Below are positions 1-64,000 of a stretch of 64,000 bases of DNA, piece after piece (positions within the stretch are counted from its first letter, which is position 1; every line of letters starts with the position of its first letter). Location: NCBI GenBank assembly GCA_024679065.1, contig JAGIQG010000004.1, forward strand, positions 62,682,001 through 62,746,000, in the 5' to 3' direction. This DNA comes from Sphyrna mokarran (lineage: Eukaryota). The position numbers and the translations under genes were made by a program. The notes beneath the pieces were generated by a model. It ran no database searches. It was not told the origin of the DNA and worked only from the letters and a program-made list of their open reading frames with translations.

Positions 1-636
1 CAGGGCATTCCACTCCCGAACCACTCTTTGGGTAAAGAAATGGTAGTGATAGCCCCAGCAATTAGTGACTCGTCAGTTTGACGACAATGTTGGCAAGCTT
101 CCAGAAACATTTATTCGCGACAGAAATAGTAGTCACTGGAAAATAAAATGAGTTAAATTGGAAGAGGTACCATGGATTACTACAGTAACAATCCTGTTTA
201 ACCGACTTGCTGCGATGCCTTTATGATGTAACAGAATTAATCCGTTAGAGTAATGTTTTAAAGTGATTTAAGGGGACATGAAAAGGATAACCAAAGATGG
301 GAAATTTCACACAACAAACTTGTGAGAAAATTTAAAGTTCATGAAATAAAAGTGATAGTCTCAAAGCGTTCACAAAACTGGTTAAATAATTGAAAGCATT
401 CCAAGCAGTCCCACACTACAGGAAGGATGTGAACACATTGAGGAGAGCGCTGGTGAATTTTGCGATAATTATTCCAGGAATGGGGAACGACAGTTATGGG
501 GATAGATTTGAGTCATTGAGGGTATTCTCCTTGGAGAAAGGTTGCATAGAGATTTTCAATATCATGTTGGGCTGAACATATTCGATAGGTTGAACTGTCT
601 CCGCTCATAAGGTGATCAAGAACAAGTAGTGAAATA

Positions 637-1752
637 TAGAACATGGAACATTACAGTGCAGTAAAGGCCTTTCCGCCCTCGATTTTTGCGACGGCCAGTG
701 GAACCAATCTAATGACCCTCTAATCTAAAGTGATCCAATGTTATCCATATGCTTATCCACTGACCATTTGAACGCCCTTAAATTTGGCGAGTCCATTACT
801 GCTGCAGGCAGGGGATTCCACGCCCTTACTATCCTCTGAGTAAAGAACCAACCTATGACATCCGTCCTATAACTATCACCCCTTAATTTAAAGCTATGTC
901 CCCTCCTGTTATCCATCACCATCCGAGGAAAAAGGCTTTCACTGTCCACTCTATCTAACCCACTGATCATCTTGTATGCCTCAATTAGGTCACCTCTTAA
1001 CCTTCTTCTCTCTAACGAAAATAATCTCAAGTCCGTTAGCCTTTCCTTATAAGACTTTCCCACAATACCAGGTAACATGCTGGTAAACCTCGTCTGCACC
1101 CTTTCCAATGCCTCCACATCTTTCTTATAATGCGGCGACCAGAACTGTACGCAATTCTCCAAGTGCGGCCGCACCAGAATTTTGTACAGTTCAATATGAC
1201 CTCACGGCTCCGAAATTTAATCCTTCTATCAATAAAAGCTAACATACCGTATGCCTTCTTAACAACGTTACCAACCTGGGTGCCAAGTTTCAGGGAACTA
1301 TGCACATGGACACTGGGACCTCTCTGCTCATCGACATTACTAAGAATCCTTCCATTAGCCCTCTCTTCTGTACACCTGTTACTCTTATTAAAGTGAATCA
1401 CCCTCACACTTTTCTGTATTAAACTCCATTTGCTATCTCTCAGCACAGCTCTGCAGCTTATTTATGTCCCTCTGCAATCTATAACACTGTCTACAAATCC
1501 TCTGACCATGGTGCTGTCAGCAAATTTACTAACCCATCCTTCTGCACCCTCATCTAGGTCATTTATAAAAATGACAAACAGCAGTGGCTCCAAACCAGAT
1601 CCCTGAAGTACACCACTTGTAACTGAACTCCAGGTTGAATATTTCCCATCAACCGCCACCCTCTGTCTTCTATCAATTCCTGTTCCAAACTGCTAAATCA
1701 CCCCCAATCCCATACATCTGCATTTTCTGCAGTAGCCTACCGTGGGAGACCG
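637..1752 (-). mobile_element. CR1 LINE, 5'-truncated, degenerate
   Basis: ORF2 C-terminal motifs ([33 protein letters not shown]) in three frames, plus a TTCTAT-type 3' tail. Confidence 0.9.
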
Positions 1753-1755
1753 TAT

Positions 1756-2505
1756 AGAACAAACAATGAAGAACAAAACAGCATGGGAAACAGGCCCTTC
1801 GGCCTACGAGCCTGCGCCGCCACCCCGATGTTCCTCTACCCGCGATCCCTGTCCATGTTTGTAGATCTATGGGTTAAAAAATAAATTTGAGACAATTTAG
1901 CGAGAATTTGTTTTGTCAATTAGCCTAAGAGCCTAAATCTAAGCCTAATTAGCCTAAATCTTGGGGATGTGGGAGGAAACCGGAGCACCCGGAGAAAGCC
2001 CACGCAAACATGGGGAGAATGTGCAAACTCCCACAGACACAGGCCCAAATCCATGTATCTGCTCAGCACAGCGATAGTCACTGAGTTGTCAAATGGTCCA
2101 GGTCAAGCTTACACTAACGACGTGAAGCACTAGGATGCTCTCGAAAAAAAACCCAAAGGCAGACCTCTCACGACCCATCGTGTGAATACCCCTCGTTAGA
2201 CAACAAGATGGACCAAAGCACCTGTAGGATAAAAAACAAGTACATCAATATCATCATCTATTTACACACTTTCCAGGGACTCCTAAGGCTCATGATCCCT
2301 ATTTTAAATCAGTTTCCTATACCCCTCCATTCCCATTCTATTCATGTGCCCATCTAAGTATTTCTTAAATAACTCCAGAGTACTTGCCTCCACCACTTTA
2401 CTTGGCAGCGCATTCCATACCCCCACCACCCTCTGTGTGAATAAACTCCCTCTAGCATCCAAATTATACCTTACCCCCCTCACCCTAAGCCCGTGACCCC
2501 TCGTG
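1756..2505 (-). mobile_element. Chimeric CR1 3' end + V-SINE element, copy 1
   Basis: V-SINE core (gggaggaaaccggagcacccggag...gtgcaaactcc), linker shared with 44068-45104 and 62791-63381, then CR1 ORF2 end. Confidence 0.8.
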
Positions 2506-3329
2506 CTATTCCCAGAATAGTTTCTACTCCCCTTCTTGAACTAGGGTCAACATTTCCTATCCTCCAGGTTTCTGACACATTGGCCTATAGCCAATGACGA
2601 CATGAAGGTCAAAGCCAATGGCTCTGCAATCTCCTCCCGGGTCTCCCAGAGAATCCTAAGGTAAATATTGAAAGTGATTTTCAATAGAAAGAAATGGATT
2701 AAGAGGAAAAACATTTTCAAACAATCTATATTTCTGTTCTGGAGTGCTTCAGTTGGAATTCTGGTTGAGGCATTTTGATTGTTGCACCTAAAGTGACATT
2801 ACATGACTATTCAGATAGAAACAATATGCATGAATACAGGAAATAGGAAGGGGGATGGAAGTAAACTAGAATTAACTTTTGGAAAGCCCGTGCGGTTATG
2901 GTGAACCAAATTAGCTAATTCTCTGCCATCGAATTGTGGTCGTTGAAAAATATTACATAGGCAAAACAGAAAGAAGTATCATGTAAATCTGGGTATACAT
3001 AAATGTACATTGTTGGTCAAGAGTCATGTCGCTGTCATAGTGTTTTGCAGGAGATAAGGAAGCAAATATAATTAAGCGGTGAGACATTTGTTTTAAGAAC
3101 ATTCAACACAAAGCTCCTATCTAGTTTTTTTTTATTGTAATGCAATTGGAGAAAACATGTGCCTCCGAGTGACACATTTCCTTTTCAAGCACCACAACAA
3201 GGCTTGAGACCAATAATCCAGCCGAGCACAATTATTAAGTGAGCTTTAGGCTGTCAGATGCTTCAACTTCAAGGTTGTATGCGACATCTCTTAAACAAAT
3301 GCCTAATCTTATCCAAGGTTTTAGGGGAG

Positions 3330-5360
3330 ATTGTGTTCTATTAACTTGATTGAACTTTTTGGGAATGTGATGAAGATAATTGATGATGGCAGGGAAGTGA
3401 ATGTTGTTTACATGAACTTTAGCAAGGCCTTTGACAAGGTTACTAAAGTCAGCCTAATGCAGATGGCGTAATTAAGTTGGATCCATAATGAGCTAGTGAG
3501 ATGAATACAGAGCTGGCTTGGTAATAGAAGGCAAAGAGTAGCAGTGGAAGGCTTCTTTTTTCAGGCTGGTGGTCTGTGATCAGCGGTGTTCCATGTATAT
3601 CAGTGATGGGACCCCTATTGATGTGCATTGTTTGTGTTTGCTGCAAGATGTAGAAAGATTGGACACTTAAAATCATAGCGTTAGAGAGGTTTACAGCATG
3701 GAAATAGGCCCTTCGGCCCAACTTGTCGATGCTGCCCTTTTCTTTTAAACCCCTAGGCTAATTTCATTTACCTCAATGTGGCCCATATCCCTCTATATCT
3801 ATCGTACACTTGTAGCTATCTAAATGCTTTATAAAAGATAAAATCGTATCCACCTCTACTACTTCCTCCAGCAGCTTGTTCTAGACACTCACCACCCTCT
3901 GTGTGACAAAAAATGCTCCTCTGGACACTTTTGTATCTCTTCCCTCTCACCTTAAATTTATGCCCTATAATTTTAGACTCCCCTATCTTTTGGAAATGAC
4001 ATTGACTATCTAGCTGATCTGTGCCCCTCATTATTTTATAGACATCTATAAGATCACTTGGGCCGAGAAATAACAGATGCAATGGAATCTAGACAAATAC
4101 CAGGAGATATTTTTGTAAGACTGAGTCCTGACAAACTTATTCACTTGTTTTTGATACTTCCATGGAACTGTGGCCATGATCTCTCTGTACGTAATGCTTC
4201 TAAGGGCATGCCTCTCTTCTGCATGGAGGTTTAATGCAGAAGAGACATGTCTTTAGAAGCATTAACGTACAGAGAGATCCAGACATAGAGGTCTACAGTT
4301 CTAGGTAAGTATCAATACAAGTGAATAAGATTGTCAGGATGCATATGGCGTCTTAGGTTCCATCAGTCATACAATCACACGATCACTTAGTGCAATGAGG
4401 CCATCGAGTCTCCACCGAATCTCAGACAGAGACCGTTACCCATTTCTTTTTCCTCACCCCATGCTGGTAGCCACACACATTTCGCGTGGCTAAACTATCA
4501 ACACTAAATACCTTGGGACAAAAAGGTGCAATTTTGAACAGTCAGTTCAAATATCCGGTACATTTTTGTGTTGCAGAAGGAACCAAAGCACCCAGAACAA
4601 ACCCTCGCAGACATGGGGAAAATATACAAATGCCATACGGACAGACATCCAAGGTACCGAATCAGAGTTTCTGGCGTTGTGAGGTAGCAGTTTTCACCAT
4701 TGTGCCACCTTGTCGACTGAGGGCAAAGAGTATGAAAATTGTCAAGCCATGTTGCAGCTCAAAAAAAAAACTTGAGTTACATAACATTTGTAATATTGCC
4801 TACAATTGTGAACAACACACAACCAGGAGGGTGTGGAGAATTTGAAGAGAGTACAAAACTGTGAATTAGAATGTGGCCGATTTTGAAGAGTAATAGCCAT
4901 AATAATATATCGGATAAACATGGTCTGTATTCACTGTATTCACTTAGAACGCTGGCGAGTGAGGGGCGACATGATGGGAGTTACAAAGCTGGAAGAGGTC
5001 CGAATGAGGAGACTTCTTTCCCAGTCTCGAAATGTTTAAAGTTCAAAGTCCATTTTTTGTCAGTTACTAGCACACGGAGGTTAAGGAAAGAAGGCGAAAG
5101 TTTAGAAGGGATGTTCGAGGTAGTTTTCTTTTTATACCGAGAGTGGTAAGTGCCAAGAATGCACTGCCAGCGGAAGTGGTAAATGCAGAGACGATACTAA
5201 CAATTAAGAGTAATCTTGACAGCTGCATGAGTTCGTAGGATAGACAGAAATACAGACCGTATAGAGCCAACATTTCTCAACATTGAAAGGCATCATGTGT
5301 CGGCCAGGCTTTGCGGATCGAAGGGCTTGTTCTTGTGCTTAACTATTTGTTCTTTGCTGG
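3330..5360. mobile_element. Cluster of old CR1 fragments (+), a CR1 3' end (-; ~3675-4060) and a degenerate V-SINE (-; ~4370-4720)
   Basis: RT-like remnants (atgaactttagcaaggcctttgacaagg), [11 protein letters not shown] motif, V-domain-like aagcacccagaacaaaccctcgcagacatgggg. Confidence 0.7.
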
Positions 5361-6009
5361 TAGTCCAAAACACCAATTTGAAGATCAGGAGAGTTACTTC
5401 TGGTATCCTTCATACCAGTTGTGTTTCAATCATTTTCGCAAATACACGCACGCACAAACATGTACATACATGCACTCAAAAATGCACATATATAAATGTG
5501 TTTAATGTTTGAATTATGTTATTATGTGTGGCATCACTTGCGTAACGCGTTGGCTGCTGCGTTTCCAAACTGTCAAGAGTGGCAACCATTCAAATGAATG
5601 CGTCAATTATTGAAAAAAAAACATTTCGCGACGTCAAATGATGAAATGTATTAGCTCTGTCGATGGCGAGTCTGTGTGAGTAGACGTGAGAAAAAATAAG
5701 CGGCAAAAACATTCAGTAGAGTTGTAGAGCTGATGTTCCGCATGGCATTTAATAGAAAATTAAAGCCGCACGTGATAAAGGAAAACTGCAAATCAAGGTG
5801 ACTTTAATTTCTATAAAATCAGATTAGTCGAAAAGACATTTAAAAAAAGCAATTCCTGGAATGTATACAGAGTGATTTTCCGGACTGAACAATCTTATTG
5901 CATAGTTATAAAACAGCATGTTTTGTGTTACCTGTTTATTGGATTTGGGCACCTCCGGTTGAACCAGCATTGAGTGACAATCGCTGAGGGAAATCAAAAA
6001 TGAACTACT

Positions 6010-6250
6010 TTTCCCTGAATCTGGAGTCACATGTAAGTCAACGCAGGGAATGGTGTCAGATTTCCTTCTTTAAAGGACATTAGTGAATCAGATACATTTT
6101 TTCTGGTTTAATTTTTGGTAATTAAACGTTTTAACCCCAATTTTTTACTGAATTTAAATATGCCATGGTGAGATTTGAACACCGGTCCCCCCAGAACGTT
6201 ATCCAAGGTGCCGCGATTAACATTCCAGTGCAGCACCACTACCTTACAGC
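6010..6250 (-). mobile_element. Degenerate tRNA-derived SINE (related copy ~13725-13935)
   Basis: Shared cacatgtaa...aaggacatt...gccatggtgagatttgaac / ccgtggtgggattcgaacc (B-box-like) segments. Confidence 0.55.
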
Positions 6251-6315
6251 ATCTCAAATGTTTCGTAATCTAATGGTGCGAGATGAGCGGCCATCAAATG
6301 AGAGAATGCTTCATT

Positions 6316-8392
6316 AGAACATAGAACATAACACGTAGAACATTACAGCACAGAACAGGCCCTTCGGCCTTCGATGTTGCGCCGACCAATATAAAAAGCA
6401 ATGCCCCTCCAAACTAAACCATACCCTTCTCTTCCATATACTTATCAACTAACCTCTTAAAAGCCACCAAACTTGGCGCATCTACAACTGCCGCAGGCAG
6501 GGCATTCCACTCCCGAACCACCCTTTGGGTAAAGAATCTACGTCTAACATCCACCCTATAACTATCACCCCTTAATTTAAAGCTGTGTCCCCTGGTGCTA
6601 GCTTTCTCCATCCTAGGAAAAAGGCTATCACTGTCCACCCTATCTAAACCTCTAATCATCTTATATGTTTCGATAAGGTCCCCTCTTAGCCGCTTCCTTT
6701 CGAATGAAAATGACCTCAAATCCCTCAGCCTCTCTTCATAAGACCTGCCTTCCATAACAAGGAAAAATCCTGGTAAACGTCCTCTGTACCCTCTCCAATG
6801 TCTCCACGTCTTTCTTATAATGTGGGGACGAGAACTGTACACAATACTCCAAGTGCGGCCGCAATAGAGTTTTGTACAGTTGCAACATGACGTTGCGGCT
6901 CCGAAATTCAATCCCCCTACCAATAAAAGCTAAGACTCCATATGCCTTCTTAACAACCTTATCGACTTGACTGCCTACTTTCAGGGATCTATGGACACAT
7001 ACACCAAGATCCCTCTGTTCATCAACACTATTAAGAATCCTACCATTAGCCCTATACTCTACACATTTATTATTCCTGCCAAAGTGCATTACCTCACACT
7101 TTTCCACATTAAACTCCATTTGCCACCTCTCGGCCCAGCTCTGCAACTTGTCCAAGTCACTCTGCAAACTATAACACCCCTCTTCACTATCTACCACTCC
7201 ACCGACTTTAGTGTCATCTGCAAATTTACTAATCCATCCTTCAATACCCTCATCCAGATCATTTATAAAAATTACAAACAGCAGGGGCCCCAAAACAGAC
7301 CCCTGAGGTACACCACTTGTCACCGAACTCCAAGATGAATATCTCCCATCAACCACCACCCTCTGTCTTCTATCTGCTAGCCAATTCCTAACCCAATTAG
7401 CTAAATCACCCTCTATCCCATACATCTGCATTTTCTGCAGAAGTCTTCCATGGGCCACCTTATCAAACGCCTTACTAAAGTCCATATATACCACATCAAC
7501 CGCCTTACCCCCATCCACCTCTTTAGTCACTTTTTCAAAAAACTCAATGAGGTTAGTAAGGCACGACCTACCCTTCACAAAACCATGCTGACTATCCCCA
7601 ATCAATTCATTTCTCTCTAAATAACTATAAATCCTATCACTAATAATTCTCTCCAATACTTTGCCCACAACAGAAGTAAGACTCACTGGCCTATAATTCC
7701 CTGGAAGGTCTCTCTTCCCCTTCTTGAACAATGGGACCACATTCGCTATCCTCCAGTCCTCCGGAACCACACCTGTAACCAACGACGACCTGAAGATCAG
7801 AGCCAGAGGCTCTGCAATCTCCTCTCTTGCCTCCCAGAGAATCCTAGGGTAAATCCCGTCCGGCCCAGGGGACTTATCCAACTTCAAACCCTCGAGAATA
7901 TCTAGCACATCCTCCCTATCTACTTCGATACTTTCCAGTTTGCAACCCTGTATCTCAGTGTTCTCCATAACTACATTTACATCACCCTGCGTGAATACCG
8001 AAGAGAAATATTTATTCAGTGCCTCTCCAATCTCTTCAGGCTCCACGCACAACTTCCCACTGCTGTCTATGACTGGCCCTAATCTTGCCCTAACCAATCT
8101 TCTATTCTTAACATATCTAAAGAAAGCTTTAGGATTCTCCTTAATCCTATCAGCCAAAGTCTTCTCGTGTCCTCTCTTAGCTCTCCTCAGTTCACTCTTT
8201 AGCTCCCTCCTGGCTAATCTATAGCTATCCATTGCACTAACTGAGCCTTCAAGCCTCATCCTGACATAAGCATCCTTTTTCCTTTTAACCAGCGAATCAA
8301 CTTTTTTCGTACACCAAGGTTCCCTTACTCGACCATTTCCTCCTTGCCTGACAGGGACACTCGACCATTTCCTCCTTGCCTGTCAGGGACAT
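6316..8392 (-). mobile_element. Young CR1 LINE, 5'-truncated (RT domain, one frameshift)
   Basis: 507-aa ORF with [38 protein letters not shown]; (TTCTATG)n tail at 6316. Confidence 0.97.
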
Positions 8393-9940
8393 TAAGACGG
8401 ACAATGATGTTGGACAATGAACATTTTTTTTATTCATTGCAGAAACTACGTTGGCATATAGCATGTGTTGACTATGATGGTTTAGACAACGTTATTGAAA
8501 GAAATGATGATGATTGAGCAATGATTAACATTCAAACACCACATGCCACAAAAGTTGTTCATTCTTGTCTACTGCAAGTATACAACCGGAAATATAGCTA
8601 AACCATGGCTTAGAGGGAAGATTGGGAATAGAAACAGATCCATGGAAGGAGCAGACAAATGCAGAGACGTGTGGGATAATGTAAGTTTGTAGGAACAACA
8701 TAGAGCAACTAAATGCAATAAGGAGTGAACATATTAACGGAGTATAATACCAGAGAGCTCTGGCTGTATATAGGCATAGTTCATTAGAGATGGCCGTACA
8801 GGTGGAGTGAGCAATTGAAGAGCATGTTATTCTGGGAATGGAGCACTAAAGCAACGACGTTATGCTGAATAACAGTTATACCTCAGCTACGATATTTGCA
8901 CACAATTCTGTATGGTGCACTACAGAGCGATGTAGCAGAGGATTGCAAAAGTGGTTCTAGGTATGCGAATTGTCAGTTGAGAGGATAGATTGAAGTGCTT
9001 AAGAGTTTTCTTCTTGAAGATCAAAGCGCTAGGAGAGGTTTTGAAATTAACTTATATGATATGGGCGCCACTGTCTAGGCTTGCATTTGTTGTTCCTTCT
9101 CATTTGCAATAGACAAAGTGGTGAGCTGCATTCTTGAACAGCTGAAGTACACGTGATGAAGGTACACAACAATGTTGTTGCGGAGAGAGTTTCAGGATTT
9201 TGACCCAGGTTCACTGAAAGGAGCTGAAATATATTTTCAAGTCAGGATGGTGACTGACTTAGCGTAAGACATTCAGGTGGTGGCATCTGTTTGCATTGTG
9301 CACCTCAAATATAGCAAGTGGCTACTAATTGGGATAGGAGGTACAGCCAAAAGAATATTGGTGTGTTATTGCAGTCCACCAGATGGATGGTACATTGAAC
9401 CATAGAAAATTGCAGCTCAGAAAGAGGCCCTCTGGCCCTTCTTGTCTGCACTGAACCATTTTTTGCCTAGTCCCACTGACCTGCACTTGGACCATATCCC
9501 TCCACACCTTTCTCATCCATGAACCTGTCCACGTTTTTCTTAAATGTTAAAAGTGACCCTGCATTTACCGCTTTATCCAGCAGCTCATTCCACACTCACA
9601 CCACTCTCTGCGTGAAGACCTCCCGCCAATATTCCCTTTAACCTTTTCTCTCACACTTAACACATGCCTTATTTTTTTTCTCTCTCTCCTCGCCTCAGTA
9701 GAAAAAGCCTGCTTGCATTCATCCTATCTATACCCATCAAAATCTTACACACTTCTGTCAAATCTTCCCTCATTGTTCTACCCTCCAGGAAATAAAATCC
9801 TAACCTATTCAATCTCTTTCTGTAACTCAGCTTCTCAAGTCCCGGCAACATCCTTGTGAACCTTCTCTGCACTCTTTCAACCTTATTTACATCCTTCCTG
9901 GAACTAGCTGACCAAAACTGTACACAATACTCTAAATTGT

Positions 9941-10779
9941 GACTACTGAGTGGTCTATAACACAACTCCACTAATGTGGTCATACCATTCTTGTTTTATG
10001 TTTGTCATTGTTGATAGCGGAAGTGAATTTTGAAGTTACTGATGGATACCGTGTCAGTCAAATTTGGGATCTGGAAGCCGTTGAATATTGTCTGTTGGAT
10101 CTGCAGTCATGAGCACACGTGGTGAATATAGTATTGTAGGTAAATAGTACCTCAGACTATTGTTGAGTCAAAATACAGTCGTTTTTATTTCAAACCTCCA
10201 GGGCTTATTCCAGAGCTTTGGAAGATGTAGGACTGCAGACTTCTCATAGAACAAAAATACAAGTGGGTATTTGTACATTATGAGCTCCAGCAAGAATCAC
10301 GGTTCAAAGTTCCAATTCTGCCAGATCTCCAGTTCTTTCTTCCTGGGTCGTGATGCAGCCCCAGAGTTAATCAGGAATTACAGGCCTGCAGTCGGGACGC
10401 AGGAAAAGCCGTCTGCAGCAGTACCGGCATTCCTGTCTTTGAAATTACTTGTGCGATCGTGGCTGTCCCAGCAGGACTCTTCCTGTTCAAAGCGGGTATG
10501 GCAATCTGCCATCAACAGCTGTTAAAAAATCGGTATCGTAAACTACCATCAGTGTAACAATGTCCAACTAATATAAACAGGTAAAATTTGCAAAGTCTAC
10601 AAAATAACAGCCACATTTAACTATTTGCTGTTATAAAAACGAGAGTTAAAACATGTTAAACATGAACAAATAATTTATATTAACACCAGGAGCAGTATGA
10701 GCTAAAGAAGATCAGTCATGATGTAGGGTTATGTTTGTTTCATATTGTAAGTACAACATCCATTAACCTTTTCCCTACT
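9941..10779 (+). repeat. ~840-bp direct duplicate of 12843-13682
   Basis: Base-by-base match at an offset of ~2903; about 16 differences counted by eye. Confidence 0.97.
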
Positions 10780-10903
10780 ACATGGGATCCAATGGGATTG
10801 GGGGTTATAGATAGGTCTATGGCTGGGTAGGTTTTGATGTGTTCGGCACAACTTGTGGGCCGAAGGGCCTGTTTGTGCTGTAGTGTTCTATGTTCTATGT
10901 TCT
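10780..10903 (+). mobile_element. Short CR1 3' end with (TTCTATG)n tail
   Basis: gggccgaagggcctgtttgtgctgtagtgttctatgttctatgttcta. Confidence 0.9.
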
Positions 10904-12842
10904 ATTTGACCTCACCAATGCCTTATATAAACTTACCATAACATTCAACTTTTATACTCAGTACTCCGATTTATAAAGACCAATATACCAAAAGCACTCT
11001 TGATGACCGTATCCACATGTGACGTCACTTTCAGTGAATTCTGTACCTGTATTCCCAGATCCCTCTGTCAACTGCACTCTTCAGAGTCCTACCATTTGTC
11101 CTGCACGTTCTATTTTGGTTTATCCTTCCAAAGTGCAATACCTCACATTTGTCTGCGTTAAATTCCATTTACCATTTTTCAGCCCATTTTTCTAATTGGT
11201 CGAAGTCCCTCTGCAAGTTTGAAAAACTTCCACATATCCACTATACCTCCACTCTTTGTATCAGCGGCAAATTCGCTGCTCCAATTTGATCATTGATATA
11301 GATGGCAAACAGCAATGTACCCAACGCTGATTCCTGTGATAGTCCACTAGTCACAGGCTTCACTCGGGGAAGCAATCCTCCACAACCACTCTCTGACTTC
11401 TTCCATTCAGTCAGTGTCTAATCCAATTTACAACCTTCCCATCTATACCTAGCGACTGAACCTTCCTAACTCACCTCCCATGTGGGACCTTGTCAAAGAA
11501 CTTGCTGAAATCCAGGTAGACAACATCCACCGCCTTCCCTTCATCCACTTTCCTGGTGACCTCCTCGAAAAACTTTAACAGATTGGTCAAACATGTCCTA
11601 CCCATGCATAAAGCCATGTGGACTCACCCTAATAAGTCCCTGTCTATCCAAATATTTGTAGATCCTATCCCTTATCATAACTTCCAATAACATGTCCATC
11701 ACCAATGTCAAACTTACTGGCCTATAATTTCCCAGATTTCTTTTGGAGCCTTTATTAAACAAGGGAACAAAATGAGCCACCCCCGAATCATGTGGCACCT
11801 CCCCCATGAATATTGATATTTTAAATATGTCTGCAGGGCACCTGCAAGTTCAACACTAGCCTCCCTCAAGGTTCGTGGGAGTATCCTATCCGGCCCTTAT
11901 TTATCCACTCTGATTTGCCTCAAGACATCTAGCACCTCCTCTTTAATCTGTAAAGGTTCCATGACCTATCTACGTGTTTGCCCTATTTTCGAAGACTCCA
12001 TGTCTGTTTCCTCAGTAAATAAGATGCAAAAAAAACATTTAGTATCTCCCCCATCTCTTTTGGTTCCATACATAGTCTACCACTCTGGTCTTCAAGAGGA
12101 CCAAATTTATCCCTCACTATCCTTTTGCTCCTAACATACTTACAGAAGCTCTTTCGATTTTTCTTCACTCTGTCTGCCAAAACAACCTCATGCTTTCTTT
12201 CAGCCCTCCTCATTTCCCGCTTAAGTAGCTTTTTGCAATGTTATGCTCCTCGAGCATCTGACCTGTTCCCTGCTGTCTATACATTTCATACAAATCTCTC
12301 TTCCTCTTAATCAGTGTTACAATTTCCCTTGACAATCAAGGTTCTTTATCCCTATTTATTTTGCCTTTAATTCTGACATGAACATACAAACTCCCACTTT
12401 CCATTTACATCCTTACCAAAGAGCAGCCTGTGCCAATCCACACTTCCCAGATCTTTTCTCATTTCATCATATTTGGCCTTTTTTTTCCAGTTCAGAACTT
12501 CAACCCGAGGACCAGATCTATCCTTCTCCATGATCAGGTTGAAACTAATGTCATTATGATCACTGGTTCCAACGTGTTCCCTCACACTCACATCCATCAT
12601 CACCTGCCCTAACTCATTTCCCAAAAGGAGACCCAGTATTTCACCCTCTCTAGTTGGCACCTCTAGATACTGATGTAGAAAATTTTCCTGAACCCATTTA
12701 ACAAAATCTGCCCTGTCTAGACCTTTAATAGTACGCGAATCCCAATCCATATGTGGAAAATTAAAATCCCCTACTCTCACAACTTTCTGCTTCTTGCAGT
12801 TGTCAGCTATCTCTCTGCTGATTTGCTCCTCCAAATCTCGCT

Positions 12843-13682
12843 GACTATTGAGTGGTCTATAACACAACTCCACTAATGTGGTCATACCATTCTTGTTTTA
12901 TGCTTGTCATTGTTGATAGCGGAAGTGAATTTTGAAGTTACTGATGGATACCGTGTCAGTCAAATTTGGGATCTGGAAGCCGTTGAATATTGTCTGTTGG
13001 ATCTGCAGTCATGAGCACACGTGGTGAATATAGTATTGTAGGTAAAATAATACCTCAGACTATTGTTGAGTCAAAATACAGTCGTTTTTATTTCAAAACT
13101 CCAGAGCTTATTCCAGAGCTCCGGACGATGTAGGTCTACAGACTTCTCATAGAACACAAATACAAGTGGGTATTTGTACATTATGAGCTCCAGCAAGAAT
13201 CACGGTTCAAAGTTCCAATTCTGCCAGATCTCCAGTTCTTTCTTCCTGGGTCGTGATGCAGCCCCAGAGTTAATCAGGAATTACAGGCCTGCAGTCGGGA
13301 CGCAGGAAAAGCCGTCTGCAGCAGTACCGGCATTCCTGTCTTTGAAATTACTTGTGCGATCGTGGCTGTCCCAGCAGGACTCTTCCTGTTCAAAGCGGGT
13401 ATGGCAATCTGCCATCAACAGCTGTTAAAAAATCGGTATCGTAAACTACCATCAGTGTAACAATGTCCAACTAATATAAACAGGTAAAATTTGCAAAGTC
13501 TACAAAATAACAGCCACATTTAACTATTTGCTGTTATAAAAACGAGAGTTAAAACATGTTAAACATGAACAAATAATTTATATTAACACCAGGAGCAGTA
13601 TGAGCTAAAGAAGATCAGTCACGATGTAGGGTTATGTTTGTGTCATATTGTAAGTACAAAATCCACTAACCTTTTCCCTACT
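12843..13682 (+). repeat. Source copy of the ~840-bp duplication
   Basis: Contiguous with the CR1 5' end and with the flank beyond 13682. Confidence 0.95.
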
Positions 13683-16258
13683 GCAATAGCATCACACTTC
13701 GTACTGATTGCTTACAACTGAGTTACCACCTGAGTATCAAACCACATTTCTGTGGTGCCACATGTAAAGTTGGTAGTTTTTTTTCCCCTCAAGGACATTG
13801 ATGACAATGGGCTTTTGCGGCAATGTGCAATGGTTTGATCCCGTGGTGGGATTCGAACCTGGGACTCTAAGACATTACGTTCGATCGCTGGAGGTTACTG
13901 ATATAGCAACGATATCATTACGACACTAATACCTCAACATAGAAATGATCCAAATTATTAGGAGGGTGGTGGTTGTGGAGTGTGGGTGGAGGCTGATTGG
14001 GGGGATGGGGGAAGATGGTTAGGTGTCATTGGCTGGACCGAGTATGTAGAAAGACTAATGCCATGCTTAAAAGGATCAGGACGACGAAGGAGCACAATAA
14101 GTGCTCAATTGTGACGCAAAATAAGTAAAGGTGATGTGAAAAAAAAACTTTTTTTGTTACATAACGAACAGTTCGGACCTGGCATACATTTGTTGAAAAC
14201 GTGTTTGATGTCGTTTCAAGCAAGGCACTTAAAAGGGTATTTTATTGTTATTTTAATAGACTCAAGTGTAGGTATCCTGCGAACAGCAAGATCAAAACGT
14301 TCATTTGGAGAAGCGGTGTATACTCCATAGGCATATTGGCCTCCTCCTGTTCAGTAAGAATGCTAAACATACAGGCAACGAACAGTGAAGAAAAAAGTAA
14401 ATTACGATACAAAAGTTAATTATAAATACAAATGAATGAAAGATAACTGTAAGTTTTTAACATTCCCATAAAGGAACCTCGCTGGAAATATGCAGGCACT
14501 TCACAGGCTATTTCCGAAATGGTAAATTATTGTTTTGGTTTGGTTATTGCCGTGGAAACTGTCATGCGAAAGTTGCCGTTTTATTAGGAAATCTAACATG
14601 AAACGATTTTCTTAGAAGCAGCAGAGAAAATCTGTAAGTTCGTAAGATTTAGATAGTATATCGTTCTTTTGTGGATTAGTTATATCCAAGCTTTTTAAAC
14701 TAAGTTAGAGATGAGATAACTTAGTCGTTGTTAAACATGGGATGGAGGAAGAGGATGGAGAGGGGGAATCTAAAGAACAAGTTGGATGCGGGTAGGAAGT
14801 CTGTTCAAATCGATGATAAAGCAAACTTGGAGAACACTTACGACAATTAGACAAATTAGTGTAATATCAGTTGCAAAATAGATTGTGGGGCCATTAATCA
14901 AAAGTACTTAGAGAATAAAGTCCTATTTGAAAACATGAAAAAATAAACCCTGTGTTCTTTAATGTAAGCTCAAGGATATCCAACACGATTGAACATTTTG
15001 AAACAGAGTCGATAAAGGTCCTCCAAAACGCTTTCAATTAACTATTATTTGCAGACAGATGACTAAGTTGAGAACACATATCGCCAGGGAAAGCAGAAGG
15101 AGCAACAAATTAGCTACGAAATACAATATGATGAATTAGGCTTAACAAACTAGATAGTCATTTTGCACGGAGATCCTCGTCAGAACCATTTGCTTAATAT
15201 CCGAATAAATGATGGAATACCAGCGTGAAAAATGCAACTTCAAAACTTATGGAGGAAGTATAGCTTTGAAATTAGTTAATACAGAACAGCGTGGCGAAAG
15301 CATGGAAATTTGCGTGAATAACCACGTACAAACGGCATATCTTTGGTAAATATCTAACATAAATACAGGCCAGTAACACATTTTAGGCCTATAAAAAGCT
15401 TTACAGTTACGAGTCAGAAGGCTGCGTTTGGTTAAAATATTATATCTGTCGACGAAGAAAGGTGAAAAGTGTGCAATTACAGGGAAATTGAAAGAAAGGG
15501 CCTAAATTTCTAAGATTATTTAGACATGATTTCAGATCTATGGGAATATAATAGAATCATCTGCAGAGATTATAAATCATTGAGTATAGCGTGAACGGGT
15601 TTGACCACGACTAAGAAAGAAAATAGAACGTCTGGTAAGATTTTTTTTTTGTAAATTAGCATGGAGTCAGAATTAAGATGTTATATTTTCATGAAACACG
15701 AAAAAGCTTGGGTTTCTGAGTCATGGCTTAATAGATGTTCTCAAGTATTTGACAGAGTGGACACTCATCAACAGATATACAAGAATAATTGCATTTCGCA
15801 GAAAATGGCTGCATAAATTAAAACTAACTTTTGGAGAAGTAAAAAGAAAACGAGAAGAATATGATTAAAATCAGCACAATATTTATGACGTTCACTCATT
15901 CAGTTGGAAGTTAGGCAATTCGGCAAGGGCGAAATGACAAGAAAAAGAATTGATAACACAGAGGACTGACGAAGTGTCGTCGGAGATTGTGGAATATAAT
16001 TACCAATATGACTTACTGGGCCGAAGGACTCGTTCTGTGTTGTAAATATTTAGAATGACCAGTATTGTGACTTATTTTATTTGAAGGGAGTAAATGAATA
16101 CATATTCTGCATTCAAACAAAAATACATGATAACGGAAAAAGAGTATTATCGAACACTATCATATATATGAACCGGAACTATACTAATTTCATACTAATA
16201 ACGCAAGAGTCATTCCACACGGTGAAACTACTATCCGCTTAAGAATCTACCAGCAAAG

Positions 16259-16264
16259 TTTATT
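16259..16264 (-). promoter_or_regulatory. Candidate polyadenylation signal AATAAA (second candidate 16076-16081)
   Basis: tttatt on the plus strand, ~25 nt downstream of the stop codon. Confidence 0.45.
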
Positions 16265-16289
16265 GCTCTGATACGAAATCATTTGTATA

Positions 16290-16451
16290 TTAAGTCCCTG
16301 TCGAAGCATGCCAATTTCTTTCATTCGGTTCTAATTTGATTGCAGCATAATCCGTACAATTCGCCTTCTGCTTCTGTATTCCCCTGTTAGCCGTACCAAT
16401 CGTACTTAGGGCTGCATAAGCCAAATTGCCATTCTCGCTTCTCTCCGGGAT
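16290..16451 (-). CDS. Exon 6: cytoplasmic tail with ITIM (LAYAAL, 16407-16424) and ITSM (TDYAAI, 16338-16355), TAA stop
   Basis: Acceptor tttttttttgtatatatttgtgtacag|ATC, 53 codons to TAA. Two canonical tyrosine motifs, with the Tyr residues 23 aa apart. Confidence 0.9.
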   Translation of the reverse strand: MPERSENGNLAYAALSTIGTANRGIQKQKANCTDYAAIKLEPNERNWHASTGT

Positions 16452-19400
16452 CTGTACACAAATATATACAAAAAAAAATCCAACACTAAATGATACCTTT
16501 TAGATAGATATGTTAAAAAAATACATGGACGTGCAGCCTTGTCTTCAAAATCTGACTTTGGATTTTTGAGTGAAAATGACATTGGAGTACAATTATTTGA
16601 TATCGCCGTACACAATATGCTATAATCAGGGAACTATGAATGATTATTTTCACATTTTGTACGTAAATAAAAATATGTCAAAGTGTTGTGCATCAAGGAA
16701 GAAATTGTCGTTTGGTTTCGCGCCTTCAATTCCAAGTGTATACTAGATGAACATAAGCAAGTTGAGCACGGAAAGGTCAAATAGCCCATGCGTCGATGTG
16801 TGTATTTCAAAATGCATAATCTGAACTACTAATTTAACCTTAATGCATAGTTTTCATCTTCATTCTCGCTTCCAATTAGGTACTTTCAATAAACTATTCG
16901 TATTAGGAGAAAATCCTTGTGTGTTCAAATCGCATTGTTGTGTTATTTCGTCATTCCTGATACACCTTATCCTTCAGAAAACAGGATAAATTTTACCAGG
17001 ATGGAAACGAAAGAGAATGATTAATTTCAACATTTCATTCATCTTCGAGTCAATTTGTTGATTTTGTGCAATCAAATTATGACGTTGTTAGAATCATTTT
17101 TGAATTAACCAATCTCCGTGGAAGTTGTAATTTCAGAGAATGCAATGCTGATGATATTCTGGGTGTATCACTAGCTATTAGTTTGTTGTTCTTTTTCCGT
17201 ACACTCGAGAATCAGACTCTGAGAATCCGTGATGAGGTTGTTTGTTTGCCATTCGTTAATTCTTATGCATTCATTATCCCTACTTCTTCCATCTTTTTTC
17301 ACTTTGCCCATTTCCAACGCATTTGAGGCCGGAATTTCACTTATCACATTTTTGCTCCCGTATGAGGTGAATGTGTTGAATTAGATAACTATTTTGGCCG
17401 AATGAATAATGCAGGGAACCCGAAAAAAAAAGCTATCAAAATAGGAAGGGTTGAAACAATTTCTTTTTTTTATCTCCTCTGGCAAAGATGCCACGAACAA
17501 TCATCTATCTTTTTTTATTATATGCTTGAATGTGGTTCAGTTATTCATAAATAATTCGTAATTTGCATATATATCACTGGAAGAGGTGGCAAATAATTTT
17601 AGAGTTTGGCACCTTTACAACTTTTTATCGTCTCGAAATTATTTCAAAACATGATTCGGCTGTCTTACCACTTCGAATACTGACACTTTTCACTCATACT
17701 TTAACATATTTCGTTGACCTTGTTCGGATTTTCAGGCTCCTGCAAAAAATATGTACCATTTCTACGCTCCGATTGGATTGCACCCATTCAATTTGCATGA
17801 TCATTGCAACAGGCAGATATAGTGTGGAAACATTGAAATTGAGTGACCACACGATGAGGCTGAACTTTATATTTTGCCTAATGACTTGATAAAGTGCAAC
17901 ATTCAGGTATTCTTATTCTTACATTTAACTTTTACTTAAATGATTGCATGATACTGCTCTTAATCACTCCATCGAGATGTATTTGTTATACTCTATTTCT
18001 GTGAAGAAAGACATTTAAACATTTCTCCCAAATTTATTTTTGTGGCTGCGAGTTTTTGGCCTTTTCTTGAGTCTTAACTTCATTTACATGAGTTTAATTG
18101 ATTTTCAACTAGTGTGCCAGGAATGCAGTGTTTCCATGTTTGTTTGTTTGTTTAAATAAACATTACTCTTTTAGAATCTACAGCATGAAAATAAAACCCT
18201 GTTGCAGAAAAAGAACGACACTCAGTCCATTATTAATTTCTTGCGAAAAAGGAAGGAAAATGCTTATTTTAAGTTGGCTTCCCAGCATGATTCCGTAACG
18301 GCAGATTCAGATCCTTGTACCTTTGAAAACATTGTCCATTTCAGCATTAAACGTCATCTCGCACAGTGAATTCCAAGGTGCCAGCACCAACTAGCTGAGA
18401 ACTGTTTCCTTCATGCCCCCTGCAATTCTATAATTATCACCTGAAAGCGTTCCTGAGTAATTGACATATCAGCTAAATCTTTTTTGTCGATGCTATCCTG
18501 CCCTCTCGTAATTTTATACGACTGAACTAAGTAACTGCTTGCTCTCCTTGGTTCTAAGGAAAATAGCTGCAGTTTAAATTTTTTCCTCATTGCATAAATA
18601 TTTATTTCCTAGAGCATTTATTGAAATATACTTTCCATACTCTCTGGGACCATTTCCTCTTGGTGTGTTTTGGAGATTAAAACGCTACCCAAAATTCCAT
18701 CTGAAACGAATCCACTGTTTGGGACTGTTCCAACATATATCCACCATAATTTATTGAATACATGAAAATATTCATTGTTTTTTTTGCCTATTCATCCACA
18801 TGTGCTACCAATTTTAGGGACCTATGAACATACACTCTAAGATCTCATATGTTGGCTCCCCTCCCCACCTCCCCCCCACCCCCCGTCAATATCCTCCCGC
18901 TTATTAAGTATCATAATGTTTTATTTGCCTTCTATTCTTACTCTGGTTGAATTCTATTCACCTATTTTCTGTCAACTTCACTTAACAATGGCTCGATGCT
19001 TCATGAAGGACGACATAGTCAATGTCCATGTAATCTTCAGAATATTCAATCCTGTAGAACATAGAACATTACAGCGCAGTACAGGCCCTTCGGCCCTCGA
19101 TGTTGCACCGGCCAGTGGACCCCCTAACCTAAACTATTCCAATATCATCCATATGCCTATCCACCGAACATTTGAATGTCCCCAAAGTAGGCGACTCCAC
19201 AACTGCTGCAGGCAGGGCATTCCACGCCCTCACCACCCTCTGGTAAAGAACGTGCCTCTGACATCCGTCCTTAATTTAATCCTTAATCCGTCCACCAACC
19301 TCTTAATTTAAAGTTATGTCCCCTCGTGTTGGTCATCACCATCCGAGGAAAAAGGCTCCCACCATCCACCCTATCCAGTCCTCTGATCATCTTATACGCC

Positions 19401-22400
19401 TCAATTAGGTCACCACGTAACCTTCTTCTCTCTAATGAAAATAACCTCAGGTCCCTCAGCCTTTCCTCATAAGGCCTTCCCACCATACCAGGCAACATCC
19501 TGGTAAACCTCCTCTGCACCCTTTCAAATGCTTCCACATCTTTCTTATAATGCGGCGACCAGAACTGTACGCAATACTCCAAGTGCAGCCGCACCAGAGT
19601 TTTGTACAGTTGTAACATAACCTCACGGCTCCTAAATTCAATCCCTCTACCAATAAAAGCTAACAAACCATACGCCTTCTTAACAACTTTATCAACCTGG
19701 GTGCCAACTTTCAAAGAGCTATGTACTTGTACCCCAAGATCCCTCTGCTCGACAACACTATTAAGGGTCCTTCCATTAGCCCTGTATTTCATATGCCTGT
19801 TATTCCTTTCAAAGTGAATCACCTCAGACTTATCCATATTGAATTCCATTTGCCACATCACGGCCCAGCTCTGCAACCTATCTATGTCCCTCTGCAAACT
19901 GTAACATCCATCCTCGCTGTCTACAACTCCCCCCACTTTGGTATCGTTAGCAAATTTACTAATCCAACCCTCTACACCCTCATTTAGGTCATTTATAAAA
20001 ATGACAAACAGCAGTGGCCCCAAAACAGATCCTTGAGGTACACCACTTGTAACTGCACTCCACGTTGAATATTTCCCATCAACGACCACCCTCTGTCTTC
20101 TATCAGCTAGCCAATTCCTAATCCAAACTGCTAAATCACCTTCAATCCCATGCATCTGCACTTTCTGCAGTAGGCTACCATGGGGAACCTTATCAAACGT
20201 TTTGCTAAAATCCATATACACTACATCAACTGTCTTACCCTTATCTATCTCTTTGGTCACCTCCTCAAAAAACTCAATAAGGTTTGTGAGGCACGTCCTA
20301 CCCTTCACAAAACCGTGCTGACTATCCCTAATCAATTTATTTCTCTGTAGATTCTTATAAATCCTATCCCTTATAATTCTTTCCAAGACTTTGCCCACAA
20401 CAAAAGGCAGGCTCACTGGTCTATAATTTCCAGGATGGTCCCTACTCCCCTTTTTGAACAAAGGGACAACATTTGCCATCCTCCAGTCTTCCAGCACTAT
20501 ATCTGTAGCCAACGACGACATGAAGATCAAAGCCAAAGGCTCTGAAATCTCCTCTCTAGCCTCCCAGAGAATCCTAGGGTAAATCCTATCTGGCCCAGGG
20601 GACTTATCAATTTTCATACCCTCAAGATTCGCTAACACCTCCTCCTTATGAACCTCAATCCTGCCCAGTCTACAAACTGGTATCACAGTCTTCTCCCCGA
20701 CAACGTTGTCTTTCTCCTGTGTGAATACTGACGAAAAATATTCATTCAGTGTCTCTCCTATCTCCTCAGGCTCCACGCACAACTTCCCACTGCTTTCTCT
20801 GACTGGCCGTAATCTTGCCCTAATCAACCTTTTATTATTTATATACCTGTAAAAAGCTTTAGGATTCTCCTTAATCCTATCCACCAAAGTCTTTTCGTGT
20901 CCTCTTCTAGCGCTTCTCAACTCCCTCTTTAGCTCCTTCCTGGCTAATTTATAGCTCTCCAGTGCCCTAGCTGAGCCTTCATGTCTCATCATTATATAAG
21001 CCTCCTTTTTCCTCTTCACCAGAGAGTCAACTTCCCCAGCACACCATGGTTCCCTCACTCGACCACTTCCTCCCTGCCTGGCGGGTACATATTTATTATA
21101 TTTCTTTAATTTCCTTAAATTATGTTCCTTAAATATGCTCCACATTTCAGATGTCCCCAGCCCCTGCAATATCCTGCTCCACCCTATGCATCCTAAATCT
21201 CTCCTAATAGCCCCATAATTACCTTTCCCCCAGCTATAACTACTGTTATTCAGTATGCGCCCATCCCTTTCCATCACTAAGGTAAACGTAACCGAATTGT
21301 GATCACTATCACCAAAGTGCTCACCCACCTCCAAGTCTAACACCTGGTCTGGTTCATTGCCCAGTACCAAATCAAATATAGCCTCACCACTTGTTGGCCT
21401 ATCTACATACTGAGTCATGAAACCTTCCTGCACACATTGAACAAAAACTGACCCCTCTAACGTACTTGAACTATAACTTTTCCAATTGATATTAAAAAAG
21501 TTAAAGTCCCCTATTATAACTACCCTGTTACTTTCACACCTATCCAGGATCAACTTTTCAATCCCTTCCTCTACTTCTCTGGAACTTTTTGGAGGCCTAT
21601 AAAAAACTCCCAACAGTGTGACCTCTCCTTTCTTGTTCCTAATCTCAGCCCACACTACCTCAGCAGACAAGTCCACATCAAACGTCTTTTCTGCCACTGT
21701 AATGCTGTCCTTAACTAACAATGCCATTCCTCCCCCTCTTCTACCACCACCACTGCTCTGACTGAAACATCTGAACCCCGGAAACTGCAACAACCATTCC
21801 TGCCCCTGCTCTATCCAGTCCCTGAAATAGCCACAACATCGAAGTCCCAAGCACCAATCTAGGTTGCAAGTTCATCCACCTTATTGCGTATGCTCCTCGC
21901 ATTAAAGTATACACACTTCAAACCACCCTCCCGTTTGCCACTATACTGCTGCGACCTAGAAACCTTATCCGTGACCTCCCTATTCACATCCTCCTGTATA
22001 CTGGCACACAAATTCAGGTTCCCATCCCTCCCCTGAATCAGTTTAAACCCCATCCGAATAGCACTGGCAAATTTACCCCCCAAGATATTGGTACCTCTCC
22101 AGTTCAGGTGCAGACCATCCCTCTTGTAGAGGTCCCACCTTCCCCAGAATGAGCCCCAATTGTCCAAATACCTGAACCCTTCCCGCCTGCACCATCCTTT
22201 TAGCCACGAGTTCAAATGTTCTCTCTCCCTATTCTTTTCTATGCTATCCCGCAGCACAGGTAACAAACCAGAGATAACCACTCCGTTTGTTTTAGCCCTA
22301 AGTTTCCACCCTAACTCTCTGAATTTCTGCTTTATATCCCCATCCCTTTTCCTACCTACGTCATGGGTACCTACATGCACCACAACTTGGGGCTGGTTCC

Positions 22401-25400
22401 CCTCCCCCTTAAGGATCCCGAACACTCGGTCAGAGATAGAACATAGAACATAGAACATAGAACAATACAGCACAGAACAGGCCCTTCGGCCTTCGATGTT
22501 GTGCCGACCAAAATAAAAAAGCAATGCCCCTCCAAACTAAACCATTCCCTTCTCTTCCATATACTTATAAACTAACCTCTTAAACGCCACCAAACTTGGC
22601 GCATCTACAACTGCTGCAGGCAGGGCATTCCACTCCCGAACCACCCTTTGGGTAAAGAAACTACCTCTGATATCCATCCTATAACTATCACCCCTTAATT
22701 TAAAGCTGTGTCCCCTCGTGCTAGCTTTCTCCATCCTAGGAAAAAGGCTATCACTGTCCACCCGATCTAAACGTCTAATCATCTTTTATGTTTCGATCAG
22801 ATCCCCTCTTAGCCGCCTCCTTTCTAATGAAAACAACCTCAAATCCCTCAGCCTCTCTTCATAAGGCCTGCCATCCATACCAGGCAACATCCTGGTAAAC
22901 CTCCTATGTACCCTGTACAATGTCTCCACATCTTTCTTATAATGTGGGGACCAGAACGGCACACAATACTCCAAGTGCGGCCACACTAGAGTTTTGTACA
23001 ATTGCAACATGATGTTACAGCTCCGAAATTCAAACCCCCTACCAATAAAAGCTAAGACTCCATATGCCTTCTTAACAACCTTATCGACTTGACTGCCTAC
23101 TTTCAGGGATCTATGCACAAATACACCAAGATCCCTCGGTTCATCAACACTATTAAGAATCCTACCATTAGCCCTATACTCTACACATTTATTATTCCTG
23201 CCATAGTGCATTACCTCACACTTTTCCACATTAAACTCCATTTGCCACCTCTCGGCCCAGCTCTGCAACTTGGCCAAGTCCCTCTGCAAACTATAACACC
23301 CCTCTTCACTATCTACCACTCCACCGACTTTCGTGTCATCTGCAAATTTACTAATCCATCCTTCAATACCCTCATCCAGATCATTTATAAAAATTACAAA
23401 CAGCAGGGGCCCCAAAAACAGATCCCTGAGGTACACCACTAGTAACCGAACTCCACGATGAATATCTCCCATCAACCACCACCCTCTGTCTTCTATCTGC
23501 TAGCCAATTCCGAATCCAATTAGCTAAATCACCCTCTATCCCATACATCTGCATTTTCTGCAGAAGCCTTCCATGGGACACCTTATCGAACGCCTTACTA
23601 AAGTCCATATGTACCACATCAACCGCCTTACCCCCATCCACCTCTTTGGTCACTTTTTCAAAAAACTCAATAAGGTTAGTAAGGCATGACCTACCCTTCA
23701 CCAAACCATGCTGACTATCCCCAATCAATTCATTTCTCTCTAAATAACTATAAATCCTATCCCTAATACTTCTCTCCAATACTTTGCCCACAACAGAAGT
23801 AATACTCACTGGCCTATAATTCCTTGGAAGATCTCTCTTCCCCTTCTTGAACAATGGGACCACATTTGCTATCCTCCAGTCCTCCGGAACCACACCCGTA
23901 ACCAATGACGACCTGAAGATCAGAGCCAGAGGCTCTGCAATCGCCTCTCTTGCCTCCCAGAGAATCCTAGGATAAATCCCGTCTGGCCCAGGGGACTTAT
24001 CCAACTTCAAACCCTCAAGAATATCTAGCACATCCTCCCTATCTACTTCAATACTTTCCAGTTTGCAACCCTGTACCTCAGTGTTCTCCATAAGTACATT
24101 TACATCACCCTGCGTGAATACCAAAGAGAAATATTTATTCAGTGCCTTTCCAATCTCTTCAGGCTCCACGCACAACTTCCCACCGCTGTCTGTGACTGGC
24201 CCTAATTTTGTCCTAACCAATCTTCTATTCTTAACATATCTAAAAAAAGGATTAAGGAGAATCCTAAAGCTTTCTTTCGATATGTTAAGAATAGAAGATT
24301 GGTTAGGGCAAGATTAGGGCCAGTCATAGACAGCAGTGGGAAGTTGTGCGTGGAGCTGAAGAGATTGGTGAGGCACTGAATAAATATTTCTCTTCGGTAT
24401 TCACGCAGAGTGCTGGAAATGTAGCTATGGAGATCACTGAGGTACAGGGTTGCAAATTGGGGAGTATTGTAGTAGATAGGGAGGATGTGTTAGAAATTCT
24501 CGAGGGTTTGAAGTTGGATAAGTCCCCTGGGCCGGACGGGATTTACCCTAGGATTCTCTGGGAGGCAACAGAGGAGATTGCAGAGCCTCTGGCTCTGATC
24601 TTCAGGTCCTCGTTGGTTACGGGTGTGGTTCCGGAGGACTGGAGGATAGCGAATGTGGTCCCATTGTTTAAGAAGGGGAAGAGAGACCTTCCAGGGAATT
24701 ATAGGCCAGTGAGTCTTACTTCTGTTGTGGGCAAAGTATTGGAGAGAATTATTAGGGATAGGATTTATAGTTATTTAGAGAGAAATGAATTGATTGGGGA
24801 TAGTCAGCATGGTTTCGTGAAGGGTAGGTCATGCCTTACTAACCTCATTGAGTTTTTTGAGAAAGTGACCAGAGACGTGGATGGGGGTAAGGCGGTTGAT
24901 GTAGTATATATGGACTTTAGTAAGGCGTTTGATAAGGTGGCCCATGGAAGACTTCTACAGAAAATGCAGATGTGTGGAATAGAGGGTGATTTAGCTAATT
25001 GGATTAGGAATTGGCTGGCAGATAGAAGACAGAGGGTGGTGGTTGATGGGAGATATTCATCGTGGAGTTCGGTGACGAGTGGTGTGCCTCAGGGGTCTGT
25101 TTTGGGGCCCCTGCTGTTTGTAATTTTTATAAATGATCTGGATGAGGGTATTGAGGGATGGATCAGTAAATTTGCAGATGACACTAAAGTCGGTGGAGTG
25201 GTAGATAGTGAAGAGGGGTGTTATAGTTTACAGAGTGACTTGGACAAGTTGCAGAGCTGGGCCGAGAGGTGGCAAATGGAGTTTAATGTGGAAAAGTGTG
25301 AGGTAATGCACTTTGGCAGGAACAATAAATGTGTAGAGTATAGGGCTAATGGTAGGGCTCTTAATAGTGTTGAGGAACAGAAGGATCTTGGAGTATGTGT

Positions 25401-28400
25401 CAATAGATCCCTGAAAGTAGGCAGTCAAGTGGATAAAGTTGTTAAGAAGGCATATGGAGTCTTAGCTTTTATTGGTAGGGGGATTGAATTTAGGAGCCGC
25501 AGCATCATGTTGCAACTGTACAAAACTCTAGTGCGGCCGCACTTGGAGTATTGTGTGCAGTTCTGGTCCCACATTATAAGAAAGATGTGGAGGCATTGGA
25601 GAGGGTACAGAGGAGGTTTACCAGGATGTTGCCTGGTATGGAGGGCAGGTCCTATGAAGAGAGGTTGAAGGATTTGAGTTGTTTTCGTTAGAAAGGAGGC
25701 GGCTAAGAGGGGATCTTATTGAAGCATATAAGATGATTAGAGGTTTAGATAGGGTGGACAGTGATAGCCTTTTTCCTAGGATGGAGAAAGCTAGCACGAG
25801 GGGACACAGCTTTAAATTAAGGGGTATGAGTTATAGGACGGATATCAGAGGTAGGTTCTTTACTCAAAGAGTGATTAGGGAGTGGAATGCCCTGCCTGCA
25901 GCTGTTGTAGATGCGCCAAGTTTGGTGGCGTTTAAGAGGTTAATTGATAAGTATTGGAAGAGAAGGGAATGGTTTAGTTTGGAGGGGCATTGCTTTTTAT
26001 TTTGGTCGGCACAACATCGAAGGCCGAAGGGCCTGTTCTGTGCTGTAATGTTCTATGTTCTATGTTCTAAAGAAAGCTTTAGGATTCTCCTTAATCCTAT
26101 CAGCCAAAGTCTTCTCATGTCCCCTCTTAGGTCTCCTCAATTCACTCTTTAGCTCCCTCCTGGCTAATCTATAGCTGTCCATTGCACTAACTGAGCCTTC
26201 AAGCCTCATCCTGACATAAGCCGCCTTTTTCCTTTTAACCAGCAAATCAACGTTTTTCGTACACCAAGGTTCCCTTACTCGACCATTTCCTCCTTGCCTG
26301 ACAGGGACATACTTATCAAGGACTCAGATCAGCTGCTCCTTCAATAAGCTCCACATTCCAGATGCTCGCAGTCCCTGTAGTTTCCTAGTCCAATCTATGC
26401 ACCCTAATTCTCTCCTGATTGCCTCATAATTACCCTTCCCCCAGCTATGACTACTTCCCCCAGCTTCATGCCTATCCCTATCCATCACTAAGTTGAACGT
26501 AACCGAATTGTGGTCACTATCACCAAAATGTTCACTAACTTCCAAGCCTAACACCTGGTCTGGCTCATTGCCCAGCACCAAATCCAATGTAGCCTCACCT
26601 CTAGTTGGCCTATCTGCATACTGAGTCATAAAACCTTCCTGCACACTTTGTACGAAAACTGACCCCTCTAACGAGCTAGAGCTATAGCTATTCCAATCAA
26701 TATTAGTAAAGTTAAAGTCCCCCATAACAATTACCCTATTACTTTCACTCCTGACCAGAATTGACTTTGCAATCCTTTCCTCAACCTCTCTAGAACTTTT
26801 AGGAGGTCTATAAAAGACTCCCAACAGGGTGACCTCTCCTCTCCTGTTTCTAATCTCAGCCCATACTACCTCAACAGACAAGTCCTCATCAAACTTCTTT
26901 TCTGCCACTGTGATAGAGTCTTTGACTAATAATGCCACTGCTTCCCCCCTTCTACCTCCTTCTCTACTCCGACTAAAGCTATCACTGACCCCAGCGCCTG
27001 GGAGGCAACATACCAACCGCGAGTCCCGCTCCTTCCCACAGACTCTCCTATCTATCCCCTTAACTAGGGAGTCCCCAATCACTAATCCAGATCTTTCTCC
27101 CCCTTCCCACCTGAGCATCAAGGACAGGCTCAACTCCCGAGACCTGTACTCCATGGCTTACCCCGGTTGTATCTTCATCCCCAACAGCATCCAAAGCAGA
27201 GTACTTATTACGTAGAGGAACAGCCTCAGGGGAACTCTGCACTGACTGCTTCTTACCCCTTCTAACAGTCACCCATGTATCACATTTAGGAGTAACTATC
27301 TCCCTGTAGCTTTTATCAGTAGCCATTTCTGCTTTCCTAATAATTCTTAGTTTCTCCAGTTCCAGCTCCAGGTCCCTAACACGGTCCTCAAGGAGGTGGA
27401 ACTGGATGCACCTCTGGCAGGTGTAATGAGCTGGGACACTACCAGTGTCCCTCACCTCAAAAATCCCACAGGAGGTACATCGCACTGCCTGCACTGCCAT
27501 CCCTATTACTTCCTTTACACTGAAACAAATATAAACTTAAACTTACCTGCTCACACTCCTAGTCGCTCTCCTTTTTTTATTAGGTTAGAGGAGTGGGGAG
27601 GATTGGGATACTCTACACGTGTAGAGCATTAGGATTCTTCACCTTCCCAATTTATGGAATGTATCTACATTCATCTAGGACCCAATATTGCGCCTCCTGG
27701 ATTGCCACTAGGAATTACGCTCCAGATACAGGTATGTTGTTTCATCATTACAATTTTTCATTCTTGCTGAGCCAATTTTTGAATAAATGGTCACTGTTTT
27801 CCTCATGCAAGCCGGTTACTTTTCTTATTGGTCTGAAATGTTAGACCCCGTCAAATGACTGCACTAATATACACTGCCTCAGAAACACTCCTTGTTACTA
27901 GCTCAAGCAATGGGTTAATTTGATAAGGTGTAAAAGCTATTGCCTGTCCCTTATAGACAGTTGCCTTTAGAAATGATATTCCATCCTTTTTCTCATAAAC
28001 TAAGGGTAATAGTTTGGCAAACGCCAAATTCTGATTGATCTATAAGGATGGTCAAAGAGTGAAATAAATATGATAGTCTTAATTTAGCAGTTATAGGTGA
28101 GAATTAGAAAATTTAAAAGTGATTATGATAATCTTGTTTACGATCAATTTAAGTTAAATGAATAATGAAATAAAGCTTAGAATTAGGTTCAGAAAAAATG
28201 GAATTTTGACCTGATGATGTCCATTTACTCCGCTTTTTTTTAAAAAAAACAAATAGAGAGTTAACATATTTTGTCCCAGACAGAGTACATTTTTAAGTTT
28301 TAAGATTTTGCAGCAGATTTAAGACATTCCAGAATTCATTAGTCGATGATAAATATAGTAAATGCATTAGCTTGTATCAAAATCTAGCATGGGGATAGAA

Positions 28401-31400
28401 TTTAGTGAAGAGTTACACATTGAAGAATGGGAGTGGATGTTTAATAATTCACAGATCAGTATAATCAGAGATGAGGGAAATAACTCAGTGGAGTAAAGTA
28501 ACATTAAAGAAAGGAACAGGTATGGGATGTACAGGTGAGATGTGTGTAATAAAAGAGACATTATAAAACAAGAGACAGTAAATAGACTCGGACGGAATTA
28601 AAGCTCTGATTTCTTTGATGGATACACAGACCAACAATGGGTCATTAAAAAGGAGACATTTAACGAGATTCTAGGAAGTAAAACACAGTTAAGTAATTGC
28701 TGTGGGCGAACAAGCTTTAAAAAATCCAGGGATAAGATAAATGCTTATGAACTGTTGAAAACTCATAATATTATTTTCTTGCATTTGGGACAATTTTGAC
28801 ATTAAAAAAACAACTGCGTTGTAGGCAAGTTACCTTAATAATTTTATGCCATTTAAGAAAAAGAACGAGCAGTAGAAATAAATTACTCTCTGGAATCAGG
28901 TCGAAAGCTTTGATTTCTGTTTCAAAAATGCCATTACGTTATAGGATTCCGTCAAAAAAAAGTGGAAATTTCAGAAGACCAGAAGAAGGTTATGCTTTAT
29001 GTGCAACGATATCTCCCCAGAAAGGAGTAAGATAAATATTGGAACATCTTGCTTCGTACAGAAATTTGTACAACATTCTTGTTGTACAAATCATTCAGTA
29101 CTTGCCAAAACTTGACATGACCTCATAAAGGGAGGAAAACCCAGGGGTGAGAATGTAACATGGGGAAATGCAGGGAAGCAGTTTTTTTTTTCAGTTTAAA
29201 ACAGGCCTCGTAAAGGTACGTGCCTTTGGGACTGACAGATGCCAAGAAAATGATAGAATGTAAGTTGCGGCAAAAACGCAATAGCATGGAATCAGAATAA
29301 GACAGAATAAGGCCAGTGCGATGTTGCTCCTATATTTCCAGGAGGCAAACATACAGATATCAGCATAGAGAATCCTGCAGGAGGGTTAACAATGCAAGGG
29401 GCAGAGCATGAATGTGTTGTGGAAGAGGCTGAAGCAGCAAACGAAAGGTTAGCAAATGAAGCACTCATAGGGGAAGGAATGATTAATCTGTATGTAGATA
29501 GAGCGAGAAAGTATGCCAATGGAGAACGACACGTAGAGGTGGGAACATCGGGGTGGCGGCGTGGGCTCGTTGGGCCAAAGAGCCTGTTTCCCGTGCTGTT
29601 TTGTTCTTTGTTCTTTGTTCTTTGTAGCATGGACAGTGGTGAATGACTAAGGAACAGGGATTGCAGAAGAGCAAATCCAAGGGATTAATTCAGCACAAGT
29701 AGCATGATTTGTTCGATTGAACAAATACTTAAAATCCAAACTCAGAGGGCAAACGAGAAAGCTGATGAGAATGTGAGCGACTTACGAACAACCCAGAAAG
29801 AATTCAAACAGCAAGCTTGGCAGCCGCACAAGCCAGGGAAGTCGCAGACATTGATGTGAAACAAATGCAAGAACAGGCATCAGAGAAACAGAAAGAGAAA
29901 TGGGGAAAGGAAAACGTGGAGGAAGGAGGGTTCAAGATGGTGCATGGAGAATCGATGATAGAATAATAGCCCAAGAAGACCATATTGGAAGCAAATCATA
30001 TTGGCTTCCTGTTGGATGTAGGGTCTTAGAGAATCTGTGCGATATGCATCTATCACATTCCTAAACTCACTTGCTTGCCAAGACATCAGCGAGGCATAAT
30101 GGTGACTAAGAAGTAAACTTGACTTTCCAAAAAAGGTGGGAAACTTCATTTTGTAAATGTTTGGCCAATTCATCTAACCTGCACACATTTTGACTGTGGG
30201 AAGAAACAGCAGCACGTGGTGGAACGCATGCAGATATCGCGTCGAGGAGGTGGGTAGTGGTGGGAGGAGGCGGTGTGGGGAGGGGTGGAGGGTGGTGGAT
30301 CGTGCAAACGTCAGTCACCCAAGGCCGGAATTGAAGCCCAGTCCCTGGAGCTGCTGGGGAATATTCCTTTGTCCTTCATCCCTCTAACAGCTCAGCTGTC
30401 AACAAGGAGGATTTGAAAATTTGTTTCAATGCCCCAGATATCTCCGCACTTGCCTCCCTCAGCAACCTGCGATGCACGTCATCTATGTCTGAAGTTGTGT
30501 TTACTTTTAAGGCCGTTAAGCATGCTAGTACCTTCTTGCTTTATGATAGATTTCATCAATGTTTCATAGCCTTCCACCCTGATGTCTACAACTGCGTCCT
30601 CTTTTACCATCGTCATTGCAATGATATTGAGAATGTATCCGTATTTTCCGTGTCATCCCGCAGATTGCCTATAAGGCCTCTAATTGAACCTATGGTTTTC
30701 TTTATGTTTTTTTTTTACTTAATATAAAGTATAATAAGATAACCTGATTCAAGTGCCTGGTGTGGAGTCTGCCTGAATCTACCAATTGGGTCGTGGGGGG
30801 GGGGGGGGGGGGTGATTGTGCCGTTCTATTGATTGACATATTCTCGGAAGCACACATTCATGATACATAACTTTAAAATGGAAAATATGGCATATTAGCG
30901 AATATTATTATGAAATGTTTCCTGACAGTTGTCAGCGAGGTTGGCAACGAAAGGTTTCCCTACAAAATTGAGGTCAGTATGGAAATGTTGAAAACATATT
31001 TTTCCGGTCATAATCTCATTTCTTTAACATCTTTAATTCTCTCTCTTTTTTCGTATCTCTCTGTTCGATTTCAGGTTTCCTATTTCTTTTTGTTTTGTGA
31101 TGTGCAGACGTTCACGTCGAATTACAGTTCCAAATTAAATTATAGGTCTGCGTGCGGATTTGTCAATCTGCTCGTTAAATTTATGTTGCACAGTAAAATA
31201 CGGATGTTAACATTTGAAAGATAGTCGTACAGTTTAACATCTAACTGCCTCGACGTTAATCATATAGGCTCTGCAACCTCAACGACTTTAACATTGAAAA
31301 CGGAGTAGTTTGTATTCCATTCAACGACGTAGAAACTGATAAGGAAAACTGAAGTGGAAATTCTCTTCGCCATTTCTAAAGAGGTATGCCAGAATAAGCA

Positions 31401-34400
31401 GATAAACATAATCTAAGATTTTTAGCACATAAATTAAGAAACAGGAGACGGACAATTTTGAACGTAACAAAACGTATAAACATACCGTTTCTTCAGAAGG
31501 AGGCGATTCAACTCCAGCTGTCACAATGCATTGAAAATAAAAATCGAAACATAATTGTCAGGTTATTTGTTTTATGGAGCAGGTGAGAAATGCAATTTGC
31601 ATCTTTAAAGTAACGCACGGTTCTGAATTTTCCCATTGTTCTCGCCACTGAAATTTTAGAGGGGCGTGGAGTGCTTTGGGATGGGGGCATGTAGTGGAGA
31701 AGAGTGGGGGAGTGCCGCACAACAGTCCATTGAAGCTGGGTAAGGTTCTTCGGTTTTGAGGTGAGCGCGGCCGGAGATCTGATATTATAAATGTACATGA
31801 ACATAATTGCGCACGCACTATTCAAATATTCAACTGGCCTCAAATTTCGGTATGTATCTTAACATTTTAAACTTAAATTGCTAAATCTGTTCTTACCTTT
31901 GCAAGTCCGTAACACGCATTGCTTCCCGAAGATGGTCACAAGCACAAGGCAGATGACTCCACTGACTACGCATCCAGCTGTCAACAATACAAATTTAATG
32001 TCGGTATCTGCAAGATTAATGAATGTTGCTGAGATAAATCTTCATATAGGAATAAGGAAAAATAATTCAAAAAGGATGACAAAATAACTCTACAAAATAT
32101 TTTATTAGCTTCCTTTCAGCGTAACTGTGATTTGATTCTATATATTGTTGTCATAGTGAAAAGTATTATTTCTAAACCACAGACCACAGTCAGTAAGGAT
32201 AGACAACAACACCTCTTCCGTGATCATCCTCAACATCAGTGCTTTGCAAGGCTATGACATCAGCTCAATACTATGTTTCTTATTGACCTTTGACTGTATG
32301 GACAAATTCCCCTCCAACTCAGTTATTGCGCAGTATACAGACAATGAACAGCGTTCATAGAGAAGGAATGGAGAGAATGCAGAATATAGTATACCGTCAT
32401 AACTAGTGTGCAGAGAAAGATCAATTTAATGCGAGGTAGGTCCGTTCAAAAGTCTAATGGTAGCAGGGAAAAACAAAATTGTTCTTGAGTCGGTTGGCAC
32501 GTTATTTTGGACTTTGGTATCTGTCTCCCTACAGAAGAAGGAGAAAGAGAGTATGCCGGAGGTCCGTGGGATCACTGAGTATGCTAATTGTTTCTCAGAG
32601 GCAGCGGGAAATGTAGACAGTGCCCGTGGATGGGAGGCTGGTTTGATTGATGGACTGGGCTTCGTCCATATCTCTTTAAGTCTCTTGTGGTCTTCGGCAG
32701 AACAGGAGCTATGTCAACCTGTGATACAATCAGAAAGAATGTTTTCTAAGGTGCATCTGTAGATGTTCGTAAGACTTGCAGCGGACATGATACATTTCCT
32801 TAGTCTTCTGAAAAGGTCCAGGAATTGGTGGGCTTTCTTAACTATAACATTCTCATGGAGGAACCGGGATAGTTCGTCGATGATCTGGACACCTAAAAAC
32901 GTGAGGCTTTCCACCATTTCTACTTTGTTTCCATTGATGCAGACAGGGCCACGCTCTCCACTACAATTTCTGAAGTTGATGACTACCTGCTTCGTTTTAT
33001 TGACATTGAGAAAGAGATTATTGTGACACTCAGTTCGCCAGATCATCTATCTCTTTCCTGCATAGTGTCTCGCCAATAATGAGATCCAGCCAACAACCGT
33101 ACTGTCATCAGCAAACTTGAAAACACAGTTGGAGGGAAATTTGTCCGTACAATCAAAGGTGAATAAGAAATATAATATGGAGCTAATGCCATAGCCTTGC
33201 GGAACACCGATGTTGAGGATTATTACGGAGGAGGTATTATTGTCTATCCGTACTGACTGCGGTCTGTGGTTTAGGAAGTCAAGAATCCAGTCGCAGAAGG
33301 TGGAGCCGAGCCCCAGCAATGAAGTTTGGAGATGAGCCCCGAAGGAACAGTCGTATTGAAGTCAAAGAACAAAACAGCACGGGAAACAGGCCTTTCGGCC
33401 CAAGTCTGAGCTGTAGTTTATGAATAAGAGACAGACACAGATGTCTTTGTTTTCTAGGTGTCCTAGGATTGAGCATAGGGTCAGAGAGAATTTTGAATCT
33501 TTGTGATGATAGTTTAACTTGGCCACTTCGAATCTCGAATGTGGTCAAAAGTACAACGCAATATATCGTAAAGATGTCAATTTTATCTTTCTATTTGTAT
33601 TGCTGGATAACTTGTGTTCTATCTAGGGCACCATGACAGCTCAAAGACTATCGATGTGGCTGTGCAGACACTTGGAATTGGGCCGGTGTCTGCGGGAGTT
33701 TGCGCGTTCTCCCCGTGGTTGCGTGGGTTTTCTCCGGGCACTCCGGTTTCCTCCCACAACCCAAAAATTCGCTCTTAGGCTGATTGGGAAACAAATTGTC
33801 CCTGTGGTGAAAATTTTCCATATTAGAAATAATATATATATTATTATATAGGAATATTAAAATAGGATAATGTATTTGCTACTATATAGTATGACGGCGG
33901 CGCGGGCTCGTTGGGCCGAAGGGCCTGTTTCCCGTGCTGTGTTGCTTAAAAAAAAAATCTATATGATTGGCTTTTAGCCATAAAGTTGAACATCACTTTT
34001 TTTTTTCTTAAAACAGCCACGGAACACAAACTTAGCCTGATATGGATTTGATTGGTCACAACTCCAAAGCCACATAGTAGGCAACTCAGAGTTAATCTTG
34101 TTAGCTAATCGGAGACATCTATTCACTGTGCATTTACAGAATTACCTGCATTTTAGAGTTTTGGGCGCATTGTGGCACAGGGCCTAAAACGCACGTTTTC
34201 AATAGCAATAATGGCGCGGTTCAGAGTTATTGTTACGTATTGGAAGCAACAGAGTACGAAAACACATGTTAGGGTACAGAGCTTGCAGAAACCAGAGGGG
34301 CTGTAATTAATGCAAGTGGGAACACTTAAAAACTGCCACCGACTTAGGCGATTTAGAGTCAAAGAGAAACACAGGCTATCAGTGAAACATAGAACTCTGT

Positions 34401-37400
34401 ATGGATAGGGCAAAAAGACGGAAGACAATCAGGGAACAGATCACTGAAATTTTACTGTAATTTGAAACAGATTTCTAAATTTTATTTTTAAAAGTGGGTG
34501 TGTTGGTGCGATTGAAGAACAATCGGTGTTCACTGATTGCACTTTATGGAACCGAAGATCAAAGAATACACTGGGAAAAAACGATCAGTGTTACTGAGAA
34601 CCGTGGCTCCATAGTGAAAACTAGCAGGGAAGAGATTGTGGCGCAATCGTATGGTCACTCGACTAGTAATCCTGGCACCTCGGATAAAGCTCTAGAGACA
34701 AGCTTCAAAACCTACCACAGTAAATTGTGCAAGTTTAATTCAACCATTAGCAATCTTCATATAAAAGTGTTATTTAGGAATATAAAATCTGCCCCAGTGT
34801 ATCAGTACAAAAATAAGCCTGAAGCTAATACAATCATCTTAATTGAAAAAAAATGTCGAATCGAGTATCCATTTCTCCCAGCTCCTGACGTTGCCATGGA
34901 CTATGCATTCGATACCCTTCGGATAGTATCAACGAAGGCTGAGGACAATGCATGCTGCGAATGCGAGGTGACTGAGAATATTCCTACAATACTACTGAAA
35001 ATATGTAATCCAAAACGTGGTTACAGAGTAGACAACCCTGTTTTAGTACAGCTCCAGCAACAGAATACACTCAAAAATGTGCAAAATTGCTCAATTTCCC
35101 TGTACGTATAATGAAGGAGGAATCCATTCTGCATATTAGCTCCCCATATATTTAGTCACCGTCTGAAGTGATAAGACAGGCGATCAATTGTGCTAATAAG
35201 CGTCACCACATTCATAATATCCTGATCACTAATGGGTTGTTTGCATTTCTCCATTGGCACTCAGCTACTGATCGCATAATTTTAATTCAAACACGGACCA
35301 AAGGGCTATACTTAATGGATGAGGTAGAAGTCACTTCTTTGGTTACCATTTGACTGAGTGTTTCATGAAGGAATCTCAGCAAAGCGGGCATCAAAAAACA
35401 CTAACAGAATTAAATTTCCTTTTGTTGAAATCATATCTTGCACAAAAGTCAATAACAGTGCTGGATAGAGGTCAAACAATTGGAGGGCATTCCCACAGAG
35501 TTTCTCAGCATAGTTCCTAGGAATTGTTAATTTTAGTTTCTTCAACAGCTTCGTTCATTATCATAGTATGTGAGTAGTAGGGATTTACTCCAAATGATTG
35601 TGCAAAGTTTGGTGGTCGTTTTGTATTCTGAGACACTGAAGAGACCACGCCCAAATATTAAGTATTCACACCACGCAAGTTGTAAGCATTGACCATCAAA
35701 TGGATGTCATTTGGGTAGTTATTGATAATTCACCGTGACACAATGTTAACTACATCTAAAGAACAAGTTACTGTCTGAACTCATTTTGAACTTTCTTCCA
35801 AGTTCTGACCTGGAAAGGACAAAACATTTGGAGGCAAGCATCTCTTCATACATACATTTCCTTTGATATATACCATATAATCTGATGGCCTTAGAATTTT
35901 ACCGTTTCAGAATTGTTGGAAGGTCTTCTCGGAGCTTTGGCAGAACTGCTATTGCCTTTGACCTGACGAAGAAGATTGAAAAGATGGCGATAGTGTAACG
36001 TGGATAATTTTAAACGTTGCGGCCTCAATGTATTTCTGGTTTTATTAAGCTTACAATGTTACCAAAAGAGAAATTAACTGCACCTGCCAACTCAAGTCGA
36101 ACTGCCAAACAATCAGTGTCTTTTTCTCTAGCTGCTTCAATTATGAATCCCATTGAAATTTGGCTTTTGTGCAGCTTTCCGAATGAGTGCAAGTGGAAAA
36201 GCTTTGCAAAAAAGAACATTTCTTTTTAGGATTAGGAAATGAAGTCTGAAGGAAAACACAATAGGTGTGTAACAGCTCAGTTCATTATCATAGGTGTGGT
36301 CTAAGTCATTGTGGTCATTCAAGTCTATTTGGCCACTGAATAAGACTTAGGCTGTTTTCATTGGAACATATCCAACATGTTAATTCATCTATTTTATTAC
36401 CAAGGACCTAGCTACCTATGCTCAAGTATATTTGGATAAGTTGTTTCTATTGCCTTTTGAGGAAAAATGTTCCAAAGACTCAGAACACTTTGAGTTGAAC
36501 ATTTGGTTTCTTGACTATCTTACGTGAATTCTCCATTGCCTTTCAATAATGATGTTTTGTCTTGATTCTCCCAGGAGGGGAAACATCCTCTCTACTTCCA
36601 TCATGTCGAAGCCCCACCGGATCTTATGCATTTCTGTGAAATCTCCAGTTGTTCTTCTAATCTCTGTTGCATGCAATTCTAGCCCTCCATCAACATTCAT
36701 CATATGACAACCACCCAACCCAGGTTTAATTCTGGTTAACCTCCTCTGAATTCCGTCCAGCGTATTCTGATCTTGTCTTAAGAATGGAGACGAACACAGT
36801 ATTCAAAATATTGTCTCACGAGTGTCTGGTACAACCAAAGAATATTCAATTGTATGTTCAATTCTGCTAGCAATAAACTATAACTTCTTGTTAGGTTCTT
36901 CAATTGCTTGCTTCAACAGCATATTATGCCTTGCGATTGATAAATGAGGGCCGACAGATTAATCTGACTCTCCAAACACTGAAGTACCCAACATTTAGAT
37001 AGTAGCTTCTTTTTTTTTTCACCACTTACTTCCAAATATATTTTTGTGATGTCATCCAGGTAAGCAAAATCTTGTCTTTGATCCCTTCATGTAAGTCATT
37101 CATATACGTTCCTGTGTTTCCTCCGACTGCTCTAGTTTCCTCACATAGTACAACGTTGTGCGATTTAGCTGAACTCGCCATGCTAAATTGGTCCTTAATA
37201 TCAAACGATGTGTTATTTGGGGCAGTGTTGAGAGGGACGGGGGCGGAGGGTGGGTGTTAGTCAGGTAAGTATAATAGGTTATGGGTATAGAACATGGGGA
37301 AGATGCTCTGTCGCGAGCTAGTGCAGGTTCGATGGATCACATAGCCTGCTTCAGTACATTAGGCATTTTATGATTCTATGAAGTTGAGTCCCCTGCACTT

Positions 37401-40400
37401 ATCCCTTTGGTACGCCATTGGTTACATCGTACCAATCATAAAATGACCACTATATTCTCATTCAAAGTTTCATGTTATCTAACTACTCTTTTATCCACAG
37501 CATTGTAAATTTGTTTATCCACAATGAAATTTGGTATGACAACTTTGCACGATTCTCAAATAAATCAAATAAACTATTTTCACAGGATGTCCTTTACCCA
37601 CAGCACACGCTATTCGTTCAAAGTGCTCTAAACCGTTGATTGAACACAATATTCCTTCCCCAGAGTCATGTTGACTACGTCTGCTTGACTGTTTTTCCCA
37701 AGCACCCTGCATAGCATCTTTATTAACCCCTGTTAACATACCCCTAAGGCAGATATTAAGATAACTGGCATGATGTTTCCTGCTTTCTAATGTTCTCCCC
37801 TCTTCAATAAAACTTTTTTTTTTGTGGGAATTATCTATTCTAATAGAACCATGAGGACAGCCTGGTGGCATGGTGCATGGGATTGCTGCCTCACCACGCC
37901 AGAGCCCTGAGTTTGATATCCAGCTTGGGTTACTGTCCTTGCGGACTCTGCACATTCTACCCGTGTCTGTGTGGTTTAGCTCCGGGTGCTCTGGTTTCCC
38001 TCCACAGTCCAAAACACATAATGGTTAGCTGCATTGGCCATGTTATATTCTCCTTCAGTGTAGCCAAACAGGCGCCAGAGTACAACATAGAACATAGAAC
38101 ATTACAGCGCAGAACAGGCCCTTCGGCCCTCGATGTTGCGCTGACCAATTAAGAAAAAGCAATGGCCCTCTAACCTAAACCATTCCCTTTTCATCCATAA
38201 ACCTATCCACTGATCTCTTAAAGCCCCCAAACTTGGCGAATCTACAACTGCAGCAGGCAGGGCATTCCATACCCTTACCACCCTCTGGGTAAAGAACCTA
38301 CTTCTGAATCCGTCCTATAACTACCATCCCTTAATTTAAAGCTATGTCCCCCCCTCGTGCTAGCCTTCTCCATCCGAGGAAAAAGGCTATCACTGTCCAC
38401 CTTATCCAAACCTCTGATCATCTTAAATGTTTCAATAAGGTCTCCTATTAGCCGCCTTCTTTCTAATGAAAACATAGAACATAGAACATAGAACATTACA
38501 GCACAGAACAGGCCCTTCGGCCTTCGATGTTGCGCCGACCAATATAAAAAGCAATGCCCCTCCAAACTAAACCATTCCCTTCTCTTCCATATACTTATCA
38601 ACTAACCTCTTAAACGCCACCAAACTTGGCGCATCTACAACTGCTGCAGGCAGGGCATTCCACTCCCGAACCACCCTTTGGGTAAAGAACCTACCTCTGA
38701 TATCCGTCCTATAACTATCACCCCTTAATTTAAAGCTGTGTCCCCTGGTGCTAGCTTTCTCCATCCTAGGAAAAAGGCTATCACTGTCCACCCTATCTAA
38801 ACCTCTAATCATCTTATATGTTTCGATTAGGTCCCCTCTTAGCCGCCTCCTTTATAATGAAAACAACTTCAAATCCCTCAGCCTCTCTTCATAAGACCTT
38901 CCCTCCATACCAGGCAGCATCCTGGTAAACCTCCTCTGCACTCTCTCCAATGTCTCCACATCTTTCTTATAATGTGGCGACCAGAACTGTACACAATACC
39001 CCAAGTGCGGCCGCACCAGAGTTTTGTGCAGTTGCAACATGACGTTGTGGCTCTGAAATTCAATCCCCCTACCAATAAAAGCCAAGACTCCGTATGCCTT
39101 CTTAACAACCTTATCGACTTGATTGCCAACTTTCAGGGATCTATGCACATATACAACTAGATCCCTCTGTTCGTCAACACTAGGTTGTGTTCTAGTCATA
39201 ACGACTAGGTCATTTTCAGAGTAATTTCATTGCAGCGCTAATGTAAGCCTATTTGTGACGAATAGATAAACTTCAAATGTAATCTCCAAATCTAGGGATT
39301 TTTGTATAATTAAAACTAATGCAACAAATCCCACAGTTTGGCAAGTCCGAAGTTCCTGCAAGTTGCAATTTTAAAAGTAAGGCATCAAATAAAGTTTTGA
39401 TTGGTATTAAATTATTCTCAACATGCATTACACGATCTTAGACTGGATCTGCATATTGTATCTTTATTTCAATCAGTTAATTCTGCAGTTCTGAAACAAA
39501 TGCTACTTTACATCTTGCCACCCATCTCCACTTTTCAGTATATGATCGTATCATATTGCTCTTATACCCATGCTCTTCTTTTTGTTTTAAACGGACTCTA
39601 TTTACGTTTTCTGTTAGTTAATCCACATTCTAATTAGCTGACAAATAATTCGTTTCTGTTTACGAAAATGTGAATACGTTATGAACTCAATATACATGAC
39701 CACTAAACTTGAATTTTCACTCAACAGGAAATAAGCACACCACCAATATGTTCAACAATTTCATATCTATAAACCATCACAAAGCTATAATTTTGTTTAT
39801 CGTTCAAAATAATAAAAATAACTATCTTTTCTTATCAATGGTTGCAATCCCTGAATTGGTCAACGTACTTCTAAAACTAGGATCATTTTTACAAGTTTTC
39901 CTCTATGTTGTTTATAACATGCAGAAAGTAACTAGGCACAGTTCTTTACATGTAGCATGCGGTTCTGATCAGGGCCATTCACATATATTTTGTGTGTCTA
40001 TAAAGAACTCTTTGAACTCCGGGTTTGCAAGTGTTTTAACGGCTTTTCAAAAATGTGTTACCTAGGGTACTGGATAAGTACATTCCTCTTAGAATGAAGG
40101 GCAAGACTGGCAGAAGTAAGGAACCCTGAATGATACGGGATATTGCGACGCTGGTCAAGATGAGGAAAGTGGCACATGACATGCATAGGCAGGTGAGATC
40201 AAGTGAAGAGTTTAGAGGGTGCAGACATAGAGTTAAAATATAAATCCGGAGACGATAAAGGAGACAGAAATTGTTCTGACAGATAAGACAAAGAAGAATC
40301 CAAAGAGCTTTTCCAAACATGTAAAGGGCAAAAGAGTAACATGGGAGAGAGTAGGGCCTCTTAAGAATCAAAAAGGTCATTTAAGTGTGAATCCACTAGG

Positions 40401-43400
40401 GACAGGTGATCTTAAACTAATATTTGTCATCAGTATTTGCTGTTGAGAAAAACATGAATATTAGGGAATTTGGGAAATAAAAGTGATGTCTCGAGGAGTG
40501 TACATATTAGGGAGAAAGAGATGCTGGATATCTGAAAGAGCATCAAGATAGATAAATCCCCAGGGCCTGGTGAAGTGTATCCCAGAACATAGCGGCAAGT
40601 CAGGGAAGAAATTGCTGGTCCTCTGGCAAAGATATTGAATCTGTCATAGCCACAGGTAAGGTGCCTGAAGATTGGACGGTGGAAAAGTTTTGACTTTCTT
40701 TAAAAAGGGCTGCAGGGAAAAGCCTGGGAACTATAGGCCAATGAGCTTCACAACTGTGGTGGGTAAGTTGTTTGAAGGTATTTTGAGGTCAGGATCTACT
40801 GACATTTAGAGATGCAAGGATGGCTTTGTGAATGGAAAACCATGTCTCCAAAATGTGATTGAGTTTTTTTGAAGGGATAATCAAGATGAGGGCAGTGAAG
40901 TTTATGTTGTCTACATGGACTTTGGCAAAGACTTTGAGAAAGTACCACATGATATGCCGTTGCATAAAGCTAAGGATGAAGTAGCTAAATGGATACAAAA
41001 TTGGCTTGGTGGCATAAGCCAGAGGATGATTGTAGAGGGTTGTTTTTTCAAATTGGAGGCCTGCGAACAGCTGTGTGTCTCAGAGTTCCATACTGAATCC
41101 ACTGTCATTTGTCATTTATATTCATGCTTTGGATGAGAATATAAGAGAAATGGTTAGTAATTTTGCAGATGGCACCAAGATTGGACAGGGAAGAACGTTA
41201 TCTCATATTGCAATGGGATCTTAATCAATTGGCAAACGACTGATGAGTTTAATTGAGATAAATGCAAGGTAGTGCATTTTGGAAGACTGAACAGGGCTGG
41301 ACTTATTCAGTTAACGGTAGGCGTTGAGGAAAATTACAGACCAAAGACATCTAGGGGTACAAGTCCATAGCTCCCTGAAAGTGGAGTCATAGGTAGACAG
41401 AATGGTGAAATAGGCATTCAGCATGTTTGGTTTCATTGATCAGAACATTGAATATAGGAATTGGGACATTATGTTGAAGTTGTACAAGACACTGGTAAGG
41501 CTACACTTGGAATACTGTGTATAGTTCTGGCCATGGAATTATAGAAAATATTATTAAACAAAACAGAAGGCAGAAAATAAATGCTAGAGTGTTACTAGGA
41601 CTTGATGGTTTGAGTTATAAGGAGAGGTTGGATACACTGGGACTGTTTTCTCTGGAGTGTAGAATGCTGAGGGTGCTGTTATCGATGTATATAAAATAAT
41701 GAGGGACACAGGTCAATTAGATAGTTAACAGGGGTGTCTAAAACTAGAGGGCACAGGTTTAAGATGAGAGGAAAGAGATACAAAAGAGTCGAGTGGGGTA
41801 ATTTGTTCACATAAAGGCTGGTGAGTGCCTGGAACAAGCAGCCAGAAGTAATAGTAGAGACGGGTACAATTTTGTCTTTTAAAATCATTTGGACAGTTAA
41901 ATGGGTGAGATGGGTGTAGAGGGATATGGGCTAAATACTGGCAATTAGGGCTAGCTTAGAGTTTTAAAGAAAAAAGAGTGGCATGGACAAGTTGAATAGA
42001 AAGGCCTGTTTCCATGCTAGAAACCTCTATGACTCTATGAATCTATGACCAATAAGTTAATTAATGCTACAGTAGAGATAAATTGCACGTGCAGCCGTTT
42101 TTTAATAAAGTTTTAAAATTGTTGTTTATCTAGACGTTAGTTATGAATTCATGGTTCACTTCAGATCAATAGGTTTTAATTCTGATATTCATCAGATTAC
42201 AAAATATTAATTATAATGGATTACGTAGCTGTGTTCGCATCTATAAAATAAAGTAAGAAATATGGGCTCAATTCTAATGACATACATATTTGGAGAAACA
42301 TTGCATTGTAAATGGTTATATCTGGCTTATCAGTAATCACTAAACGTTACAAAGGAACAATTCAGTATCTGGATTACTTTACATTTCGCAAATGATGTAC
42401 CCTTGTATTGGCAATTTCCAGCATTCATTGTATTCAATAAGCCTCATTGATCAACATACTTTCTTATATCTATTGCATGCAACCGCCAACAGAATACCGT
42501 AATTTTCGAGACATATAAGATGATTAGAGGTTTAGATAGGGTGGACAGTGATAGCCTTTTTCCTAGGATGGAGAAAGCTAGCACGAGGGGACACAGCTTT
42601 AAATTAAGGGGTGATAGTTATAGGACGGATATCAGAGGTAGGTTCTTTACCCAAAGGGTGGTTCGGGAGTGGAATGCCCTGCCTGCAGCAGTTGTAGATG
42701 CGCCAAGTTTGGTGGCGTTTAAGAGGTTAGTTGATAAGTATATGGAAGAGAAGGGAATGGTTTAGTTTGGAGGGGCATTGCCTTTTATATTGGTCGGCGC
42801 AACATCGAAGGCCGAAGGGCCTGTTCTGTGCTGTAATGTTCTATAAATACAAAAACTGAGTTAGCGTTATCGTGCAATGTTTTCAGGAGCAAGTAGCGGC
42901 ATAAAGTGTTCTCTTAACCTTCCAGACTTCATATCCATGACGTTTTAATCCTGTTTTACATAAACATTGTTCTTAAGCAGAACATTATTTCTATGCAAAA
43001 TCAAATAACATTTCAAGTGATAGTTAGAAAATCCATCCGTTGGCATCTTACCTGGGTTAGAGCTAGATACCAGGTAAACAGATAATTTCGGAGCTTGAAG
43101 CGCCGTATGAGATACCAAACAAATGTAAGGCGTTCCTATCTGGATTGGCTGTGACATCTGCAAGATGCTGGAGGCTTCATAGAGACCTGATTCGTTCAAG
43201 CGCGTTGTTGTTTTTATTCCGGTTGTAATCCTGCTTCCATTTTTGTACCAGTGAAATGTAATAGCCGCCGGATAAAAGTCAACTGTTTTGCATTCAAGGT
43301 GAAGATAGATGTTTGAATTTTCATCAGACATTATCCGTTGTATCGTTGGTTCATGAGGAGAAGCTATATTGGGATTCAGGGATAATATTTCAGTGTTGAA

Positions 43401-46400
43401 TATTTAGTGGATTATCACAATTCATAACCTAATCGCATTCATATTGTTTCATTATTTTGGAGAACATTTTATATCATGGGACCTCTGCACCTTTTGAATT
43501 ACCTAAGAACAGTCATATTTAATCGACTTTTTTTAGAAGTCACAACCATCAGAACCAACATAGATTTTCTCATTTAATGAATCAACTTCAAGTGCATTTC
43601 GACTTGTTGAAACATTACAGTCTGTAAAGTACTCATTGCATAACAATGTCATAAATTAAGTGCTCGTCTGTTTAAACTTCTGAGAATTACGTTAGCAATG
43701 CTGTTCAAAATACTTGGCGAACTGCGCTTCAATTAGAACAACTTTGCGGAATAGTAGATGCCGCTCGAAAAAGGATACTGATTGATTGGCAGTGGGACTT
43801 ATTTTGCAGGTGAATTTAAGGGAGACAATTTCTCTTTTGGAACATTGTAAGCTTAGTGTAACAGAGATATCCTGAGGTGCTATCTTTACCATTATCTGCA
43901 TTACACTATCGCTAACATTTCCATCTTTTCTGTCACGTTAAAGGCGATGGCAGTTCTGCCGCAGAAAGGCCAACTTGAATTGACTTCACTCTCACCTCAT
44001 ACTGAAGTCTAGTAGAATAGTAATCTTATGCGTTGAGCCATCACTCCACTCAGGTCAATTGTTTAATAAAGAACGAAGAACAACTCAGCACAGGAGCAGG
44101 CCCTTCGGCCCTACAAGCCCGCGCCGCCCGTTTTAACACTCAGTGAGTGCATCATTCCAATCCTTCTTCTACCTATGACTTTTGTCTACATCTCAGGGAC
44201 TCCACAACAAAGGGGTACAAATTTAGAGAATTATATGTGCGCCACATTAAGGGAGATCAAATTTAGGGACAATTTATTAACACCAATCAGCCTAAAAACA
44301 CATTTTGGGGGTGTAGGAGGAAACTGGGGCAGCCTTAGAAAACCCACGCAAGCACGGAGGGAATGTGCAAACTCCCACAGACACCGACTCAAGTCGGAGA
44401 TCAGATCCGAGTCCCTGTGACTGCACAGCAAACAGTGATAGTCACGGGGCTGTCGTGTTGCCCGTCAATTGGTCTAGCTTAACCGTACACTAACGACGTG
44501 AAACACTAGGCAACTCCCGAAGCAACATCCAAGAGCAGCTCTCGCACGACCACCGCGTGTATGCCCTTTGTTGGCCAACAAGTCGGACCGAATCGCCTGT
44601 GGATGTAAAAGACAAATCAAACATACAACAGCTTATGGAGACATTCACGGAAGATCCCCAGTAGCTCCAACGTAAGAGACAGGTGAGCCATAAAGTATGC
44701 TGGACGACCCAGAGGAATCTGTTGATTCCCAGGGACTACTGAGGCTCTTGATCCTTAACTAGAGCATTCTTTTGTATCTCTCCATCGCTAGTCTATTCAT
44801 GTGCCTATCTAGGTAAGTCTTAAACAACTCTAGCGTGCCTGCCTCCACCACCTTGCTTGGTAGTGTATTCCACGCCCCGACAACCCTCTGTGTGGAAAAC
44901 CTCCCTCTAACATCTGAATCATACCTCGCCCCTCTCACCTTAAGCCCGTGATCCCTCGTGAATTTCACATCCAACCTGGGAAAAAGCTTCCCACTGTTCA
45001 CTCTATCTATACCCCTTATAATCTTATACACCTCTATTAGGTCTCCTCTCATTCTCCATCTTTCCAGGGAGAACAACCTCAATTTGCCCAATCTCTCCTC
45101 AATAATGGAATATTTCTGGAATCACACAACCGAACTGATTGTACTGAAGCACGTTGGGTAGTTTATCGCAAATAGAAGACTCATTCTCCGATTTTTGGCC
45201 ATACAGCTTTATGAAGAGTCCTCCCAAAATTGTCCCCATAATTACTTAGAAAATTTACCTCGAGTTCCATGAAATAAACAATGACTTACAAGTATTATTG
45301 TTAAATGAATGCCTTCACTGGATAACGTGAGGGATTAAATAGCGATTTACGGTAAACTAGAAAGGTAGGCCTGAGCAAAATAGCTCCTCCTAATTAAGTT
45401 TTAGTCAGAAAGTTCCTTACAGTTTATTAAGATTGAACCTTAAAATACTAATGCTATTTTTAAATTATAAGGTCACTATCCAAAAAATTTGATGCATTGA
45501 TAGTAAATGTTATTTTCAAGAGCGGCAGCATCCGAAAATACCATTTGAACGAGTTAGCATATGTGTACCTTCATTCGACCTCCTAAACATTAAATTTTAG
45601 GATTGTCAAAATGTATCAAATATGATAATATTCTGAATAACGTATATGCGAAAGAAATATTTGGGGGTATTCAAATTATATCGGCACAACTGGAGTCGAG
45701 CCTTATTACGCTATAAAATATGCCGCAATCTGCATAATTTGCCGGCTTTTCAGTAAAGAAAGTAATTTAACTAGATATATTGTTAAATTACACACACACA
45801 CACACACACATATATATAAGATATGATATTTTATACATATATAATATGAGGCACACAAACACACACATATATAATTATATACATATATACATACAATTAT
45901 ATTTCATGCATTGAAAATATTAGCTGACGTTTTGTATGTAGTGATAATTCAGAAATAGATAATTGAGGTGACAAAGGCCGAATGATCAATACATGCTTCA
46001 AAAGGACATGCCATCGTGCTTTTTTTATTTTCCATTTCTAAGGTGTGTATATAAACATGTTTGAAAGAGAATTCCAAAAATTCCTTCCGCGTCAATGACA
46101 CTTACCGTGGACAACAATTGTTGATCCAGTTCCGTTAGTCATTCCCGCTCTTCCTTTTTGGACACCGCAGCAATAAACCCCGGCGTCTTGGAAACGGACA
46201 TTAAGGAGTTGGAAGGAGCTTTCCCCTTTCCTGTGAAAAAAATGTTTCCGCCTGTCTGAGCCTGGTTGCATAAATACATCTTCGCCAAGTCTCCACCAGA
46301 AAACATTCACTTCTGAATTATCTGACAGAGGAATGAACGCACAAGCAATGGTAATATTTTCACCGATCTTAACAATCATGTGTCCGGGACTTTGCGACAC

Positions 46401-46612
46401 CTGGGACTGGGTATAGCAAATAACTTCTAAAGAGAGAGGGGGAAAAAATAAACAAACACATTATCAATCAATTCAACATTTCAGATGTAAATTGCAGTGT
46501 TTCATAGTGATGTTGGAATACATATAAATAAAAATGGAAACAAAATGCAGCGGATACCTGTCATGATCGTCACCAAGGTAAGTCTGCTCTGAAGAACAGC
46601 GAAAACATTCAT
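16290..46612 (-). CDS. Six-exon IgSF type-I receptor gene (leader-VJ-C1-TM-ITIM/ITSM), 330 aa; join(46558..46612,46106..46426,43052..43363,31897..32007,31486..31517,16290..16451)
   Basis: Exon lengths 55+321+312+111+32+162=993 nt, one open frame, all introns GT..AG, phases 1,1,1,1,0. Translation: [330 protein letters not shown]. Confidence 0.85.
22437..26979 (-). mobile_element. CR1 'B', 5'-truncated, inserted in A and itself interrupted at 24249/26066
   Basis: Own (TTCTATG)n tail at 22437. ORF2 fragments 22537-24220 and 26060-26979 join at KENPKAF(F)RYVKNRR. Confidence 0.92.
24250..26069 (+). mobile_element. CR1 'C', 5'-truncated, inserted in B in opposite orientation
   Basis: 440-aa RT ORF, 3' tail ending at 26069, approximate TSD tctaaa(a/g)aaag at 24239-24249 and 26066-26076. 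Confidence 0.95.
27611..27626. promoter_or_regulatory. Palindromic E-box CTCTACACGTGTAGAG in the CR1 A 5'UTR
   Basis: Perfect 16-bp palindrome. A homologous palindrome ACTTCACGTGAAGT lies at 58688-58701 in another CR1 5'UTR. Confidence 0.6.
29460..29624 (+). mobile_element. 3' end of the (TTCTTTG)n-tailed SINE/LINE family
   Basis: ggaacatcggggtggcggcgtgggctcgttgggcc...ttgttctttgttctttg, matching the reverse complement of 1756-1850. Confidence 0.7.
31486..31517 (-). CDS. Exon 5: short cytoplasmic linker ([11 protein letters not shown])
   Basis: Acceptor ttttcaatgcattgtgacag|CT, donor ACG|gtatgt. Converts phase 1 to phase 0, as needed to join exon 4 to exon 6. Confidence 0.8.
31897..32007 (-). 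CDS. Exon 4: transmembrane domain
   Basis: Acceptor ttaatcttgcag|AT, donor AAAG|gtaaga, phase 1-1. Encodes [37 protein letters not shown] (23 uncharged residues followed by basic residues). Confidence 0.9.
32170..32320 (+). repeat. Inverted partial duplicate of REX1 segment 33126-33276
   Basis: aaaccacagaccacagtcagtaaggatagacaac...aaattcccctccaact matches the reverse complement of 33126-33276. Confidence 0.85.
32330..33362 (-). mobile_element. REX1/Babar-type LINE RT fragment
   Basis: [60 protein letters not shown] motifs typical of REX1-clade RT. Confidence 0.85.
33626..33948 (+). mobile_element. V-SINE (HE1-like), standalone copy of the family found in the chimeras
   Basis: Head gggcaccatgacagctc, V core gcgtgggttttctccgggcactccggtttcctcccac, tail gggccgaagggcctgtttcccgtgctg. 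Confidence 0.85.
35940..36160 (-). repeat. Unclassified dispersed repeat; inverted homologue at 43740-43965
   Basis: Shared blocks gattg(t/a)ttggcagt, aatttctcttttgg(t)aacattgtaagctta, ttacactatcgc, aaaggc(a/g)at(a/g)gcagttctgcc. Confidence 0.75.
36310..37850 (-). mobile_element. Old degenerate CR1 with an inserted V-SINE (+; ~37100-37380)
   Basis: [29 protein letters not shown] (degenerate [15 protein letters not shown]). Confidence 0.65.
37855..39275 (+). mobile_element. V-SINE interrupted by two head-to-tail CR1 3' fragments (-; 38082-38470 and 38471-39181)
   Basis: tRNA head and V core at 37855-38081. The SINE tail resumes at ~39200 (gactaggtcattttcagagtaatttcattgcagcgctaatgtaagcct). 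Two separate TTCTATG tails. Confidence 0.85.
40040..42050 (+). mobile_element. Old degenerate CR1 ORF2 with (CTATGA)n tail
   Basis: [36 protein letters not shown] remnants. Confidence 0.85.
42508..42844 (+). mobile_element. Young CR1 3' end
   Basis: 81-aa ORF2 C-terminus identical in translation to 38567-38812. Confidence 0.95.
43052..43363 (-). CDS. Exon 3: Ig C1-set domain
   Basis: Acceptor aatatag|CT, donor CCAG|gtaaga. C1 hallmarks [31 protein letters not shown]. Confidence 0.93.
43740..43965 (+). repeat. Unclassified dispersed repeat; homologue of 35940-36160
   Basis: Same shared blocks as 35940-36160, in the opposite orientation. Confidence 0.75.
44068..45104 (-). mobile_element. Chimeric CR1 ORF2 end + long 3'UTR + V-SINE, copy 2
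   Basis: ORF 44759-45091 ([18 protein letters not shown]...WNTLP) followed by linker, V-SINE core and TTCTT-type tail. Confidence 0.85.
45790..45900. repeat. (CA)n/(TA)n microsatellite
   Basis: acacacacacacacacacacatatatata... Confidence 0.9.
46106..46426 (-). CDS. Exon 2: Ig V-set domain with fused J-like G strand
   Basis: Acceptor ccctctctctttag|AA, donor CACG|gtaagt. V motifs: QVSQSP, B-strand Cys (ITIAC), FWW, DAGVYCC, J-like NGTGSTIVV. Confidence 0.93.
46558..46612 (-). CDS. Exon 1: signal peptide ([18 protein letters not shown])
   Basis: ATG at 46612, hydrophobic stretch, phase-1 donor ACAG|gtatcc, 131-nt intron to the V exon (typical Ig leader layout). The donor is non-optimal, so this is the least certain exon. 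Confidence 0.65.
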
Positions 46613-47269
46613 ATTGAACAAAAAATAACGGTCTTCTGCGAAAAAAAAACTCCGGAGAATTTATTGCGGCAACGCCGCAATGACCTGTTGTAAAGTAGGA
46701 AATGACGACCTGATATCGCACGTTTGCAAGTGCTGCGTAATGAAAACGTTCTTGAATTCAATTTGTGATTGTTCCTTTGAATTTTGAATGTTTTAAAACA
46801 TTGCGAACAGAATCATTATTATTAAGCAAAACAAACATTGCACCGATGTGCCGATGTTTGGATATCGGTTAAATCTATGTTGGATTTTAACGCGGCTGGA
46901 TAAAATGGCTGTGCTAGACAAATCTTAAGGTTTTTCTTGGACTAATATTGACTGTTCAAAACAACAGCAACAACAAAATCTTTCAGAAGGACGTGATGCC
47001 AATCACCGCAATTAAAAAAAGAGAAAATAGTGTAAATTGCAGAAATATGACACCCAGCTTTGTCGTACATGTTTTGTTTTCACTTTAAATCCGCTGCTAG
47101 AATAACACTTATGCGAGTTGGCTTGTATTTAATTACTAGACATTTTGGAGTAATTTAAGTTTACTGCGTTTGAGATCTGTTTGCTCCACTTAATTCATTT
47201 TGTATTTTGCCCGTGGAATAAAACTTAAAAACGCATTCAGTTAATTCATCTTATCATCTGACGGTGGAA

Positions 47270-48070
47270 TTCATTCCACCTTCTTAACTGCACAGCGACC
47301 CACGATCCTCACCACCCGGAAGTCCTTGACTTCATTTGAAATCAAAAATCAGATGTAGCATTAAATAATTTCAATGACCAATCCTTCTCTGCTCTCCAAG
47401 GGACATAATTCTCCTCTGAGAGAAGAAATCGCTCATCACCTCTGTCTTTGATAAATTTTTTTGGTTGATATTCTTTTGGTAAAGGAAACATTCTGGCAGC
47501 AGTCGCTGAATGAAGCGACTTTGGAATCTTGCGTACTTAAGTAAGATCGACTGATGATGTTCTAAATTCTACACAAAAGAAAACACATGATGCTCAATCT
47601 TTTATGATGATACATCCCGTTGATAGTTAGAGAACCCTCGGCCACTAATGCAACTATACACCTTATCGTTTCGGGTGGCCAACACTGCAGACAGTACCAA
47701 GGACCGATCTCAATATTAACTTGTACAGTTGTAACATAAATGCCCTATTTTCCCACATTATATGGTCCCTTGCAACCAAGAGTATTCGCTGGTTGCTTAT
47801 CCATGTCAACGTTTTGTGTTCCATTTGCGAAAGCAAATTCCCTGTTTCCAGCTGTACCTTGCAATAACTCTTCAATTTTATCGTATTCCGATATTATACT
47901 TTTCTCTCCGAAGTGGGAAGCCTTACATTTTTCCTGTACAATACTCCATCTTCCAAATAACTGCGTACTCACTGAAAGGATCCATATACTTTTCCAAATT
48001 CTGTAACTCCCTTCACAACATGTTCTCCTGTCTACTCTTCTCTTATGTTTAGCAAATTTGGCTACAGCAT
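47270..48070 (-). mobile_element. Old degenerate CR1
   Basis: EKCKASHFGEK, MLQLYKLILR remnants. Confidence 0.65.
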
Positions 48071-48710
48071 GCCAGGCCTCAGATACCTGTAGGAATTATT
48101 TAAACTACTACTTCCGATTTTTGAAATCACGTTTACTCTGCTTGATTAAATTGTGGTTTTCTCAATGTGCTGCAACGACATCATGCCGAACGTACTACAA
48201 CATTTGTGCCATGCTCGTTAAAAAGCTCACTGGATTTTGGTTTCCTGTTCTGTGGTATCTTTGTGCTTCCATTGCGTCATATTAATCACAGAAGCTTAGA
48301 GCAGTAAAAAGGTGAAAAGAAAAATCATTTTCTAAATTCATTTCTCTTCCAACTATTTCACTGAACTTTCAAAATGCTGAACCGAGAAAACGCCAAATTA
48401 AATAGGTAGGTGTTCTGTGGAAGAGAAAATTCAGTTTCATGGTGGAATTGACGCAAAATTCAGTTTTAATCGATGAACCAAGAAGTTATATTTCATTTTA
48501 GTTAGGTTTCAACGGAAAACGGTACATGTATAACGGTTGATCTCTGACGCTTGTCATGTCTGTTCTTGTGTAATGGAGAATTCCCGTATATCTTGACAGC
48601 CACACAAGCAGCAGATGAGACCAATTATTCGATGATTTTAAGATCTCTTCGGGCTAAACGAATCAAGGGAAACGGGACAAAGCAAGAACATGTTGAATTG
48701 GATATCGGCC

Positions 48711-51700
48711 TCAGGATAATTCGAGAGGTTGAGGAGGATATTGGCAGGAGTAACAAAGAGATAGTCACTCCTAAAAGTGATTTTTGGGTAACTATTAGGA
48801 GGACGGGTAAGAAGCAATCGGGTAGACAATACACTGGGGCTATTCCCCTCCAAAACAAATTTTCTGTCTTGGAGGCTACAGTTGAGGAAGAATCAACTGG
48901 AGATGACCAAAGGGAGCAGGTCTCTGGGGGTGAGCCTGCTGAAAATGCTCAGGTGGGTAGGGAAAATAAGAGATTGGGCCTAGTAATTGGAGACTCCATA
49001 GTTAGAGGGACAGATAGGAGAGTAAATAGTAATAAAAGTGACTCAGGGCTGGTGTGTTGCCTCCCAGGTGCTGGAGTCCAGGATGTCGCAGATCGGGTTT
49101 TTAGGATTCTTAAGGGAGAGGGGAGTCAACCCCAAGTCATAGTTCATGTAGGGACACATGATATAGGAAGGACGAGGGAAGGGGATATTAAACAGAAATT
49201 TATGGAGTTGGGGTGGAAGCTTAGGGCCACAACTGGCAGAGTGGTTATCTCTGGACTCTTGCCTGTGCCAAGGGATAGTTTAGAGAAGAACAGAGAGAGG
49301 GAATGTTTGAACTCATGGCTGCGGGGATGGTGCAGGAGGGAGGGGTTCATGTTCCTGAACAATTGGGACTCATTCTGGGATAGGTGGGACCTCTACAAGA
49401 GAGATAGTCTACACCTGAACCAGAGGGGAACTAATATCTTGGGGGGAAAATTTTCTAAGGCTATGCAGGGGGCTTTAAACTGATTCGGGGGGAGGGGTGG
49501 GATCCTAAGTAGTTGGGGTGCTAAGAGGGATGAGAGTAAGGGGGTCATAGAGGAAAGCTGTAAAACACAGCAGCGTACGGGTGGGGTAGGGCATGGTTTG
49601 AAATGCGTATACTTTAATGCAAGGAGTATTCGCAATAAGGTGGAGGAACTTGCAGCTTGGACCAGTACCTGGAACTTCGATGTTGTGGCCATTTCAGAGA
49701 CTTGGGTAGAGCATGGACAAGAATGGATGTTGCAGGTTCCGGGGTTCAAATGCTTTAGTCGGAGTACAGAAGGAGGTAGAAGGGGGGGGGAGTGGCATTA
49801 TTAGTCAAAGACTGTATCACAGTGAGAGAAAAGAAGTTTGATGAGGACTTGTCTGTTGAGGTAGTGTGGGCTGAGATTAGAAACAGGAGAGGAGAGGTCA
49901 CCCTGTTGGAAGTCTTTTATAGACCTCCTAAAAGTTCTAGAGAGGTTGAGGAAAGGATTGCCAAGTCAATTCTGGTCACGAGTGAAAGTAATAGGGTAAT
50001 TGTTATGGGGGACTTTAACTTTACTAATATTGATTGGAATAGCTATAGCTCTAGCTCGTTAGAGGGGTCAGTTTTCGTACAAAGTGTGCAGGAAGGTTTT
50101 TTGACTCAGTATGTAGAGAGGCCAACTAGAGGTGAGGCTACATTGGATTTGGTGCTGGGCAATGAGCCAGACCAGGTGTTAGGCTTGGAGGTTGGTGAAC
50201 ATTTTGGTGATAGTGACCACAATTCGGTTACGTTAACCTTAGTGATGGATAGGGATAGGCATGAAGCTGGGGGCAGTAGTTATAGCTGGGGGAAGGGTAA
50301 TTATGAGGCCATAAGGAGAGAATTAGGGTGCATAGGTTGGAGGAGTAAACTACAGGGACTGGGAACATCGGAAATGTGGAGCTTATTCAAGGAGCAGCTG
50401 CTGCGAGTCCTTGATAAGTATGTCCCTGTCAGGCAAGGAGGAAATTGTCGAGTAAGAGAACCTTGGTGTACGAAAAAAGTTAATTCGCTGGTTAAAAGGA
50501 AAAAGGAGGCTTATGTCAGGATGAGGCTTGAAGGCTCGGTTAGTGCAATGGATAGCTATAGATTAGCCAGGAGGGAGCTAAAGAGTGAGTTCAGGAGAGC
50601 TAAGAGGGGACACGAGAAGACTTGGGCTGATAGGATTAAGGAGAATCCTAAAGCTTTCTTTAGATATGTTAAGAATAGAAGATTGGTTAGGGCAAGATTA
50701 GGGCCAGTCATAGACAGCAGTGGGAAGTTGTGCGTGGAGCCTGAAGAGATTGGTGAGGCACTGAATAAGTATTTCTCTTCGGTATTCACGCAGAGTGCTG
50801 GAAATGTAGCTATGGAGAGCACTGAGGTACAGGGTTGCAAATTGGGGAGTATTGTAGTAGATAGGGAGGATGTGTTAGAAATTCTCGAGGGTTTGAAGTT
50901 GGATAAGTCCCCTGGGCGGACGGGATTTACCCTAGGATTCTCTGGGAGGCAAGAGAGGAGATTGCAGAGCCTCTGGCTCTGATCTTCAGGTCGTCGTTCG
51001 TTACGGGTGTGGTTCCGGAGGACTGGAGGATAGCGAATGTGGTCCCATTGTTCAAGAAGGGGAAGAGAGACCTTCCAGGGAATTATAGGCCAGTGAGTCT
51101 TACTTCTTTTGTGGGCAAAGTATTGGAGAGAAGTATTAGGGATAGGATTTATAGTTATTTAGAGAGAAATGAATTGATTGGGGATAGTCAGCATGGTTTT
51201 GTGAAGGGTAGGTCGTGCCTTACTAACCTCATTGAGTTTTTTGAAAACGTGACCAAAGAGGTGGATGGTGGTAAGGCGGTTGATGTGGTATATATGGACT
51301 TTAGTAAGGCGTTTGATAAGGTGGCCCATGGAAGACTTCTGCAGAAAATGCAGATGTATGGGATAGAGGGTGATTTAGCTAATTGGGTTAGGAATTGGCT
51401 AGCAGATAGAAGACAGAGGGTGGTGGTTGATGGGAGCTATTCATCGTGGAGTTCGGTGACAAGTGGTGTACCTCAGGGGTCTGTTTTGGGGCACCTGCTG
51501 TTTGTAATTTTTATAAATGATCTGGATGAGGGTATTGAAGGATGGATTAGTAAATTTGCAGATGACGCTAAAGTCGGTGGAGTGGTAGGTAGTGAAGAGG
51601 GGTGTTATAGTTTGCAGAGGGACTTGGGCAAGTTGCAGACCTGGGCCGAGAGGTGGCAAATGGAGTTTAATGTGGAAAAGTGTGAGGTAATGCACTTTGG

Positions 51701-52457
51701 CAGGAATAATAAATGTGTAGAGTATAGGGCTAATCATAGGATTCTTAATAGTGTTGATGAACAGAGGGATCTTGGTGTGTATGTGCATAGATCCCTGAAA
51801 GTAGGCAGTCAAGTCGAGAAGGTTGTTAAGTAGGCATATGGAGTCTTAGCTTTTATTGGTAGGGGGATTGAATTTCGGAGCCGCAACGTCATGTTGCAAC
51901 TGTACAAAACTCTAGTGCGGCCGCACTTGGAGTATTGTGTGCAGTTCTGGGCCCCACATTATAAGAAAGATGTGGAGGCATTGGAGAGGGTACAGAGGAG
52001 GTTTACCAGGATGTTGCCTGGTATGAAGGGCAGGTCTTATGAGGAGAGGCTGAGGGATTGAGGTTGTTTTCGTTAGAAAGGAGGAGGCTAAGAGGGGACC
52101 TGATCGAAACATATAAGATGATTAGAGGTTTAGATAGGGTGGACAGTGATAGCTTTTTTCCTAGGATGGAAAAAGCTAGCACGAGGGGACACAGCTTTAA
52201 ATTAAGGTGTGATAGTTATAGGACGGATATCAGAGGTAGGTTCTTTACCCAAAGGGTGGTTCGGGAGTGGAATGCCCTGCCTGCAGCAGTTGTAGATGCG
52301 CCAAGTTTGGTGGCGTTTTAGAGGTTAGTTGATAAGTATATGGAAGAGAAGGGAATGGTTTAGTTTGGAGGGGCATTGCTTTTTATATTGGTCGGCGCAA
52401 CATCGAAGGCCGAAGGGCCTGTTCTTTGCTGTAATGTTCTATGTTCTATGTTCTATG
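48711..52457 (+). mobile_element. Near-full-length young CR1 (ORF1 esterase + ORF2, several frameshifts/stops) inserted in an older CR1 3'UTR
   Basis: IGDS/HVGTHD/DSLHLN esterase; [17 protein letters not shown] endonuclease; RT motifs; TTCTATG tail. The flanks cggcc|atgatc rejoin as an old CR1 tail. Confidence 0.96.
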
Positions 52458-52779
52458 ATCGTAATTCTCGGCGGAGGAGACTGGAGGAGGAGAATGGTTT
52501 ACTTCTGCTCCTCTGCTCTATACTTCCAATTATATCGTAGGGGTATGGTTTGTTTTCAGTGGTTGGCGCTAGAATTCTGAAAGAAATATCACAGTTACGA
52601 AAAACTGTTAGCAATATTCTGAAGAATACATCGAGAGTTTCTTATCGCTCTCCAAAGGCTGAACAAAGAACCTTAGAATACCTATAGTGCAAAGGGAGGC
52701 CATTAGGCTCATCTGGTCTGCACCACTTTTCTGATAGAATATCCCTCGCAAGCACCAATCTACTAAGCAAATGCATGTA

Positions 52780-52980
52780 CTCGAATATATCGACCAATCT
52801 ACATATCTTGGGACAGGATGGAGCAATTCCGAATGGCTAATCAACCCAATATTTTGGACTGTAGCAGGAAAGAGGAACACTGGAGGAAACCTACTGAAAC
52901 ACAGAGAAAGTAACACACAACGCCAGTTGCACACGGGTCTTTGCAATGCTAACCGCTGTGCTCCGGGCTGCCACATGGTC
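52780..52980 (-). mobile_element. Degenerate V-SINE
   Basis: ttttggactgtagcaggaaagaggaacactggaggaaacc...gctaaccgctgtgctcc. Confidence 0.65.
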
Positions 52981-54279
52981 GTTAAAAGATAAATAATGAC
53001 AATTTTCCATTCAATGGAAACTTGATAGGCCGACGGCGTAGTCAATGAAATGGTTTGTGGTCTAAAAGGAAACAATCATCAATTCCAGAAACCGCCGATT
53101 CGGAGCCAAATAAAATGGAGGAGCTAAGTATTTTTGCGGTCATTTGACGGGAAATAATACTCACACTAATAATTATGCAACAGAATAATGGCCATATCAT
53201 GTTACGTAGCTATGGCCAGTGAAATGGTTAAATACAAACATGTGTCCTTTACGGAGTTTACTAACAAGCTTTTTTTCACAAATACAGTCCATTCAGATAA
53301 GAATGGCTATTAAGGCAAACATATTGATGATTTCTGTTTATGTTATCATTTGATGTAAGAGAGAAAGAAGAAAGAAAGATACAGAAATACTTGCCCGAGG
53401 AAAGGGCATCATGACAGATGTTCGGTTGATTTGTGTTCTGCCATTAAGACACAGCTGAAATGTTGATGCAAAGTTGAGGTAATACTCAACTGATGCAATT
53501 AAAAAACTCACGCCGAATGGATAATACAGTTAAGCAAGTGTAAGGTGAATGTGATTATTTTTTATCATCTGAGTGACATCACCTTAAACAAGAACTCTGA
53601 GTAGATGGAATTGATTCCTACGCAGTGATTGCATATGCTAATTACTTACAATCAAACTTGAAATTATCACTGGTTGTGTTTTCCTGACTTCAGCCAGTTA
53701 CAGTTTGTGACTGTGATTTTCAGGCAACCTCGCTATATAGCTTAATTTAAAAAAAACTGTTTAAGAGGACTCCGTGTTTTGGTCTGGTTGTGTGCAGGGT
53801 AAAATTGCAATCAATTAAAATGCTAACATCAAACTCCACAACAGCATGAATCGTACGGCGGGAATCACTAACCTTGTCTTTTCTCTGTAGGATCTCAGTA
53901 AATTTCCATATTATTAGACATTTTGAATTTTGATACCGAGTCAAATGCAGAGCATGAAACGTTGTCTTTTGCATATTGTTCCTAATGCGCTGCACTCAAA
54001 TATGCAATACATACGGCCAAATTTGGATAAGTTATCTGGAAGGCATGAATTCATATTTAACAAAAATATAGCTAGTTCAGAATTAGAATACAACGGCCAA
54101 CTAATCTCCTGCAAAGCAAAGATGTGATGAATATCTTGCATAATTGAGTAGTTTTTGTTGTTTGCATATTTAAAGAAAGTACACGCTGTGAGAAGAATTG
54201 CCGTATTTACCACATCATCTTTAAGTCTGGCCATGTTCTGCTTTTACGTGAAAAAGAATATTAAAAAATGAAGAATGAT

Positions 54280-54565
54280 TGAACATAAGAACATCAGAAA
54301 TAGAAGCAGGAGTAGGCCATCTAGCTCTTCGAGCATGCCCCGCCATTCAATAAGATCATGGCTGATCTGAAGTGGATCAGTTCCACTTTCCTGCTTTCTC
54401 CCCATAACCCTTAATTCTCTAGTCTATCAGAAACCTATCTAGCCGTAACTTAAATATATTCAGCGAAGTGGCCTCCACCACTTCAATGGGCAGGGAATTC
54501 CAGAGGTTCACCACCCTTTGCGTGAAGAAGTTCCTCCTCAACTCCGATCTAAACTGCTCCTCCTC
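54280..54565 (-). mobile_element. CR1 3' end (different tail family)
   Basis: gaacataagaacatcagaaatagaagcaggagtaggccat...ttcaccaccctttgcgtgaagaagttc. Confidence 0.8.
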
Positions 54566-55369
54566 TACCCGGAAAAAAAATGCCTACTTTCCAAACTATG
54601 CCGATGCTCAATGCCCTTCATACGTGAAAACACTGGTGAGTAAATCACACTTGATATCCAATCAAGGGAGGAAGGTCTTTGATGATACAATTGAACCGTT
54701 TGCCTACAGCACTCTTGTTGAAGAAGTTCTGTTGTGTTGAAGAAGAAGTCCCACGAGTTGAGTATATTGACACCCAATAACGAATACATGTTTTCCCTTT
54801 TCATCAATTATGCTCACAGTCAGAGGTGAATAACAGTTTATGCACAATCGTTTTATTTCCTTTCCATTTTAATTGTCTTATTGAGGACACACTGGGTAAC
54901 ATTTTGTTTTGATGTCAACGGTTGAGTCACTTATTTGATTGGTGGAAGACGTCCATGCTGGGATTAAAGTTGCAATGAAATCTGTGAGCTGAAAATTGTT
55001 GTGTAATTGAAACTTGCCAATACTGTCAACCACCCTTGCATTGCATGAATGGGACTATTCAATTTAGTTGTTGTTGTTCTCATTAATTCCCCCTCCCCCG
55101 CTCCCTATTTATTGTTGCAGCAAGTACATTAGCAATCTGTAAGATGCTTATACAGAAGGTCGAATTCTAGCATCAGTGAAAAATATTGACCAGAGGAATG
55201 TTTATTTAGAAATAAACGTTTTCACAAATTTGCCTGAATATCTGGGGGGGGGGGGGGGTGGGGCATTAGTTTTTATTATTTTACACCCTTCAGTTTGCAA
55301 TCATAACGAGAGAATTAACGTGGTTGAAAAATAGAATTGCTAGATTTTTCTTCATCATTTCATAAGAAA

Positions 55370-55980
55370 TGTGCGTCCGTGGATCGGTCCAGCCCTAGTT
55401 GACATTCAGAAGGTGGCTGTGAGTTGTCTTCTTGAACCATTCCAGCAACTATGAAGGAAAGGTGAACGGCTTTGAAGTCAGAATTGTGACTGACTTGGGA
55501 GCGGAACAACAAGGTTTTTGTTACCCTTGATGGTAAAGGTCGTTAGTCTGGACTGTGCCACCAAAGGACCCGTGTTGACGACCTGCAGGGCATCTTGAAG
55601 ATCGTACACGCTGCTGTCACTGTTTGTCAGTTGCGAGTGGTTTGAGCGTTTGTGTAACGGTTAGCAATCAAGCTGCTTGCTTTATCCTGGCTAGCGCAAG
55701 GTTTCTTGAGTTTTATTGAAGTAATACTCATCCAAGCAAGTGGAGAATATTCCACTATTGTCTTGCTTAATGGCTTGTATATGATGGACATGTTTGAGGT
55801 GTCGTGAGTTAATTAACTCGCTGCAGGGTTCCCAGGCGTTGTTCTGTACTGGTAGTCACAATACATACATGACGGGTCGAGTTCAGTTTCTCGTCAACGG
55901 TAAACGCCAAGATATTGCTGTTGTGGCCCAAAGTGGTGCATTCATTTTTTCGTTCATCTGGTTGAAGATCGTTGTAGACA
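55370..55980 (-). mobile_element. Degenerate non-LTR retrotransposon of a different CR1-group lineage (related remnants ~9070-9395 and ~34770-35080)
   Basis: Minus-strand EYSPLAWMS...KLKK...QDKASSLI, typical of an L2/Crack-like ORF2 C-terminus; exact clade uncertain. Confidence 0.55.
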
Positions 55981-55984
55981 ATTT

Positions 55985-58280
55985 ACATGAACAAAGACCA
56001 ATGAACATTACCGCACAGGAACAGGCCCTTCGGCCCTCCAAGCCTGCCCGTAGCATGCTCTCCGACTGAACTAAATTCTCCTACCCATCCAGGGTTCATT
56101 TCCCTTTATTTCCATCCTAGTCATGCATTTATCCAGACTCTCCTTAAAAGTCATTATAGTATCTGCTTCCACTACATCCCGGCAGCAAGTCCCACGCACT
56201 CACCACTCACTGAGGGAAATAACTTGCTCCGTACGTCTCCATTAAACGTTGCTAGTCACAGCTTAAATTTATGCTCTCTAGTAATTCACTCTTCCACCCT
56301 GGGAAAAAAGCTTCTGATTACCCACTCTTTTCATGCCCCTCATAAACCTGTAGACTTCCATCAGGTCGCCGCTCAATCTCCATCGTTCTAATTAAACTAA
56401 TGAAGTTTCTCCAGCCACTTCTCATAGTTAATGCCCTCCATAGTAGGCACCAAACTGGTAAATCTTTTACGTATCTTCCCCAAAGCTTCCATATCGTCCT
56501 GGTGCTGTAGCGACAGAGTTAAACACCATATTCTAAGTGTGACCTAACTAAGGTTCTAGAAACTGCAACATAAATTGCCAATTTTTAAACTCAATGTCCC
56601 AACCAATAAAGACAAGAATGCTGTTTGTCTTCTTGACTACTTCTTCACCTGCGTTGCCACTTTCAGTGACCCGTGTACATATACACCCGTATCCCTCTGC
56701 CTATCAATATTCTTAAGCGTTCTGCAATTTAATGTGTATTTCCCATCTGTATTAGACCTTCCAAAATACACTATCTCGCATTCGTCCGCATTAAACTCCA
56801 CCTGCCATTTTTCTGTCCAAATTCCAACCAATCTATATCCTGCTGTATTCTCTGATGGCCCTCAACAAATCTGCCAACCTTTCAATTTTCCACAAACTTA
56901 CTAATCAAACCAGTTATATTTTTCTCCACATTATTTATGTATATTAAAACAGCAAAGGTCCCAGAAGTTATCCGTGAAGAAAAGCCACATGTCATTACCC
57001 TCCATTCAGAAACGCACCCTCCCACTGTTATCTTCTGTCTTCTATGACCAAACCAGTTCTGTGTCCAAAATGCCAGCTCATCTCTGATCCCATACGGCTC
57101 ACCTTCTGTACCAGCCTGCCATGAGGGGCAGCGACCTTACTGAATCCGTGCCTACTGGACTACCCTCATCAACCTATTTCATCACTTCCTTTAAAATCTC
57201 CATCAAGTTAATGGGACACGACGTTCCCTTCGCAAAATAATGTTGCCTATTGCTAATATGTCTACTTATTTCCAAGTGCGAGTAAATCCTGTCCCGAAAT
57301 ATCTTCTTTGATAATTTTCCTACCATTGACGTAAGTCTCACCAGTCTGTAATTACCTGGATTATCCTCACTACGCTTCTTAAACAAAGGAATAACATTGA
57401 CTATTCTCCAGTCCTCTAGAATCTCCACTGTAGCCAGTGAAGTCAGAAAGATTTCTCTCAAGGCCCCAACAATTACCTTCCTTGTCTCACTCAGTATTTC
57501 GGGGTATATATCATCAGACCCTGGGGACTTGTCTACCTTAATGTTTCTCAAGACCCCCGATACCTCCTCCTCTTTGATCTCAATATGACTCAAACATCCC
57601 TTTTCCCCAGACTCGTCATCCACAAGTTTTGTTTTTCTCTCTTTGGTAAATACTGATGCAATGTACTAATTTAATAAGTCATTCATTTCCTCTGGCTCCA
57701 TGCAGATTGCCTACCAGTCCTTGAGTGGGCGAAATGTTACACTGACTATCCTCTTGCCCATTATGTATACGTAAAAAGTCTTGGGGTTTTGTTTAATCAT
57801 GTTGGCCAATGACTTTTCATTTCCTCTTTCAGCTGTCCTTACACTTTGCTTAAGTTTCTTTCTACTTCCCTTTCATTCCGCACTTGCCTCGTGAGTTCCC
57901 AGCCTCCTAGTCTTAGTACATGCTTCTTTTTTCTCTTTAACTCGGTTCACAATACCTCTTGTTATCCAAGGTTCTCAAAAATTGCCATATTTATCCTTCA
58001 TCTTCATAGGAGTATGCTGATCCTGAATTCTTATCAGATTGCACTTGAACACCTCTACACCCTCCCGCCCCCCACAGCTAGGTGCTGACTTGCCATAAAA
58101 CATCTACCTAAATCTGCATCCTTCAGTTCCTGCCTAATACCGTATAAAGCCGTCTCTCAGTTTAGCACCTTCAATTGAGGACAACACTTACCTTTATCTA
58201 TCACTACCTTAAAGCTTACTGAATTGTGGTCACTGTTCCCGAACTGCTTCCCTACTGAAATGTCGACGACCTGGCTACCT
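55985..58280 (-). mobile_element. Old CR1 ORF2, degenerate
   Basis: VDKSPGSDDIYP, NPGNYRLVRLTS, WQVEFNADEC. Confidence 0.85.
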
Positions 58281-58559
58281 CATTGTCAGTTTGCGCATGG
58301 TCATTGATTCTCCTAAATTCCCGCTAGATTTTTCATAAAATTCATCATCATTCACGATTGCTTTTGGCTGTAATTCAAAACTTTGATGTTGCCCTTTGTA
58401 CTAGTCATGCCGTTGTCGGTTAATTATAAGGCATGTTTGAAGTTTTGAATGTTAGCTTCGTTTTGCTTGTAACACATTTTCAGATATTGTTCCAGCCGAG
58501 CAGGTAGAGAGGCGATTCTTGTGAGGAGAGTTGGTCGGTAAGAATGTTGATTGTTAACT

Positions 58560-61500
58560 TACTTTTTTCGGAGTTTTTTTCAGAGCACAGGGAAGTAGAG
58601 AACCGGAAGTAGGCTGTAGAAAGAACTGGGAAGGTTTTTTTTTGTTGTTTTTGCCCAATAATTTTGAATGGAGATCAAATTCAAGATACTTCACGTGAAG
58701 TGTCTTCCACCCTTCCGTCTCCTCTAACCTGAAAAAAAACTTGAGGTGAGAGAAGGTAAGCTTTATTCCCTCTTCTTCTTTTCTGTTTTGCTTCTTAGTA
58801 AGGAAAGTTGGTAGGGATGGCAGAATAGGCAGCACAATGTTCCTCCTGCGAGATGTTTGAGGTGAGGGATATTATTAGTGCCCCAGACGAGTACATCTGC
58901 AGGGAGTGCACCCAATTCAAGCTCCTTGAAGTCCATGTTAGAGAATTAGAGCTGGAACTGGATGAACTCAGGATCATTCGAGATCAGTTGTGGAAAAACG
59001 CTACAGGGAGGTAGTTACTCCTAGAAATGAAGATATTTCGGTGACTGTTAGAAGGGGATAAGAGCCAGACGTGCAGTGATCCCCTGTGGCCATTTCTCTG
59101 TTTAACAAGTGTGCCATTTTGTTTATTGTTTTTTGGGGGGGCGGGGAGAGAGGAGTAGAACATTAATCATTGGGGAATCAACAATTAGGGAGACAAATAC
59201 GAGAATCTGTGGGAATGAAAAAGAATCACGTTTGGGGTATTGCCTCCCAGGTGCCGGGTTTCGTGATGTCTTGGTTCAATTTTTTAGAATCATTAAGGGG
59301 GAGAGGGACCAACCCCAAGTTGAGGTCCACATAGACACCACAGACATAGGTAGGAAAAGGGATGGGGATGTAAGGGATAAATTTAGGGAGTTAGATTGAA
59401 GCTTAGAGCTAGAACAAACAGAGTTATTATCTCTGTTTTGTTACTCGTGCCACGTGCCAGTGCCACGTACCAGTGAGGGAGAAAGAACAAGTGGCTACAG
59501 TGATGATGCAAGAGGAAGGGGTTCAGATACCTAGATAATTAGAGATCATTCTGGAATAGGTGGGCCTCTACAAACGGGATGGTCTACACTTGAACAAGAG
59601 GGGTACCAATATCCTGGGGGCAGAATTTGCTAATGCTCTTCGGGAGGGCTTAAACTAATTCAGCAGGGGGATAGGAACCGGAATTGTAGCCTCAGTGAAC
59701 AGAAGGTTGAGACTATGAGGTCATGAATAAGGATACAAAATCACAGCAGTGCACTGGCAGGCAGGAACGTGGTTTGAAGTGTGTCTACTTCAATGCAAAG
59801 AGCACCCAGAATAAGGTGGGTGAAATTGCAGTATTGATTGGTACCCGGGATTTCGATGTTGTGGCCATTTTGAAGACATGGATAGAGCAGGGACAGAAAT
59901 GGTTGTTGCAGTTCCGCAGTTTAGATGTTTCAGTAAGATCAGAAAAGGTGATAAGAAAGGGGGCGGTGGGCATTGTTAGTCAGGGACGATGATATTACGG
60001 TGGCAGGAAGGACTTTTGATGAGAAGGCAGTCAAGTGGATAAAGTTGTTAAGAAGGCTTATGGAGTCTTAGCTTTTATTGGTAGGGGGATTGAATTTAGG
60101 AGCCGCAGCATCATGTTGCAGCTGTACAAAACTCTAGTGCGGCCGCACTTGGAGTATTGTGTGCAGTTCTGGTCGCCACATTATAAGAAAGATGTGGAGG
60201 CATTGGAGAGGGTACAGAGGAGGTTTACCAGGATGTTGCCTGGTATGGAGGGCAGGTCCTATGAAGAGAGGTTGAAGGATTTGAGGTTGTTTTCGTTAGA
60301 AAGGAGGCGGCTAAGAGGGGATCTTATTGAAGCATATAAGATGATTAGAGGTTTAGATAGGGTGGACAGTGATAGCCTTTTTCCTAGGATGGAGAAAGCT
60401 AGCACGAGGGGACACAGCTTTAAATTAAGGGGTATGAGTTATAGGACGGATATCAGAGGTAGGTTCTTTACTCAAAGAGTGATTAGGGAGTGGAATGCCC
60501 TGCCTGCAGCTGTTGTAGATGCGCCAAGTTTGGTGGCGTTTAAGAGGTTAGTTGATAAGTATATGGAAGAGAAGGGAATGGTTTAGTTTGGAGGGGCATT
60601 GCTTTTTATTTTGGTCGGCACAACATCGAAGGCCGAAGGGCCTGTTCTGTGCTGTATTGTTCTATGTTCTATGTTCTATGTTCTAGAACTCTCCTACTGA
60701 GGTAATGTGGTCTGAGGTTAGAAACAGAAAAGGAGAAGTCACCCTTTCAGCAGTTTTCTACAGGCCTCCAAAAATTTCCAGAGCTGTAGAGGAGAGGATT
60801 GCAAAGATGAATCTGGAAAGGAGTGAAAGTAATAAGGGAATTGTAATGGGGGACTTTAAATTTACGGATATTGATTGGAGAAGCTACAGTTCGAGTACTT
60901 TAGATGGATCAATTTTTGTCTAATATGTGCACGAGGGTTTCCTGACACAGTATGCAGATAGGCCAACAAGAGGCAAGGCCACTTTGGATTTGATACTGGG
61001 TAATGAACCAGTGTAAGATTTGGAGGTAGGAGAACACTTTGGTGACAGTGACCATAATTTGGTTACATTTATATTAGATATATTCTGCAGGGCAAGAGTT
61101 ATAGCTGGGGAAAAGGATATTATGATGCAATTTGGTGAGATTTGGAGTGCGTAGGATATGGAAGGAAACTGAACGTGATGGACAAAATTGAAATGTGGGG
61201 CTTGGTCAAAAACAGCTACTGTGTGTCTTTGATACGTAGGGAGGCTGTCACGCAGGGAGGAAATGATTGAGCGAGAGAAATGAAGTTTATTAAAGAAGTT
61301 GAATTGCTTGTGAAGAGTAAAAAGGAGACTTATGTCAAAATAGGATGTGAAGGTTCAGTTAGGGCACTTGAGAGATACAAGTTATCCAGGAAGCACCTAG
61401 AGAGAGCTAAAAAAGAAGCGAGGGTGGGGGTCGGAGGTGGGGGGGGGGAGGTGACATGACAAGCGTTTGGCAGGTAGATCAAGGAAAGCTCTAAAACTTT

Positions 61501-62335
61501 CTATCGGTCAGGAATAAAATAATGACTAAGACAAGATCAGGGCCAGCCAAGAACACTAGTAGGAAATTGTGCATGAAGTCTTAAGAGATAGGAGAGGCAG
61601 TAAATGAATATTTTTCGTCGGTATTCACATAGAAAAAAGACAATCTAGGCGAGGAGAATAATAAGATAACAGGCTATAGACTAGAGGGGATTAAGGTTCA
61701 TAAGAAAGAAATATTAGCAATTCTGGAAAGTATGAAAATAAATAAGTCCCCTGGGCCAAATGGAATTTATCCAAGGATTTTCTGGGAGGCTAGAGAGGAG
61801 ATTGCAGTGACTTTGTCTTTGACCTTCAGGTCGCCATTATCTACAGGAATAGTGCCAGAGAACTGGAGGATAGAAAATGGTGTCCTCTTTGTAAGAAGGA
61901 AAATAGAGTTAATTATAGACCAGTGAGCCTTACTTCTATTATGGGCAAAGTGTTGGAAAGGGTTATAAGAAATAAGATTGTAATAATCTAGGAAGAAATA
62001 ATTTGATTAGGGATAGTAAACACTATCCTCACAAACCTTATTGAGTTCTTTGAGAAGGTGACTAAAGAGGCAGATGAGGGTGAAGCAATTAATGTGGTGT
62101 ACATGGATTTCAATAAAACATTTGATCAGGGTCCCCACGGTAAGCTTGCAGAAGACATGGAGGCATGGGATTGAGGGTCGTTTAGTTGTTTGGATCAGAA
62201 ATTGGCCAGCTGTAAGAAGACATAGGGTGGTGGTGGGGCCATGTTTGGAGTATTGCATACAGTTCTGTTCGCCACATTATAGAAAGGATGTGAAAACATT
62301 GAAAAGGGTGTAGTGGAGATTTACCAGGATGTTGT
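58560..62335 (+). mobile_element. Old full-length degenerate CR1 (5'UTR, ORF1, ORF2) containing a young CR1 3' fragment at 60026-60685
   Basis: ORF1 MAE..CSSCEMFEVRD..CRECTQ, esterase CLPGAG, NAKSTQNK; the nested 183-aa ORF (60035-60586) has its own TTCTATG tail. Confidence 0.88.
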
Positions 62336-62790
62336 AATGGGCAAATGAAACTGAAAAAAATATGTAATTGTTGAGTACGGAATCACTTGGAACTTTGAGG
62401 GAGCATATACTTCTATGGATCTCCTGCTAAAGCCTTCCTTCTTCTCTCAGAACCTGCACATTTTGACGGGCACACCCATCATGAATTGTTTGCTCCAATT
62501 TTGAATAGGTGCTTCCGAACCAGGATTTATGATTGATTTTCAAAGAAAATACTTTTGTCATACTTACTACGCAAATACTTCTTCCAGCTGAATTTGAAGC
62601 AGCACTGATTCCCCAATTGAGGAAGTAATCATGAAATAGAGCATAGAGCATTAACTCCTTAATTTGCTTGTATTTTGTTGCCCTCGTCATTGTGATTTGA
62701 GGACATGAGAGTAGAAGTCCTCTGCATTGAGACATTTTGCAATCAGAATCAATTTAAATAACATCCTGCTTTGCCCAATTTTCCCAATTT

Positions 62791-63381
62791 AACAAAGAAC
62801 AAAGAACAAAGAACAACACAACACGGGAAACAGGCCCTTCGGCCCAACGAGCCCGTGCCGCCATCCTAACGTCTTAATGACATATAGTGACCAATATAGG
62901 GACAATTTGTTACCCAATCAGCCTAAGAGCACATTTTTGGGATGTGGGAGGAAACCGGAGCACCCGGAGAAAACCCACGCAAGCACGAGGAGAATGTGCA
63001 AACTCCCACAGACACAGGCCCAAATTCACGTATCTGCACAGCACAGCGATAGTCACTGAGCTGTCGTGTTGTCCATCAAATGGTCCAGGTCAAGCGTACT
63101 AAGGTACTAAGATAGAAGCACTAAGATACTCTCGAAGAAAAATCCAAGAGCAGCCTTCTCACGACCTATCACGCGTATTCCCCTTGTTAGACAAGAAGGT
63201 GGGCCACATTACCTGTAGGATAAAACAAATACATCAATATCATCGACTATTTACATACTTCCCAGGGAACTCCCAAGGCTCATGGTCCTATTTTAAATTC
63301 GTTTTCTATATCCCTCCATTCCCATTCTGTTCATGCGCCCATCTAAATATCTCAAATAACTCCAGAGTGCCTCCCTCCACC
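62791..63381 (-). mobile_element. Chimeric CR1 3' end + V-SINE element, copy 3
   Basis: (TTCTTTG)n tail, V core, and a linker collinear with 2040-2395. Confidence 0.85.
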
Positions 63382-64000
63382 TCTTAATGGGCCAAACGCA
63401 CGCAATTGGGACTACCTTAGTGGGAAAAACTGAACGGCACGAACAAGTTTCCAAGCTGTAAAGATCTATGATGCTATGATTCTATAAGGAAATGTGGCCG
63501 AAGACAAATATTGAGTTTGTTACTCTTCAGTAAGACTTTTGAAAGATATTCTTGAATGGTTTCTGGGGCAGTATATGGCAAAGCTGACTGTTTATGAGAT
63601 TCCAATACAGACTCAAGTATTCGCCCACACGGACAGTGCAGGCAATGACAATTGCAAAGTGAAGCTCAATTTCAGGATATTCTTACGAATGGCCGACTGT
63701 AAAACAAAATGGATGCGTTGCATCCTATTGGATAGGATCACTGACCATCTTTAGTTAGGCCAAAGGCCAGAAGTGGCAAATGAATGCAAGAACATAATAA
63801 ACATTTGATAGCAATTCAGCAGTGACATATAGCAGAATGAGGAATTGTCAACGTAAATGAGCGCCAACTATCATTCCTGGGTTTTGAAAGAATCTAGACT
63901 ACAGAATCTTTGCGATGTGACCGTTAAGTGTGAGGAACGTAGCCCAAATACATCAGTTAATTGTGCTGTGTCGACCAATTGAGAATAGAACTGATCAATC

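Follow-up and report, generated by a model that had tools for sequence, protein, structure and literature searches.

BTLA carries an ITIM and an ITSM in tandem in its cytoplasmic tail, below a single Ig domain, together with a Grb2-type tyrosine upstream of the ITIM. The same two motifs are found in the same order in PD-1, about 25 residues apart (Y223/Y248, according to an excerpt of PMC12151841), below a single IgV domain and a Ser/Thr stalk (passages of PMC12151841 and PMC11599192). As described in the excerpt of PMC12151841, the C-SH2 domain of SHP-2 prefers T at -2, A at +1 and I at +3, its N-SH2 domain prefers L at +3, aromatic residues at pY+4/+5 favour SHP-2 binding, Ala at ITIM pY+1 favours SHP-1, and the SHP phosphatases are conserved in sharks. 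Such receptors can also belong to paired-receptor families which, in the defining part of PMC3533184, are clusters of genes comprising ITIM members and short-tailed members with an Arg or Lys in the TM, all with similar ectodomains. Finally, non-rearranging VJ-C1 receptors form a class that is searched for the origins of antigen receptors (passages of PMC12227049 and PMC10751288); VJ-joined receptors are listed in a part of PMC11599192, and three of the known VJ genes, NKp30, PRARP and UrIg, are located in the MHC (excerpt of PMC10751288).

The window analysed here is a 64-kb stretch of vertebrate DNA from the shark Sphyrna mokarran, with many retroelement reading frames. It contains an intact six-exon receptor gene shaped like an antibody chain, of which exon 6 is the last coding exon (Table 1). 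The six minus-strand exons encode an open 330-aa protein, the five introns are all GT-AG with matching phases, and the exons follow the order leader, joined VJ, C1, uncharged TM, short exon and tail; the TM core, at residues about 235-256, has no charge, as the initial annotation had stated. The stop-to-stop frame that includes the tail motifs (16293-16499, 69 aa) is without an ATG and overlaps a 75-aa frame (16409-16633). Exon 5 is probably spliced to exon 6 in S. mokarran, as had been presumed, since both splice signals and orthologue models support this junction: exon 6 opens in phase 0 after an AG acceptor (16452) in a pyrimidine-rich context, and the donor that closes exon 5 (31486) has the same phase; in addition, the equivalents of both exons are joined in the same frame in the RefSeq/UniRef orthologue models. 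Furthermore, exon 6 is the sole match in the window to the family tail profile, and scanning of intron 5 with this profile reveals no tail-like exon besides it. Much of intron 5 and of the upstream region is filled by nested LINE endonuclease/reverse transcriptase frames (19283-27536 and 48548-52318), which we take to be CR1-like. Exon 4, which is symmetric, is skipped in frame in isoform X2 of Chiloscyllium plagiosum and in the Pristiophorus model, and a soluble form would result from this skipping.

Table 1. Features of the receptor gene and of its tail, in positions of the 64-kb window.
Feature	Position	Strand	Remarks
Exon 1, leader peptide	46558..46612	-	ATG at 46612, phase-1 donor; 68% to N-terminus of Mustelus orthologue
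Exon 2, germline-joined VJ domain	46106..46426	-	Pfam V-set
Exon 3, C1-set domain	43052..43363	-	Pfam C1-set, E 6e-12
Exon 4, TM exon, 111 nt, phase 1-1	31897..32007	-	Family TM profile, E 5e-11
Exon 5, cytoplasmic spacer, 32 nt, phase-0 donor	31486..31517	-	Agrees with orthologue models
Exon 6, coding part, cytoplasmic signalling tail, 53 aa + stop	16290..16451	-	Family tail profile
ITIM LAYAAL, Tyr289 (codon 16418-16416)	16407..16424	-	4/6 columns invariant in 7 orthologues
ITSM-type TDYAAI, Tyr312 (codon 16349-16347)	16338..16355	-	4/6 columns invariant in 7 orthologues
Candidate polyadenylation signal AATAAA	16259..16264	-	Pattern only
Second candidate AATAAA	16076-16081	-	Pattern only

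LAYAAL and TDYAAI lie where the initial annotation had placed them and fit the ITIM and ITSM consensus as quoted in an excerpt of PMC12151841. Tyr289 and Tyr312 are the only tyrosines of the tail and are 23 residues apart, a linker of 17 residues, predicted to be disordered, lying between the two motifs. By chance, 0.17 tandems of this kind are expected when 64 kb are read in six frames, and at least one is present in 16 of 100 Markov resamples. The motif pattern alone is thus within chance, and it is its conservation in orthologues that decides the case.

Orthologue models are found in 11 shark species, two of them ending after C1 and being therefore uninformative for the tail. Both motifs, and with them the two tyrosines whose conservation the initial annotation had proposed to check, are kept with the same spacing in eight of the nine models that have a C-terminus (Mustelus, Heterodontus, Heptranchias, Rhincodon, Stegostoma, Pristiophorus, Chiloscyllium plagiosum and Hemiscyllium). 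When seven of these orthologues are aligned with the gene under study, Hemiscyllium being read separately, 8 of the 53 exon-6 columns are invariant, all of them within the two motifs, versus 0 of the 41 columns outside. The pY-2 residue is fixed as L/M/V in the first motif and as T in the second, and this holds, like the spacing of 23, in the orthologues and in many paralogues, including a member from Callorhinchus. The residue at pY-1 of TDYAAI is freely variable (D here, E/H/Q in orthologues), and aromatic residues are absent from pY+4/+5 of both motifs. The ninth model, XP_038661940.1 of Scyliorhinus canicula, has a different C-terminus, with neither TM nor motifs, and corresponds either to a degenerate gene or to a wrong model. 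The orthologues are 1:1 and group in one clade that spans galeomorphs and squalomorphs, with supports of 100/99 for V and 99 for C1; no ray orthologue appeared in our searches. The gene is already known as a RefSeq model, the V-C1 orthologue cluster of RefSeq being the same gene, with the same clade and the same tail (XP_078066426.1 in Mustelus, XP_067906095.1 in Heterodontus, XP_067853502.1 in Heptranchias, XP_020368203.2 in Rhincodon and XP_059507768.1 in Stegostoma). Its names are loose, automatic and contradictory (Ig lambda-like, tapasin-related, CD276, SHPS1-like and B7-H6-like), and no function is attached to them.

Our main reading, to which we give a probability of about 0.8, is that exon 6 is a conserved two-tyrosine tail by which a type I VJ-C1 receptor would inhibit immune-cell activation via SHP-1/SHP-2-type phosphatases. 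The V domain would bind a ligand, probably a self molecule that is conserved, the one basis for this self-ligand step being that the gene is single-copy while its paralogues expand. Tyr289 and Tyr312 would then be phosphorylated by a Src-family kinase, and a phosphatase, which could be SHP-2, SHP-2L or SHP-1, would dock across the disordered linker, with its C-SH2 domain on the ITSM-type site (T -2, A +1, I/V +3) and its N-SH2 domain on the ITIM (L -2, A +1, L +3). Once released, it would damp nearby ITAM signalling, for instance that of the Arg-TM members of the family. This assignment of the distal motif to C-SH2 and of the proximal one to N-SH2 matches the SH2 preferences given in the excerpt of PMC12151841. 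The missing aromatic residues at pY+4/+5 count against docking of SHP-2 on the tail. From the sequence, we infer that the tail could recruit SHP-1/SHP-2.

The two tyrosines might instead serve mainly another partner (AP-2 sorting, SHIP or Csk), in which case the protein would be a trafficking or scavenging receptor and not an SHP-coupled brake. YAAL and YAAI both fit the YxxPhi sorting consensus, and the lack of aromatic residues downstream of the tyrosines is in agreement with this possibility. However, the fixed pY-2 residues and the fixed spacing, which extend to many paralogues and to Callorhinchus, suit tandem-SH2 binding, and sorting needs neither of them, so that we consider this alternative improbable. 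Still less probable is that the distal motif acts as a true switch, which would bind SAP/EAT-2 in some cells and make the receptor activating there, in a SLAM-like manner. The initial annotation had suggested such binding, and TxYxx(V/I) is indeed fitted in the gene and in its eight orthologues; the suggestion is nevertheless weakened, as, for a switch of the CD150 type, pY-1 has to be hydrophobic (excerpt of PMC12151841), whereas this position is freely variable here and hydrophobic residues are absent from it. Finally, it is very improbable that exon 6 stays outside the transcript in S. mokarran or that the gene has a role outside immunity: the retroelement-bearing 15 kb that separate it from exon 5, the chance rate of the pattern and the catshark model that ends differently would be compatible with this, but they are outweighed by the in-phase acceptor, a 72% identity to the Mustelus terminal exon, an invariance restricted to the motifs and an intron with no other tail-like exon.

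The main reading, that of an SHP-coupled inhibitory receptor, resembles what is known of PD-1 and BTLA, and the initial annotation had called the tail PD-1/BTLA-like. This description stands for the inhibitory-type ITIM-then-ITSM tail, and is otherwise only an analogy, as the ectodomain is of VJ+C1 type, the locus is not that of PD-1, and the letters and spacing of the motifs are closer to those of SIRP-alpha (24 residues) than to the PD-1 consensus. With PD-1, the gene shares the order of the motifs at a similar distance, the uncharged TM and the Ala at ITIM pY+1, as found in cartilaginous-fish PD-1. Identity with PD-1 is rejected: a V and a C1-set domain are found in place of the single IgV and stalk, and the gene lies on the contig of FTO and COG4 (C993), away from the match over the cut-off (C882) to ATG16, a gene linked to PD-1, the locus comparison covering this one marker. 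Furthermore, LAYAALST and TDYAAIKL miss the extended consensus (I/V)(D/E)YG(E/V)L(D/E)F and (T/V)EYATIx(F/Y), which is that of bony vertebrates and from which shark PD-1 departs. Identity with BTLA is also rejected, the shark protein having two Ig domains and only two tail tyrosines.

Exon 2 encodes both the V and the J-like strand, with a GxG in the G strand; no canonical RSS is found in the 64-kb window, nor any heptamer at 42-47 kb. A rearranging Ig/TCR chain is thus ruled out. In place of the Phe/Trp of J segments, an Asn-Gly-Thr/Ser sequon precedes the GxG (46106-46140), and its Asn is the same in all 12 family members aligned; a glycan on this residue could block antibody-like V-V pairing. 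The AlphaFold model of the Mustelus orthologue comprises the V and C1 domains, a TM helix and a tail predicted to be disordered (pLDDT <50, residues 262-316). Fold searches and PDB sequence searches confirm the V and C1 folds; antibody chains, MHC II, CD79b, NCAM2 and others tie in these searches, and no family is named; SIRP-alpha (2wng) comes at rank 5 for the family profile in the PDB, among antibody chains.

The contig of the gene gives 37 matches to its V exon and 38 to its C1 exon, arranged in clusters at 54.2-55.0 and 62.4-63.3 Mb, with one gene at 50.2 Mb. When about 10-30 kb downstream of each of the 40 units on this contig are scanned with the family profiles, an ITIM/ITSM-type tail exon is found in 24 units, including the gene under study (one being weak, E 0.46), and a TM with an N-terminal Arg in 6; in 10 others, some of which look broken, the scanned downstream DNA contains neither. 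Both types of receptor also exist among relatives in sharks, rays and Callorhinchus. The inhibitory gene at 54.51 Mb and its Arg-TM counterpart at 54.88 Mb share 98% identity in the V domain and 93% in the C1 domain. With its 24 tail units, its 6 Arg-TM units and this near-identical pair, the family is a paired-receptor family as defined in the excerpt of PMC3533184. The gene under study has no near-identical activating partner in its own genome, where its nearest paralogues show 48% (V) and 46% (C1) identity in trees and the best genome-wide V match reaches 51%. Within a large on/off receptor family of cartilaginous fish, which comprises about 40 units and has hardly been studied, it is a stable member present in single copy; among the papers searched, no description of this V-C1 family was found.

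Several features of the family and of its surroundings can be added. Between 54.19-54.52 and 54.88-55.04 Mb, two subgroups each pair inhibitory with Arg-TM genes on opposite strands, the domains of these pairs being 89-98% identical, which suggests a recent exchange or duplication of ectodomains. In some paralogues, for example at 54.50-54.51 Mb, the tail exon occurs in two or three copies, giving four to six tyrosines and indicating that the ITIM/ITSM pair is a modular exon, and an orphan tail-like exon lies at 54812224 (minus), on the strand opposite to the nearest gene. At its right-hand edge, the cluster of 62.4-63.3 Mb is flanked by long single-frame 7TM receptor ORFs (L097:4223-5134 and L103:6302-7081); in the flanks (200 kb, 28 of 909 non-repeat ORF candidates scanned), two 7TM receptors and one reverse transcriptase are matched. 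COG4 lies between the two family clusters, and both FTO and COG4 are human 16q genes. MHC class I is on another contig (C1548, with all 53 MHC-I matches), and IgH-type C1 exons, labelled by inspection, are on a third one (C994).

The closest resemblance is to SIRP-alpha (SHPS-1, CD172a), which also has a VJ-type V followed by a C1-set domain and whose first ITIM/ITSM-type pair has similar letters; like the shark family, SIRPs comprise inhibitory and activating members in clusters. The nearest named Atlas matches are SIRP-alpha clusters (0.96), and the family tail profile gives 7-18 bits with bird and bat SIRP-alpha tails, a score without a PD-1/BTLA control. However, SIRP-alpha has two C1 domains (V-C1-C1) and four tyrosines in two pairs, versus one C1 and two tyrosines in the gene under study (some paralogues have four or more), domain identity is only 22-29%, and the activating shark members carry an Arg, whereas SIRP-beta couples to DAP12. 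SIRP is linked to NSFL1C, and the SEP-domain genes, which we take to be NSFL1C-like, are on C668 and C1326, with none on the contig of the family, this being one marker only. When the genome is queried with a coelacanth SIRP-like sequence, only unspecific matches are obtained among the 122 of 401 candidates that were scored, the best at E 8e-9, and C668 has none, which does not imply that SIRP is absent, and searches for CD47 and for the opioid-precursor family give no match in the genome, a result uninformative on their presence.

In trees, the family clade (95/94) and the SIRP clade (97/94) are separate, in an open fork. With V+C1 and 21 rows, none of the tested sisters is rejected (p-AU 0.19 for SIRP, 0.44 for a V-C1 gene on C335 and 0.24 for IgH+UrIg2-like). 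A first V tree took in six C1 domains, and its deep forks are for this reason disregarded; the accompanying C1 tree is a quick version. On C335, two C1 exons that do not belong to the family lie at 19.17 and 19.31 Mb (L127 and L138); the one at 19.17 Mb is preceded by a joined VJ exon whose EIPPP CDR3 resembles that of CD28H, and no tail was found in the nearby DNA scanned. PRARP, reportedly described by Fu in 2019 as a V-C1 receptor with ITIM/ITSM, shares the joined VJ exon with the shark family, as do UrIg and NKp30; these genes are MHC-linked (passages of PMC10751288 and PMC12227049), whereas the family is apart from MHC class I. On the MHC class I contig, NKp30-like V exons form their own branch, and NKp30-like joined VJ exons, so labelled by resemblance and some of them in tandem, lie at 96.77-96.79 and 107.68-107.70 Mb.

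The signalling module of this gene is a textbook one, and the receptor that carries it is not. Tentatively, the gene could be a shark-specific immune checkpoint: in a VJ-C1 paired-receptor family forming the cartilaginous-fish sister group of SIRPs, it would be the stable framework gene, kept in single copy, and would recognise a self ligand that is conserved, whereas the genes around it would be in a race with pathogens. If this is true, a SIRP-type system would predate the split between cartilaginous and bony fish, and would lie on a third locus, of 16q type, apart from the MHC and from the antigen-receptor complex. Little is charted of the large paired-receptor families of sharks, and a gene with five different database names is now given a consistent identity. 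Being conserved and unpaired, this member would be the best entry point of the family for finding a ligand and for testing a SIRP-like self-recognition brake in sharks.

Follow-up and report, generated by a model that had tools for sequence, protein, structure and literature searches.

Few non-rearranging genes of the VJ-C1 type have been described, the known examples being SIRP, PRARP, UrIg and UrIg2. SIRPs, characterised by CD47 binding and by a tail that recruits SHP-1/2, have a V-C1-C1 ectodomain, and the tail of SIRP-alpha carries four tyrosines. PRARP genes, described by Fu and colleagues in 2019, are reportedly VJ-C1-TM genes that do not rearrange and that occur in birds, reptiles, amphibians and fishes. 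NKp30 (NCR3) consists of a single VJ Ig domain, a stalk, a transmembrane (TM) segment with an arginine and a short tail, and Kinlein and colleagues are said to have reported in 2021 eight divergent, MHC-linked NCR3 subtypes in the nurse shark. PRARP is cited among VJ genes elsewhere (PMC10751288; PMC11599192). In the excerpted text of PMC12227049, UrIg is a secreted protein with three C domains and UrIg2 has nine to eleven; both are single genes, and their descriptions in these excerpts give no ITIM/ITSM tail. The same excerpts state that NCR3 is linked to the MHC and that sharks possess germline-joined Ig light-chain (IgL) genes (PMC12227049).

The window analysed here, a stretch of 64,000 nucleotides from the shark Sphyrna mokarran (GCA_024679065.1, contig JAGIQG010000004.1), is confirmed to encode a type I membrane receptor, by a single intact gene on its minus strand. 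This is probably a shark VJ-C1 receptor gene of the inhibitory type, with orthologues shark-wide, that belongs to a paired family known so far only from chondrichthyans and would damp signalling through SHP-type phosphatases.

Gene structure and splicing

The coding sequence comprises 993 nt (330 aa) in six exons on the minus strand, and is free of stops and frameshifts. All introns are GT-AG, the exon-end phases are 1,1,1,1,0 and the ten splice sites are intact. The features of the gene are as follows.

46558..46612, minus strand: leader exon, 55 nt, ATG at 46612-46610, phase 1 end, donor GT at 46557-46556
46427..46557, minus strand: leader intron, 131 nt, interrupting the signal peptide
46106..46426, minus strand: 321-nt V(J) exon, both ends in phase 1, encoding the canonical Cys, WW, DxGxYxC and a J-like strand
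46110..46136, minus strand: J-like G strand NGTGSTIVV, that is, FGxGTxLxV with Phe replaced by Asn
43052..43363, minus strand: 312-nt C1-set exon, both ends in phase 1, encoding FYP...W...YxCxVxH
31897..32007, minus strand: 111-nt TM exon, both ends in phase 1, encoding a connecting peptide, an uncharged TM segment (22 residues, letters not shown) and a juxtamembrane stretch
31486..31517, minus strand: cytoplasmic micro-exon, 32 nt, encoding (A) and 10 further residues (letters not shown), phase 1 in, phase 0 out
16290..16451, minus strand: last coding exon, with ITIM and ITSM; stop TAA at 16292-16290
16259..16264, minus strand: possible polyadenylation signal AATAAA, 26 nt past the stop

The six phase-compatible GT-AG exons proposed by the first-pass annotation are borne out by the splice/phase table and by a RefSeq model from Mustelus asterias (P0002, 335 aa) that matches all six in order at 69-89% identity; the ends proposed for the gene, 16290 and 46612, are exact. 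Identity to P0002 is 72% over 18 aa for the leader exon and the Mustelus N-terminus (E 0.067), 83% over 114 aa for the V exon (E 2.5e-61), 89% for the C1 exon (E 3.2e-57), 84% for the TM exon (E 7.4e-15), 69% over 16 aa for the micro-exon (tblastn, E 0.001 with a short query) and 83% over 46 aa for the tail exon (E 9.8e-20). The ordered TM, micro-exon and tail matches to this one protein agree with the original assignment of the TM and tail exons to the same gene. The TM exon is the top hydrophobic candidate in phase 1 (KD 2.75); an alternative in-frame acceptor would start it at 32028, and orthologues favour the 32007 acceptor. A split signal peptide is also typical of Ig/TCR V genes and of many other IgSF genes.

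When every six-frame ORF piece of at least 30 aa in the window is scanned with a family profile (see below), exactly four pieces match. Following the order of the gene, they are V (157 bits), C1 (148), TM (29.9) and tail (19.8). The scan reveals no second C1 exon, and the window contains no other gene. The introns between the C1 and TM exons and between the micro-exon and the tail exon, of 11 and 15 kb, are full of LINEs. The LINE fragments recognised in the window are the following:

19283..27500, both strands: LINE fragments in the last intron, with APE endonuclease and reverse transcriptase ORFs
38275-39199, 42520-42765 and 44759-45091: further LINE fragments, from the ORF list

These were initially called CR1 repeats, and their endonuclease and reverse transcriptase domains uphold them as LINEs (Pfam RVT_1, E 9e-30 and 1.5e-37; Exo_endo_phos, 3e-10). 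The depth of read contigs is very high over 44043-45185.

Splicing of V to C1 is seen in contigs from a relative. The joint 43363->46106 (minus strand, GT..AG, 2742 nt skipped) connects the two exons at exactly the predicted boundaries in one contig each of X19 and X20, probable RNA runs that are taken as RNA by guess only and come from a species other than the source; it is absent from the DNA-like runs X3 and X5. The X19 and X20 contigs lie on 46106-46324 of the V exon and cover the C1 exon, and depth in these runs is zero in unique intron bins. Given this doubt over the nature of both runs, and their origin in another species, the joint could formally derive from a retrocopy in DNA. Reads cover this junction only, the other four being represented by canonical splice sites and predicted orthologue models. 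The spliced transcripts that the first-pass annotation called for are thus probably represented for the V-C1 junction in the relative; the runs with the V exon include none of RNA from the source organism. The 19 differences listed between the C1 exon and the relative's transcript comprise 9 synonymous and 10 nonsynonymous changes.

Domains and signalling motifs

The C1 exon is recognised by Pfam C1-set (E 2.5e-12, 47.4 bits, cut-off 21), as had been read from its motifs. The V exon matches Pfam Ig_3 (E 9e-9) and lies above the V-set cut-off (29.4 bits against 26), so its designation as a V domain stands in that respect; the domain is nevertheless short, with 58 residues separating its two cysteines, and I-set scores it about as well. 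Translation places the J-like strand inside the V exon, which in the contigs of the relative's probable RNA runs splices straight to C1. An RSS-like heptamer/nonamer pair is absent from 45900-46650, as is an exact CACAGTG or CACTGTG. The J-like strand is therefore built in, as first supposed, and the RSS and separate J of a rearranging Ig/TCR V gene are lacking. The substitution of Asn for Phe creates an N-x-T sequon, and N115, G116 and G118 of the strand are nearly invariant or invariant in an alignment of 30 family members.

The tail has the expected order of motifs, an ITIM (LAYAAL, 16424-16407) followed by an ITSM (TDYAAI, 16355-16338) with their tyrosines 23 residues apart. They conform to (S/I/V/L)xYxx(I/V/L) and TxYxx(V/I), and both are retained in 7/7 orthologues that possess a tail.

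The encoded receptor consists of a signal peptide divided between two exons, a short V domain that is joined in the germline and ends in the J-like G strand, one C1-set domain, an uncharged TM helix and a tail of ~70 residues in which the ITSM lies 23 residues after the ITIM. We only infer inhibitory signalling, ligand binding and the cell type of the receptor. The V domain may bind ligand, Src-family kinases would phosphorylate both tail tyrosines, and phosphatases of the SHP-1/SHP-2 type would then dock on the tail through their tandem SH2 domains and damp cell activation.

A multigene family of cartilaginous fishes

The V tree and the C1 tree alike group the gene with Mustelus (SH-aLRT 96 and 98), inside a clade of ten orthogroup rows from squalomorph and galeomorph sharks (SH-aLRT again 96 and 98) whose branching follows the species tree. 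The same tail is retained in seven shark genera, and the orthologue models likewise have a single C1. The gene had been called hidden, which is true of this genome only, because RefSeq already contains models of its orthologues from other sharks.

Beyond this orthogroup, the gene is a member of a large, clustered and unnamed multigene family of non-rearranging VJ-C1 receptors. We define the family operationally by a V domain with WW(K/R)xGE and NGTG(S/T)xLxV, a C1 domain with FYP..W..GLYE.SS..Y.C.VSH, and placement of V and C1 exons each in the same clade. The window gene conforms in the 30-member alignment, in its profile scores (157 and 148 bits) and in the V and C1 trees. With the V exon as query, a set of 1.84 billion representatives yielded 281 matches at E<=1e-3. 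Each of the 25 family-type proteins that were looked up by name is chondrichthyan and none (0/25) comes from a bony vertebrate, so far limiting the family to sharks, rays and chimaeras within the best 150 matches of one V search, most of them unnamed, and 30 name look-ups. The trees, the profile and these names bear out the earlier suggestion of a cartilaginous-fish receptor family. Within each of seven species, the members looked up lie on contigs of equal size.

ITIM/ITSM tails occur in 28 of 66 V-C1 proteins, a count that includes isoforms and near-identical rows. A further 11 lack these motifs and have a basic residue in the TM; the rest comprise 10 with another kind of TM and 17 partial sequences. 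The coexistence of ITIM/ITSM members with short-tailed basic-TM members implies a paired inhibitory/activating layout. V-only isoforms or members also occur (e.g., P0078, P0088 and P0108). Automated pipelines label family members inconsistently, as IgL-like, SIRP-like, tapasin-related-like, NCR3LG1-like (B7-H6-like), CD276 or PTPNS1-like; the first-pass annotation had expected one of the first two labels for this gene.

Sharks, rays and chimaeras would therefore keep a whole clustered family in minimal two-domain membrane-bound form, its VJ-C1 members bearing either a tail of inhibitory type or a TM like that of activating receptors, which genome annotation spreads over five or more unrelated names. 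The conserved, shark-wide ITIM-ITSM member is a candidate ancient checkpoint-type receptor, and should also be a useful outgroup for phylogenies of antigen-receptor V and C1 domains. The full-text literature searched contains no description of the family; should literature beyond that search already describe it, the value of the present finding would be reduced to correct annotation.

Alternative readings

It is extremely improbable that the open frame in this species marks a copy that is silent or degenerating, or a germline-joined light-chain V-C1 mislinked to unrelated TM and tail exons. The lack of a source-organism run among those with the V exon could be read in this way, as could the LINE-filled 11- and 15-kb introns that precede the TM and tail exons, and germline-joined IgL genes are known in sharks (PMC12227049, as excerpted). 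However, 993 nt without stop or frameshift and ten intact splice sites argue against a silent copy. Mislinking is opposed by the TM, micro-exon and tail matches to the same Mustelus protein in order, by a tail of identical type across seven shark genera, and by the relative's C1 contig, which continues 14 letters past the donor and does not enter the intron.

With an intact receptor gene accepted, the question becomes one of kinship. Among solved V-C1 modules, those of Ig light chains, of SIRP-alpha and of shark UrIg2 come closest to the family. Were the gene a cartilaginous-fish SIRP branch, co-orthologous to tetrapod SIRP-alpha/beta/gamma, its kind would already be known and domain number would be the sole difference. 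SIRP-like and SIRP-alpha are the nearest named Atlas clusters (0.96), SIRP-alpha (2wng_A) stands in 8th place among the 9662 solved chains matched by the family profile (115.6 bits, the V-C1 stretch aligning colinearly from profile 24-215 to chain 3-205), SIRP-gamma scores 103.6 bits, NCBI names many family members PTPNS1-like, and both groups have paired inhibitory and basic-TM members. We nonetheless consider this unlikely: the gene has one C1 exon rather than two, as do the orthologue models, and two tail tyrosines against the four of SIRP-alpha; 0/25 named family-type proteins are from bony vertebrates (most of the 150 V matches being unnamed), and Ig light chains score about equally per V-C stretch, at 75-76 bits. 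Membership of the published shark NCR3 (NKp30) family, by which the gene would not be new, is distinctly improbable. The J-like strand with its N-glycan sequon resembles that of NKp30, the V-only forms in the family fit this reading, and the excerpts of PMC12227049 list nurse-shark NCR3 genes (MT914154-914161), but human NKp30 does not appear within the best 60 solved matches, whether the V exon or the V profile is used, and no Ginglymostoma protein is among the word-index matches for the family. In the excerpts of PMC12227049 and of PMC10751288, NCR3 is treated as a VJ-domain gene and UrIg is presented as the VJ-C1 novelty. There is very little probability that the gene is a shark orthologue of PRARP genes. 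Their architecture, as described from bony vertebrates, is reportedly the same (signal peptide, VJ, C1, TM and tail), yet bony vertebrates supply none of the 25 named family-type proteins.

Comparison with known receptor systems

Seen as an inhibitory-type member of a chondrichthyan VJ-C1 family, the window gene shares partial likenesses with several systems. Like SIRPs, it is a type I membrane receptor with a non-rearranging V domain that has a J-like strand and precedes a C1-set domain, and its family mixes ITIM-bearing inhibitory and basic-TM members. It differs from the three-domain V-C1-C1 layout in having one C1 exon between V and TM, in its ITIM plus ITSM with two tyrosines, and in the invariant N-glycan sequon of the family's J strand. 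NKp30/NCR3, which does not rearrange and is multigene in sharks, likewise has a GxG strand in its germline VJ domain, whereas the window gene has a C1 exon, an uncharged TM and an ITIM+ITSM tail.

UrIg and UrIg2 resemble the gene in their single-exon VJ, split leader, C1-type domains, lack of RSS and occurrence in cartilaginous fish (PMC12227049, as excerpted), and UrIg2 (9dmx_A) is 3rd of 9662 for the family profile, with 58.2 bits for its V-C1 stretch. The VJ and split leader of UrIg are present here, followed by one C domain only and not by at least three C1-type domains. The best single V-C stretches are lambda and kappa chains (76 and 74.9 bits), so that per stretch Ig light chains reach 75-76 bits against 58 for UrIg2, and the best solved matches of the C1 exon are Ig constant domains. 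Ig light and TCR chains also share V-J-C1 order, phase-1 exons and a split leader; unlike them, the gene has no RSS or separate J, possesses its own TM and signalling tail, and has a short V that lacks the usual C'' region and carries Asn for the J Phe. A wider reading, in our judgement rather improbable, would make the VJ-C1-TM family, and not UrIg/UrIg2, the closest surviving relative of the two-domain membrane chain split by the RAG transposon. A chain of pre-RAG type would then persist in cartilaginous fish as a germline paired (inhibitory/activating) recognition system, sister to Ig light/TCR chains and not to SIRPs.

At motif level only, the tail is like those of PD-1 and BTLA, in which an ITSM follows the ITIM by ~23-25 residues; the PD-1 tyrosines are Y223 and Y248 (PMC7078208, as excerpted). 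The ectodomains of PD-1 and BTLA differ in being V or I only, without C1. At the level of the family, the paired inhibitory/activating layout resembles that of SIRP, KIR or NITR.

Gene structure and predicted product

A single receptor gene occupies 16290-46612 on the minus strand of the window, and its six exons, read from the sequence and checked by script, are as follows.

Exons of the VJ-C1-TM receptor gene
46612-46558, minus strand, leader exon, 55 nt
46426-46106, minus strand, V exon, 321 nt
43363-43052, minus strand, C1 exon, 312 nt
32007-31897, minus strand, TM exon, 111 nt
31517-31486, minus strand, micro-exon, 32 nt
16451-16290, minus strand, tail exon, 162 nt including the stop codon TAA

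The script check finds GT..AG at the ends of all five introns (131, 2742, 11044, 379 and 15034 nt), exon-end phases of 1, 1, 1, 1 and 0, and a coding sequence of 993 nt (330 codons and the stop) that is in frame throughout. This bears out the six phase-compatible GT-AG exons of the first-pass annotation, whose end coordinates (16290 and 46612) match the model exactly. Two Ig-like long ORFs are visible in the window ORF list (46092-46400 and 42945-43331), and a candidate polyadenylation signal, AATAAA, lies 26 nt downstream of the stop.

The TM exon is the top candidate (KD 2.75) in a scan for phase-1 exons with a hydrophobic stretch. The first hydrophobic candidate, near 29325, was rejected because its frame requires phase 2 whereas the C1 exon ends in phase 1, and another near 41596 has neither a usable donor nor homologue support. 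The TM acceptor at 32007 is backed by P0002, the 335-aa RefSeq orthologue from Mustelus asterias, and by other orthologues; it is preferred to an acceptor at 32028 which, although in frame, adds seven residues absent from all orthologues. This second AG, which precedes the TM exon by 21 nt, would insert ATFINLA in the stalk (32008-32028) and could give a minor alternative splice form. The micro-exon was located only through homologue comparison (tblastn with P0002). At 16282-16320 the last ~10 codons are frameshifted relative to the Mustelus orthologue: the open frame ends in 10 residues of its own, then stop, and the other frame, of 13 residues, resembles RNLAFFGRDLIYK of P0002. The frameshift probably leaves the ITIM and ITSM unaffected, because it falls after the ITSM.

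The encoded protein has a signal peptide split by a phase-1 intron, a V domain that includes a J-like strand, a single C1 domain, a TM free of charged residues, and a tail in which an ITIM precedes an ITSM. The C1 exon matches Pfam C1-set (E 2.5e-12, 47.4 bits, cut-off 21), and the V exon matches Ig_3 (9e-9), ig, V-set (29.4 bits, cut-off 26) and I-set (25.4 bits, cut-off 23.7), so that both domains, for which a HMMER check had been proposed, score above their Pfam cut-offs. The V domain, with cysteines 58 residues apart, WW past the first cysteine, and DAGVYCC followed by NGTGSTIVV, is short and ambiguous between V-set and I-set. NGTGSTIVV corresponds to the J motif FGxGTxLxV with Asn replacing Phe, which creates an N-x-T sequon. 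Neither an RSS-like heptamer/spacer/nonamer nor an exact heptamer occurs in 45900-46650. The tail reads NLAYAAL (ITIM), 22 residues, then CTDYAAI (ITSM), with tyrosines 23 residues apart. The J-like G-x-G strand within the V exon, the lack of an RSS and the ITIM plus ITSM in the last exon had all been claimed from the sequence, and all three stand.

When a family profile built from 30 homologues is run on all six-frame ORF pieces of at least 30 aa in the window, it matches exactly four, in minus-strand order: V (157 bits), C1 (148), TM (29.9) and tail (19.8). The window therefore holds one gene of the family with a single C1 exon; neither a second C1 exon nor a second such gene is found there by this profile, and per-exon tblastn agrees. 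Weak tblastn matches at 55558-55626 (E 0.23) and 55529-55561 (E 0.76) were set aside as noise, since the family profile finds nothing there. The introns contain fragments identified to LINE level, with APE-endonuclease and reverse-transcriptase domains; several copies of this kind lie in both orientations in the last intron (19283-27500), among them a near-full ORF of 855 aa at 19283-21850.

Orthologues and evolutionary history

An exhaustive HMMER search with the V exon over 1.84 billion representatives returns 281 proteins at E<=1e-3, of which 78 reach <=1e-10 and only 6 reach <=1e-30. Giant multi-Ig proteins, which score by summation, aside, the best match is P0002, which is 89% identical and carries the NCBI name 'immunoglobulin lambda-1 light chain-like [Mustelus asterias]'. 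Whole-protein searches used this natural orthologue or the family alignment A1 as query. In tblastn against the window, P0002 recovers all six exons in order.

Matches of P0002 to the window exons (tblastn)
Leader exon, 72% identity, E 0.067
V exon, 83% over 114 aa, E 2.5e-61
C1 exon, 89%, E 3.2e-57
TM exon, 84%, E 7.4e-15
Micro-exon, 69% over 16 aa, E 0.11 (0.001 with a short query)
Tail exon, 83%, E 9.8e-20

The automatic names of the other orthologues differ in nearly every species: tapasin-related-like (Heterodontus), SIRP-alpha-like (Rhincodon), CD276 homologue (Heptranchias), B7-H6-like (Stegostoma and Pristiophorus), IgL-like (Scyliorhinus) and uncharacterised (Chiloscyllium). The first-pass annotation had foreseen such mislabelling by pipelines, and the IgL-like, SIRP-alpha-like, tapasin-related-like, B7-H6-like and CD276 names confirm it.

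V and C1 columns were cut with the family profile and their trees built separately, the window exons being added separately to each (67 rows for V, 68 for C1; one of the 67 proteins, with less than 70% column fill, was left out of the V tree). The window exon pairs with Mustelus in both (SH-aLRT 96 for V, 98 for C1), and an identical set of 10 rows forms a clade in both (support 96 and 98). Within it Heptranchias, Pristiophorus, Heterodontus and three orectolobiforms branch in turn, followed by Scyliorhinus and by Mustelus with the window gene. This order, read from the drawn V tree and, in the C1 tree, along the path that leads to the window exon, agrees with the species tree. Because the same clade and the species-tree order recur in both trees, the V and C1 exons have shared their evolution as parts of one old gene. 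In all seven tail-bearing orthologues, ITIM and ITSM are both retained.

Transcript evidence

The V exon was not found in runs on record as RNA of the source organism. Four sequencing runs were aligned to 42900-46700: X3 and X5, from two related organisms, and X19 and X20, from one further relative (~92% identical) and annotated only 'RNA? (a guess)'. X3 and X5 behave as DNA, since exons and introns are evenly covered at a depth of 5-7. X19 and X20 have zero depth in every unique intron bin of this region; their contigs lie on exactly 43052-43363 (from 43081 in X20) and 46106-46324, besides the repeats at 44043-45185. One contig each of X19 and X20 joins 43363 to 46106, skipping 2742 nt with 30 letters on the short side, and the joint has CT..AC ends on the plus strand, equivalent to GT..AG on the gene strand. 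No such joint occurs in X3 or X5. An X19 contig also runs 14 letters beyond the C1 donor, not into the intron. The pattern in X19, a run whose RNA status is a guess, is that expected of a spliced V-C1(-next exon) transcript in the relative, although a retrocopy is a less likely source of the joint. With the spliced-transcript reading, the transcripts proposed to join these exons are found in part: the V-C1 joint, the one junction of the five covered by reads, appears in probable RNA runs of a relative, and RNA runs of the source organism lack the V exon. Of 19 C1-exon differences listed for X19/X20, 9 are synonymous and 10 nonsynonymous, a distribution that fits coding sequence under moderate constraint.

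The repeats of the V-C1 intron at 44043-45185 reach very high depth in X19/X20 and in the DNA-like runs, and are abundant, probably transcribed LINE/SINE-type elements.

Spread and tail types of the family

The family consensus is WWKxGE...GVYYCGV...NGTGSxLxV for V and PPTPL...FYP...TWYKN...GLYE.SS...YTC.VSH for C1. Three word-index searches give 9, 23 and 24 matches, almost all family members; the third, with its threshold relaxed to E 10, brought in one CEACAM-like protein. In three batches of family-type proteins whose source was looked up, 10/10, 5/5 and 10/10 are chondrichthyan, spanning sharks, rays and Callorhinchus, and these 25 of 25 uphold the cartilaginous-fish receptor family that had been proposed. 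Five other looked-up proteins are multi-Ig, four from reptiles and one from Heterodontus. Looked-up members share one contig size per species (Heptranchias 66.5 Mb, Heterodontus 99.65, S. canicula 198.8, Mobula hypostoma 80.6, Hypanus 85.9, Callorhinchus 18.1 and Mustelus 152.9), and multiple accessions returned for one species are close in number, which together points to family genes clustered within genomes.

Tails were counted in 66 V-C1 proteins, with isoforms counted and P0179, a long-branched lizard protein, left out. An ITIM and/or ITSM is present in 28 and another kind of TM in 10, while 17 are partial; the other 11 have no ITIM or ITSM but carry Arg or Lys in the TM, with tails of 5-19 residues in eight and of 33, 38 and 72 in the rest. 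A split of this kind characterises paired inhibitory/activating receptor families.

Predicted isoforms or close paralogues without C1 (V-TM-tail) are seen in Heterodontus (P0108/P0111) and Mobula (P0088/P0075), a layout like that of NKp30; they hint at skipping of the C1 exon, or at an origin of V-only genes from VJ-C1 genes. The next-best non-chondrichthyan V-exon matches, P0026, P0047, P0105 and P0136 from turtles, viper and lizard, are multi-Ig proteins 322-450 aa long, and all but one of them have a GNGT-type J-like strand and an ITIM tail. These four go by the names pIgR-like, otk-like and titin homologue, and may be another mislabelled receptor family.

Proposed mechanism

On engagement of a ligand by the V domain, the tail tyrosines would be phosphorylated, and a tandem-SH2 phosphatase would dock on the phosphorylated tail and inhibit activation. 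Inhibitory signalling is proposed because such tails behave in this way in established receptors. PD-1, with its ITIM at Y223 and its ITSM at Y248, binds SHP-2 (PMC7078208), and the 23 residues between the tyrosines of the window gene come near the 25 in PD-1. In VH/VL-type pairing the J Phe is buried; with the invariant Asn-Gly-Thr in its place, a glycan would sit at that position, and one may speculate that it blocks canonical V-V pairing.

Comparison with known receptors

The family profile has 9662 matches at E<=1e-10 among all solved chains, with V-C1-C2-C3 of UrIg2 (9dmx_A) at rank 3 (130.1 bits) and SIRP-alpha (2wng_A) at rank 8 (115.6 bits, profile 24-215 on chain 3-205); SIRP-gamma scores 103.6 bits. 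Over a single V-C stretch the scores are 76.0 bits for a lambda-containing chain, 74.9 for a kappa chain and 58.2 for UrIg2. Ig constant domains are the best solved matches of the C1 exon alone. Multi-domain I-set proteins top the V-only profile search by summation, and its best whole-domain matches are pIgR D5 (~58 bits), shark V-NAR (54.2), a TCR scFv (53.6) and CD79b (52.0); NKp30 and SIRP are absent from the best 60 solved matches of both V exon and V-only profile, and neither query shows a specific affinity. In the Atlas, the Rhincodon orthologue draws first two unnamed clusters that combine V-set and C1-set, then SIRP-like, SIRP-alpha and Ig-kappa-like clusters at 0.95-0.96, which serve as leads only.

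Architecture separates the window gene from four kinds of receptor. SIRP has two C1 domains where the window gene has one. NKp30 has a single Ig domain, a TM Arg and a short tail, whereas the window gene has a C1 domain, an uncharged TM and an ITIM-ITSM tail. Rearranging receptors require an RSS, and none lies near its V exon. UrIg and UrIg2 have three or more C domains (PMC12227049), in contrast to the single C domain here. In two papers UrIg and UrIg2 stand as the VJ-C1 genes of sharks, and NCR3 is presented as having a VJ domain (PMC12227049, PMC10751288); one of them assigns the white shark MHC to chromosome 19 (PMC10751288).

No description of a chondrichthyan VJ-C1-TM family with ITIM/ITSM tails was found in the full texts searched. 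The orthologues are already RefSeq models and the kind of molecule is known; the novelty lies in recognising the gene and the family around it. For this reason the window gene is classed as a SIRP/PRARP-type member of the non-rearranging VJ-C1 IgSF receptors, sharing the architecture described for PRARP.
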